Position numbers and translations under genes: made by a program
The notes under the pieces: model-generated
Seen by the model: the letters and a program-made list of their open reading frames with translations, nothing else
What the model was told of the DNA's origin: nothing
Databases searched by the model: none
Part shown: positions 1 through 64,000 of the stretch, in pieces
Layout of the letters: every line of letters begins with the position of its first letter
Numbering within the stretch: position 1 is the stretch's first letter
Assembly (NCBI GenBank): GCA_002269645.1
Contig: NIVC01000989.1
Coordinates: 124,001 to 188,000 of the forward strand
Reading direction: 5' to 3'
Length of the DNA: 64,000 bases
Source: Macrostomum lignano
Lineage: Eukaryota

Positions 1-3000
1 TTTGGTGCTGCAACGATCGTGGCAGATTTCTTCGGTAGTGTCTAAAGACGATTGGCATCAGTGGTTGAGAAATCTAACGGAGACGCTGATTAGGGAGAGT
101 CCGTCTGTTAGCATTAGGGCTTGCAGGCTGCTAGCTCAGGCCAATCCCGCTATTGGTAAGGCTATTTATAGTATTTTTTATCATGAGCTATTATCTTTTG
201 GGAGGTTAAAATTTCTTATTTATTGCTTTCTGGGAAAGAGATTTCTAATGCCCGAGTCTCAAAGCCTCAAAATTTGATTTTCTAGGCTTACAGTATCTGA
301 GGAGGAACATTTCCAAAGCTTCTAAAGTCTGGAAGGGGTGAGATTTTCGAAGCTTGCTTCTCAGAGGGGTGAGATTTCTGAAGCTTCAGTATCTGAGGAG
401 TGAGATTTCCTAAGCTTTAGTCTCGGAGGGGTGCGATTTCTAAAGCTTGAGTCTCAGAGAAGTGAGATTTCCCAAAGCTTCAATATCTAAGGGGTGAGGT
501 TTCCTTAGCTTCCGTATCGGAGCGGTGAGATGTCCTTAGCTTCCGTATCTGAGGGGTGAGATTTCCAAAGCTTTAATCTCAGAGAAGTGAGATTTCCTTA
601 GCTTCCGTATCTGAGGAGTGAGATTTCCTTAGCTTCCGTATCTGAGAGGTGAGATTTCCTAAGCTTCCGTATCTGAGGAGTGAGATTTCCTTAGCTTCCG
701 TATCTGAGAGGTGAGATTTCCTAAGCTTCCGTATCTGAGGAGTGAGATTTCCTTAGCTTCCGTATCTGAGGAGTGAGATTTCCCAAGCTTCCGTATCTGA
801 GAGGTGAGATTTCCTAAGCTTCCGTATCTGAGAGGTGAGATTTCCTTAGCTTCCGTATCTGAGGAGTGAGATTTCCTTAGCTTCCGTATCTGAGGAGTGA
901 GATTTCCTAAAGCCTCATTATCCAAGGAGTGAGATTTCCTAAAGCTTCACTATCTGAGGAGTGAGATTACCTAAAGCTTCATTAGTTAAGGGGGTGAGAT
1001 TTTTTAAGCTTCAGTATCTGATTTAAGATTTCCTTAAGTTTCATTATATGAGGGGTGAGATTTCCTAAGCCTCATTATCTGGGGGGTGAGATTTCCAAGA
1101 ATAAACTATATGTTTAGTCCCGCAACGCAACGCACAGGCAAGCAACTATTCAACGCGGCATTCGTGAGCTGCTGGAGCGAACTACCCGACAGCCTTCAAG
1201 ACGAACTCATCCAAGTGCTCGAACAGGCTCTCAGCGCCTCTAAAGATGTACCAGAGATCTCCCAGACAATTTTAAACCTGTCCGAATTCATGGACCACCG
1301 GGACAGCTCGCCACTGCCGTTGAGCGTGAAACTTCTAGCCGATAAAGCTATCAAGACCAGGGTGTACGCCAAGGCGCTCTATTACAAGGAGACAGAATTT
1401 CGCGACTGCGTACAGTCGAAATTCGATCCGTCTAATTATAGCGACATCCTAGAGAGTCTAATTAGCATTAATAATAAACTGGGCATGGTGGAGTCCGCCG
1501 AAGGCGTGCTGCAGAATGCCGCCTCGTATTTTAAAGACGGCCTGCGGAATCAGGAGTTCTGGTTTGAGAAGCTGCAGGATTGGACTAAAGCTCTGATGCT
1601 CTACGAGAGAAACATTGATCAGCATCCCAATACTGCTAAACTGGTGAGCGGAAGTCGCTTTCTTGTGCTTAATAACTTACTTCTTCGTTGGATTAATTTG
1701 TTTGGAGCTGAGCATTTGATAGTGATGAAGCGGAGCATTGGATAGTGATGAAGCTGAGCATTGGATAGTGATGAAGCTGAGCATTGGATAGTGATGAAGC
1801 TGAGCATTGGATAGTGATGAAGCTGAGCATTGGATAGTGATGAAGCTGAGCATTGGATAGTGATGAAGCTGAGCATTGGATAGTGATGAAGCTGAGCATT
1901 TGATAGTGATGAAGCTGAGCATTTGATAGTGATGAAGCTGAGCATTGGATTGTGATGAAGCTGAGCATTGGATAGTGATGAAGCTGAGCATTAGATAGTG
2001 ATGAAGCTGAGCATTGGATAGTGATGAAGTGAAGCTGAGCATTGGATAGTGATGAAGCTGAGCATTGGATAGTGATGAAGCTGAGCATTGGATAGTGATG
2101 AAGCTGAGCATTGGATAGTGATGAAGCTGAGCATTGGATAGTGATGAAGCTGAGCATTGGATAGTGATGATGCTGAGCATTGGATAGTGATGAAGCTGAG
2201 CATTGGATAGTGATGAAGCTGAGCATTGGATAGTGATGAAGCTGAGCATTGGAGAGTGATGAAGCTGAGCATTGGATAGTGATGAAGCTGAGCATTTGAT
2301 AGTGATGAAGCTGAGCATTGGATAGTGATGAAGCTGAGCATTGGATAGTGATGAAGCTGAGCATTTGATAGTGATGAAGCTGAGCATTGGATAGTGATGA
2401 AGCTGAGCATTGGAGAGTGATGAAGCTGAGCATTGGAGAGTGATGAAGCTGAGCATTTGATAGTGATGAAGCTGAGCATTGGAGAGTGATGAAGCTGAGC
2501 ATTGGATAGTGATGAAGCTGAGCATTGGATAGTGATGAAGCTGAGCATTGGATAGTGATGATGCTGAGCATTTGATAGTGATGAAGCTGAGCATTTGATA
2601 GTGATGAAGCTGAGCATTGGATAGTGATGAAGCTGAGCATTGGATAGTGATGAAGCTGAGCATTTGATAGTGATGAAGCTGAGCATTGGATAGTGATGAA
2701 GCTGAGCATTGGATAGTGATGAAGCTGAGCATTGGATAGTGATGAAGCTGAGCATTGGATAGTGATGAAGCTGAGCATTGGATAGTGATGAAGCTGAGCA
2801 TTGGATAGTGATGAAGCTGAGCATTGATAGTGATGAAGCTGAGCATTTGATAGTGATGAAGCTGAGCATTGGATAGTGATGAAGCTGAGCATTGGATAGT
2901 GATGAAGCTGAGCATTTGATAGTGATGAAGCTGAGCATTGGATAGTGATGAAGCTGAGCATTGGAGAGTGATGAAGCTGAGCATTGGAGAGTGATGAAGC

Positions 3001-6000
3001 TGAGCATTTGATAGTGATGAAGCTGAGCATTGGATTGTGATGAAGCTGAGCATTAGATAGTGATGAAGCTGAGCATTACAGTAAATTATTGATTCGTTCC
3101 CCCACCCAACCCTCAAATTAAGGTGGTCGGCCGTCTCCGCTGCCTGGAGGCGCTGGGCGAATGGACAGAATTGGAGGCCACAGCCACGGAGAAGTGGAGC
3201 TTCCTATGCGAGAACACGGACCAAGAGCGGGACAAAGTGGCCGCTATGGCTATCAATGCCTGCTGGTCCAATCGATCCTGGGACAAGCTGTGCAGTTTCC
3301 TAAAATTTTTACCCAAAGATTCTTACGACGCCAATTTTTTCAACGCCGTCTACGCCATTCATCTGGGCGTGTTTGATGAGGCGCGCTGTTTCCTAGATCG
3401 CAGTCGCGACATTCTAGACGCTGATATTGCCAATGCCGCCAGCGATAGCTACATGCGATCTTATAGTATCTGCGTGTCTGCCCAGACTCTTACTGAACTT
3501 GAAGAGGTCATGGAGTACAGATTAGAGACTGATAGGCGACCGCTGATCAGGGAGTGTTGGTCTAAGCGATTGGAGAGCTGCGATAAACAGGTTGAAGATT
3601 GGTGGCGATTGCTGCAGGTAAGTCTGAGGCGGAGTCGAGTCCTAGTAGTCTTTGTAGCTGAGTTATCATCGCCTAAGTCTCAGTAGTAAGTAGTTATCAC
3701 TACCAGCAAATCTCGATAGTCTGTAGCTAAGCTATCACTACCATTAAATCCTGTGGTCTTTGTAGCTGAGCTATCAGTACCAGTAAGTTCTAGTGGTCTT
3801 TGTAGCTGAGCTATCACTACCATTAAATCCTAGTGGTCTTTGTAGCTGAGCTATCACTACCATTAAATCCTAGTGGTCTTTGTAGCTGAGCTATCACTAC
3901 CATTAAGTTCTAGTGGTCTTTGTAGCTGAGCTATCACTACCATTAAGTTCTAGTGGTCTTTGTAGCTAAGCTATCACTACCATTAAGTCCCAGTGGTCTT
4001 TGTAGCTAAGCTATCACTACCATTAAGTCCCAGTAGTCTTTGTAGCTGAGCTTGTCACTTAACAAGCACGGCAATCATGACCTGGTCTATGTATCTTAAA
4101 GTAAAAAAACACTACACCCTGGGGTCTTTGTAACTTATACGTCAAAGTTTCTAAGTATATAACCAGTATATATCTGTGTAAATCGCATATTATATTATCT
4201 TTATATTAATCATCGCAGTGTTCTCATAATGCTTATCCCTAGGTTCGCTCTCTGGTACTCAATCCCGTCGAGCAGATGCACGACTACCTCAAATTTGCCA
4301 GCCTCTGTCGGAAAAACAGTCGCACCAGCTTCTCTCTGCGCGTCATCGCCAGCTTGATGGGATTTAATCCCGCCGCGCCGGGGGCCAAGCCGTTGGCTCC
4401 GGCTATGGCCGAGGTAAACAGTCTCTGTACTGCTGTATGTCTTGATTACGGGTGGGATTAGTGAGGTGGATTGCTAGCATATAACCTATGCATGGATTAA
4501 GCAGTAGAATGGATTGCTAATCCATAGCTCTATACATGAATTAAAGAATAGAATGGATTGCTAATCTATAGCTCTATACATGAATTAAAGAATAGAATAG
4601 ATTGCTAATCTATAGCTCTATACATGAATTAAAGAATAGAATGGATTGCTAATCTATAGCTCTATACATGGATTAAAGAATAGAATGGATTGCTAATCTA
4701 TAGCTCTATATATGAATTAAAGAATAGAATGGATTGTTAATCTATAGCTCTATACATGAATTAAATAATAGAATGGATTGGTAATCTATAGCTCTATACA
4801 TGAATTAAAGAATAGAATGGATTGCTAATCTATAGCTCTATACATGAATTAAAGAATAGAATGGATTGCTAATCTATAGCTCTATACATAAATTAAAGAA
4901 TAGAATGGATTGCTAATCTATAGCTCTATACATGAATTAAAGAATAGAATAGATTGCTAATCTATAGCTCTATACATGAATTAAAGAATAGAATGGATTG
5001 CTAATCTATAGCTCTATACATGAATTAAAGAATAGAATAGATTGCTAATCTATAGCTCTATACATGAATTAAAGAATAGAATGGATTGCTAATCTATAGC
5101 TCTATACATGAATTAAAGAATAGAATGGATTGCTAATCTATAGCTCTATACATGAATTAAAGAATAGAATAGATTGCTAATCTATAGCTCTATACATGAA
5201 TTAAAGAATAGAATGGATTGCTAATCTTTAGCCTACATGTATTAAAAGGAGTATAATGGATTATTGCTAATCTACAGTCTACATGGATTAACAAATAGAA
5301 TAGATTGCTAATCTATTTTCCCTACTTGGATTAAGGAATAGAATGGATTGCTAATCTACCCTCTATCCCGCAGGTAAGCCTAGCCTACGCCAAGCACCTG
5401 TGGTTCTCCGGCCAGAAAGCGGAAGCAACCAACCGGCTTACGCAGCTCATCCGGCAGCTGGTGGCCCATCAAGACTCCGCTGGCCAAAGCGGCGGCAGCA
5501 TGACGGCCAATTCGCCGCCAACCGTAGGCGAACGCCGCCTGTTAGCCAAATCCTTTCTTAAGCTGGCCAATTGGTATTTGGAGACTCGAGTGCCCGACGC
5601 TGCCCTTGGTGGCGGCGCGGCAGGCAGCGGCGGCGGTCAGCAACAGTCGGCGGTTAACAGCGACGATGATCAGATCTTCTCCTGCCTGCCGCCGGAGCAA
5701 TGGCGCGGCGGCCTGGTGCAGCCTAGCAGCCCTATTGTGGCCGACAGCCCCTACCTGTACTGCATGCACCGCTGTCTCGGTCTGGTCTCCGCCGCTACTG
5801 ATCGGGACGCTGAATTGCGCAAGGCGTGGGCTCGATTCGGCCTGATGAGCTACGAGAGTTTGTTGCACCTGAAAACTGAGGTTCGCTTGCCTTGTAATGT
5901 GTTTTGTTGTTCAACTAGCCGATATGTATCGAATAGCCAATTGCCGATATGTATCATAAATAGCTGATATGTATCGAATAGCCGATATGTATCGAACAGC

Positions 6001-7431
6001 CGATATGTATCGAATAGCCGATATGTATAGAATAGCCGATATGTATCGAATAGCCGATATGTATCGAATGGCCGATATGTATCGAATGGCCGATATGTAT
6101 CGAATAGCCGATATGTATCGATTAGCCGATATGTATCGAACAGCCGATATGTATCGAATAGCCGATATGTATCGAATAGCCGATATGTATCGATTAGCCG
6201 ATATGTATCGAATAGCCGAAATGTATCAAATAGCCGAAATGTATCGAATAGCCGATATTTATTCAATAGCCGATATGTATTAAATAGCCCATGTGTATTG
6301 AATAGCCGATATGTATCGCGAATGCTTAATATGTGTCGTATAGCCGAGATGTATCGCACATGCCTGATATATATCGAATAGCCGATACGAGTCGTATGTA
6401 TCAAATAGCCGATATGTATCGAACAGCCGATATGTATCAAATTTCCCAAATGTGTCATAAATAGCCGATATAAATATCGCAAATAGCCGACATGTATCGA
6501 AGAACTAATATGTATCTTAGAAGCAGGTACCTAATACAAATAGCCGATATGTATCTTAGAAGCAGGTACCTAATACAAATAGCCGATATGTATCTTAGAA
6601 GCAGGTACCTAATACAAATAGCCGATATGTATCTTAGAAGCAGGTACCTAATACAAATAGCCGATATGTATCGAAAGTTCACTTCCAAATCAGGTTGTTA
6701 AAAATTCTGTTGGCTTTTCACAAACTCCGCACAGATCCGACCCGAACCGGAAGCTCGAACCGATTATCACCGCCTTGTTGCCGCCTACTCGCTCAACGCT
6801 GTACGCGGCTTCGTTAAATCGCTCTGTCTGTGCACCGGCAACAGTCTGCAGGACAGTCTCCGCCTCATCAATTTATTATTCGAGTTCGGCGCCGAAGACC
6901 AAATAGTTCAGGCTGTCAATGATGGACTGCACAGAATCCGATTGGAGAACTGGCTGCTGGTGATTCAGCAGATGCTGGCTAGGATTGACTCGCCTAGGGA
7001 CATGGTCAATGCTGAGATTGTCAACATCCTGGTGGAGGTCGGCAAGGCCCATCCGCAGGTGAGCTCTTAGTGTCTGTCTTAGTGCCTGTCTTAGTGTCTT
7101 TCTTAGTGCCTGTCTTAGTTCCTGTCTTAGTGTCTGTCTGTCTTAGTGTCTGTCTTAGAGTCTGTCTGTCTTAGTGTCTGTCTTGGAGTCTGTCTGTCTT
7201 AGTGCCTGTCTTGGAGTCTGTCTGTCTTAGTGTCTATCTTAGTGCCTGTCTAGTGTCTGTCTTAGTGTCTATCTTAGTGCCTGTCTTAATGTCTGTCTTA
7301 GTGTCTATCTTAGTGCCTGTCTAGTGTCTGTCTTAGTGTCTATCTTAGTGCCTGTCTAGTGTCTGTCTTAGTGTCTATCTTAGTGCCTGTCTTAATGTCT
7401 GTCTTAGTGTCTGTCTTAGTGTCTGTCTTAG

Positions 7432-7504
<73 letters not shown>

Positions 7505-10500
7505 TAGTGCCTGTCTTAGTGCCTGTCTTAGTGCCTGTCTTACTGCCTGTCTTAGTGCCTGTCTCAGTGTCTATCTTAGTGCCTGTCTTAGTGCCTGTCT
7601 TAGTGTCTGTCTTAGTGCCTGTCTTAGTGTCTGTCTTAATGCCAGTCTCAGTTATCTGTCTTATTTATGCTTTTTTGATGTCTGTCTGCTTGTATGTTTT
7701 TTTCTAGTCAGTTATCTTTAATAGTCATCTAATAATAGCTCGAACAAACTTTTACGGCATGCAAATAATCCATTATCCTTTTTATTCTTTGTTTACCTTA
7801 CACTTCTATAGTATTAATCGCTAGATTATTAGGCAAACAAAAAAACATTGTTATAGTGTAATTACGCCTTTCATACCCGCCTCCGCCGCCCACGCACAGG
7901 CCATGATCAATCCGTTGATTCTTGCCTTCAAATCTGGCGGCACTCAGCGTCGGCGCTGGAACTGCAACAAAATTCTGTACAACATGGAGAGCCACTCGGC
8001 CAGGCTCGTTAGCGAAGGCTTCATGCTCAACGAGGAATTGATTAGATTGGCCATCACCTGGGCCGAGATGTGGTACGAATCAATTGAAGAGGCTTCCAGA
8101 GCATTCTTTGGCGAGACTAAGGATATCAGGTTGGTGAATTCGGCTTGAGACTTTTCATTGACAGATTAGGACGGTGGCCCAGCAACTGAGGATCTGGGAG
8201 GCTGGCCCAGCAACTGAGGATCTGGGAGGCTGGCCCAGCAACTGAGGATCTGGGAGGCTGGTGGCACAGCAACTGAGGATCTGGGAGGCTGGTGGCCCAG
8301 CAACTGAGGATCTGGGAGGCTGGTGGCCCAGCAACTGAGGATCTGGGAGGCTAGTGGCCCAGCAACTGATAACCTGGGAGGCTGGTGGCCCAGCAACTGA
8401 GGATCTGGGAGGCTGGTGACCCAGCAACTGAGGATCTGGGAGGCTGGTGGCCCAGCAACTGAGGATCTGGGAGGCTGGTGACCCAGCAACTGAGGATCTG
8501 GGAGGCTGGTGGCCCAGCAACTGAGGATCTGGGAGGGGGACAAAATCGCTAGAAATCAGTTTTTCAAACCCCAGTGTACATTTCGGCTTGTACTGCTTAG
8601 CAACCAATTTTCGCCTGCATCCTTCTAGGCTGATGCTGCAGATTCTGCAGCCGCTGCACGAGTTGATGACGAAGCCGCCCGAGACCCTGCAAGAGACTGC
8701 CTTTCACCAGGAATACGCCAGGGAGCTGCAGGAGTGCCTGGAGCTGTGCGCCAAATATCAGCGCTGCCGGCACATGCAGGAACTGAACGTTGCTTGGGAT
8801 ATCTACTATAATATATTCCGGCGATTGGGCAAACAGGTGTGCTTTGCGTGCTTGTGAAATTTCAATTCTTCACTAATGAAGAGAAGAGGGTAGAGAGTGA
8901 TAAATTACAGAGTGAAATGTGAGAGGCAGAGGGAGTGCAAATGAAGAGGAGTATAGTGCTAGGAGAGAGTGAAAAGGCATAGAGAAGAGAGTGAAAAGGC
9001 AAGGAGGAGAGAGTGAAAAGGCAAGGAAAAGAGAGTGAAAAGGCAAGGAGGAGAGAGTGAAAAGGCAAGGAGGAGAGAGTGAAAAGGCAAGGAGGAGAGA
9101 GTGAAAAGGCAAGGAGGAGATAGTGAAAAGGCAAGGAGGAGAGAGTGAAAAGGCAAGGAGGAGAGAGTGAAAAGCCAAGGAGGAGAGAGTGAAAAGCCAA
9201 GGAGGAGAGAGTGAAAAGGGAGAGGTGAGGGATGGATAAGCGAAAGATAATATTGGCCAAGAGATGGTTAAGTGACTACAACAGTCGCAAACAAATACCA
9301 AGGATTAATATCCCCAATTCACTACTTGGGCCTTAGGTACCAGCCGTGCAGACCCTGGAGCTCAGCTACTCAGCTCCACGCCTGGCAAACTACGGCACAG
9401 ACTGGGAACTGGCCGTGCCGGGCACCTACCTGCCCCGAAAGCCGGTTATTCGCGTTGCCGGCATTAAGCCAACTCTGAAACTAATCAATTCTAAGCAGAA
9501 GCCGCGTATACTCACCGTGAACGGGTCGGACGGTCACGGGTACACGTTCTTATTGAAAGGTCACGAAGATATTCGACAGGACGAGAGAGTTATGCAACTG
9601 TTCGGTCTGACTAACTCATTGCTAATGAGCAATATTAGGACTGTGCGATGCAACCTGACGTGAGAAGTTTACTGATTATTTATGTTTCTTTTTTATTTTG
9701 CTAGTTGTGGTGGGATTCTGTTTATTAGTAAAGAAAAGTTCAAGCTTATGATGCGTTTAATGAATACGTGTTTTCTGCGTCTGTGGTTATGAAAGCTTGT
9801 GTTGTGTTTATGACAGTCTATGGTTACGATAGCTTGTGTTTATGACATTCTGTGTTTATGACAGTCTATGTTTACGATAGCTTGTGTTTATGACATTCTG
9901 TGTTTATGACAGTCTGTGTTTATGACAGTTTGTGTTTATGACAGTTTGTGTTTATGATAGCTTGTGTTTATGACATTCTGCTTTTATGACAGTCTGTGTT
10001 TATTACAGGCTGTGGTTATGATAGCTTGTGTTTACGATGGTTGTGTTTATGACATTCTGTGTTTATGACAGTCTATGGTTATGATAGCTTGTGTTTACGA
10101 TGGTTGTGTTTATGACATTCTGTGTTTATTACAGGCTGTGGTTATGATAGCTTGTGTTTACGATGGTTGTGTTTATGACATTCTGTGTTTATGACATTCT
10201 GTGTTTATGACAGTCTGTGTTTATGACAGTCTGTGTTTATGATGGTTGTTTATGTTTGTGTTTAAGATAGTCTAGCCTGTAGTGTTTAGCATCTAGTCTA
10301 CGTTTATAGTAACATGCTGTTTATTTGCAGCATGGGTAATTATGACATGTTTATGTTTATGATAGTTCATTTACTAACTGAGAGTTCAAATATAGTTAAC
10401 TGTCACGCCTTATGCCATTAAACGTCAGGATTCAACGGATGTCCATCATTCCGTTGTCAACCAACACCGGCCTGATTGGCTGGGTGCCAAATTCGGACAC

Positions 10501-13500
10501 TCTGCACACTCTCATTAGAGACTACAGAGAGAAGAAGAAAATTCGACTCAATCTGGAGCATTGGACTATGCTCAAGGTTTGTAGCTATGCAATGTGCTGT
10601 TGTATATTGCACTTTTGTAGTGCTATTTAAATTGGCATTAAACGCATGTAAGCATTAAATCTATGTTCAATGACGGTTGAATAGTACACAGAATATGATT
10701 GGCTAGTGTACACAAAATCTGATTGGCTATTGTACACAAAATCTGATTGGCTATTGTACTCAGAATCTGATTGGCTATTGTACAAAAAATCTGATTGGCT
10801 ATTGTACACATAATATGATTGACTAGTGTACACAGAATCTGATTGGCTATTGTACTCAGAATCTGATTGGCTAGTGTACACAAAATCTGATTGGCTATTG
10901 TACACAAAATCTGATTGGCTATTGTACTCAGAATCTGATTGGCTATTGTACACAAAATCTGATTGGCTATTGTACACATAATATGATTGACTAGTGTACA
11001 CAGAATCTGATTGGCTATTGTACACATAATATGATTGACTATTGTACTCAGAATCTGATTGGCTATTGTACTCAGAATCTGATTGGCTATTGTACACAAA
11101 ATCTGATTGGCTATTGTACTCAGAATCTGATTGGCTATTGCACGCAGAATCTGATTGGCTATTGTACTCAGAATCTGATTAGCTATTGTACTCAGAATCT
11201 GATTGGCTAGTGTACTCAGAATCTGATTGGCTATTGTACTCAGAATCTGATTGGCTAGTGTACACAGAATCTGATTAGCTAGTGTACACAGAATCTGATT
11301 GACTAGTGTACACAGAATCTGATTGACTAGTGTACACAGAGTCTGATTGGCTAGTGTACACAGAATCTTTGGCTATTGTACACAGAATCTGATTGGCTAT
11401 TGTACACAGAATCTGATTGGCTATTGTACACAGAATCTGATTAAATAGTTTACTTCTATTAGGTAAACTTACTAAGTTAGCTTTTTGTAGGAAAATGTGC
11501 AAAGTGTCTACTTATAGTAAAATAATAATTAAACAATCATTTTTCCAGATGGCTCCGGAATTTGATAAGCTGACAATTGCTCAAAAGACGGAAGTGTTCG
11601 AATACGGTTTAACCTCTTGCGAAGGCGACGATTTAGCTAAGATTATCTGGGATCGGAGCCCCACCGCAGAGGTAAATAAGGGCGGTTCATTTTATTTGCA
11701 AGATAGATCGCCTGTGCATCCAAAGCGAAGCGTCGTGTGCCTTTTAATTTTTGCCCAAAATTATTTAAATAAATATACGCTAAAAAGCTTTTTATGCTAC
11801 TGTAAGTAGAAATATCAACATTTTAATCTATATACACTGCAGCTATGGTTCGAACGGCGGACTAACTATATTCGCTCTCTGGCCACAATGTCCATGGTTG
11901 GATACATTCTGGGCCTGGGCGATCGGCACCCCTCGAATATTATGCTAAATCGAGACACTGGCAAAATTGTTCACATCGATTTTGGCGACTGCTTCGAAGT
12001 GGCCATGCATCGGGAGAAATTCCCCGAACAGGTGCCATTCCGTCTGACTCGAATGCTGATTAAAGCGCTGGAAGTGACCGGCATCGAGGGCTGCTTTCGT
12101 CAGACCTGCATCCTAGTTATGAACCTGCTGCGCGAGAATAAAGACTCAATCATGGCCGTGCTGGAAGCCTTCGTCTACGATCCTCTGCTGCAGTGGATTC
12201 TGCTGGATCATAAACGGGAATTCGGCGACGCTAAGAAGACTATGCAGAACTTTCGCCGCCCAGCCGATCCCATGGCCGCTGTTGCCGATGCCGCAGCTGC
12301 CGCCGTGGCTGCCGCTGATCCGCAGGTTGGTGGAGTAGCTGTTTTTCTAAATAGTCTTGATTACATTGTTAAGGTCTGTGTCACTAGAGGCGTCTGAATA
12401 GTCTTAAGCTTGTGTAACAAAAAGTCGAATGACCTTGTGCCAGGAGTTTTAAGAGTGTCTATGTGGGTTGTGTCAGGTGTGTCTAAGTTGTATCAAGAGT
12501 GTCGATGTGGTTTGTGTCAGGAGTGTCGATGTGGTTTGTGTCAGGAGTGTCGATGTGGTTTGTGTCAGGAATGTCGATGTGGTTTGTGTCAGGAATGTCG
12601 ATGTGGTTTGTGTCAGGAGTGTCGATGTGATTTGTGTCAGGAATGTCGATGTGGTTTGTGTCAGGAGTGTCGATGTGGTTTGTGTCAGGAATGTCGATGT
12701 GGTTTGTGTCAGGAGTGTCGATGTGGTTTGTGTCATGAGTGTCGATGTGGTTTGTGTCAGGAATGTCGATGTGGTTTGTGTCAGGAATGTCGATGTGGTT
12801 TGTGTCAGGAATGTCGATGTGGTTTGTGTCAGGAGTGTCAACATTGTCTCAGTAGTGTCAAAGTTGTGTCATGAGTGTCGATGTGGTTTGTGTCAGGAGT
12901 GTCGATGTGGTTTGTGTCATGAGTGTCGATGTGGTTTGTTTCAGGAATCTCGCTGTGGTGTCTCAGGAGTGTCACTGTGGTTTGTGTGAGTAGTCTCTCT
13001 GTGGTGTGGTCAGGAGTGTCAATGTGGCTTGTGTCAGGAGTGTCAGATTTATACTAGAAGTGTCAACATTGTGTCAGTAGCGTTGAAGCGGGTTGTGTCA
13101 GTAGTTCTAAGTTAGATTGTGTTAAGACTCAAATCTGTGTTAGTGTTTTAAAGAAGTGTTTAAATTCATCAAGCTTCCACAGACTCTGTTTTAACAATGC
13201 CAGCACAAATTTCAGGCTGCTGGAGCCGCAGGCGGAGGCGGCGCTGGTAACGCCGGAATTCAACAGGCGCCTGGCGTCGACGCCGCCGATATGGAAGGCT
13301 ACAATCCGTGGCGGCATCATCTAGTCAACGGGCCCTGGTTTGGCAACTACGAAGAGTCGAAACAGTTGCGCAAGCGCAGCCGTTCTGGCGTTGTCTACGT
13401 GGAGAAGAGCGGCATTTTCGGCCTGATCTTCAGCGCCCGACCGCCGCCGTTTCAATCGGCGACGACAGCGACTGGCGGCTACCCAGGCGGCCCCGGCAAC

Positions 13501-13821
13501 AATGGCGGCGTTCTGAATGCGGACTCCTCGGAGAGAAGCTCCAGGCAGAACAGCGGCGCAACGTCCGCGGCGGCGTCGGCTGCTGCTGCTGCTGCCGCTG
13601 CCGCCGCAGCCGGCGCCGTGGTTGTGTCGAAGCCGATTAATTCCAAAGCCACCGACGTGATTGGCCGAGTTCGGAAGAAGCTGACTGGACAAGATTTTAA
13701 CGATTCTACTGATAGTAGAGATTTTGTCAACACTATCAGGCAGGTGGACATGCTGCTGGCCAATGCTACGTCTAATCAGAATCTGTGCCAGATGTACATT
13801 GGCTGGTGTCCGTTTTGGTAG
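1..13821 (+). CDS. MTOR: Serine/threonine kinase TOR (mTOR orthologue), 5'-partial; FAT, FRB, PI3K/PI4K-like kinase and FATC domains
   Basis: Coding exons with GT-AG boundaries and consistent phases: <1-155, 1138-1643, 3123-3617, 4243-4413, 5374-5880, 6735-7058, 7900-8129, 8629-8836, 9337-9659, 10429-10576, 11549-11671, 11843-12325, 13216-13821. Diagnostic TOR peptides: [47 protein letters not shown]...[50 protein letters not shown]-terminal [13 protein letters not shown]. Confidence 0.97.
300..1095. repeat. Minisatellite, ~31-32 bp unit (gaggagtgagatttcctaagcttccgtatct), first TOR intron in window
   Basis: Visible tandem units, degenerate at the edges. Confidence 0.9.
1718..3076. repeat. 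Minisatellite, 23 bp unit (gatagtgatgaagctgagcattg), roughly 55-60 copies, TOR intron 2
   Basis: Near-perfect tandem units; source of the long repetitive ORFs on the minus strand. Confidence 0.95.
3650..4050. repeat. Minisatellite, 40 bp unit (tagtggtctttgtagctgagctatcactaccattaaatcc), TOR intron 3
   Basis: Visible tandem units. Confidence 0.9.
4500..5360. repeat. Minisatellite, 44 bp unit (tagaatggattgctaatctatagctctatacatgaattaaagaa), TOR intron 4
   Basis: Visible tandem units; the last degenerate unit runs into the splice acceptor at 5373. Confidence 0.92.
5915..6672. repeat. Minisatellites of 18 bp (tagccgatatgtatcgaa) and a derived 39 bp unit, TOR intron 5
   Basis: Visible tandem units. 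Confidence 0.9.
7066..7645. repeat. 12 bp (gtcttagtgtct) and (gtct)n repeats, TOR intron 6
   Basis: Visible tandem units. Confidence 0.9.
8172..8535. repeat. Minisatellite, 31 bp unit (ggtggcccagcaactgaggatctgggaggct), TOR intron 7
   Basis: Visible tandem units; same family as 13960-15380. Confidence 0.93.
8960..9222. repeat. Minisatellite, 22 bp unit (gagagtgaaaaggcaaggagga), TOR intron 8
   Basis: Visible tandem units; a closely related family occurs inverted at 16230-16560. Confidence 0.9.
9795..10255. repeat. Minisatellite, ~16-17 bp unit (gtgtttatgacagtct), TOR intron 9
   Basis: Visible, imperfect tandem units. Confidence 0.85.
10690..11442. repeat. Minisatellite, 24 bp unit (gattggctattgtacacagaatct), TOR intron 10
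   Basis: Visible tandem units; most contain CTGATTGGCT. Confidence 0.92.
12474..13040. repeat. Minisatellite, 24 bp unit (gtcaggagtgtcgatgtggtttgt), TOR intron 12
   Basis: Visible tandem units. Confidence 0.92.
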
Positions 13822-13959
13822 CTGCTGGTAAGTGCCCACTATATACGAGGCGCCGGTGGCCCAGAAACTAACAGATTTCTAGATTAGAAGGAGTTAGATC
13901 GAGATAGATGAAGAGAATTGGTGGGATTGGCAGCTCGAGACACTAGAGGATCTGAGAAG

Positions 13960-15380
13960 CTGGCCCAGCAACTGGGGATCTGGGAGGCTAGTGGCCCAGC
14001 AACTGATGACCTGGGAGGCTGGTGACCCAGCAACTGAGGATCTGGGAGGCTAGTGGCTCAGCAGCTGATGACCTGGGAGGTTGGTGATCCAGCAACTGAG
14101 GATCTGGGAGGCTGGTGGCCCTGCAACTGAGGATCTGGGAGGCTGGTGGCCGAGCAACTGAGGATCTGGGAGGTTGGTGGCCCAGCAACTGAGGATCTGG
14201 GAGGCTGGTGGCCGAGCAACTGAGGATCTGGGAGGCTGGCGGCCCAGCAACTGAGGATCTGGGAGGCTGGTGGTCCAGCAACTGAGGATCTGGGAGGCTG
14301 GTAGCCCAGCAACTGAGGATCTGGGAGGCTGGTAGCCCAGCAACTGAGGATCTGGGAGGCTGGTGGCCCAGCAACTGAGAATATGGGAGGCTGGTGGCAC
14401 AGCAACTGATGACCTGGGAGGCTGGTGGCCCAGCAACTGAGAATCTGGGAGGCTGGTGGCCCAGCAACTGAGGATCTGGGAGGCTAGTGGCCCAGCAACT
14501 GATGACCTGGGAGGCTGGTGGCCCAGCAACTGAGAATCTGGGAGGCTGGTGGCACAGCAACTGAGAATCTGGGAGGCTGGTGGCACAGCAACTGATGACC
14601 TGGGAGGCTGGTGACCCAGCAACTGAGGATCTGGGAGGCTAGTGGCTCAGCAGCTGATGACCTGGGAGGTTGGTGATCCAGCAACTGAGGATCTGGGAGG
14701 CTGGTGGCCCTGCAACTGAGGATCTGGGAGGCTGGTGGCCGAGCAACTGAGGATCTGGGAGGTTGGTGGCCCAGCAACTGAGGATCTGGGAGGCTGGTGG
14801 CCGAGCAACTGAGGATCTGGGAGGCTGGCGGCCCAGCAACTGAGGATCTGGGAGGCTGGTGGTCCAGCAACTGAGGATCTGGGAGGCTGGTAGCCCAGCA
14901 ACTGAGGATCTGGGAGGCTGGTAGCCCAGCAACTGAGGATCTGGGAGGCTGGTGGCCCAGCAACTGAGAATATGGGAGGCTGGTGGCACAGCAACTGATG
15001 ACCTGGGAGGCTGGTGGCCCAGCAACTGAGAATCTGGGAGGCTGGTGGCCCAGCAACTGAGGATCTGGGAGGCTAGTGGCCCAGCAACTGATGACCTGGG
15101 AGGCTGGTGGCCCAGCAACTGAGAATCTGGGAGGCTGGTGGCACAGCAACTGAGAATCTGGGAGGCTGGTGGCACAGCAACTGATGACCTGGGAGGCTGG
15201 TGGCCCAGCAACTGAGAATCTGGGAGGCTGGTGGCCCAGCAACTGGCGTTGGGAGGCTGGCCCAGCAACTGAGGATCTGGGAGGCTGGCCCAGCAACTGA
15301 GGATCTGGGAGGCTGGCCCAGCAACTGACACTCTGGGAGACTGGCCCAGCAAATGATGATCTTAGACGCTGGCACAGCAA
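13960..15380. repeat. 31 bp minisatellite with a 589 bp higher-order duplication, within a probable TOR 3'-UTR intron (13828-15458)
   Basis: Same unit as intron 7; unique variants recur at +589 (14053/14642, 14484/15073). Donor GTAAGT at 13828, acceptor ctaataattcaccaccccaatttcAG ending at 15458. Confidence 0.85.
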
Positions 15381-15993
15381 GTTTCTGCCATGGAGGTTAT
15401 TTCTGCAGCTAAGCACTTTACTTTTAAACAGTCTAATAATTCACCACCCCAATTTCAGCATCGTGCAAGAGCTTTGAAATCGGAGAGTGCAAAATCTACA
15501 AAAGAAGTTGGTTCAAACAATTGTGCTTATACTTGACCTCAAAAATTAGAAAAGATGTCTCATACAATTTTTTTTATTTTAATGCTACAAAATAACGTTG
15601 CGTATAATTAATAATTCGTTGTTTTTCAAAACCATGAAGATTACGTTTTGAAGTTGATAGAACACAGTTTTAAGGCTAACCTAAATTATCACTTAAAATT
15701 ATACAATATTTTATTGCAGTGCAAATTTATCGTAGTTATATAAGTTAAGTTTGAACATTTCTGACCATCCGTTTCTAGTATTATATATTCTGATTTGCAC
15801 TAACTGCAGTCTTTTTATATAAATTATACTCGCTTTTACGCTTTGAGTTAAATAATTATGCCAATATATTAATGAATTCATTATACTACTAGCATCACTA
15901 TTCAATTATATAATACATGTAGGCTCGTGTATAATCCGTTTTACCTTTGATAAATTAATTATTTTGTGTTGTAAATCATTGCAAGTGTATTGA

Positions 15994-15999
15994 AATAAA
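15994..15999 (+). terminator. Candidate polyadenylation signal (AATAAA) for TOR
   Basis: AATAAA in the AT-rich region after the putative 3'-UTR exon; not verifiable without transcripts. Confidence 0.35.
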
Positions 16000-16229
16000 A
16001 AATTGACCCTGTTTTGTCTAAATTGAATATTAGATAATAGAGTAAATAGTATTACCTATGAGTTGTCTTGCTTGTTTTCAATATTTGGATTTTGATTATA
16101 GATTTTAGTTTTAAATCTTTAACTTCCTACCGTGTCATTTTCTGTCCTTTTTTCAGCATCCTGTACTTTTGTGCTCTTTCTTTTTAACCCTCCCTCTCTC
16201 TTCTCCCGCTTTTTTGCCTTTTCAGTCTC

Positions 16230-16857
16230 CCCTCTTTTTCACTCTCTTCTCTTGCCTTTTCACTCTCTTCTCTTGCCTTTTCACTCTCTTCTCTTGCCTT
16301 TTCACTCTCTTCTCTTGCCTTTTCACTCTCTTCTCTTGCCTTTTCACTCTCTTCTCTTGCCTTTTCACTCTCTTCTCTTGCCTTTTCACTCTCTTCTCTT
16401 GCCTTTTCACTCTCTTCTCTTGCCTTTTCACTCTCTTCTCTTGCCTTTTCACTCTCTTCTCTTGCCTTTTCACTCTCTTCTCTTGCCTTTTCACTCTCTT
16501 CTCTTGCCTTTTCACTCTCTCCTCCTTGCCTTTTCACTCTCTTCTCTTGGCTTTTCACTGTCCCCAGTCAGTCAGTCACCAACTCTGTCAGTCAGTCACC
16601 AACTCTGTCAGTCAGTCAGTCACCAACTCTGTCAGTCAGTTAGTCACCAACTCTGTCAGTCAGTCAGTCACCAACTCTGTCAGTCAGTCAGTCAGTCAGT
16701 CAGTCAGTCAGTCAGTCAGTCAGTCAGTCAGTCAGTCAGTCAGTCAGTCAGTCAGTCAGTCAGTCAGTCAGTCAGTCAGTCAGTCAGTCAGTCAGTCAGT
16801 CAGTCAGTCAGTCAGTCAGTCAGTCAGTCAGTCAGTCAGTCAGTCAGTCAGTCAGTC
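16230..16857. repeat. 22 bp pyrimidine-rich minisatellite followed by a (TCAG)n microsatellite upstream of PDCD2
   Basis: ttttcactctcttctcttgcct units 16230-16560, then tcag-based repeats 16565-16857. Confidence 0.92.
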
Positions 16858-16968
16858 ACCACTCAATTTATTGCATGATACTCTAAACTTTTAACAGGCA
16901 TACTTCATCAAAAAAGAAAAAATTGCAAGAAAAGAAGAAAACAAACTATACTAAAAACTTGAAAGACA

Positions 16969-19308
16969 ATGTCCGGCGATCTGTCCACCGACATCAACCC
17001 GTTGGAGATTGGCTGCGTAGACGAGGCGGCTTCAACGGAGCCGCACAAGCTGCTGTCTCACTTGTTCCCCTCTAAGATTGGCGGCAAGCCGGCATGGCTG
17101 GCCTTGGACCAGCTGCCCGGGGAGGCGCAGCTTCGATGCTGCATCTGCTCCAACCGGATGACCTTCCTGATGCAGGTTTACTGTCCAATTGAGTCCAGTG
17201 TGTCGGCCACGGCTTCCGATAATGCCGATAACAATACCGATAATGACACTTTTCATCGTTGCTTATTCTTTTTCATGTGCTCCAACGGTGGTTGCTATGG
17301 CAACGTGGATAAATCTAGCACGCCGAATGCTCCCGTGAAAGTGTTTCGCTCCCAGCTCGCTAGGAAGAATCCGTATTACCCGTTCGAGCCGCCGAACTAC
17401 GAAGCGAGCTGGTCGGAGATTGTCAAACTAATCGATGCTAAGCAAGTGTCTCACCCGTCGTCATGGCAACCGCTATGCGCCCTGTGCGGCTGCCCAGCTA
17501 GCGGCTCTGAAGCGGTGCAGTGCGACGACTGCAGCTACAAGCCAGGCGGGCTGTACTGCTGCAAGGAGCATCGCGACGCCGACGCTACACGACGCGCCGA
17601 GTTTTGCAAACTTGTCGATAAACAGCAACATAAAATGGATGGAGAACTTCTACTACGTTTGTGGACGCTGCAGTCGGATTTAAACGATGAGCAGCAGTTT
17701 CTGCATAGCAACGGTCGGCCGCTACCTGAGCTGGGCCTACTCATCGGCCCCGATCCGGGCAACGGCATGGCCGACGATAAAATCGACATGAATAGTCGAT
17801 TCGGCGATGTGCCCGACGATGAAGTCGCCTCCGACGATGCTAATGATTCGTCGTCGTTGTCGTCTGAAAATGTCGACGATGATGTCGACGCAGCGATGGA
17901 GGTTGCAGACGATGGAGAGCGCCGTCGGCAGCAGCAGCAGAGCTCGCCGACCCCGATGCACTCGACAAATCAGGCCGGCGACGCGGCTAATATCGACGCC
18001 GCTGCCGTCGCTGATTCCGAGGCTAATCGCAGCTTCAACGAATTCGCCGCCGGAATCGAACAGCTGGCCGCTAAAGAGACGCCGGCCCTGAAACAGCTGG
18101 CCGAGTTTAAACGTGCTACTAGACGCGAGCCCGGACAGGTGAGAGAGAGAAATGGGGATGAGAGAAAGGTGTAATAACTGTGACAGAGGCGATATTAAAT
18201 GTGCAACCTAACTCTTAGTTGGTAGAAAATAGATGAAGATAGGTGGAGACTGGAAGATTGGTGAATGCTAGAGGAAGATATAGAGACTACAGGGAGATGG
18301 GTAGAGACTAGATGAAGAAAGGTAGAGACTAGATGAAGATAGGTAGAGACTAGATGAAGATAGGTAGAGACTAGATGAAGAAAGGTAGAGACTAGATGAA
18401 GATAGGTAGAGACTAGATGACGATGGGTAGAGGCTAGAGGGAGATGAGTAGAGACTAGAGGGAGATGAGTAGAGACTAGAGGGAGATGAGTAGAGACTAG
18501 AGGGAGATGAGTAGAGACTAGAGGGAGATGAGTAGAGACTAGATGAAGAAAGGTAGAGACTAGATGAAGATAGGTAGAGACTAGATGAAGATAGGTAGAC
18601 TAGATGAAGAAAGGTAGAGACTAGATGAAGATCGGTAGAGACTAGAGGGAGATGAGTAGAGACTAGAGGGAGATGAGTAGAGACTAGAGGGAGATGAGTA
18701 GAGACTAGAGGGAGATGAGTAGAGACTAGAGGGAGATGAGTAGAGACTAGAGTGAGAAAGTTAAAGAAGTTAGACTGAGAACGTCGTGATGTTAGACAAA
18801 AATGGAAAAAGACATGGGAGAGAACGGAACGAGAATAATTAATAAAGACACAGTAATTATCGTTTAAGCGATTTCTACTACCCAACAATCATAATAACTC
18901 CACAATATTGATGCAAAAATCGTAGTTTAAATTTATATATTAGCCCCCGATATGTATTGTTAACATATCGAAAATAATAATTATAATAACGTTATTATAA
19001 TAACTTTCCACCAAATGCCATACTCGCTCTTCCCTCAGGTATTTCGCTATCAACGCCACGGCGCGCCTCTACTAATTAGCGATCAATCAGTGGCGCCGGC
19101 GCCAGCCTGCGCTAGATGCGGCGCCGCTCGCCAATTTGAATGCCAAATCACTCCACAGCTGTTGAACTGGCTGCCATTGAATGAGTCACCGGATAGCGTC
19201 GGGCCAGATTTTGGCAGCGTGCTCGTGTACACCTGCTCCCGTAGCTGCCCGCTAGCTGGAGAACTCGGCAACTATGCGGAAGAGTTCGTTGCTATTCAGT
19301 ATGTATGA
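16969..19308 (+). CDS. PDCD2: Programmed cell death protein 2 (PDCD2/Zfrp8; uS5 chaperone family), two exons
   Basis: Exons 16969-18138 and 19039-19308, phase 0, GT-AG. Motifs FPSKIGGKPAWL, FLMQVYCP, FHRCLFFFMC, VKVFRSQL, MYND-like CALCGC...CDDC...YCCKEH, and the PDCD2_C region EPGQ|VFRY...FECQITPQLL...DFGSVLVYTCSRSC...YAEEFV. Confidence 0.92.
18230..18752. repeat. Minisatellite, 21 bp unit (tagagactagatgaagatagg / tagagactagagggagatgag), PDCD2 intron
   Basis: Visible tandem units. Confidence 0.9.
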
Positions 19309-19487
19309 ATTCTTCATGCAGAAAAAACAAAATAATTGAAAATTTTTTTCGATCGTACTTGATTAGATTCACAGATGCAAAATAACTCGATACGTCACTT
19401 GCAATTAAGTTGTGAAAAAGCAGAGCATCTATTCTTTATTGAGTAGTTTGTGTGCGCTCAGTGACACTTACGTTTAATGTTTAAGTG

Positions 19488-19995
19488 TTAGCCAATAAGA
19501 GAGCAGTAAGGAGAGAAGTGAAAGTCAGAGGGACGAAGTCAGAGGGGCAGGCCCAATCTATCTCAGCCAATGTGAGAGCAGTAAGGAGAGAAGTGAAAGT
19601 CAGAGGGACGAAGTCAGAGGGGCAGGCCCAATCTAGCCCAGCCAATGAGAGAGCAGTAAGGAGAGAAGTGAAAGTCAGAGGGGCAGGCCCAATCTAGCCC
19701 AGCCAATGAGAGAGCAGTAAGGAGAGAAGTGAAAGTCAGAGGGGCAGGCCCAATCTAGCCCAGCCAATGAGAGAGCAGTAAGGAGAGAAGTGAAAGTCAA
19801 AAAGACGAAGTCAGAGGGACAGGCCCAATCTATCTCAGCCAATGAGAGAGCAGTAAGAAGAGAAGTGAAAGTCCGAAGGACGAAGTCAGAAGGGAAGACC
19901 GAATCTAGTTCAGCCAATGAGAGAGCAGTAAGAACAAAGTGAAAGTCAGAGGGGCAGGCCCAATCTAGCTCAGCCAATAAGAATGCAGTAAGGAC
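19488..19995 (+). promoter_or_regulatory. Tandem array of eight 61-77 bp units, each with an AGCCAAT(G/A)(A/T)G CCAAT/NF-Y-like box, about 1 kb upstream of the MFS gene
   Basis: The repeats are seen directly; the regulatory role is inferred from the motif match only. Confidence 0.45.
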
Positions 19996-20985
19996 GGAGG
20001 TCAAGTCAGGCGCAAGCGTATATGAAGAAAGCCAAACTGTTTATCAGCCTGGTTGGGGGCTGTTGCCCAACCCATTTTTGCTCACGCACTGGATTTGGCT
20101 TTTTCAACTTTTACTGCAAATTTCAGTTTGTAAAATCCAATTTTTACTTTTATTTAAGAAGAAACGCTAATTTTACTACTGAAAAAAGAGTAGATAAGGA
20201 CAATTTTGTGAGTGACACACTAGTTATTTTAGTATCCGTGATCATTATATTGAGCATTTAAGCTGGCAAGATCGGTCTGTCTTATTTTCGTTGTCTAATT
20301 TGGCATTATAAAACATCTATTTTTGTATTCTTTTGCTTAATTTTCTTTGTTTGTTTTCTTTAATTAACGCGCAACACTTTAATACTACATACAACAGTAA
20401 TTGACTTTTATTTTCCGTCATATTTATTCAATATAACTTATTTCAGCGAGAAGTTCTGTAAGTTCTTCTGCATGCAATTGGTGTGCTTCAACTAATGCCT
20501 ACTACTTATAGTAATCATGTATTTCTATTTAAGCCTTATTTTTGTTTGTTTCTCTCTTTATCCAGCTGTTTCGTGCCAAAAGCATAAAATCTAGTAATTA
20601 TTAATAATGTATAAAAATAATCTTCCTTTTTTCTAATACTACATTGGCCCCATATTAAATTACAATCGATCCATCATCAGCTTGCTATGGTCCTAACTAA
20701 TAATAACAAAGCGTTTAAATAAACGGTGCAATAATACTTAGTTGATAAAAAACAAGCATATCGACTTTGAATTTTTTATTTAATAACCTTTATGTGTAGT
20801 TGCGATGCTTAGAAAGTTATTTTCGATACATATCGGCTATAATTATATTCACTCTGCTATGTCACGAGTCGAAATCCTCTCTTTAACGTATTCCGCTTTC
20901 TATTTTCAGCAATCTTAGTTGTCATTATATTAAACTGGTTTCTCTTCGTCATAATAATCGGATAAAATAATTGATTGATTGGTCC

Positions 20986-25672
<4,687 letters not shown>

Positions 25673-25699
25673 TTGAGTGAAAAGAAAGGCTTTACGTTA

Positions 25700-26060
25700 A
25701 TTGTTGTCACGTGACTCTTTTTTCGGCAAATAGGCGATGCAAAAGTGTCTATTGGACATGACCATTGTCACGTGACTGTTCTATCAGCCAGTAAACAATG
25801 CAAGCAGACTATTGGGCAAAACGATTGTCACGTGACTATTCTCTCGGCTAATAGCCAATAGACTATTGTCACGTGACTGTTCTATCAGCCAATAAACAAT
25901 GCAAGCAGACTATTGGGCGAAACGATCGTCACGTGACTATTCTCTCGGCTAATAGCCAATAGACTATTGTCACGTGACTGTTCTATCAGCCAATAAACGA
26001 TGCAGACAGTCTATTAACGAGACGATTGTCACGTGACTGCTTTCCCAGCCAATAAGCGAC
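25700..26060. repeat. Degenerate 41/60 bp repeat carrying seven GTCACGTGAC palindromes and several CCAAT boxes, just 3' of the MFS stop
   Basis: GTCACGTGAC at 25706, 25767, 25827, 25868, 25928, 25969 and 26028. Confidence 0.8.
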
Positions 26061-27189
26061 TTTCATTAGTGTGTGTTGCCAATAGAGAGCAACCGGGTGA
26101 AAAAAGCACGGTTGAGTCCATTTTACTCAGTAAACACAACTTTAAAGGATACTTAGCAATCGCCCTTTATATCCTCGACGTCTGTATCGATCATGTTACT
26201 TTGTTGCGATTTATTGTTTATATCCACACAAAACTTATATTGCTTTCTGCCCATGTTAGTTACCTGTTCAACGGTGGAAAACAAACGAAAAAAAATCATA
26301 TCAGCTCGCGTTGCAGTTTTCTCTGATGCAGTCGAACATTTTAGAATATTTTATCATTATATTTCGATTTTACATTTGTTTTATTTCTATTATCTAGGTG
26401 CATTCCAATTGAGAATTGATTTATAATCTAGTCATTAGGCATATCAAGCTTGTATTTTTGAAAGTCTTTTACTGAATTTTTTTAACGAAAACTTCTGTAA
26501 ATATATCCGTACTTGACCGTTACTGAGACCTTCTTGCTTGCAAGTATATTGTGTTAATTATACATTTTTGTACTGTTGTAAGACACAGCTGTTCAAACTT
26601 TGCGTACTGTTTTCTCAACTTTTTTATTGTGTCATCTAGTGTTTGCTTTTGTTTTTCAATTGTGTATTGTTTAATTGTTTAATTCAATTGTTTTCCTTTG
26701 TTTTAATTACTCAAGCAGCTTCTCTTTCTGTACAAGAGTCTACATGCAAGTGCAACGCATTAATGCAATTTTCATTGAACTTTTGCACTGCAGTGTAACC
26801 AGAAAGACACCTTTTTTGTCGTTGACGTCCAAGTCAATTTGTTTTACGTGTTTTTAAAAATTATTTTATATTTATTTCTCTTGTCGTCTAAAATTTAAAT
26901 ATTTGCCACGTATAAAGTACAAACGGAATACTGTTTTGTGTTTGTATTTGTTTTATTATTGGTGCTTGTTAAAGAAGATTTTGTTGTTTAAATTCTCTGA
27001 ATATTGATTGTTTTCTGCGAACTATTTAGCAAATTAATTTTCGCGCATCTGTTTATTCAAATTTAAAAAAATTAAATTATGTGTTCTTTTAATAGTTTTA
27101 TTAACTTCTTGATTGTAAAACGCGGAAACAAATGCAACTCAGAGTCAGTGTTTAGAGGCATTTGTAATTTCTACTCATAATGCCTAATT

Positions 27190-27466
27190 GACCAGTCAGT
27201 CAGTCAGTCAGCCAGCCAGTCAGTCAGTCAGTCAGTCAGTCAGTCAGTCAGTCAGTCAGTCAGTCAGTCAGTCAGTCAGTCAGTCAGTCAGTCAGTCAGT
27301 CAGCCAGTCAGTCAGTCAGTCAGTCAGTCAGTCAGTCAGTCAGTCAGTCAGCCAGTCAGTCAGTCAGTCAGTCAGTCAGTCAGCCAGCCAGTCAGTCAGT
27401 CAGTCAGTCAGTCAGTCAGCCAGTCAGTCAGCCAGTCAGTCAGTCAGTCAGTTAGCCAGTCAGTCA
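27190..27466. repeat. (TCAG)n microsatellite
   Basis: Directly visible. Confidence 0.95.
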
Positions 27467-28298
27467 AATTTTCTGGTACAGTAAAATATTTTAAAGGTTT
27501 CCAAGTTACCAAAGTTTTAAAAAACCATGTAAGCCTGTTAATTAGATACCAGAACCCAGAATTCTATTATCTCAAAGTTTCCCAAATCCTACAATTCTGA
27601 AATCCCTAAGCTTCCCATATCCCCAAATTTTGAAATCTCTAATTCCTCAAAACTATTTTGATTTCTGAACTTTAAACTTTCATTTTGGATAGCATAAAAT
27701 ACTCGATTATACTACTCAATACAAATCTCAATCTAAATACAAGATACTACAAGTTGCATTGTATCTAATGCCAGTATTGCCATCTGTTTTAATGGCGTTT
27801 GTGCTATCCTCAAACTCAATACAGTCAAGGTTAAGCAGTGTTTTACTCAATGAGCTGCTATCATTTTGTAATAACAGTTATTATTTTAATAATGCTAACT
27901 AAAATACACGTGAAAAAACCATGCTTTTTAGTGTTGTTTTTTAAATTCATTGTTTAAATTATTTCTCACTGATAAACCAATTAAGTTAACATAATTAAAC
28001 AATAATTAACATTAAAACTCCAGTCAGTACTCCTGGTTCGTAATGTTTATTTAGCACAATGCTGCGGTTTTGACCCTGTTATTTGACCTTGCAATTGTGC
28101 TTGAGTTAAATGTACATTTCGTTTTCGAAAATCGTAATACCCTGAATAGACGTGACCAAATCGATATGCTCTGGGTTTTTATGCATTAGAATCACAGTGC
28201 AATGTGCCATCGTGCGTCGCATTATCTCGAAACTGAATTTTAGCTTGATTATTTTTTTACGATACAGCTTGACAAAAACCTATTCTAATTGCAGACAA

Positions 28299-29819
28299 AT
28301 GTCGGAGCCGACCACTTCCTGCTTTATCAAAGGCTGCACCGATCCTGTGTCTGGCACCGGTGCTCGAATACGTCAGCCACTGTGTGAAAGACATCTCGAA
28401 CAGGACAGGCACAGGGTGCGTGAGTTGCACAAGAATTTACAGGCAAAGCTGAAACCATTGCTGAAATTGCAGAAAGAATTTCGGATGCAGCAGCAAGCTC
28501 TGTCAGTTGAGCTGCAAGAGACTGAGGAGCTGTTTGAGTCGGCTGTGGACTCGCTGATGAAGTGGAAGGCAGCTGTGACAAAGCGACTGACTGAGAGACA
28601 CGACAGCGTGTTGCAGAATCTGCAGCAGTTGTCCGCTCTGCAGGAGTATGAGCGAGAAGTGACGGAAGCAGAAGAGCACAATGACTTCAATAAAATGTTT
28701 GAGATCTCTGGCGTGCTAGATATTCAGAGTGAAGAGTTGCAGATGGCAGGTGGCACGACTATTAACAAGGACTCTGAGCGAGGCACTGGAAGGACTGTGG
28801 GCGATGTGAGCGGCTGTGTGAGGGACTTACAGCTGCTAATTGACAGACACCTGAGTGATGTGATGCAGCTGTGCGAGTCAGCAGACTCACTTTGTGCAGA
28901 TCAGCCAATCTGTGAGTTTCAGACTAAAATAAAAGATCTGCCGGGTTCTCCTTTCTATGTGACATCATGCAGCAACACGCAAGACTTTTACGTGGATTCG
29001 CAGTGCAAGGTGGTCAACGGTCCGACTGACAGAGGGCTTCCACTGCCGTGTCTCTTCATTATTTTTCATCCTAATGATAAGATAAACTACCTTCTTGCCT
29101 GCTCAGTCGACGGCTTAGTGAAAGCGCAGCTACAGCTCGACATTGATGTCTCAAAAACTGTTGTAGGACTCTGCTGTGACAGCAAGCGACAGAGTCTTTA
29201 TGTTGCTCAGTTTGACGCAGTGAAGGTGACGGACCTGAGCGGCTGCGTGACGCAGGTTTTCAACTCGAGCAGCATGGGACAGCCAGTCAACCTTATTGCT
29301 TTGGCCTGCAGCTCTGACAAGATATTTACTTTGAGGAAAGGCAACCCAGAATGGTCAGTGCTGTGCATCGATAAAGACAGCGGTCAGCTGCAGACCAACA
29401 TTACCTTAGTTGGCGTCGGTCCCTCTGGTAAAGTCACCGAAGGCATGTCTGTAGTCGACAACACGCTGCTGCTCACTGACTACGAAGGTGGCAAGCTCTA
29501 CAAAGTGTGCATCGCCAGCGGTCAGCTGATCTCGACTTACCCGACCAAGCGAAGCCGTCTTGACAAGCTATCTGGACCTGTTGGTGTCGCGGCTCATCGC
29601 TCAGGTTTGCTGTTTGTCAGCGAGTGTTCAGGGCGAGTGGTTCGTTTGATGCGGAGTGACGGCACTGTGCTGCAGACTGTCGAAGTGGAATGTCAGGCTG
29701 ATGGTGGCGCTAGGAAACTTGATTCCCCTTTTGGCTTGGCGATCATTGAAGGAAGCCCCGAGCTTTTGGCCGTCACCCAGAATAACATGTCTATTAGTAT
29801 TTATAGACGGAATTTATAA
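28299..29819 (+). CDS. TRIM-NHL-like protein copy 1 (Zn knuckle, coiled coil, NHL-like beta-propeller), 506 aa, intronless CDS
   Basis: ATG at 28299 after a splice acceptor; CFIKGC...LCERH, long helical region, NHL-like blades such as [19 protein letters not shown] and [10 protein letters not shown]. Confidence 0.85.
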
Positions 29820-32082
29820 TTCACATTCACAAAATCCTGCTAACTATTTGTCTATCTATTTGATACCCTTAATTTATTCTGGTTCGCAAGCATGTTACTT
29901 GGCTTAGCTATTGATGATTCTCTTTGTGTCAGTTTTTTTCTGCATTTGATTTTTCATTTTTGCTTAGTTTGTTTCCAATTTTATAATACTGCATTTTCAC
30001 GCAAGATACTATCGCTTTTGGTGATTAAAATACTCGTATGACATCAAGCAAATAACGAGAGACTCGCTATGCTTTATATGCAAATGTACCAGGATGAAGC
30101 AGAATCTCACCAGAATCGTTACATTGCTTTGCATTTGAAGTAAACTGTTCGATGTGTTTAAGGTCATTTGTAACTATTTTGAATGAGCAATCAAGCCTCT
30201 GGTCAGATTTATCACTTTTGACAAAGTAATGACGGACTGACCGTTATATTTTGGTTTGACTTGATCCATATAGTTATTTTAATCAATTGGCACAGCAGCG
30301 TTGCATGATAAGCAAATGAGGTCTCAGTTTGATTTGTGTAAAGTCTAATTTAGATCGCTAAAAAGGCGATTTTTTGGTAGGGTTTACACATTTGTGCTGA
30401 TTGCTTTTATTGTTGTAACATATTTATTGCATTTGTATGTCAGTGAATGGTTTTTGTACCTGACGAACATCTATTTTGTACTCGTAAGTTTGTATGTCGG
30501 AAATTTTTGTCGAAATAGGCATTTACGAGCGATATTATCATTTATTTCAACAAACTTTTCATACTAACGCGTGATAATAAGGTTTTTTTCTCGAGTAATT
30601 ACGAACTGCTCTCTACAGTTTATCCTGTTTTTATCTAGCCATTATCAACTCCTGAAATCTCCGATCCCACTGCAGCTACTATAACAACTTGATATGCCAT
30701 GTCACTCGCGGTTAAATTTGCTAAAAAGCAGAGCGTCTACTCTTTATTCAGTAGTTTGTGTGCGCAGAGGTACTTTAATTTGATGTGGCAGCCATAAAAT
30801 GTCATCCTCGGGTTCGCGGCCTCTCTCGCTCGCCTGCACACGCGCTGGATATGGATTTGGAAAATCAGAGGCAATAGTTGCAGCTTTAAGAACTTTAAAT
30901 ATTATGTAAAATTTAATACACTTTCATAGCGCTATCATAAAAGCAAAATAACACAAATTTACTGCAGAATAATATAAGTAAAGCGCTTTTTGTGACTGGC
31001 ATATCAAGTATCTTTGAAACCCACGGTATATTTTTGTATTCGCTTTGCATCCCGACTTATTAGCCATAATTTTCACTACTGACTAAATAAATATTGCATA
31101 TGTTGACCGTTAAAACCTAAAGCAATTTTCGTCTGGACTTATTTACCTTAGTTTAAAGACAGCTCTTAGTCTCCAAGCTTTTCAGTTGTAAAATTCAGTT
31201 GTTAAAGTCTCAACCGACCTCAAGCCATAGGAGTTTCTTATCCTCAGAAATGGTCTCATAACAGCGATCCTATTATACGGTATTCACTCATTCTTGGTGT
31301 AGACAGAGTAGAAAACTGAAGGGCTAGGCAAGTCTTGTATTGAACACCCGGTTGCATGGATACAAGTATTGATGCCATCAATACGAGCGTATTACAGTGC
31401 CATGCAAGTTAAGCTTTGCTAGTCTATTTGGCTCTTACATTTCTAAAATTAAATACATTTTTGCTTCATTATTATAAAGGCAAAATACGCAAATTTCACT
31501 ACTAAGAACTGTAGATAAGCTCTTTTTAAGTAGCATATCAAGTTTTTTGGGAATTGTGTACCTTACCGTATATTTTTGTATCCGTTTCGGGTATGACTCA
31601 ATAACTGGAATTTCTACTACTACCCTAATAAATTCTGCATATCAGCTACGTTCTCTCTTTAAATTTAGTAAAATTTTCGTCTGCAGTTATTTATAATTTT
31701 GTCCGACGAAAAAACTTAGTCGCCCAGTTTTCTGATTGTAAAATTCCCATTTTTAGGCCTTAAATTTTTAAGCAGGCCTCATTCCAAAGTCTTCTAATCA
31801 AAAAAGCTACTACGAGCGTTGCAACTTGTGAATTACACCCTCAATAGGTCACTCACACAATAAAGCATAAACTGAAATATGGCATTGTTTAGCTTGGTTA
31901 CAAAGTTGAGCCTCATTTCGATTATAACCTTTCTAACGTCTGAGCGCTTTATTAGAGTGATGAAGTCACGCTTTGCAGAGTTCAGATTTATCATCAGCTT
32001 TAGTCAGCTTTGCTTTGTGAAAAATGGCTTTCTAATTTCTGTATTAAATTCACTATAATATCATATTTTCAGTTACGACTCA

Positions 32083-33597
32083 ATGTCGAAGCCGACCACT
32101 TCCTGCTTTATCAAAGGCTGCACCGATCCTGTGTCTGGCACCGGTGCTCGAATCCGTCAGCCACTGTGTGAAAGACATCTCGAACAGGACAGGCACAGGG
32201 TGCGTGAGTTGCACAAGAATTTACAGACCAAACTGAAAACTTTGTCGGAATTGCAGAAAGAATTTCGGATACAACAGCAAGCTCTGTCAGTTGAGCTGCA
32301 AGAGACTGAGGAGCTGTTTGAGTCGGCTGTGGACTCGCTGATGAAGTGGAAGGCAGCTGTGACAAAGCGACTGACTGAGAGACACGACAGCGTGTTGCAG
32401 AATCTGCAGCAGTTGTCCGCTCTACAGGAGTATGAGCGAGAAGTGACGGAAGCAGAAAAGCACAATGACTTCAATAAGATGTTTGAAATTTCCAGCGCAT
32501 TCGATATTGAGAGTGAAGAGTTGCAGACGACGTTTGGCACGACTATTACCGAAGACTCTGAGCGAGGCACTGGAAGGACTGTGGGCGATGTGAGCGGCTG
32601 TGTGAGGGACTTGCAGCTGCTAATTGACAGACACCTGAGTGATGTGATGCAGTTGTGCGAGTCAGCAGAGCCTTTTAGTGCAGAAAAGCCTATCTGTGAG
32701 TTTCAGTCTGAAATTAAAGATCTGCCGGGTTCCCCTCTCCATGTGTCATCATGCAGCAACACGCAAGGCTTTTACGTGGATTCTCAGAGCAAGATGGTCA
32801 AGGAGGTCACTGACAGAGAGCTGCCACAGCCGTGTCTCTTTGTTAGTTTTCATCCTGAGAATAAGATAAACTACCTTCTTGCCTGCTCAGTCGACGGTTC
32901 AGTAAAAGCAGAGTTACAGCTCGACATTGATATCTCAAATACTGTCGTTGGTCTCTGCTCTGACAGCAAGCGACAGAGTCTTTATGTCGCCCAGTTTGAT
33001 GTAGTGAAAGTGACGGACCTGAGCGGCTGCGTGACGCAGGTTTTCAACTCGAGCAGCCTGGGACAGCCAGTTGACCTTATTGCTTTGGCCTGCAGCTCTG
33101 ACAAGATATTTGCTTTGAGCAAAGGCAACCCAGAATGGTCAGTGCTGTGCATCGATAAAGACAGCGGTCACCTGCAGACCAGCATAACTTTGGTTGGTGT
33201 CAGTCCCTCGGGTAAATTCATTGAGGGTATGTCTGTAGTCGACAACGCGCTGCTGCTAACCGACTGTGCCGCTGACAATCTCTACAGAATGTGCATCGCT
33301 AGCGGTCAGCTGATCTCGACCTACCCGACCAAGCGAAGTCGCCTTGATAAGTTTCGTGAAGTTGTTGCTGTCGCAGCTCATCGCTCGGGGCTGCTGTTTG
33401 TCAGCGAAGGGCATGTGGTTCGTGTGATGCGCAGTGACGGCATTGTGCTGCAGTCCGTGGAAATCGGGGGTCAGTCTGGCAGTGGCGGAAGAAAACATGA
33501 TTACCCTTTCGGCTTGGCGATCATCGAAGGAAGCTCCAAGCTGCTGGCGGTGTGTCAGGATGCAAAGGCAATTGGCATTTATAAGCTTACTGTGTAA
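32083..33597 (+). CDS. TRIM-NHL-like protein copy 2, 504 aa
   Basis: Full ORF paralogous to copy 1. Confidence 0.85.
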
Positions 33598-34398
33598 TTT
33601 TACCAGTGCGGCTGGAAGTTGCGGTGGCGATCATTGAATGAAGCCGTAATCTGCTGGCCGTCACCTAGGGTAACATTTCTGTTTGTGTATCCCGGCGCAT
33701 TATATACATGTAAGTCTTCTGTGAAATCATACAAACTTTATTTTTTTGCTCATAGCTAATCATGTCTCGCTCGCCTTAGCTGTTAAGGAGTCTGTTTTCC
33801 AGTTTTGGTTTCCATAATTGTTTTTTTTGCGTTTAGTTTGCTTGCAATTATATGATGCAGCATTTTTGCACAAGCTCTTATCGTTTTTGGCGATTCGAAC
33901 AAGACTTCAGACAAACAATGCGAGATTCCCTATGCTTTATATGCAAGTGTACCATGGTGAGGGTGAATCTAACCAGTGTATGCATATCTACTGCTGGACC
34001 TTGAAAAGTCTTCACTCTGATCTAGTGAGCCATTTTTCTCCGATCTCAACTACAAGTTACGCAACTGACATCCCGCGCGGTTAGCCGTATTATTCAATTG
34101 CACACTAAATGAAAGCCGCCTCAGAGCCCAGGCAATTCCGTTAGTCAATTGGCAAATCATTGATTGCATGACCAACAATTCGAGTCTCAGTTTGTGATTT
34201 TTCTAAAGTTTTTTTGTTCGAGTGTCAGTGTCAAAGTCTCCAAATTTTCTAAAATCGCTAATAAAGTGTTTTGTATCTGTTATGGTTTACTCAACAGTGC
34301 TGATTACTTTATGCTTGCAGCACATTTATTGCTTTTCTGTGTCAAATAGTGATTTTTATCGCCGACGAGTATCTACTTTGCGCTGTTGCACTCCTAAG

Positions 34399-35418
34399 TG
34401 AAATAGTTTGGGTTTCTTCCCGGTTAGGCACTTAAGATTACCTTAAGTCTCGAGCCTCTTCAGAGGGAAGTTCTCTCAAATCTCAGTAGCGTAGGTAGTT
34501 CTGCCACCAGTTCCTTCAGGTCTCGGCCTTCGGTGAGGTGAGCTTCCCTTCGGAACGAAATAATGAAGTCAACGAACACAGCACAGCGTGCAGATTTAAA
34601 GCGCAACGAATAAGGCGTCTCGTCAGCAGTACCTGCCGGGCTAGGATGGTAGAGGGAGGGCTGAGTTAGCCTCTCGTAAACTTGGGCTGGCTTGGTCGGG
34701 CTTCAGTCGGAGCAATAAGAATAGAATCAATGTACGCAAAGACTCGAACACTCAGGACTTGGTCACACGCGAACGTGGAACTCGATGTTGGACAGAACAG
34801 ACACCAAGCAGAAACTGACACAAAGCTGAAAACTCCTTGACGGTAACAAGGGGGAGAGGGCTCCTATTTATAGCCGGGAAACACCCGCGCTCAAGACCTC
34901 GTGACTTGTTCTATTTTTAGAACTGACGTCACTCGAGAGTTCCGGGCAGGGTACAAGCGCGCGGGAGACCTCGTGACTTATTCTATTTTTGGAACTGACA
35001 TCACTTGAGGTCCCTGGCCAGAGTACACGCGGCTGTGACTCAGTTGCTATTTTTAGCAACATGAGTCACTCCTTTCCTTAGAGAAGGGAGGGGTCCGAAA
35101 GCACGTGACTCACCCGGTAAACAGGGCCAACGAGTGCAGTAAACATGTTTACTGCACTTTAAGACTCAAAGAACGCAAGAACTGTCATGTGACTTGCTCA
35201 CAAGACAGGGAAAACGGGACGGGAGCGAAACAGAGACAGCCCACGGTCGAGAGACTGCGGGCTGAGAACGGAAACGCAGCAGGGCGGAAAGGGACACAGG
35301 GGCAACAGGCAAGCGAAAGGAGGGCGGGAAGCTGACCAGCGGCAGACAGCAACCCAAAGGGAGGGCAAGGGAACGGCTGACTAGGGCGACGCCTAACCAA
35401 AACTAGCGGCTCACTACA
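34399..35418 (-). mobile_element. Solo LTR (1020 bp) with 4 bp TSD TAAG, probably Gypsy-type
   Basis: TG...CA termini; taag at 34395-34398 and 35419-35422; TATAAATA on the minus strand at 34865-34872; the flanks rejoin to match the uninterrupted homologous spacer after copy 4 (about 47890-47940). Confidence 0.75.
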
Positions 35419-36553
35419 TAAGTTTTGATGACTGAAATATTCCACGATATAAGTGTTTATATTAGGATTTAGAAAGCTTAATTCTAACCCACGTTAAAAA
35501 AGTTTGATTCCTATTAATGCATTTTTCGGTAATGAGGAATCGCTGCACTTCATCCTGTTCTATCCAGCTGTTTTCGACTCCTGAAATATCCGATCCCACC
35601 GCAGATGCCAGAACAACTGTTATGCCACTCAAAATTAAGTTTGTAAAATACTAGAGCGTCTACTGTATATTCAGTAGATTGTCTGCGCAGTGTCATTAAA
35701 ATTTAATAGCGGCAGCAGCTTTAAGTCCTCTCCTTTTTCTTGGATAACGGCCTCAGAAGCGTATGGGGGTTAAGAATGAGCAAAAAGCATTTAACTCGAT
35801 GTATACAAGTGAACGCAAGCTGGACGAAACTCAGCCTGGGGGGCAGGCCCAATCTAGCTCAGCCAATGAGAAGGCAGTAAGGAGGGAGGTCAGACACAAG
35901 TGGGCAGGATTAAACCCAAACTGTTTATTAGCCTGACTGTGGGCTGGGGCGCCACCCTTTTCTTTCTTGCTCGCTACTTATGAAAAAGCCAGCGACGTTT
36001 GTTGCAGCTTCAAAAACTATATATTTTCAAAAGTTGAATTGATTTTGACTGCACTATTATGAAGGCAAAATATGCAAATTTAATTGATAAAAAGAGTAGA
36101 TACGCTCTATTTGCGTGGCTTATCCAGTTATTTTCGTATCTCTGGATCCGACTGCATGTTTTGTATCAGTTTTGCATCTTCACACATCAACCAGAATTTT
36201 TTACTGCCTAAATACATGGTGCCTATTTGCGCTACTTTGGCTCTTCAAACTGGAAACAATTTTCGTCTGCAATTCTTTATTTTAGTGTAGAGAAAAAAAA
36301 TTGCAAGCTCTTCTGATTGTAAAATTCCGTGTTGAAGTGACCGTGTAGTTGTGACCTTATAGTTGTGACCTTAAAGTTGTGACCACCGTATGATTTTGAC
36401 CATATTTCGGTTGTGATTGAGCTATGTTTGGTTCTTGGAGGTTTTAATACGTAAATTAAATATTGGCCTAGAATATGCCAGTGTTATATAAAAAAAATCT
36501 TTTCATTCTCACAATGCAGTATATTAGCAAAAATCTATTCTAATTGCAGAAAA

Positions 36554-38071
36554 ATGGCGGAGCTGGGCACTTCCTGCTTTATCAAAGGCTGCACCGATCC
36601 TGTGTCTGGCACCAGTGCTCGAATCCGTCAGCCACTGTGTGAAAGACATCTCGAACAGGACAGGCACAGGGTGCGTGAGTTGCACAAGAATTTACAGACC
36701 AAACTGAAAACTTTGTCGAAATTTCAAAAAGAATTTCGGATGCAGCAGCAAGCTCTGTCAGTTGAGCTGCAAGAGACTGAGGAGCTGTTTGAGTCGGCTG
36801 TGGACTCGCTGATGAAGTGGAAGGCAGCTGTGACAAAGCGACTGACTGAGAGACACGACAGCGTGTTGCAGAATCTGCAGCAGTTGTCCGCTCTGCAGGA
36901 GTATGAGCGAGAAGTGACGGAAGCAGAAGAGCACAATGACTTCAATAAGATGTTTGAGATTTCCGGCGCGTTAGATATCAATTGTGAAGAGTTACAGACG
37001 ACGTGCGACATAAGTATAACCGAAGACTCTGAGCGAGGCACTGGAAGGACTGTGGGTGATGTGAGCGGCTGTGTGAGAGACTTGCAGCTGCTGATTGACA
37101 GACACCTGAGTGATGTGATGCAGCTGTGCGAGTCAGCAGAGTCACTTTGTGCAGATCAGCCAATCTGTGAGTTTCAGTCTGAAATAAAAGATCTGCCGGG
37201 TTCTCCTTTCTATGTGACATCATGCAGCAACACCCAAGGCTTTTATGTGGACTCTCAGAGCAAGGTGGTCAAGGAGACCACTGACAGAGAGCTGCCACAG
37301 CCGTGTCTCTTCTTCAGTTTTCATCCTAATGATAAGCTAAACTATCTTTCCGCATACTCGGTAGACGGCAAAGTAAAGGCAAAAATTCAGCTCGACATTG
37401 ATATCTCAAAACCTGTCGCTGGACTCTGCTGTGACAGCAAACAACAGACACTTTATGTTGCTGAGTATCGCACATTAAAGGTGACGGACCTGAGCGGCTA
37501 CGTGACGCAGGTTTTCAACACGATCAGCCTAGAACAGCGAGTCAGATTTTTTGCTTTGGCCTGCAGCTCTGACAAAATATTTGCTTTAAGCAAAGGCAAA
37601 CCAGAATGGTCAGTGCTGTGCATCGATAAAGACAGCGGTCAGCTGCAGACCAAAATTACTTTAATTGGTGTCGGTCCCTGTGGTAAAGTCACTGAGGGCA
37701 TTTCTGTAGTCGACAACACGCTGCTGCTCACCGACTATGAAGGTGACAAGCTCTACAAAGTGTGCATCGCAAGCGGTCAGCTGATCTCGACCTACCCGAC
37801 CAAGCGAAGTCGTTTCGACAAGCTTTGTGGACCTGCTGATGTCGTGGCTCATCTCTCGGGTCTGCTGTTTGTCAGCGAGTGTGATGGGCATGTGGTTCGT
37901 GTGATGCGGAGTGACGGCACTGTGCTGCAGACTGTCGAAGTCGGGGGTCAGGCAGGCAGTGGCAGAAAAATTGGCGACCCATTTGGCTTGGCGATCATCG
38001 AAGGAAGCCCCAAGCTGCTGGCTGTCACACAGAGTAACATGTCTGTTTGTATTTATAAAGTGATGATATGA
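36554..38071 (+). CDS. TRIM-NHL-like protein copy 3, 505 aa
   Basis: Full ORF paralogous to copy 1. Confidence 0.85.
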
Positions 38072-40156
38072 CTCTCTTTTGCGATATCCTACTAACTGTT
38101 TAGTCTTTTTGTTCTGGTAACTAATCCTGGCTCGTTCGCCAGTTTGGTTTTGCTGTTAATGATTCTGTTTTAATCTGTTTTGCTTTTTTATAGTTGGTCA
38201 ATTTACGAGTAACTGTTGCATTTATTTCGTTTTGCAATTATATGATGCAGCATTTTTTTCGCTAGCAATTATCGCTTGTTGCGATTCGAATATGACTTTG
38301 GATAAACAGGGGAGACTTGCTATGCTTCATATGCATGTGTACCAGGAAGAGGGTAAATATCACCAGCGTATCAAGCCTTATTGACCGAAATGTTTAAGGT
38401 CATTTGCAAACAATTACAGTGGGCAAGCAACCGTTAGACAGATTTGTCGCTGCTAGTCATGACCACGAGCTGACCATCTTTTTTTAGGTTGACTTAATCG
38501 AGACAATTCTTCTAGTCAATTGTCAAACCAGCGTTGCATGATGAGCATAAGAAGTCTCAGTTTGATTTTTGGCAAGTCTAATTTAGATCGTTGATAAAGC
38601 GATTTGGTTTGTTTATTCAGTAGTGCTGATAACTTTTTTGCTTGTAGGTTGTAACATATTTATTGCATTTGCATGTCTGATTTTCGTACGTGACAAATAT
38701 CCGTTTTGTAGTCGTTTGTTGGTATGCCTAAAATATTTCACGAATTTTATGTATTTATATTGACATATGGAAAACTTTTTATATGGTCATAATATATGTT
38801 TCCAATTCATACATGTTTTCGATAGTCACGAGTTGCTGTCTACAGTTCATCCTGTTTTTATCTGGCTACTCGTATTAACGACTCCTGAAATCTCTGGTCC
38901 CACCACAGATTCTAGAATAAATAAATATGCCACTCGCAGTAAATATGTTAAAAAGTAGAATTTCTATATTTTATTCAGCTGTTTGTTCGTGCAGCGTCAC
39001 TAAAATTTATTTTGGTAGCTAAAATTTATTTTCCTTCCTCAGGATCATATGGAGTTAAAATGAATAACAAGCATTTAACTCAGTGTTCAGAAGTCAACAC
39101 AAGATAGATGAAACTCAACTTAGCGGGCAGGCGAAATCTGGCTCAGCCAATGAAAGTGCAGCAAGGAGAGAGATCAAAGTCAGACTGACGAAACCCAGCC
39201 TATGGGGGAAAGTCCAATCTAGCCCAGCCAATAAGAGAGAAGTAAGGACTATGAGTGAGATCAAAGTCAGACACAAGCACTCAAGATTAAATCCAAACTG
39301 TTTACCCGCCTGACTGTGGGCTGAGGTGCCATTCCTTCTTCTCTCTTCCTCGCTATGCAAACGGACTGGATTTGGGTCTTCTTTTAAATTTGTGTTTCAG
39401 CTTTAATAGCTTTTGTTATTTTGTAAAGGTAAATGAAGTTTTACTTCACTATTACAAAGACAAAATACGTAAATCTCACTACTAAAATAGCAGGCAAGCG
39501 CATTTTGTGGGTGGTATATCTAGTTATTGTAGTGTCTTTGAATCCCACCACATTTTTGTATTCGTTTTGCGTTTTTACTCATTAACGAGCATTTCTACTA
39601 CTGTATAAATAAATGGTGCATATCTTCGCTATGTTAGCTCTTAAAATTTAAAACAGCGTTTTATCTGCTGTTATTCTTTAGTCTAAGCACAAAACTTAGT
39701 CCCCTAGCTTTCCAGTCAAAATATTCCCATTTTTAAAGTCTCATTTTTTAGAAATAGGCTCATACAGCAATCCACAATATTTATTCCTTATTAATGCTGA
39801 CAAAGTAGGAAACTGAAGAGCAAAGCGAGAACACTCCTAAACTCCCAGTGCCACGGATACAGGTATTCCTACTACGAGCTATTAATACCAAAGTACCATG
39901 CAAGGTAAAATTCCTCTTTGTATCTGGCTTTCACTGCAGAATTAAAGTTTTTGTACGCAAGCACATTTATATGCTTCAAAGCAACTTTAAAGCATGTGAA
40001 TTAACCTCCTAGTGAACTGTAGTTTTTAATTATTTTTATTTGGCTTCGTTTCAAAGTTCGGTCCCATTCTGATTATGTTGTTAGAGTAATGAAATCAGAA
40101 TTTGCAGATTTCAGAATTATTATTCACACAAGTCAGCTCTGAAATTTCTGTATTAA

Positions 40157-41149
<993 letters not shown>

Positions 41150-41296
41150 TAGCCGGGGAGTTTCTCGGTTGCTAGCGGTCGGGCCGGTACGGGCTTAAGC
41201 CACCCCCCGGTCGCTACCTCTTGGCCTGGTTGTTGGGTTTGGGGTTACGGCCCAGCGGCTTCTCACCTTTAGTCCCCACTCGCCTTTCAGCGACTC

Positions 41297-42762
41297 ATGG
41301 AGTATTCACTTACCTCCGACACGTCCGAGGCTGCTGGAGCACCAACCGAGGTTGGCACCGCGGCCCAGCCGGACATTCGCAACACCGGAACCCCCGGTGC
41401 CTCTCAATCTGCCGCTGCCGCCGCTCAGGATAATACCGGAGTGGCTGGACAAGACAGCGGACCTCAGATTTCAAAAAAGAAGGCCCGTAGCATTGCTCGC
41501 TACAAAGCCTTTCTCCAGCGCAAAGCGGAGGAACGGAGGAATGCGAAAGCCGCCCCTCCGGCCACCTCTGAGGAGGGTGCCGGTAACTCTGCGAACTCCG
41601 CGGAGGAGCCGACATCCGACAAGGGGGTGGACCCCGCGCGCCGGTCTGATGCGTCAGGTGCCGCCGAAGCTCCTGGTGCGGCTGGCCCCTCCCGTGACCG
41701 GACCTCTGCCCGTGTGGAAGCTCCCACGGCCGTGGAGGGATCCAAAGCGGGGGGCGCTGGCCAAACCACAAAGCCGAAGCGAACCTACGCGGCTATGGCC
41801 AAAAGGCAGCCGGCCCTGGTTATCCAAGGCCAGGAGACGCCTCTTACGGCCGAACAGCTCGACCTTATCTGGCGCAGGTTGGACTCCCACCTGGTCAAGA
41901 TGGCCTTGAGCGGCACTACCATTCGAGTCCAAAAGACGAAAGTCGAGGACCAAGCCCTCTATATCCAGCCCACCGACAGCCAGTCAGGACAGCAGCTCCT
42001 CGAGCTGCTGAAAACCTTCGACTGGGGTACGGAGCTGGAGAACCTGTTCATCTACAGGGAGGACGAGCGACCCCGGACACACCGGCACCGTGCCTGGATC
42101 CCGGCTCGCAGCTGCATCACCAAGGCCGACGAGCTGCGTCACCTGCTAGTGGCTTCCAACCCGGAGCTACCGGCCAACGGTGTCGTAGTTCACGAGACCA
42201 TCTCCAAGCCAGGCGGAGACGGTTTCACGGCCATTCTTTGACTGTCGGATAGCTGGATGCTCCGCTACCCGGACATGTCCATCATCTCTGTCGGGCTGTT
42301 GCAGATTCAGCTCTTTAGCTTTGAGTCTGACGCCACCCGCCCACCGCCCCCGGAGAAGCGTAAGCGGGCAGTCGGGGGCTCTGCCGGGCGGAAACGCCCA
42401 GGAAAAGAAGCTCCCGGCCGTCACGAACCCTCCGAGGACATGGACCCTGTCAGAGGGAAAGCCGCGAAAGCTGCAGCAACAGGCGGACGTGGGAAGGGCC
42501 GGAAACCCGCCCGGAACACTATCCGCTCTGGTCTGACTCAGCGCGCGAAACAGCTGCTGGACACCGCCAAGGCCCCCAACCGCAGCCACCCCCAGCCCAG
42601 TGTCACCACTGCGGCCCCCCCGGAAAACCGGGCCGAGAGCGAGAATGCCGCCCAGGTAGCGACCCCGCCCTCGACCATGGAATCCATCCGGGAGGAGCCC
42701 ATGGAGCTGGAGCCTGGAGCTATCGGCGAGGCAGAAGAGGCAGCTCTCCTGCACAACTCGCC

Positions 42763-42766
<4 letters not shown>
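41297..42766 (+). CDS. Retrotransposon ORF1 (~489 codons) with one in-frame TGA at 42239-42241
   Basis: ORFs 41297-42241 and 42257-42766 share one frame; the central region (RAWIP...LVASNPEL) resembles, from memory, the DUF4780-type ORF1 of LOA elements. Confidence 0.7.
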
Positions 42767-46510
<3,744 letters not shown>

Positions 46511-49500
46511 CTGCCCGTGGTCGCCAGGGGTTAGCGAAATGGGCGGCAACGCCTCCTCGCTGTTTCCGGACGCACGGAGCCCCCTGCAGCTAAGTCAAGA
46601 CGGACCTGAGCGGCTGCGTGACGCAGGTTTTGAACTCGAGCAGCCTGGGACAGCCAGTCCTTTTTATTGCTTTGGCCTGCAGCTCTGACAAGATATTTGC
46701 TTTGAGCAAAGGCAACCCAGAATGGTCAGTGCTGTGCATCGATAAAGACAGCGGTCAGCTGCAGACTAAAATTTCCTTGATTGGAGCCAGTCCCTCTGGT
46801 AAATATGTCGAGGGCATGTCTGTAATCGACAATACGCTGCTGCTTGCTGACTATGCCGGTGGCAAGCTCTACAAAGTGTGCATCGCCAGCGGTCAGCTGA
46901 TTACGACCTACTCGACCAAGCGAAGTCCTCTGGAGAAGTTTCGTGGAACTGTTGGTGTCGCGGTTCATCCGTCGGGTCTGCTGTTTGTCAGCGAGCGTTC
47001 AGGGCATGTGGTTCGTGTGATGCGCAGTGACGGCACTGTGCTGCAGACTGTGGAAGTCATGGGTCAGACTGGCAGTGGCGGAAGAAAATTTGATTACCCT
47101 TTTGGCTTGACGATTATTGAAGGAAGCCCGAAGTTGCTGGCGGTGTGTCAATATTCAAAAGCAATTGGCCTTTATATAAGCTTACTGTATAATTTTTTAT
47201 AATTTTGTGCAACTGTCTGGTATTTGCGGTGGCGAACTTGATGGCTCATTTGAATTGGCGATCATTGAATGAAGCCGTAAGTTGCTTGCCCTCACCCAGA
47301 GTAATTTTTTTGTATCCCAACTGATTATATAATTCTCTTTTGCGAAATCCTTCAAACTGTTTAACCTTTTTATTGCTCATAACTAATCATTGTTCACCCG
47401 TCATAGCTCAGAGCCCAGACTATAGTGTGCAATTGAATAATAATACTGGTCCCCGCGCGGAATGCCAGTTGCGTATCTTGCTGTTGCGATCGGAGAGAAA
47501 TGGCTCACTTACCCTCACCAGCTCAGGGTGGATAATTTTCAATGTCCCACAGTGTATGCACCTTATGTAATTATGCTTAAGAAAGCATGCAACTGACAGA
47601 AATATTTAAGGTCATTTGCCAGCAGTGTTAGTGAGCAAGCAACCCTCGAGAAAGATTTATCACTGCTAGTCATGAGCTGACCGTCTTATTTTAGTTTAAC
47701 TCGAATCCAGACAATTCTTTTAGTCACTTGGCAAAGCAGCGTTGCATGATGAGCAAATGAAGTCTCAGATTTAGGTCGCTAATAAAGTGTTTTGTATCTG
47801 TTATGGCTTACTCAACAGTGGTCATTAATTTCATGATTTTAGCACATTCATTGCTTTTCTGTGTCAAATAGTGATTTATAGCCTGACGAGTATCTATTTT
47901 GCTGTTGCTCTGGTAAGTTTCGATGGCCGAAATAGTTCACAAAATGAGTATTTATATACAGGCATTTAAAAAGCTTTATTCTAGCTTAGGGTTACCTTTT
48001 TGTCGGTAATCACAAATTGCTGTCTGCAGCTCATCTCTTTTTATTCAGCTATTTTCATTCAACTCCAGACATCTCGGATTCCACCACAGACACTAGAATC
48101 TGTTCTGGTACGCTACTTGAAATTAAGTTGTGATGAACTGGAGTGTCTACTCTTTATTTCAGTAGTTTGTCTGCGCAGTGTCACTGAAATTCATTGTAGC
48201 AGCTAAAATTTTCTTTCCTTTCTTTTTGTTGGTGGCGTCTGTAGCATATGGGGTTAAAAATGAACAATCGAATAAAAATTTAACTCGATGTGCACAAGTC
48301 AACACCAGACGGACGAAACTCAGCCTAGGGGGCAGGCCTAATCTAGCTCAGCCATATAGAGGGCAATCTGGAGAGACGTCACAGTCAGACAAGCGGGCAA
48401 GAGGAAAGCCAAACTGTTTATCGGCCTGGCTGTGGACTGGGGCGCCACCCCGTTTTCTCTCTTGATATGCACACGCGCTGGATTTGAGTCTTCTTTTAGA
48501 AAGCCAAAGACGACTGTTGCAGATTCAACAACTTTAATATTTTGTACAATTGAATGATTGTTTGCTCAACTTTTATAGGGGAGTACGCAATATTTACTAC
48601 TAAAAAGAGTAGATAAGCATTTTTGTATGTGGCATACCTAGTTATTTTTAGTATCTGAGGATCCCATCACATATTTTTGTATCCGTTTCGCGTCTTGACT
48701 CTCACCAGAATATTTACTACTGCCCAAATAAATGGTGCATTTCTGTGCTACGTTGACTCTTCAAAATTGAAGCAATGTTCGTCTGCAGTTATTTATTTTG
48801 CTGTTATACGATACTTAGTCTTCAAGCTCTTCCGAGGCACAAAAGGTGCACAGTGGGAACTTTAGGCGTAGAAGCAATGCAAGGGGCGTTCCAACTCGCG
48901 AAAGTTCTTTGCTACTTTTCCTCACTATTCTTTGAAAAGATTCAAAACTTTTCACCACTTTTCGGAACTTTTCCTCAGTATTTGAAAGTCATTGAAACTT
49001 ATCAGTATTATAGGGAATGTTTACTTTCGAGGTTTGCCAGAATCAGAAAGGGGATGGCAGCGATTAGTATTAGTATAGTAAATAAAGCTCTTTCTATGTT
49101 CAATCTGTGCCTGCAATATACGAGTATGTAACTCTCAGTTAATTTTTATTACTAATTCCCGTTGGAAAGTTATTCACCTGCATAGGCATAAAAAAGTGAG
49201 CGAGGACGGTGCACATAAGAGGCACTTTAGTGGTCTATTTCGTGCGTGTTTTGGAAATGCACCTGTATGCACCTATTACATGTATTACACCTATTACTGT
49301 ATACATGTACGCTTCACACACCTGTAATTCACCTTTTATGCGCTTTCTGCGCCCCTTCAGCACCCCCCGTGCACCTGCTGTGCCTCACTTGTGAGCCTAC
49401 TGTTCACCCTTTGCGCAGCTGCAGTGCCCCTTTACTGCCCCTACAGCCGCAACTAGTAAGAATTGACAATTTCCCTAATGCCTGACAAACTTCACCGATT

Positions 49501-49847
49501 GTACACTTTTCATGCCTCTTTTCAAAACTTTTCCAACGGGTACGATTTTGACCGCATTGCAGTTGTGATTGCCTTATGATTGGTTTTCGAAAGTTTTAAT
49601 ACACTGTAAATAGATCTAAAATATATTTATAGGAAAGGTCTATATCTGTTTTCAGAACCCGAATGATGTTAGTAGGATTTTTGAGTTGACATCTAGCAAA
49701 ATTGATATGCTCTAAGGCCAGTTTTATGCATTTAAATCACAGTGCAATGTAGCATCCTTCGATTAATTATCTGTAATAAACATTGCGTTTGGTTATTTTC
49801 ATTTATTACAATGCAGTTTGGCCAAAACCTATTCTAATTGCAGACAA

Positions 49848-51368
49848 ATGTCGGAGCCGGGCACTTCCTGTTTCATCAGATGCTGCACCGATCCTGTGTC
49901 TGGCACCGGTGCTCGAATCCGTCAGCCACTGTGTGTAAGACATCTTGAACAGGACAGGCACAGGGTGCGTGAGCTGCACAGGAATTTACAGACCAAACTG
50001 AAGCCATTGCTGAAATTGCAGAAATGATTCAGGATGCAGCAGCAAGCTCTGTCAGTTGAGCTGCAAGAGACTGAGGAGCTGTTTGAGTCGGCTGTGGACT
50101 CGCTGATGAAGTGGAAGGCAGCTGTGACAAAGCGACTGACTGAGAGACACGACAGCGTGTTGCAGAATCTGCAGCAGTTGTCCGCTCTGCAGGAGTATGA
50201 GCGAGAAGTGACGGAAGCAGAAAAGCACAATGACTTCAATAAGATGTTTGAGATCTCTGGCGCCTTGGATATTAAGAGCGAAGAATTACAGATTACGAGT
50301 TACGCTGCTATTAACGAAGACTCTGAGCGAGGCATTGGAAGGACTGTGAGCGATGTGAGCGGCTGTGTGAGGGACTTGCAGCTGCTGATTGACAGACACC
50401 TGAGTGATGTGATGCAGCTGTGCGAGTCAGCAGAATCACTTTGTGCAGATCAGCCAATCTGTGAGTTTCAGTCTGAAATAAAAGATCTGCCGGGTTCTCC
50501 ATATTATGTGTCATCATGCAGCAACACGCAAGGCTTTTACGTGGATTCTCGCAGGAAGGTGGTCAAGGAGGTCACTGACAGAGAGCTGCCCCAGCCGTGT
50601 CTCTTTGTTAGTTTTCATCCTAATAATAAGATAAACTACCTTCTTGCTTGCTCAGTTGACGGCTTAGTGATAGCGGAGCTGCAGCTCGACATTGATGTCT
50701 CAAAATCAGTCGCTGGCCTCTGCTGTGACAGCAAGCGACAGAGTCTTTATGTCGCCCAGTTTGATGCAGTAAAGGTGACGGACCTGAGCGGCTGCGTGAC
50801 GCAGGTTTTCAACTCGAGCAGCCTGGGACAGCCAGTCGACTTTATTGCTTTGGCCTGCAGCTCTGACAAGATATTTGCTTTGAGCGATGTCAACCCAGAA
50901 TGGTCAGTGCTGTGCATCGATAAAGACAGCGGTCAGCTGCAGGCCAACATTACCTTAGTTGGTGTCAGTCTCTCTGGTAAATTCACTGAGGGCATGTCTG
51001 TAATCGACAACTCGCTGCTGCTCACTGACTATGAAGGTGGGAAGCTCTACAAAGTGTGCATCGCCAGCGGTCAGCTGATCTCGACCTACCCGACCAAGCG
51101 AAGCCGTTTTAAAAAGTTTTCTGGACCGGTTGGTGTCGCGGCTCATCGCTCAGATCTGCTGTGTGTCAGCGAGTATGCAGAGCATGCGGTTACTTTGATG
51201 CGGAGTGACGGCACTGTGCTGCAGACTATCGAACTCGAGGGTCAAGCTGGCAGTGACGGTGACGAACTTGATGACCCATTTGGCTTGGCGATCGTTGAAG
51301 GAAGCCCGAAGCTGCTGGCGGTGTGTCAAGATTCAAAATCGATTGGCCTTTATAAGCTTACTGTGTAA
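49848..51368 (+). pseudogene. TRIM-NHL-like copy 5 with an in-frame nonsense codon (GAA>TGA at 50025-50027)
   Basis: ATG at 49848 is in frame with the 444 aa ORF starting at 50034; the other copies read E at this codon. Confidence 0.8.
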
Positions 51369-53111
51369 TTTTAAAGTTTATTCGCATCTCTACGGTTTCA
51401 AATCTTATTTGACGTGTATGTTAATTGTTGTTTTGTCCACCCTCAATGCCGTTTTTGGCGGGTCATGAGCATTCGCATACTTTTATAGTAACAGTTACTA
51501 ATCTACTGTTATGAGTGGTCATTTTGTTTTAGCTTGATCATAGACGCAAATATTTTCATTAATAGAGCCGTTTAAGTATACCAATGATAAATTTTTCGCA
51601 CATTTAATCAATTTCTTTTCAACGTAACTACAAAGAAAAATCTGTATCCTTCGACTAAGTTTTATTTTAACTTACTGAAATACTTTGAATTGAATGCTTT
51701 CGTAACCCTGTGTTGTAGATACGTACGGGCTATTGTCTGCAATTACATATATGCTTGTCTTTCTTTCAAATGTAATCGATTTTTTATTTGTGAAAGCGAG
51801 GCTTTGGATCCATTTTTAGCTAATTACTTTTCGGATTTCGGATTAGAAGCCTATGAGTTTGATTTTTGGAAATTTTAAATTTATTGAGTCAGTATAACAA
51901 AATCTATCATAATAATCGATACAGCATGTCTGATATTAAGAGATAAAATTTCTCAACTCTCGGAAATTGAACTCATACACACGAGTAAAAACAAATGCCA
52001 AAAAATATTCTATTAATTGCCAACTTTTCGACTTTTCTATTTTTCTGATCCCCCGCGTGTTGCCATACATGCGGCTATATATGGCCTTTTTTAATGTCTT
52101 TCCGCATTAATTGTTTTTCTTTTAAATTTGATTAACCCTTTTTTAATTAAAATGTCTTTTGACAAGAAATATACAAACAATTGACTGATTTGCCGTTAAA
52201 GTTATGCAATGTCTTAATGTGCTTTTTTCAGTTTCTGTGTTTGGAATCCATTAGGTAGGTTTAAAGGTAACTAAGATTGGCGTTAAGTATTTCACATTAT
52301 TTAAGAATGTCCGGGACTTTTATAATAAGGTTGTTCCAGTCGGCTGTTTAAGTGCCTGCTGCTAGACAGTTTTTGCTTCCTTGACCGAAATTTCTTCCTG
52401 GGTACCAACTTAAACTTCAATTTTAATAGAACAGTCCTACCTGTTGCTAAGGCTATGTCCACTTGCCATTACTTTTGAATAACTGGACGAATTACGAATT
52501 GTGACTACGAAACTTCGTCCTAATTGTCCTTTCAACATGAAGGAGAGTGTGACTCATGAGATTTTCTTGTGTCAGCTGTCATCTGACAGCTATCCTATCA
52601 GAAGTTAACAATGCTTGGACGAAATGGCTGTTGTTTGTTCCAAATAGCAATGCCTCGATTCGCTCCTAACAGTTCAGACTTGGCTTAAGCTTTTTTCACC
52701 AAGTAACTAATATTAGTTTGGCAGCAGTGAAGATCAACCCCACATTGCTTGCATCTACTTTTGCTGCTCATATCAAGACTTGCGACCTGGTGCTAAAAAA
52801 AAACAGAAGGCAATGGCAAAGATGCAGTCAGAGCTGGACGAACAGCGGCAGGTTGTGGCAGAGCGCGAGAAGGCGAATATGACACAACAGCAGTAGGCAG
52901 CACACTCTTGTGCAAGCTGACATTAGTGCCCTGCTAAAAGATGCCAGCCGTTATGGTGTTCCCAATTATGCAAAGAAGCTGCAGAAAAAACTTGAATGAC
53001 TATGCTTCCCTGAATTTCACTCTGTCACAAGCTGTCTCCAAACCTTTCCGATTGTAAAATTCCCATGTTTAAAGTGTCAAAAATCCTTAAGCCAGCCTAT
53101 TGCAGCGCCCC

Positions 53112-53600
53112 TGAAGTGACACATTTTGGCCCTAAAAGTTCTCATCCAGATTGAATGTTTTTTAACCAATGAATGCGCTCCAACTAGCAAAAGCTGAGGA
53201 CACGACCCCAACCAATGAAAAGTAGCTATGGATCACCCAATGCGATCAAGACTGAAAAGTACTATAAAAGCCCATGTCAACCAAGCAAGAAGCTCGCCTT
53301 TTTTTGCCCCTCTCTTTTTCCCTCTCCCCTCTTTTAGCTTTTGCTAGCTATCTAAGAATTACCTTTGATTGAAACAGTTAGGGCCTCAACCCGAATACCA
53401 AAACTGATAAATTAATCTATTGAAACCAAACTAACAATCAAGCCACACTCCACAACAGACTGAACCTTCGGTTCACCCCAAACAACAAGAACCCATTGTA
53501 GCTTGAACCGAACGAGCTTCTTATTTGGAATTCCATCTTAGACATTCTATTTTGTAAGATAACATCTCAAGATTGTGACCATCAAATACAACGGTCAAGT
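53112..53600 (+). mobile_element. LTR-like/promoter-like insertion upstream of copy 6
   Basis: Three CCAAT motifs then TATAAAAG (about 53262); not seen in the homologous spacer before copy 2; candidate termini TGAAG(53112)...GTTCA(53475) with cccc flanks, but the right end is uncertain. Confidence 0.35.
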
Positions 53601-54186
53601 GTTTGCATTATCAGGAAAAGTCAGTTGAATCCGCCGCCTCAGTTATTTGGCTCTCACAATGAAACTTGAAGTAGACATAGAGCCATAGGGATGAGAGACC
53701 AGACGAGCAACACCATATTTAAAATATTTCCCCCCATCATCAGAAATGGGCTCATTAGGAGCAATCTAATCTATTTATTCATCATTGATGCAGACAGCGT
53801 ACAAAACTGAAGAGCTAGGCAAAGCTTTGTCCTAAACACACCAGTGCTATAGATACAATTATCGATGCCATTAATACCATAGTCCCGTGCAAATTTAAAT
53901 TGCCTATTCATCTGGCTCTGACCGCAAAATTGAAGTTTCCGTTTGTAAGCAAGTTATATGGTTTCAAAAGTAACTTTAAAGTTGTGAATTATGTCATTTG
54001 GTCCCTCTCGCATCATATCAAATTTAGCGGAATGGGCGTCCGCGCCTTCCCGCTGTGTCCCCTCCGGGACAGCCCTGCAGCATCATATCAACTTAAATAT
54101 GGCATTTTTGGCTTTGTTAAAAGTTTTCAGTATTTTCACAGGATAAGTATTTTTCATTATTTTAAAGTATTTTCAGTTCCAACTCA

Positions 54187-55707
54187 ATGTCGGAGCCGAC
54201 CACTTCCTGCTTTATCAAAGGCTGCACCGATCCTGTGTCTGGCAGCGGTGCTCGAATACGTCAGCCACTGTGTGAAAGACATCTCGAACAGGACAGGCAC
54301 AGGGTGCGTGAGTTGCACAAGAATTTACATACAAAGATGAAGCCCTTGCTGAAATTGCAGAAAGAATTTCGGATGCAGCAGCAAGCTCTGTCAGTTGAGC
54401 TGCAAGAGACTGAGGAGCTGTTTGAGTCGGCTGTGGACTCGCTGATGAAGTGGAAGGCAGCTGTGACAAAGCGACTGACTGAGAGACACGACAGCGTGTT
54501 GCAGAATCTGCAGCAGTTGTCCGCTCTGCAGGAGTATGAGCGAGAAGTGACGGAAGCAGAAAAGGACAATGACTTCAATAAGATGTTTGAAATTTCTAAC
54601 GCGTTAGATATAAAGAGTGAAGAGTTGCAGACGACGTGTGGCCCGGCGTCTAACGAAGACTCTGAACGAGGCACTGTAAGGACTGTTGGTGATGTGAGCG
54701 GCTGTGTGAGGGACTTGCAGCTGCTGATTGACAGACACCTGAGTGATGTGATGCAGCTGTGCGAGTCAGCAGACCCACTCAGTGAAGATCAGCCAATCTG
54801 TGGGTTTCAGTCTGAAATAAAAGATCTGCCGGGTTCTCCTTTCTATGTAACATCATGCAGCAACACGCAAGACTTTTACGTGGACTCTCAGAGCAAGGTG
54901 GTCAACGATCCGACTGACAGAGAGCTGCCACAGCCGTGTCTCTTCGTTAGTTTTCATCCTAATGATAAGATAAACCACCTTCTTGCCTGCTCAGTCGACG
55001 GCTTAGTGAAAGCGCAGCTACAGCTCGACATTGATGTCTCAAAAACTGTTGTAGGGCTCTGCTGTGACAGCAAGCGACAGAGTCTTTTTGTTGCTCAGTT
55101 TGACGCAGTGAAGGTGACGGACCTGAGCGGCTTCGTGGCGCAGGTTTTCAACTCGAGCAGCCTGGGACAGCCAGTCAACTTTTTTGCCTTGACCTGCAGC
55201 TCTGACAAGATATTTGCTTTGAGCAAAGGCAACCCAGAATGGTCAGTGCTGTGCATCGATAAAGACAGCGGTCAGCTGCAGACTAAAATTTCCTTGATTG
55301 GAGCCAGTCCCTCTGGTAAATATGTCGAGGGCATGTCTGTAATCGACAATACGCTGCTGCTTGCTGACTATGCCGGTGGCAAGCTCTACAAAGTGTGCAT
55401 CGCCAGCGGTCAGCTGATTACGACCTACTCGACCAAGCGAAGTCCTCTGGAGAAGTTTCGTGGAACTGTTGGTGTCGCGGTTCATCCGTCGGGTCTGCTG
55501 TTTGTCAGCGAGCGTTCAGGGCATGTGGTTCGTTTGATGCAAAGTGACGGCACTGTGCTGCAGACTGTCGCAGTGGAGGGTCAGGCTGGCATTTGCGGAA
55601 GAAAACTTGACAACCCATTGGGCTTGACGATCATCGAAGGAAGCCCCAAGCTGCTGGTGGTGTGTCAAAATTTAAAATCAATTAGTCTTTATACTTTTAC
55701 TGTGTGA
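54187..55707 (+). CDS. TRIM-NHL-like protein copy 6, 506 aa
   Basis: Full ORF paralogous to copy 1. Confidence 0.85.
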
Positions 55708-56533
55708 TTTTTAAGTTCATCGGGATAAATTTGCGGTTGTGAAGGCTGTTTGACATGGTGTTAGTTATTTTTTATTCACATTTAATGTTTTTTTAACACT
55801 TCATTAGTATTCTAATGCTGTATTAGTAGTATTATGAGTAGTCAGCAGTTATTTTTCGGTTCATCCGGCACGCAATTATTTGAAAAGCTATTTTTTAATT
55901 TTATATACTGATTTTACTCCGAGTGGAAATCAATTTTTGTTTAGCTTTAGTACCACGATACTTACTTTATGTGTTGTGAATAAAATTTATAGTGACTGAT
56001 AAACACTTTGATTACCTGATTTATATTTTTCTTCTGTTTAATTTTTAACTCTTAGCAACAAGGCTGTGATTCCTTTTGAGCAAATTACTTTTTATTGTAA
56101 TTCGAAGGTTGAGTTGGACCTTCTCGAAATTTTAATTTTTTAATTGTAAGTATAACAAAATTTATCATACTAATCTAAATATAGCATTCCGTTATAGGGC
56201 TGGAGGAATTATTCGAAATTTGGAAATTTATTTTAAACATTAATACGAGTAGGGCAATCAAAAATTTTAATAAATTGCCAACTTTCTGGCTTTTTTCTTC
56301 AGATACATCAGTGTTGCCACATTTTATGCTATTTGTTGTTTTCTGCGCTGAAACCTGTTCTATATTTGATCGTCTATTGTTGCTAAAAAGTCTTTCGACA
56401 AGGAATATACGAACTATTGAAAATTTGCTAATTTCCTGATAAGGTTATCAAATGTCTTAAGCTGTTATTTTAGTTTCCGTGTTTGGAATCCATTAGTTAG
56501 GTTCAAATGTAACTAGGATTATATTTATATATA

Positions 56534-57225
56534 GACATTGATAACTCCAAAACTGTTGTAGGACTTTGCTGTGAGAGCAAGCGACAGAGTCTTTATGTTG
56601 CTCAGTTTGATACAGTGAAAGTGACGGATCTGAGCAGCTGCGTGATTCAGGTTTTTGACTCAAAGAATCTCGAACAGCCAGTCGACTTCAGTGGCTTGGC
56701 CTGCAGCTCTGACAAGATATTTTCTTGAGTTTAGGCAGCCCAGAATGGTCAGTGCTGTGCATCGATAAAGACAGCGGTCAGCTGCAGACCAAAATTACCT
56801 TAGTTGATGTCTGTCCGTCCGGTAAATTAATCGAGGGCATGTCTGTAATTGACAACGCGTTGCTGTTTTCAGACTATGCTAATGGCAAGCTCTACAAAGT
56901 GTGCATCGCCAGCAGTTAGCTGATATTGACCTACCCGACCAAGCGAGGTCGGATAGGTCGTGTTGCTGTCGCGGCTCATCGCTCGGGTCTGCTGTTTGTC
57001 AGTGAGTGTTTAGGGCATGTAGTTCGTGTGATGCGGAGTGACGGCACTGTGCTGCAGACTGTCGAAGTCGACTGTCAGGCTGGCAGGGACGGTGACACAC
57101 TTGACGATCCGTTTGGCCTGACGATTATTGAAGGAAACCCCAAGCTGCTGGCTGTCACTCAGAGTAACATGTCTTTCTGCATTTATAGACTAAATATGTG
57201 TGACTCTCTTGCGAAATCCTACTAA
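56534..57225 (+). pseudogene. TRIM-NHL-like copy 7, 5'-truncated fragment (blades 2-6)
   Basis: Homology starts at [12 protein letters not shown]; 1 bp deletion near 56725; CAG>TAG stop at 56917-56919. Confidence 0.85.
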
Positions 57226-57427
57226 CTATTTAGTCTTTTTGTGTTCGTAACTAGTCTTGTTTCGCTCGCCTGTTTGGCTTTGCTGTTATTGATTCTGTTT
57301 CATCATTTTTTAAGTTTTTTATAGTTGGTTCTTACGAGTAAACTTTTCGTTTAGTTCGTTTCCAATATGATGCAGCATTTTTGCACCAGCTATTATCGCT
57401 TTTGGAGTTTCGAATGTGACTTCAGAC

Positions 57428-58084
57428 TAGGGGTGTTCGGGTTTCGGGTTTTCGGGTTTTATATTTTTACGAGTTGAAACGAAATTAAGCGTAAACTGAG
57501 TAGTTCCAGGTTTTTTTACGTATATTTAAATTTTTGAATCGTTATAAATATCATTTTAGTATGCCACCTTACCTTATGATGCGCAACAATTTACACAAAT
57601 GATTAATTAAGGCTTCGTCAAAAATCTGTTTAGAAAAAAATTGAATTTATATATTATAGCCTCCTCCAAGCAAAAGAAGACAATATTGGTGCATTTGCAT
57701 TGCTGACTAATATTATTATGCAGTCATATTATTCAATAATTTATTGACAGAATCTTTAATAGTTATAAATTATGGTGAGATAAAGCCTTGAACGTCAGAG
57801 AACTTAGAGCCCTTGAAGAAAAGCAGATAATATAACCCTTTTGCAGTGTTTCGACATGATACTACAGTGTTACTTTCCGAGCGCGCTTAAAAATACGAAA
57901 AATAGTGCAACTATTTTGATTCTGATTGAGTATTGATGTTTTTTTTCGGATAGAATTTCTGGGTCCGGGTCGGATTCGGTTTCGGGTTATTTGTTCGGGT
58001 CGGGTTCGGGGTTCGGGGTTAGAGCTTCGGGTTCGGGTTGGGGTTCTACCCCGAACCCGAAAAAAAGAAACCCGAGCACCCCTA
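57428..58084. mobile_element. hAT-superfamily MITE (657 bp)
   Basis: 18 bp TIRs (taggggtgttcgggtttc / gaaacccgagcaccccta, one mismatch); 8 bp TSD cttcagac at 57420-57427 and 58085-58092; subterminal ttcggg repeats. Confidence 0.88.
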
Positions 58085-59711
58085 CTTCAGACTAATAACG
58101 GGTGACTCGCTGTGTCTCATATGCAACTGTACCATGGTGAGGGTGAGTGTCACCAGTGTGTACATGCATATATGTGCTTTATATAATACTCGTTGCTCGT
58201 AAAGTTAAGGAAATCAACTGAAGAAAATATTTAATGTCATTTGCAACCATTTTTAGTGAGCAAACAATTCTTTGCACAGATTTATCACTGCTAATAATGA
58301 GCTAACCGTACTATTTTAGTTTGACTTGATCGAGACAGTTCTTGTCAATTGGCAAACCAGCATTGCATGATGAGCATAGAGAGTCTTAGATTGATTTTCC
58401 CGAAGTTTAATTTAGATTAGATATTCAATGAAGTGTTTTTGACAGTGTTTGTTTTTGTTTTGTTTTTGAAGTGTTATTCACTTGTAAAAACTTTATCCTA
58501 CTAGCCCACGGTAATAAAATTTCTTTTTGCTGATGCATATTTTCGATAGTCACAAATTGCTGTCTGGCGTTCATCCTCTTATTATCCAGCTTTTTTAGGT
58601 TCCCGAAGTCTCTTATCCCTAGTAAGATACTAGAATAAGTCAACATGCCACTCGCAATTAAACTTGTGAAATAGTAGAGCGTCTACTCTTCATTCAGTAG
58701 TTTTTCTGCGCAGTGTCACTTAAATTTATTGTGGCAGCTAAAATTTTCTCCTTTCCCTGGGTTGGTGGTTTTCGTAAGCATATGGTTAAGAATGAACAAC
58801 AGGCATTTAACTCGATGTACGCAAGTGAACGCAAGAAAAAAAATCAGTCTATGGGGTAAGCCTAATCTGGCCCAGCCAATGAGAGGGCAGTAAGAAGAGT
58901 GTCAAAGTCAGACAAAAGCGGGCAAGAGGAAAGCCAAACTGTTATCGGCCTGGCTGTGGGCTTGAACGCCACCTCTTTCTCTCTTGCTCGCTATGCACGC
59001 ATTGGATTCGGGTTTGATTTTAAAAAGACGATAGCAATTGTTGCAGATTCGAAAGCTTTAAATATTTTGTAAAATTGAATGAATATATACATTACTACGA
59101 GCGTATCATAATGGCAAAATACGCAAAAGTACTACTAAAAAGAAGTTCGAATAAAAAGGTGTTTTTTTCGGATGACACATTTAGTTTTTTGTGTCTGTGA
59201 ATCCTATCGCTTATTTTTGCATCCGTTTCGCAGCTTGACTTATTAACCAGACTTTCTACTACTGCCAAAATAAGTTATGCATATCTAAACTATGTTACCT
59301 TCAAAAAAAGAAATTTTTCTCTGTCATTTGATTTAGTGTCAAGACAAAACTTAGTTCCTAAGAGTAGAAAACTGTAGATCTCTGTTTAAAGCACCCAGTG
59401 CCATGGATACAGGATTAATGTCAATAATACCAAAGTACCATGCAAGTTTAAATCTCTAGTGATACTTGGTTTTGAATCCAGAATTAAAATTCTGGCTATC
59501 AAAGTTGGATGCTTTAAATATAAGTTTATAAAACTTGTTATTTACCCTCTCATTAAGTCACTCTCGCATTGCCTTTTTATGGTGATTAACTTAGAGTTGG
59601 CAGATTTCAGAAGTAATTATTCAGACAAGTTAGTTTTGCGTCAAGAAATGGTTTTCTGATTTCTGTATTAAACTTTACTACGAGTATAATCTTATTTTCA
59701 GTTGCAACTCA

Positions 59712-61232
59712 ATGTCCGAACCGAGCACTTCTTGTTTTATCAAAGGCTGCAACGATCCCGCATGTGGCACTGGTATACGAATCCTACAGCCATTGTGTGA
59801 GAAACACATTGAGCAGGACAGAGAAATTGTGCGAGATCTGTACGAAAATATGCAGAAAAAGCTGAAGCCATTGCTGAAATTGCAGAAAGAATTTCGGATA
59901 CAACAGCAAGCTCTGTCAGCTGAGCTGCAAGAGACTGAGGAGCTGTTTGAGTCGGCTGTGGACTCGCTGATGAAGTGGAAGGCAGCTGTGACAAAGCGAC
60001 TGACTGAGAGACACGACAGCGTGTTGCAGAATCTGCAGCAGTTGTCCGCTCTGCAGGAGTATGAGCGAGAAGTGACGGAAGCAGAAGAGCACAATGACTT
60101 CAATAAAATGTTTGAGATTTCCAGCGCGTTAGATATTGAGAGTAACGAGTTACAGATGGTATTTGGCACGTCTATTACCGAAGAATCTGAGCGAGGCACT
60201 GGAAGGACTGTGGGCGATGTGAGCGGCTGTGTGAGGGACTTGCAGCTGCTGATTGACAGACACCTGAGTGATGTGATGCAGCTGTGCGAGTCAGCAGAGT
60301 CTCTTAGTGCAGATCAGCCAATCTGTGAGTTTCAGTCAATGATAAAAGATCTACCGGGCTCTCCTTATTTTGTCTCATCATGCAGCAACACGCAAGGCTT
60401 TTACGTGGACTCTCAGAGCAAGGTGGTCAAGGAGCCCACTGACAGAGAGCTGCCACAGCCGTGTCTCTTCGTTAGTTTTCATCCTAAAAATAAGATAAAC
60501 TACCTTTTTGCTTGCTCAGTAGACGGCTTAGTGAAAGCGCAGCTACAGCTCGACATTGATGTCTCAAAAACTGTTGTAGGGCTCTGCTGTGACAGCAAGC
60601 GACAGAGTCTTTTTGTTGCTCAGTTTGACGCAGTGAAGGTGACGGACCTGAGCGGCTTCGTGGCGCAGGTTTTCAACTCGAGCAGCCTGGGACAGCCAGT
60701 CAACTTTTTTGCCTTGACCTGCAGCTCTGACAAGATATTTGCTTTGAGCAAAGGCAACCCAGAATGGTCAGTGCTGTGCATCGATAAAGACAGCGGTCAG
60801 CTGCAGACTAAAATTTCCTTGATTGGAGCCAGTCCCTCTGGTAAATATGTCGAGGGCATGTCTGTAATCGACAATACGCTGCTGCTTGCTGACTATGCCG
60901 GTGGCAAGCTCTACAAAGTGTGCATCGCCAGCGGTCAGCTGATTACGACCTACCCGACCAAGCGAAGTCCTCTGGAGAAGTTTCGTGGAACTGTTGGTGT
61001 CGCGGCTCATCGGTCAGGTCTGCTGTTTGTCAGCGAGTATTCAGGGCAAGTGCTTCGTTTGATGCGGAGTGACGGCACTGTGCTGCGGACTGTCGAAGTC
61101 GAGGGTCAGACTGGCAGTGGCGGGAGAAAACTTGATAGCCCGCTTGGCTTGGCGATCATTGAGCGAAGCCCAAAGGTGCTGGCGGTGTGTCAAGATTCAA
61201 AATCGATTGGCCTTTATAAGCTGATTGTGTAA
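59712..61232 (+). CDS. TRIM-NHL-like protein copy 8, 506 aa, divergent N-terminus
   Basis: Full ORF; keeps the C-x4-C-x15-C-x2-H spacing with a different sequence ([24 protein letters not shown]). Confidence 0.85.
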
Positions 61233-61420
61233 CTTTTTAGTTCATTCCGATCTGTTTACCATTTTCTAGCTTTTTTAATACTCAAATGTTAGTTATTTGC
61301 TTTAATTTACATTTATATTATGTATTAACTATATATATTTTTATATAACATAATAATAATATGAGTAGTCACTACGGTTGTTTTAAGTTCATTTTTAAGG
61401 CAAAATTTTTCATTAATCGA

Positions 61421-61551
61421 TTTTTGAGAGGCAAGGGGGCTGTGTGCACCCTGGAGCACTTTGTGTGGCATTGTCACACAACCGGCGAGAGGCATTACTG
61501 CCCTTTCCGCCGACTCCCCTTAGCAGGCACACACAGCGGCCCTAACTTTAT
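61421..61551 (-). mobile_element. 5'-truncated copy of the SINE at 62041-62402
   Basis: Aligns by eye with the 3' part of that SINE (62051-62220). Confidence 0.7.
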
Positions 61552-61616
61552 TTGTCGCTAAGCATGCAGTCTCTAAATTTTGAGTTAGTGTAACAAAAAT
61601 CTATCATAATGATCTA

Positions 61617-62551
61617 TACTCAGCAACAGTCAAAAGTTCCACCATCCAAGCGAGATGAATTTTTCTCACTTTGCGAGTGACACAGCTTACGGCACGCGCG
61701 AAGCTTATTGCTACTTGGGGGACTGTTCAGGATCACAACGCACTGCCTGCGCTGGCCTTCCCGGTCCCCCAGACATGAATCCCATCGAGCATGTCTGGGA
61801 TTTCCTAAAACGCAGCATTTGAAAAGAGAATCCACCACAGAATTTTGCGGAGCTGCGTCATGCCATTGAAAAGGCTTGGCAGCAGCTTCACCAAGACCTT
61901 CTGCACCGCCTCATCCTTCGGATGCCCCGCAGAGTCGCCGCACTTCTGCGTGCGAGGAGATCTCACGCGTTATTAAGCTTTGCGATCCCAACTGCATATT
62001 GCGTGAAAAAAGAAATTGTTATGATTTTGTGCGAATGAAGTTTTTTTTATTAGAGGCAGGGGGGTTGTGTGCACCCTGGCGCACTTTAAGCGACATAGGC
62101 ACACAACCGGCGAGAGGCATTGCTGCCCATTCCGCCGACTCCCCTGAGCAGGCATACAAGCGCGCGGATACGTACGCAGGCACACACTCACACAGGAGTG
62201 TACAGCGGCCCTAACTTTATCAATTGTTAGGCATGTACACTTCACTGCGACTTGGGGGGTTGGCTCTCAAAGCCGTTAATTGCACGAGCAGAGCCAAGCC
62301 GAAATTCCAATTCAGCCCCAAATTAATGTGACTGCACTTGGAATCGAGCCTGGGTCGCTGGCACACCAGAGCAGCTGCGCTACCGCTGGGCTACGGCCCC
62401 CCTGCGAATGACGTTTATATTTTTTTTAATTCCCTTCCTCGCGGCGGCTTAGTTGCGTAATTTGAGGGTTGAATTGTGAGTGAGAAGTTGTCGCAATAAG
62501 AAAGAAAATTTTTATCTCGCTTGGCGGGTGCAACTTTTGACTTGCTGAGTG
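61617..62551 (+). mobile_element. Internally deleted Tc1/mariner DNA transposon
   Basis: ~60 bp imperfect TIRs (tactcagcaacagtcaaaagtt... / ...aacttttgacttgctgagtg) flanked by TA; decayed transposase C-terminus WPSRSPDMNPIEHVWDFLKR...MPRRVAALLRAR at about 61750-61975 with a frameshift and a stop; empty sites visible after copies 5 and 6. Confidence 0.88.
62041..62402 (-). mobile_element. tRNA-derived SINE nested in the Tc1 element
   Basis: Minus strand begins GGGGCCGTAGCCCAGCGGTAG (A box 62383-62393), B-box-like GGCTCGATTCC (62340-62350), ends in TAATAAAAAAAA; ~11 bp TSD tgcgaatga(a/c)g at 62030-62040 and 62403-62413. Confidence 0.82.
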
Positions 62552-63179
62552 TATTTAGCATGTCTGATACTCATCAAGAGAATTTACTCAAAATTTGGAA
62601 ATTTAACTAATACATGAATACCAGCAATGTAATTAACAATTTTTATCAACTGCCAAGTTTTATGTTTTTTATTTTTATGTAGTGTTTCATTCTTTTGCTA
62701 TTTTTGTACTTTTTGTTCGTTTCTGCGCTAAAATCTGATTTCTCTAAACTGAAACCATTATTTTTTTATTTCAATTTTTTTACAAGAAATATTTGAACAA
62801 TTGACTACTTTGTTAATAAAGTTATTTAGTAATATCTCAAGGATTTTCAGATTATGTGTTCAAAATCCAATAAGGTAGGCGCAAAGGTCACTAAGATTAG
62901 CGGGAATTTTTCCAATTGTAAATGAAGCAGTTGCCTCCCTCCTGGCGACCAAACTTAAGCTTGATAGAGCAGTCCTATGTCCACTTACCAACTGAACCAC
63001 TGCTTGTGAATTGAGACTTCGAGACTTTGTCTTAACTGTCCTTTTAAACTGAAGGAAAGTACCAATAATGAGATTTTATAGTCTCAGATGTCAACTGACA
63101 GTTGACAAATTTTGGTCAAAATGTTTGCTGTGTGTGCCGCATGGCACATGCGAACAGTGAGCGTCTGCTAAAGTGGGTA

Positions 63180-63645
63180 TCTAGCTTCCCAAATCCCCCA
63201 AGGTTCCCAAATCCCCAACCTTCCCGAATCCCCAACCTTCCCAAATCCCCCAAGCTTCCCAAATCCCCCCAAGCTTCCCAAATCGCCCCAAGCTTCCCAA
63301 ATCCCCCCAAGCTTCCCAAATCCCAAACCTTCCCAAATCCCCCCAAGCTTCCCAAATCGCCCAAACCTTCCCAAATCCCCCCAAGCTTCCCAAATCCCAA
63401 ACCTTCCCAAATGCCCCAAGCTTCCCAAATCCCCAACCTTCTCAAATCCCCCAAGCTTTCCAAATCCCCCAAGCTTCCCAAATCCCCCAAGCTTCCCAAA
63501 TCCCCAACCTTCTCAAATCCCCCAAGCTTTCCAAATCCCCCAAGCTTTCCAAATCCCCCAAGCTTTCCAAATCCCCCAAGCTTCCCAAAACCCACAAGCT
63601 TCTTGAATACCCAAGCTTCCCGAATCCCAAATTCCTCCGGTTTCT
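63180..63645. repeat. 18-19 bp minisatellite (ccaagcttcccaaatcccc)
   Basis: Directly visible tandem units. Confidence 0.9.
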
Positions 63646-63648
63646 CAA

Positions 63649-63872
63649 ATCGGTCGGGTCTGCTGTTTGTCAGCGAGCGTTCAGGGCAAGTGGTTTGTTT
63701 GATGCGGAGTGACGGCACTGTGCTGCAGACTGTCGCAGTCGAGGGTCAGACTGGCAGTGGCGGGAGAAAACTTGATAGCCCGCTTGGCTTGGCGATCATT
63801 GAGCGAAGCCCGAAGGTGCTGGCGGTGTGTCAAGATTCAAAATCGATTGGCCTTTATAAGCTTAATGTGTGA
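63649..63872 (+). pseudogene. TRIM-NHL-like copy 9, 3' fragment (last 1.5 blades)
   Basis: [15 protein letters not shown]...[33 protein letters not shown], nearly identical to the end of copy 8. Confidence 0.8.
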
Positions 63873-64000
63873 TTTTTCAAGCTCATTCGGATATATATTT
63901 GGTAGTAAAGCTTGCGACACTTAAATAACTGAAATAACACTATAAATTACATTTGATATTGTCTCATGCAAATGGCTAAAATTTCTCACTTTTTTCTGAT

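Follow-up and report, generated by a model that had tools for sequence, protein, structure and literature searches.

A complete tandem array of RING-less finger/stalk/NHL-propeller genes in Macrostomum lignano, marked by gene conversion and decay

Introduction

What kind of protein is encoded by a ~36 kb block of nine related genes in the flatworm Macrostomum lignano, and which processes have shaped the block? The block lies within Macrostomum lignano contig NIVC01000989.1:124001-188000, a stretch of 64,000 nucleotides that was analysed as a whole and is called the window here. An initial annotation of this DNA had described Zn-knuckle/coiled-coil/NHL-propeller genes and had read them as a rapidly evolving sensor or restriction-factor cluster. 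The reading that we favor, at a probability of about 0.6, is that the block is a complete array, belonging to the Macrostomum lineage, of genes for RING-less finger/stalk/NHL proteins that likely serve as dimeric binding modules, and that the array is subject to gene conversion and decay.

Results

A complete array of nine copies

A tblastn search with copy 3 as query identified exactly nine units in the window, all of them single-exon paralogues arranged head to tail on the + strand between positions 28299 and 63872. The number of copies, their common strand, both end coordinates and the list of intact and disrupted copies correspond exactly to the initial annotation. Copies 1, 2, 3, 6 and 8 are intact (504-506 aa), and four of the nine are broken:

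28299..29819, + strand: copy 1, intact, 506 aa; finger, helical stalk and NHL propeller
32083..33597, + strand: copy 2, intact, 504 aa
36554..38071, + strand: copy 3, intact, 505 aa; the copy used for AF2 modelling
40193..41134, + strand: copy 4, 5' part, aa 1-314; ends at the first target-site duplication copy (41122-41134)
46599..47202, + strand: copy 4, 3' part; begins with the second target-site duplication copy (46599-46611)
49848..51368, + strand: copy 5, full length, with a premature in-frame TGA at codon 60 (50025-50027)
54187..55707, + strand: copy 6, intact, 506 aa
56525..57192, + strand: copy 7, 5'-truncated, aa 278-503 only; frameshift at 56725, stop at 56917
59712..61232, + strand: copy 8, intact, 506 aa; finger region divergent; identical to database protein P0004
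63609..63872, + strand: copy 9, last 90 codons only; abuts an 18-bp minisatellite (63183-63628)

Each coding sequence is one unbroken ORF collinear with its paralogues and therefore lacks an intron, which bears out, at the level of the CDS, the earlier description of the copies as intronless. No further copy is present in window positions 1-28000 or in the 7 kb past the window end, and the array is therefore complete. It adjoins 28 kb of DNA rich in minisatellites, and spacer ORFs of at least 80 aa resemble noise.

The insert that splits copy 4 is a non-LTR retrotransposon, recognised by its Pfam matches and its target-site duplication:

41135..46598, + strand: non-LTR retrotransposon, 5464 bp
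41297-42241, + strand: retrotransposon ORF1
42763-45360, + strand: retrotransposon endonuclease-RT ORF (Pfam RVT_1 1.7e-31, Exo_endo_phos_2 2.2e-19)
45647-46510, + strand: retrotransposon RNase H ORF, in a different frame (Pfam RNase_H 6.9e-11)

The duplication bordering the insert is the 13-bp sequence GACGGACCTGAGC (41122-41134 and 46599-46611), and in silico removal of the insert together with one duplication copy leaves the two halves of copy 4 in frame. An additional 2-bp insertion, 4 codons ahead of the normal stop, shifts the last 4 codons of this copy.

Gene conversion, decay and an invariant coiled-coil tract

Coding DNA differs between copies by 8-14% and spacers differ by 27-34%; the copies are therefore not assembly duplicates. 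The initial annotation had itself raised the possibility of assembly or haplotype duplicates, and the possibility has a basis, in that a second version of the array, 92-99% identical and different in copy content, is present on NIVC01003604.1, and in that M. lignano assemblies keep duplicated haplotypes or homeologues. For the copies within the window, however, an artefact is refuted by this divergence (~30% in the spacers), by lesions that differ from copy to copy, and by the unique transposon insertion with its target-site duplication, and its probability is negligible.

The paralogues are mosaics produced by gene conversion: consecutive shared polymorphic sites number 109 for copies 6 and 8 and 89 for copies 4 and 6, runs that were reached in 0 of 2000 permutations. 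The birth-and-death decay proposed earlier is real, with its four broken copies of nine. Conservation is extreme in one segment of the gene:

28508..28673 (copy 1), + strand: coiled-coil coding tract, gene nt 210-375, aa ~70-125

Among the seven full-length copies this 166-nt tract contains one variable site, and 132 nt are fully invariant. RNA structure as the reason for the invariance was ruled out (z = -0.59), and no Rfam family is present in the window.

A six-bladed NHL propeller on a predicted helical stalk

A six-bladed NHL propeller makes up the C-terminal 300 residues (aa 205-503 in the AF2 model of copy 3, pLDDT ~90). Because a Pfam run on whole copies gave no significant match, the NHL identity emerged only through paralogues and profiles. 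In two paralogues the Pfam NHL repeat exceeds its threshold (P0011, 26.6 bits; P0023, 25.7 bits), and the family profile, searched against the PDB, matches Thin (6.6e-20), TRIM71 (3e-18), TRIM2 (3e-14), TRIM3 (9e-13) and Brat (6e-9). Foldseek comparison of the AF2 model with the NHL domains of TRIM71, Thin and TRIM2 gives TM scores of 0.70-0.75 at an rmsd of ~4 A. Net charge of the whole propeller differs among copies, from -11 to +5 (pI 4.8-8.6).

Upstream of the propeller, the AF2 model of copy 3 places a finger at aa 8-32 and helices at 30-126, 130-150 and 168-192; in the N-terminal AF2 model (residues 1-206), the first helix (~95 residues) has pLDDT >90 over most of its length. In these models the helices resemble a TRIM-like stalk and would dimerise. 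Pfam matches include no filamin/Ig domain, and ~12 residues part the last helix (end 192) from the first strand (205). The encoded proteins are intracellular; they have no hydrophobic N-terminus, and the top Kyte-Doolittle 19-residue mean is 1.25.

An N-terminal finger distinct from a zinc knuckle, and no detectable RING or B-box

The finger has the spacing C-x4-C-x15-C-x2-H in the array and C-x2/4-C-x15-16-C-x2-H across paralogues, and the pattern is kept in 20 of 21 diverse paralogues. This ligand spacing rules out the retroviral-type CCHC zinc knuckle (C-x2-C-x4-H-x4-C). Thus, of the domain order first proposed, the helical stalk and the NHL propeller were recovered by PDB profile, AF2 and Foldseek, but the CCHC knuckle has to be given up.

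Ahead of the helix there are only four Cys/His ligands, as compared with the eight metal ligands of a RING (C3HC4), and no Pfam RING family matches whole copies at E up to 1 or the finger segment at E up to 10. The earlier statement that the proteins have no RING, signal peptide or TM segment thus agrees with Pfam and Kyte-Doolittle results. Having no RING, the proteins alone cannot be ubiquitin ligases. Searches for a B-box gave the same outcome by each route: no zf-B_box match to the finger segment (Pfam, E up to 10), no B-box in a search of the PDB with a 21-finger profile, a probability of <1% in hhalign comparison of the finger with the TRIM5alpha B-box2-coiled coil (PDB 5w9a/4tn3), and no Foldseek match at E <1 with the N-terminal model (residues 1-206), in which the finger is of low confidence (pLDDT 41-57). 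Hints of a B-box are two only: the position of the finger directly ahead of the helix, and UniProt automatic names ('B box-type', 'RING-type') on distant paralogues. Because RING and B-box are undetectable, the protein is TRIM-NHL-like, yet by definition no TRIM.

Relatives in M. lignano and a few metagenome contigs

Clustering at 50% identity places the family members in 25 clusters, of which 22 come from M. lignano; full-length relatives occur only in M. lignano and a few metagenome contigs, in agreement with the initial description of the family as lineage-specific. The M. lignano paralogues form several tandem arrays, including single-exon tandem triplets on two more contigs, and even paralogues with only 23% identity retain the finger ligands and blade motifs. 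An exhaustive protein search found no orthologue outside the lineage, and hence no sign of the conserved single-copy animal gene that the initial annotation had named as an alternative. A 21-sequence profile, used as query in a second, word-indexed search of proteins, did not extend the eukaryotic relatives and returned prokaryotic NHL proteins only, and a metagenome DNA scan gave 81 pattern matches, of which 0 were confirmed. The giant top matches of the exhaustive search, from metagenome assemblies, are non-members that align to blades 4-6 only; those with names are archaeal or bacterial NHL/6-bladed-propeller proteins.

A literature search found no paper on the family, consistent with the initial annotation, which did not recognise it as a described family. 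Public automatic annotation of distant paralogues, however, reads 'Tripartite motif-containing protein 2', 'B box-type', 'RING-type' and 'NHL repeat-containing'; with such labels already public, the TRIM-NHL likeness is not newly recognised.

Variation on one inferred propeller face, without support for positive selection

Pairwise dN/dS between copies is 0.30-0.50, and positive selection is therefore not supported. No 20-codon window has omega convincingly >1, the few windows near 1 resting on tiny dS, and recombination among the copies makes simple site tests invalid. With top and bottom loops assigned from the secondary structure of the AF2 model, by the customary convention for propellers, rather than from coordinates, entropy is 0.67 in inferred top-face loops, 0.27 in bottom loops and 0.38 in strands, and omega is 0.63, 0.26 and 0.36, respectively (Mann-Whitney p = 7e-6). 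On this assignment, amino-acid variation is focused on one inferred face of the modelled propeller. The D-to-A loops of propellers are long and prone to vary in any propeller, and the top-face pattern, with omega <1, could be explained by relaxed constraint.

Low, non-specific expression of the second array version

Copies of the second array version have detectable transcripts at low levels that do not respond to social treatment, and published tables class these copies as 'Non-Specific' (not testis, ovary or tail). Their gene IDs were matched in papers and supplements; among the rows listed, the gene IDs of the window copies had no match. An overall omega of 0.30-0.50 and the detectable transcripts of the second version both speak for the intact copies being functional. 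The label of a rapidly evolving sensor or restriction factor is not supported by these dN/dS values or by the low, non-specific expression of the second version.

Discussion

Comparison with known TRIM-NHL and TRIM proteins

The closest known proteins are TRIM32 and Drosophila Thin (Abba), which provide the best profile match of the array propeller (6.6e-20) and a top structural match (TM 0.70-0.73) and which, like the array family with its predicted coiled coil, pass from coiled coil straight into NHL with the filamin/Ig domain absent. TRIM32/Thin is, however, a conserved single-copy E3 ligase with RING and B-box, whereas the array family has neither in detectable form, carries a single C2-CH finger and is multi-copy and tandem. 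TRIM71/LIN-41 and TRIM2/TRIM3 share with the family a coiled coil, predicted in the latter, followed by a six-bladed NHL (3e-18 to 9e-13; TM 0.68-0.75). They are, however, conserved developmental or neuronal genes whose products also carry RING, B-box and filamin domains; the array propeller is not markedly basic. Drosophila Brat, like the array family, is RING-less with coiled coil and NHL (6e-9), and proteins of this kind, being without a RING, would act by binding and not by ubiquitin ligation. Brat has two B-boxes and is a single-copy repressor that binds RNA and whose top surface is basic; the array family, unlike Brat, has a 25-residue finger in place of the B-boxes and ~22 divergent clusters.

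In evolutionary terms, the likeness is to vertebrate group 2 TRIM clusters (TRIM5/6/22/34 type), which are species-specific tandem clusters with birth-and-death and a variable C-terminal recognition surface (PMC2533329). The lineage-specific TRIM expansion of vertebrates consists of SPRY-type genes, and group 2 TRIMs are absent from invertebrates (PMC2533329). Their recognition domain is SPRY and they carry RING and B-box2, whereas the array family has NHL and neither of the latter detectably; positive selection is documented in group 2 TRIMs, whereas omega in the array is <1.

Proposed origin and mode of action

Judged solely by its NHL similarity and its order of domains, the family probably descends from a TRIM-NHL-type ancestor, which would have shed the RING together with any recognisable B-box and then probably spread as a ~4 kb single-exon unit. 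The proteins most likely act as dimeric binding modules, in which a protein or RNA target would dock on the propeller's top face and the conserved stalk and finger would mediate dimerisation or recruit a common partner. Unequal crossing-over, gene conversion, transposon insertion and point decay turn the array over, with gene conversion reshuffling propeller segments and homogenising the stalk. As a consequence, the paralogues share an identical stalk core but differ in their propeller surfaces.

Alternative readings

The same features invite an immune interpretation, in which the genes would form a cluster of innate-immune sensors or restriction factors, their propellers recognising molecules of pathogens or transposons and evolving in an arms race as in vertebrate TRIM5-type clusters. 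The species-restricted expansion into several tandem arrays, the difference in copy number between the two array versions, the shuffling of propeller segments with variation on one inferred face, and an omega of 0.3-0.5, at or above the 0.29 of fast-evolving group 2 TRIMs (PMC2533329), are all consistent with it. The lack of any window with omega convincingly >1, the low, positionally non-specific expression of the second version, unchanged under social treatment, and the absence of an effector domain (no RING) argue against it, and we know of no M. lignano pathogen that could be tied to the array family; the interpretation is speculation and we consider it unlikely. A more elaborate form, which we regard as improbable, is that macrostomid flatworms have a combinatorial intracellular repertoire of heterodimerising NHL receptors directed against viruses, transposon products or other non-self. 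Here the coiled-coil core, held nucleotide-identical by conversion, would allow any two paralogues to heterodimerise, and shuffled propeller segments, with top-face loops carrying specificity, would yield many two-headed receptors from few genes.

About as improbable is that the genes encode Brat/LIN-41-like RNA-binding translational repressors with a stem-cell or germline role, duplicated for dosage or subfunction. The nearest solved NHL domains are indeed those of RNA-binding or developmental TRIM-NHLs (TRIM71/LIN-41 and Brat), and Brat too is without a RING. RNA-binding NHL surfaces are typically basic, however, and the charge of the array propellers runs from negative to positive by copy (whole-domain values); developmental regulators are usually single-copy and conserved, whereas the array family has no orthologue outside its lineage; and the 'Non-Specific' class of the second-version copies does not point to testis or ovary. 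Still less probable is that the array is mostly functionless, a set of selfish or drifting duplicates nearing pseudogenisation, with conversion only delaying decay. Four broken copies of nine, low expression, an omega above that of typical conserved genes and the adjoining 28 kb of minisatellite-rich DNA would fit drifting duplicates, but five ORFs of ~505 codons are still open at dS 0.2-0.3, omega is clearly <1, strands and bottom loops included (0.26-0.36), and finger ligands and blade motifs are kept down to 23% identity. We prefer the reading of a lineage-restricted array of likely dimeric binding modules.

Significance

Regulators of the TRIM-NHL type are normally few in number, conserved and equipped with a RING. 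The array family departs from this norm in its combination of stalk and NHL with tandem multiplication, shuffled propellers and an identical stalk core, and would show that an NHL propeller can be used as a diversifying recognition module. If the genes were drifting duplicates, they would still provide a clean case in which concerted evolution and birth-and-death evolution act on separate parts of a gene; if the combinatorial repertoire were true, it would be a RING-less, NHL-based analogue of vertebrate TRIM5-type restriction. The 166-nt coiled-coil tract offers a single RNAi target covering the whole array, and the family is a candidate component of the little-known innate defences of a regenerating model flatworm, or of other biology particular to its lineage.

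Organization of the array

Six-frame ORF listing and tblastn with c3 as query against the window define nine units, all on the + strand, within 28299-63872. The coordinates, copy count and division into intact and broken copies are exactly those of the initial annotation.

Copies in the array, with window coordinates
28299-29819, + strand: c1, intact ORF of 504-506 codons (pre-ATG segment 28273-28298)
32083-33597, + strand: c2, intact ORF of 504-506 codons (pre-ATG segment 32057-32082)
36554-38071, + strand: c3, intact ORF of 504-506 codons (pre-ATG segment 36528-36553)
40193-41134 plus 46599-47202, + strand: c4, split by a 5464-bp insert (pre-ATG segment 40167-40192)
41135-46598: non-LTR retrotransposon, 5464 bp, inside c4
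49848-51368, + strand: c5, one TGA, at codon 60 (pre-ATG segment 49822-49847)
54187-55707, + strand: c6, intact ORF of 504-506 codons (pre-ATG segment 54161-54186)
56525-57192, + strand: c7, a fragment truncated at the 5' end and disrupted by a frameshift and a stop
59712-61232, + strand: c8, intact ORF of 504-506 codons (pre-ATG segment 59686-59711)
63609-63872, + strand: c9, last 90 codons only, after an 18-bp minisatellite

Identity between copies is only 86-93% in coding DNA and 66-73% in spacers, and the copies are therefore real paralogues; assembly duplication, the artefact against which the initial annotation had cautioned, is excluded by this divergence. No further copies were found in the window upstream of c1 or in the 7 kb that follow the window, and the array is complete at nine copies. 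The products are identical or near-identical to M. lignano database 'hypothetical proteins', one of which, P0004, is identical to c8 and locates the window at NIVC01000989.1:124001-188000 (assembly GCA_002269645.1).

A related array on NIVC01003604.1 (58060-79595) is collinear with window 30286-57097 and 92-99% identical to it in blocks. This second version has one c3/c5-like hybrid copy and extra, more divergent copies, and has no c4/retrotransposon interval. The differences indicate that copy content varies between haplotypes or homeologues of M. lignano, a hidden polyploid.

The c4 insert encodes ORF1, an APE-type endonuclease with reverse transcriptase (RVT_1, 1.7e-31) and, in a different frame, RNase H (Pfam), and is therefore a non-LTR retrotransposon; it is flanked on both sides by a 13-bp target-site duplication, GACGGACCTGAGC. 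Scripted removal of the insert and one copy of the duplication leaves c4 in frame, save for 2 extra bp inserted four codons short of the normal stop. Because c4 is otherwise nearly intact, the insertion is recent, and the element is missing from the second version of the array.

Conservation upstream of each ATG is limited to about 25 nt, of two types: type one, ending TTGCAGACAAATG, precedes c1, c3 and c5 (in c3, TTGCAGAAAAATG), and type two, ending TTTTCAGTTnCnACTCAATG, precedes c2, c4, c6 and c8. An acceptor-like pyrimidine-AG occurs in each type and may be a trans-splice site or mark a 5' UTR intron. That the types alternate suggests growth of the array through duplication of a two-gene unit.

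Two GenBank gene models are chimeric (28299-33597 and 40193-51368). P0001 fuses the first ~175 residues of c1 to a c2 segment that starts near residue 117, so that 53 residues occur twice; P0002 fuses the 5' half of c4 to the 3' half of c5, skipping the retrotransposon. Mapping artefacts may account for these models, as may read-through splicing or a transcribed recombinant allele. A 256-aa ORF (63102-63872) is an artefact that reads the 18-bp minisatellite (63183-63628; P/S/K-rich repeat translation) into the last 90 codons of c9.

Within the 28 kb before the array, window 1-27500 carries >20 different mini- and microsatellite arrays with periods of 4-136 bp, including a 23-bp repeat in 59 copies (1706-3077), a 31-bp repeat (8173-8536 and 13961-15362) and (CAGT)n (16565-16858 and 27193-27466), and its long ORFs are mostly translated repeats. 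Outside the repeats lies a 401-aa ATG ORF (16969-18174, + strand) with Cys-rich stretches, which matched nothing in Pfam (E up to 10) or PDB; its N-terminus, which includes FPSKIGGKPAWL, and a MYND-like Cys cluster resemble PDCD2-type proteins, no more than a tentative lead.

A finger, a stalk and an NHL propeller

The array proteins have no significant match in Pfam; its NHL repeat exceeds threshold in two paralogues. A 14-member family profile searched against PDB matches the NHL domains of Thin (6.6e-20), TRIM71 (3e-18), TRIM2 (3e-14), TRIM3 (9e-13) and Brat (6e-9), with NHLRC2 well behind (7e-5). AF2 models residues 205-503 of c3 as 25 strands in six blades (mean pLDDT 76.5 for the whole model, about 90 for the propeller), and Foldseek against PDB retrieves the NHL domains of TRIM71, Thin and TRIM2/3 (target-normalised TM 0.70-0.75, rmsd about 4 Å). 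Ahead of the propeller lies a stalk of three helices (30-126, 130-150 and 168-192; disordered stretch 143-177), the first with pLDDT >90 in a separate N-terminal model. The coiled-coil and NHL-propeller architecture originally proposed thus holds as a long helix plus propeller, and the proteins, as had also been proposed, have neither a hydrophobic N-terminus nor a TM-like segment. The proposed Zn-knuckle does not hold: residues 8-32 read C-x4-C-x15-C-x2-H, the spacing of a single zinc finger, not of a CCHC knuckle. Of 21 paralogues, some with as little as about 20% identity, all keep the three Cys and 20 keep the His.

RING is absent, as the initial annotation had it. No B-box signal was obtained by Pfam on the finger, by a finger profile against PDB, by Foldseek of the N-terminal model or by hhalign against the PDB-verified B-box2-coiled coil of TRIM5alpha. 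Two hints of a B-box are the place of the finger immediately ahead of the long helix, where TRIMs have B-box2, and UniProt automatic names on some distant paralogues ('B box-type', 'RING-type', 'Tripartite motif-containing protein 2'). As in TRIM32/Thin and Brat, there is no space for a filamin domain. By definition the array proteins are not TRIMs; the family is a RING-less, B-box-less TRIM-NHL-like expansion, for which descent from a TRIM-NHL ancestor would be the most economical explanation of the NHL similarity and domain order.

Range of the family

HMMER, run exhaustively over 1.84 billion representative proteins, returned 18,213 hits. Members, defined by a profile match well past the NHL repeats (for most nearly end to end, for a few as fragments) or as M. 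lignano fragments, form 25 clusters among the best 150 of the 18,213 hits: 22 from M. lignano and three from short JGI metagenome contigs. The latter, from samples 3300040775 and 3300040801, encode finger-stalk-NHL proteins (P0028, P0010, P0011) with 32-34% identity and are the only relatives outside M. lignano among those best 150. P0028 and P0010 jointly have finger, stalk and propeller in the same order (about 34% identity), and the family therefore occurs in at least one other organism. Giant high-scoring hits were rejected as members: they come from metagenome assemblies, match blades 4-6 only and, where named, are archaeal or bacterial NHL/6-bladed-propeller proteins. Two further contigs carry same-strand, single-exon tandem triplets of other paralogues. 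A literature search found no publication on the family. We conclude that this is a lineage-restricted finger-stalk-NHL family.

Patterns of variation and possible function

Pairwise dN/dS of full-length copies is 0.30-0.50, indicating purifying but relaxed selection; that the array is merely in neutral decay is very improbable. Published values for mammalian TRIMs are 0.13 (conserved) and 0.29 (fast) (PMC2533329).

A sliding nearest-neighbour scan shows the copies to be mosaic: c3 is 96-100% identical to c4 over gene nt 1-525, c6 equals c8 over about nt 826-1200, c4 equals c6 over nt 1126-1275, and the 3' end of c8 is a 98% match to c9. Runs of 109 (c6/c8) and 89 (c4/c6) consecutive shared polymorphic sites were reached in 0/2000 permutations, and the copies therefore often undergo gene conversion or unequal exchange. 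The birth-and-death decay described in the initial annotation is ongoing birth and death.

Gene nt 210-341 (132 nt) and 343-375 (33 nt) do not differ among the seven full-length copies, even at synonymous sites (28508-28673 in c1; homologous positions in c2-c6 and c8). Invariant columns overall are 72%, no other invariant run exceeds 41 nt, and flanking sequence differs by about 10% between copies. The tract codes for the middle of the long helix; it gave no RNA-structure signal, and the whole window had no Rfam match. The tract may be a conversion hotspot or a small-RNA target, or may be under selection for a shared dimer interface.

Strands A-D of each blade were assigned from AF2 secondary structure and NHL repeat register. 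By the usual convention for propellers, the top face is made up of the D-to-A and B-to-C loops.

Variation by propeller element (loop labels inferred from convention, not from coordinates)
Inferred top loops: mean entropy 0.67, dN/dS 0.63
Inferred bottom loops: mean entropy 0.27, dN/dS 0.26
Strands: mean entropy 0.38, dN/dS 0.36

Inferred top loops exceed inferred bottom loops (Mann-Whitney p = 7e-6). The stalk shows concerted evolution, and the propeller mosaic, face-biased diversification.

In the portions of supplements covered, the window's own gene IDs had no match. Brand et al. 2020 (PMC7336406) include second-version copies Mlig000357.g3, g4 and g5, with positional read counts in fragments A/B/C/D, open to cross-mapping among paralogues, of 28/22/11/14, 6/7/12/17 and 66/62/52/40, respectively; all three are classed 'Non-Specific', with base means of about 2-31, and social group size had no significant effect on them. 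On these data, the family has low transcript levels and does not fall into the testis-, ovary- or tail-specific classes.

By analogy with TRIMs, the stalk would dimerise the proteins; the top face of the propeller may bind targets, and, without RING, action would be by binding or recruitment, not ubiquitin ligation. That these are immune-sensor genes, as initially suggested, agrees with the evolutionary dynamics of the array, but dN/dS is convincingly >1 in no individual window, and we consider the idea unlikely. A Brat-like role in RNA regulation is more doubtful still, since net charge of the whole propeller domain runs from -11 to +5 across copies; in this the propeller seems unlike an RNA-binding domain that is basic throughout. 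What is most intriguing about the family is that a tract of its stalk is invariant and that variation in its propeller is biased to one face.

Follow-up and report, generated by a model that had tools for sequence, protein, structure and literature searches.

Top-face loop variation in a Macrostomum lignano tandem array of NHL-type propeller genes: near-neutral rates and block exchange between copies

Do the paralogues of a tandem gene array in Macrostomum lignano differ mainly where their propeller domains would bind ligands, and is diversifying selection the reason? The original prediction for this locus claimed both. In this work we have analysed a window of 64,000 nucleotides of M. lignano DNA (contig NIVC01000989.1, positions 124,001-188,000), whose plus strand carries a tandem array of intronless genes of about 506 codons; the encoded proteins join a zinc knuckle and a long coiled coil to a divergent propeller of the NHL type. 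Our results confirm the observation and partly support its interpretation: positive selection as the driver of loop variation has no solid evidence once gene conversion is allowed for.

The window holds five intact genes, a gene interrupted by a LINE, another with a stop codon in frame, and two fragments that lack their 5' ends (Table 1). Four of these nine copies or fragments are broken, as are at least three more in a second array, which may point to a decaying family. The retrotransposon within c4 carries ORF1, an ORF for endonuclease and reverse transcriptase and an RNase H ORF (Pfam: RVT_1, 1.7e-31; Exo_endo_phos_2, 2.2e-19; RNase_H, 6.9e-11), and a 13-bp target-site duplication, GACGGACCTGAGC, lies on either side of it (41122-41134 and 46599-46611). 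The 3' part of c4 has lost its normal stop and has a changed C-terminal tail, and its propeller half is near-identical to that of c6, which in turn is identical to c7 over codons 276-400. In both arrays, several full genes are followed downstream by 5'-truncated propeller fragments; the fragment at 56525-57198 shares 96.8% identity with its counterpart in the second array, and the one at 63609 adjoins an 18-bp minisatellite (63183-63628). Two NCBI gene models, P0001 and P0002, each fuse neighbouring array copies into a chimera. Large ORFs in the first 28 kb were rejected as genes, being minisatellite read-through.

Table 1. Array genes and their parts in the 64,000-nt window; positions count from its first nucleotide and codons are numbered after c1.
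Feature	Codons and remarks	Positions	Strand	Basis
c1, intact	506 codons	28299..29819	+	ORF, translation, AlphaFold2 models
c1 parts	Zn knuckle C8/C13/C29/H32; coiled coil ~30-150; propeller 206-503		+	translation, AlphaFold2 models
c1 propeller domain	206-503	28914..29807	+	AlphaFold2 domain model, Foldseek
c1 last-four-blade sector	322-497; loops carrying the variation	29262..29789	+	loop column counts, omega
c1 variable d-a / b-c loops	322-331, 348-351, 371-382, 395-398, 415-426, 443-446, 463-476, 495-497			
c1 coiled-coil block	67-128; near-identical DNA across copies	28497..28682	+	pS
c1 second hypervariable cluster	138-156; low-confidence linker outside propeller	28710..28766	+	
c2, intact	504 codons; b-c turn after VSE 2 codons shorter	32083..33597	+	
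c3, intact	505 codons; d5-a6 loop 1 codon shorter	36554..38071	+	
c4, 5' part	1-314; interrupted by LINE	40193..41134	+	
Non-LTR retrotransposon within c4		41135..46598	+	Pfam hits, target-site duplication
c4, 3' part	315-502	46612..47202	+	
c5, full-length	in-frame TGA at codon 60 (50025-50027)	49848..51368	+	
c6, intact		54187..55707	+	
5'-truncated pseudogene fragment	278-506; frameshift near 56725 and stop codons	56525..57198	+	
c7, intact	first 50 codons (N-terminal) divergent	59712..61232	+	
3' fragment	~435-506; 95% identical to c7	63609..63872	+	

The array is young and Macrostomum-specific. The only full-length relatives found were M. lignano hypothetical proteins and two metagenome clusters, and a second, word-indexed search with the alignment as query yielded no further relatives. 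A literature search on Macrostomum with NHL or TRIM-NHL, or on the locus tags, returned nothing. Single array proteins matched neither NHL, RING nor B-box in Pfam, and a RING was absent by Pfam from c2 and c7 at E<=1. In UniProt, RING, B-box or NHL flags are attached to distant members of the family; the RING flag is on some distant M. lignano relatives, and P0040 and P0041 have the 'B box-type' flag, a domain that Pfam does not find in the array proteins. Ahead of the coiled coil these have just four invariant Cys/His residues, C8-x4-C13-x15-C29-x2-H32, a motif that could form a single zinc site. In single-sequence phmmer searches of the PDB the best match was only Thin (E=0.36). The family profile, built from 12 sequences, matched the NHL domains of Thin (E=3e-9), TRIM71 (E=3.6e-9) and Brat (E=6e-5), with TRIM2 within that range, and aligned to them in the NHL a-b-c-d register. 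It also matched about 2000 proteins of a large library, those checked having 6-15 Pfam NHL repeats, and at the level of single blades the matches of the family are proteins with Pfam NHL.

The AlphaFold2 model contains the long coiled coil between the zinc motif and the C-terminal domain, with helices at 30-126, 130-150 and 168-191 (pLDDT 54-69 over residues 31-140, moderate confidence). The c1 propeller was modelled with a pLDDT of 84.3 and a pTM of 0.86. Its best Foldseek matches were the NHL domains of TRIM3/TRIM2 (TM up to 0.72 by query length and 0.79 by target length, rmsd 3.7-3.8 A), with those of TRIM71 and Thin also among the best; seven-bladed WD40 propellers scored about 0.6, below the six-bladed NHL domains. 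Profile and Foldseek results together support an NHL-type propeller, and the array genes appear to derive from TRIM-NHL proteins. Although the best structural matches are six-bladed, the 27 predicted strands fall into an N-terminal closing strand (206-211) and seven a-b-c(-d) units, U0-U6, and the model thus suggests that this might be a propeller with seven NHL repeats, in which case blades 4-6 of the original prediction may correspond to blades 5-7. To our knowledge, a seven-repeat propeller is undescribed for TRIM-NHLs. Aligning the domain profile with itself in hhalign detected no internal repeats, because the alignment is too little diverse.

By convention, the top of an NHL propeller, formed by the b-c and d-a loops, is the ligand-binding face, and the a-b and c-d loops form the bottom (PMC4015489). 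We took strands from the AlphaFold2 model and set the faces by strand topology, not by solvent exposure. The strings on which the original prediction rested are all present in the window: KLSGPVG (c1), KFREVVA (c2), KLCGPAD (c3), KFRGTVG (identical in c4, c6 and c7) and KFSGPVG (c5) at codons 423-429; CSGR, --GH, CDGH, RSGH, YAEH and YSGQ after VSE at codons 443-446; KVTEG/KFIEG/KYVEG/KFTEG at 378-382; DYEGG/DCAAD/DYEGD/DYAGG at 394-398; and KLDSP/KHDYP/KIGDP/KFDYP/ELDDP/KLDNP at 473-477. Four further quoted variants, KLIEG, DYANG, CLGH and TLDDP, do occur, but only in the pseudogene fragment 56525-57198. Among the seven window copies, columns vary at 53/84 positions of the top loops (63%), 18/56 of the bottom loops (32%) and 66/149 of the strands (44%; Fisher, top versus bottom p=5e-4, top versus strand p=0.0065). 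By strand topology, then, it is loops of the ligand-binding face that hold the variable residues, as claimed. With 44% of strand columns variable, the statement that strand cores barely change was too strong. An 11-letter string is invariant in 12/12 copies examined, and CIASGQLI and SDG.VLQ nearly so.

The clustering itself holds for the last four blades (top 46/63, bottom 9/31, strand 41/88 variable; p=1e-4), to which it is limited, and where the c1 loop offsets apply to the other copies too; in the first blades the top loops are conserved, varying at 1/6, 2/5, 1/4 and 1/4 columns, and the disordered linker outside the propeller, codons 138-156, is as hypervariable as the top loops. Short b-c turns vary at 18 of 26 columns, against 18 of 56 in equally short bottom turns (p=0.002), and indels fall in the variable loops as well. 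By residue count (not electrostatics), the top loops of each copy hold 7-14 K+R versus 7-16 D+E, a net charge of -7 to +6, with one largely conserved basic motif, PTKRSR (codons 415-420). Since these residues are not net basic, an RNA ligand, the basis of the RNA Bind-n-Seq experiment originally proposed, is not favoured, and the near-neutral charge speaks against a Brat-like RNA-binding surface and weakly for protein partners. In the coiled coil, pS is 0.007 over codons 67-128 versus 0.20-0.31 elsewhere; Rfam gave no match over the window, leaving this DNA-invariant block without an RNA-family explanation.

Gene conversion has left the array copies strongly mosaic: which copy is nearest to a given one changes along the gene, and the M0 log-likelihood goes from -7044 with one tree to -6397, -6194 and -5941 with 7, 11 and 20 partitions. 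Our analyses show that the loops of the last four blades were swapped between copies in blocks. Recent donation of sequence by the truncated fragments to the full genes is not supported, as their identity to the full copies is only 80-88%, the 63609 fragment excepted. When matching copies from the two arrays are compared (c6/e6, c5/e5, c2/e2), the top loops carry 11.5 nonsynonymous and 11.5 synonymous changes, a pN/pS of 0.30 (p=0.011 versus neutrality; 23 substitutions in all, two of the three pairs including pseudogenes), versus 0.71 between paralogues, which hints at lineage-specific constraint on these loops.

Over the whole gene omega is 0.48-0.52, with 56-60% of codons at about 0.15. Top loops reach 0.91-0.93, about 2.5-fold the values of bottom loops (0.32-0.34) and strands (0.37-0.38; equal-omega test p~1e-13); within the top loops the last four blades stand at 0.92-0.98 and the early blades at 0.33-0.40. 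The b-c turns have an omega of 1.04-1.12, and the 26 codons of the motifs named in the original prediction 0.88-0.92 (versus about 0.35 elsewhere); like the top loops as a whole and those of the last four blades, neither differs from 1, and by the refutation threshold set in the original prediction (dN/dS <= 1) this goes against diversifying selection at the motifs. Our results show that purifying selection, at an omega of about 0.15-0.4, acts on most of the coiled coil and, in the propeller, on the scaffold of strands and bottom turns, and that in the last four blades the rate of the d-a and b-c loops is roughly neutral, about 0.9-1.0.

With a single tree, M1a/M2a gives p=8e-6 and the site-model signal is p~1e-6, results that we rejected as a recombination artefact. 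Recombination is said, in work of Anisimova and colleagues from 2003, to inflate such selection tests. With local trees, the recombination-aware form of analysis that had been proposed for this locus, M1a/M2a gives p=0.08, 0.22 and 0.52 with 7, 11 and 20 partitions, and the diversifying selection claimed for the named motifs is not supported. The M8a/M8 likelihood-ratio statistic is 22.0 with one tree and 5.1, 4.2 and 2.5 with 7, 11 and 20 partitions; in shrinking with finer partitions, the test statistics behave like a recombination artefact. A weak M8a/M8 signal remains with 7 and 11 partitions (halved-chi2 p=0.012 and 0.021, 15-27% of sites at omega 1.4-1.6), and some sites may be positively selected; with 20 partitions p is 0.117 by plain chi2 and about 0.06 when halved. 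M7/M8 gives p=5e-4 and 0.007 with 7 and 11 partitions. When only the eight intact genes are used, p is 0.07-0.33 for M1a/M2a and 0.057-0.20 for M8a/M8. Sites with a posterior P>0.8 for the class at omega 1.4-1.6 fall on 19/81 top-loop codons versus 12/172 in the rest of the propeller with 7 partitions (p=4e-4), and on 6/81 versus 1/172 with 11. Candidates for the class with omega > 1 are codons 287, 331, 375, 380, 443, 474, 476 and 496, and the b5-c5 turn has a dN of 0.39 versus a dS of 0.13.

We propose, with a probability of about one half, that this apparently TRIM-NHL-derived Macrostomum array encodes paralogue-specific binding faces, produced under relaxed or episodic selection and reshuffled by gene conversion. 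Duplication, pseudogenisation and frequent gene conversion would have shaped the array. If the variable loops are the partner-binding face, as the analogy with Brat and LIN-41 suggests, the paralogues would present different binding surfaces, and these would probably stem from selection that was relaxed or episodic once the genes had duplicated, and not from sustained positive selection. The dimerisation module would stay interchangeable among copies thanks to the near-invariant block of the coiled coil. In line with the proposal, human TRIM-NHL paralogues diverge most at the top opening and the blade-connecting loops (PMC9634614). The same study notes that variable parts of the blade-connecting loops in TRIM-NHLs make no contact with the RNA substrate, which counts against our proposal. 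So does the fact that a loop omega of about 1 is equally predicted by unconstrained drift. Pure relaxed constraint, in which no part of a propeller in this redundant, partly decaying family is under less constraint than the long top loops, whose variation has no bearing on specificity, is a possible though less probable reading. It would account for a top-loop rate not different from 1, the equally hypervariable linker, the indels in the same loops and the many pseudogenes and fragments, and with local trees the fit of the nearly neutral M1a and M8a is about equal to that of the selection models. However, b-c turns vary far more than bottom turns of equal shortness, the cross-array pN/pS departs from neutrality, and the conservation of the first-blade top loops means that loop status alone is insufficient to explain the pattern.

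That sustained, arms-race type selection on binding specificity has driven a subset of top-loop codons to omega > 1 seems to us unlikely. The significant M7/M8 and M8a/M8 tests with 7 and 11 partitions, the high-posterior sites enriched in top loops with their eight candidate codons, and the b5-c5 turn argue for it; M1a/M2a is never significant with local trees, the likelihood-ratio statistics drop steadily with finer partitions, M8a/M8 loses significance with intact genes only, omega is at most 1 for the class as a whole, and recent cross-array divergence lacks a nonsynonymous excess in top loops. We regard as very improbable that the diversity is largely imported, be it from fragments of pseudogenes or from chimeras of assembly and annotation: four quoted variants are indeed confined to a pseudogene fragment and two NCBI models are chimeric, but the enrichment persists in the five intact window genes (top 46/84 versus bottom 16/56, p=0.003), and the second, independently assembled array shows the same pattern.

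Like the TRIM-NHL proteins (Brat, LIN-41/TRIM71, TRIM2/3, Thin/TRIM32, Mei-P26, NHL-2), the array proteins have a coiled coil followed by a C-terminal NHL-type propeller, with paralogue differences greatest at the top face. Unlike them, they have no RING, recognisable B-box or filamin domain, only the C-x4-C-x15-C-x2-H knuckle; Pfam NHL is undetected on single sequences; the modelled strands suggest seven repeats instead of six; and the top loops are not net basic as in the RNA-binding Brat/LIN-41 type. Canonical TRIM-NHLs are conserved single-copy regulators, whereas these genes lack introns, lie in tandem, are homogenised by gene conversion and occur in a single lineage. Bacterial and archaeal proteins with many NHL repeats also match single blades, above all codons ~420-482, with E values as low as 1e-37; the similarity is at the repeat level only, those proteins being giant, with many propellers and no coiled coil or zinc knuckle. 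TRIM5alpha and the fish finTRIM B30.2 proteins are multigene TRIM families with hypervariable recognition loops and well-established positive selection. On what is generally known of them, the array shares their scaffold of a coiled-coil dimer and a C-terminal recognition domain, their tandem amplification and the location of paralogue differences in surface loops of that domain; it differs in having an NHL propeller instead of B30.2/SPRY and no RING E3 module, and neither positive selection nor a link to immunity is established for it. A speculative and rather improbable idea sees in the array an intracellular recognition repertoire of the TRIM5/finTRIM type built on NHL, with any two paralogues able to pair through an invariant coiled-coil block, top loops diversified by cassette-like gene conversion, truncated fragments as possible donors and perhaps a seven-repeat propeller.

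What does this variation mean? The locus carries a methodological lesson, in that a single-tree PAML-style p~1e-6 became non-significant or borderline after gene conversion was modelled. As it stands, the array shows an ordinary pattern of young paralogues, a conserved scaffold with a variable, presumed binding face. If the specificities of the paralogues truly differ, a regenerating model flatworm would have a TRIM-NHL-like repertoire that lacks RING and is specific to its lineage, and the NHL propeller would serve there as a diversifiable recognition module.

Our results show that amino acid variation among the copies of this array clusters, beyond chance, in the top loops of a predicted propeller, the faces being assigned from topology. 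The top face of an NHL propeller is defined as the one made of b-c and d-a loops, and the bottom face as that made of a-b and c-d loops; in Brat, RNA binds to the top face (PMC4015489). Here, strands were taken from the AlphaFold2 domain model and faces were set by topology, not by surface calculation. Among the seven window copies (c1 to c7, with codons numbered as in c1), 53 of the 84 top-loop columns are variable, compared with 18/56 in bottom loops and 66/149 in strands (top versus bottom, Fisher p=5e-4; top versus strands, p=0.0065). The corresponding counts were 64/84, 23/56 and 75/149 for the 12 copies of both arrays (top versus bottom, p=4e-5), and 46/63, 9/31 and 41/88 for the last four blades alone in the seven copies (p=1e-4). 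Short b-c turns varied at 18 of 26 columns in the window copies and the equally short bottom turns at 18/56 (p=0.002). Over the whole protein, 28 columns hold at least four different residues: 10 lie in top loops, 2 in bottom loops, 1 in a strand, 3 in the C-terminal tail and 11 in the N-terminal half, where 8 are clustered at codons 138-155. The second hotspot, a low-confidence linker after the long helix (codons 138-156), matches the propeller loops in variability. The original prediction, which had placed the variation on the top face, holds for the last four blades and fails for the first ones, whose top loops are conserved (its blades 4, 5 and 6 are our units U4, U5 and U6); it did not mention the linker, the enriched propeller loops are not the sole hotspot, and its statement that strand cores barely change is contradicted by the strand counts.

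Positions of array copies and associated features (window coordinates unless another sequence is named)
Feature	Position	Strand	Remarks
c1	28299-29819	+	
c1, coiled-coil block	28497-28682		codons 67-128
c1, linker hotspot	28710-28766		same offsets in other copies
c1, propeller	28914-29807		
c2	32083-33597	+	
c3	36554-38071	+	
c4	40193-41134 plus 46612-47202	+	retrotransposon-split, stop codon lost
Non-LTR retrotransposon	41135-46598		5.46 kb, inside c4 at codon ~314
c5	49848-51368	+	in-frame TGA, codon 60
c6	54187-55707	+	
Propeller-end fragment	56525-57198	+	5'-truncated, frameshifted
c7	59712-61232	+	
Propeller-end (3') fragment	63609-63872	+	5'-truncated
Minisatellite region	1-27500		upstream of array
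18-bp minisatellite	63183-63628		~25 copies
Read-through ORF	63102-63872		proline- and lysine-rich
Second array	NIVC01003604.1 41603-79595		loci L001, L002
Propeller-end fragments	L002 12354-13004, 20899-21303		5'-truncated
Propeller-end fragments	L001 4415-4819, 14024-14224		5'-truncated

Pfam gave no match on single array proteins, and their full-length relatives are only hypothetical proteins of M. lignano, a free-living flatworm, one of them flagged as window-encoded. A profile built from 12 family sequences and run against 1.84 billion representative proteins matched ~25 at E<=1e-30, most over most of its length; the 18 named ones looked up were all from M. lignano, and two short metagenome clusters were also matched. 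Some 2000 further proteins match codons ~420-482 repeatedly, and those checked have 6-15 Pfam NHL repeats. Against PDB NHL domains, the profile matched Thin (3e-9), TRIM71 (3.6e-9), TRIM2 (1e-8) and Brat (6e-5) in the canonical register of P-x-G, strand a, 'G' turn, strand b, b-c turn, strand c, 'dG' turn and strand d. The full-length AlphaFold2 model (mean pLDDT 65.6) places three helices (30-126, 130-150 and 168-191) ahead of the propeller; that of the domain alone (codons 205-506) reached a pLDDT of 84.3 and a pTM of 0.86. In Foldseek, its best matches were the TRIM3 and TRIM2 NHL domains (TM 0.72 by query and 0.79 by target length, rmsd 3.7-3.8 A), seven-bladed WD40 propellers scoring TM ~0.6. 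The 27 predicted strands comprise an N-terminal closing strand (206-211) and seven a-b-c(-d) units, numbered U0 (218-246) to U6 (477-503); as in NHL repeats, a proline precedes every a strand. Canonical NHL domains are six-bladed; in the predicted model, the fold matches favour six blades and the strand count seven. The region N-terminal of the coiled coil contains just one invariant motif, C-x4-C-x15-C-x2-H, and UniProt flags more distant members as RING-, B-box- or NHL-containing, from which we infer that the family is a TRIM-NHL derivative without RING and canonical B-box.

Does the variable face evolve under diversifying selection, as originally predicted? Nei-Gojobori pairwise comparisons gave an overall omega of 0.40, and among codon windows only 426-450 exceeded 1 (1.18). 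We then used a purpose-written Goldman-Yang codon-model likelihood with F3x4 frequencies, in which each alignment partition had its own neighbour-joining topology and M0 branch lengths.

Site-model comparisons for 11 sequences under increasingly local trees
Trees	M0 lnL	M1a/M2a 2dlnL (p)	M8a/M8 2dlnL (p)
1	-7044	23.5 (8e-6)	22.0 (1.3e-6, halved chi2)
7	-6397	5.0 (0.08)	5.1 (0.012, halved chi2)
11	-6194	3.1 (0.22)	4.2 (0.021, halved chi2)
20	-5941	1.3 (0.52)	2.5 (0.117, chi2)

Local trees raised the M0 likelihood very strongly. With them, the M8 versus M7 comparison suggested with the prediction remained nominally significant (p=5e-4 with 7 partitions, 0.007 with 11); this test is known to be liberal when many sites lie at omega=1, as ~40% do here. 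M1a/M2a was non-significant. The eight intact genes by themselves gave p=0.07-0.33 for M1a/M2a and 0.057-0.20 for M8a/M8. The omega of the fast site class is not robustly above 1; its high-posterior sites are enriched in top loops, and the candidate codons are 287, 331, 375, 380, 443, 474, 476 and 496. By structural class, omega was 0.91-0.93 in all top loops (p=0.35-0.46 versus 1), 0.32-0.34 in bottom loops and 0.37-0.38 in strands, and equality of the three classes was rejected (p~1e-13). The rate of change on the variable face is thus close to neutral: significantly above that of the scaffold, but not in excess of neutrality. Top loops gave 0.92-0.98 in U3-U6 and 0.33-0.40 in U0-U2, b-c turns 1.04-1.12, and the 26 motif codons on which diversifying selection had been proposed 0.88-0.92.

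The array is a tandem series of intronless ~506-codon genes at 28.3-63.9 kb of the window, with coding regions 86-92% identical in DNA and spacers alignable only in patches (66-75% identity). Individual copies are marked mosaics, with c3 and c4 agreeing at codons 26-200 and c4 and c5 at ~176-275; c6 is identical to c7 at 276-400 and to c4 at 350-450. A 186-bp coiled-coil block (codons 67-128) is near-identical in DNA in all copies of both arrays, including the divergent second-array copy e9, with pS 0.007 versus 0.20-0.31 elsewhere and 58/62 invariant codons versus 160/444 (p=4e-19). An Rfam search of the window found nothing; the block could mark a gene-conversion hotspot, a constraint on the nucleotide sequence itself, or selection to keep the dimerisation interface interchangeable. 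Shorter near-identical DNA blocks occur at codons 171-190 and 351-360. Two public NCBI gene models on this contig appear to be chimeras of adjacent members: P0001 has a c1 N-terminus on a c2 body, with 53 residues duplicated, and P0002 passes from 5' c4 sequence to 3' c5 sequence, omitting the LINE. This is probably an annotation artefact of transcripts mapped onto a multicopy array.

Gene order is shared by the second array, in which e6, e9 and e10 are intact and several other copies are broken; this array represents the window locus in either homeologous or allelic form. Its pseudogenising mutations arose independently (for example, stop codon 381 in e5 versus 60 in c5). Matching copies are ~2.4-5.5% diverged, and a pseudogene fragment is 96.8% identical between the arrays, which sets a neutral yardstick of ~3%. 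In both arrays, 5'-truncated fragments holding only the propeller end lie downstream of several full-length genes, ~0.3-2.5 kb away; as most are just 80-88% identical to full copies, recent gene-conversion donation by them is unsupported. The retrotransposon in c4 is flanked by a 13-bp target-site duplication (GACGGACCTGAGC), contains ORF1, an 865-codon endonuclease and reverse transcriptase ORF and a separate RNase H ORF, and has a G+C content of 58-59% versus ~45% around it. Upstream of the array, 27 kb are crowded with minisatellites, >20 different arrays that have 4-136 bp periods and reach 1.4 kb each, and the long 'ORFs' there were rejected as genes, being repeat read-through. An 18-bp minisatellite (AGCTTCCCAAATCCCCCA) directly adjoins the last propeller fragment, and a further ORF reads through both.

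We propose, with a probability of about 0.5, that the array encodes paralogue-specific binding faces, in which relaxed or episodic selection would vary the top loops of the last four blades on a conserved scaffold and gene conversion would reshuffle these loops between copies. Less likely, the loops are free of constraint and simply drift, in a family that is redundant and in part decaying. Against drift, top-loop pN/pS between the matching pairs c6/e6, c5/e5 and c2/e2 is 0.30 (p=0.011 against neutrality), versus 0.71 between paralogues. This is a small observation, on 23 changes (11.5 nonsynonymous, 11.5 synonymous) in copies some of which are pseudogenes; it points away from pure drift and is as expected from divergence after duplication, then constraint.

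Sustained diversifying selection, as originally inferred, is less probable still. Least probable by far is that the diversity is artefactual, stemming from pseudogene fragments or chimeric assembly: the five intact window genes alone vary at 46/84 top-loop, 16/56 bottom-loop and 58/149 strand columns (top versus bottom, p=0.003). All the motif variants originally quoted are present in the window, KLIEG, DYANG, CLGH and TLDDP being confined to the pseudogene fragment at 56525-57198 and the rest found in c1 to c7.

TRIM-NHLs are the nearest known proteins, having in common with the array family a coiled coil and an NHL propeller. Among their paralogues, differences fall at the top opening and in blade-connecting loops (PMC9634614), as among the array copies. 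Unlike TRIM-NHLs, the array family is without RING, recognisable B-box and filamin domain, possibly has seven repeats by predicted strand count, is arrayed in tandem within one lineage and evolves in concert, and has top-loop residues that are not net basic (net charge -7 to +6). Since the top surface of RNA-binding TRIM-NHLs is basic (PMC4015489), the putative ligand is no less likely to be a protein than RNA. Our literature search found nothing on the array family. By analogy, the array family resembles the multigene TRIM families with their hypervariable B30.2 loops, and differs from them in that positive selection is established there.
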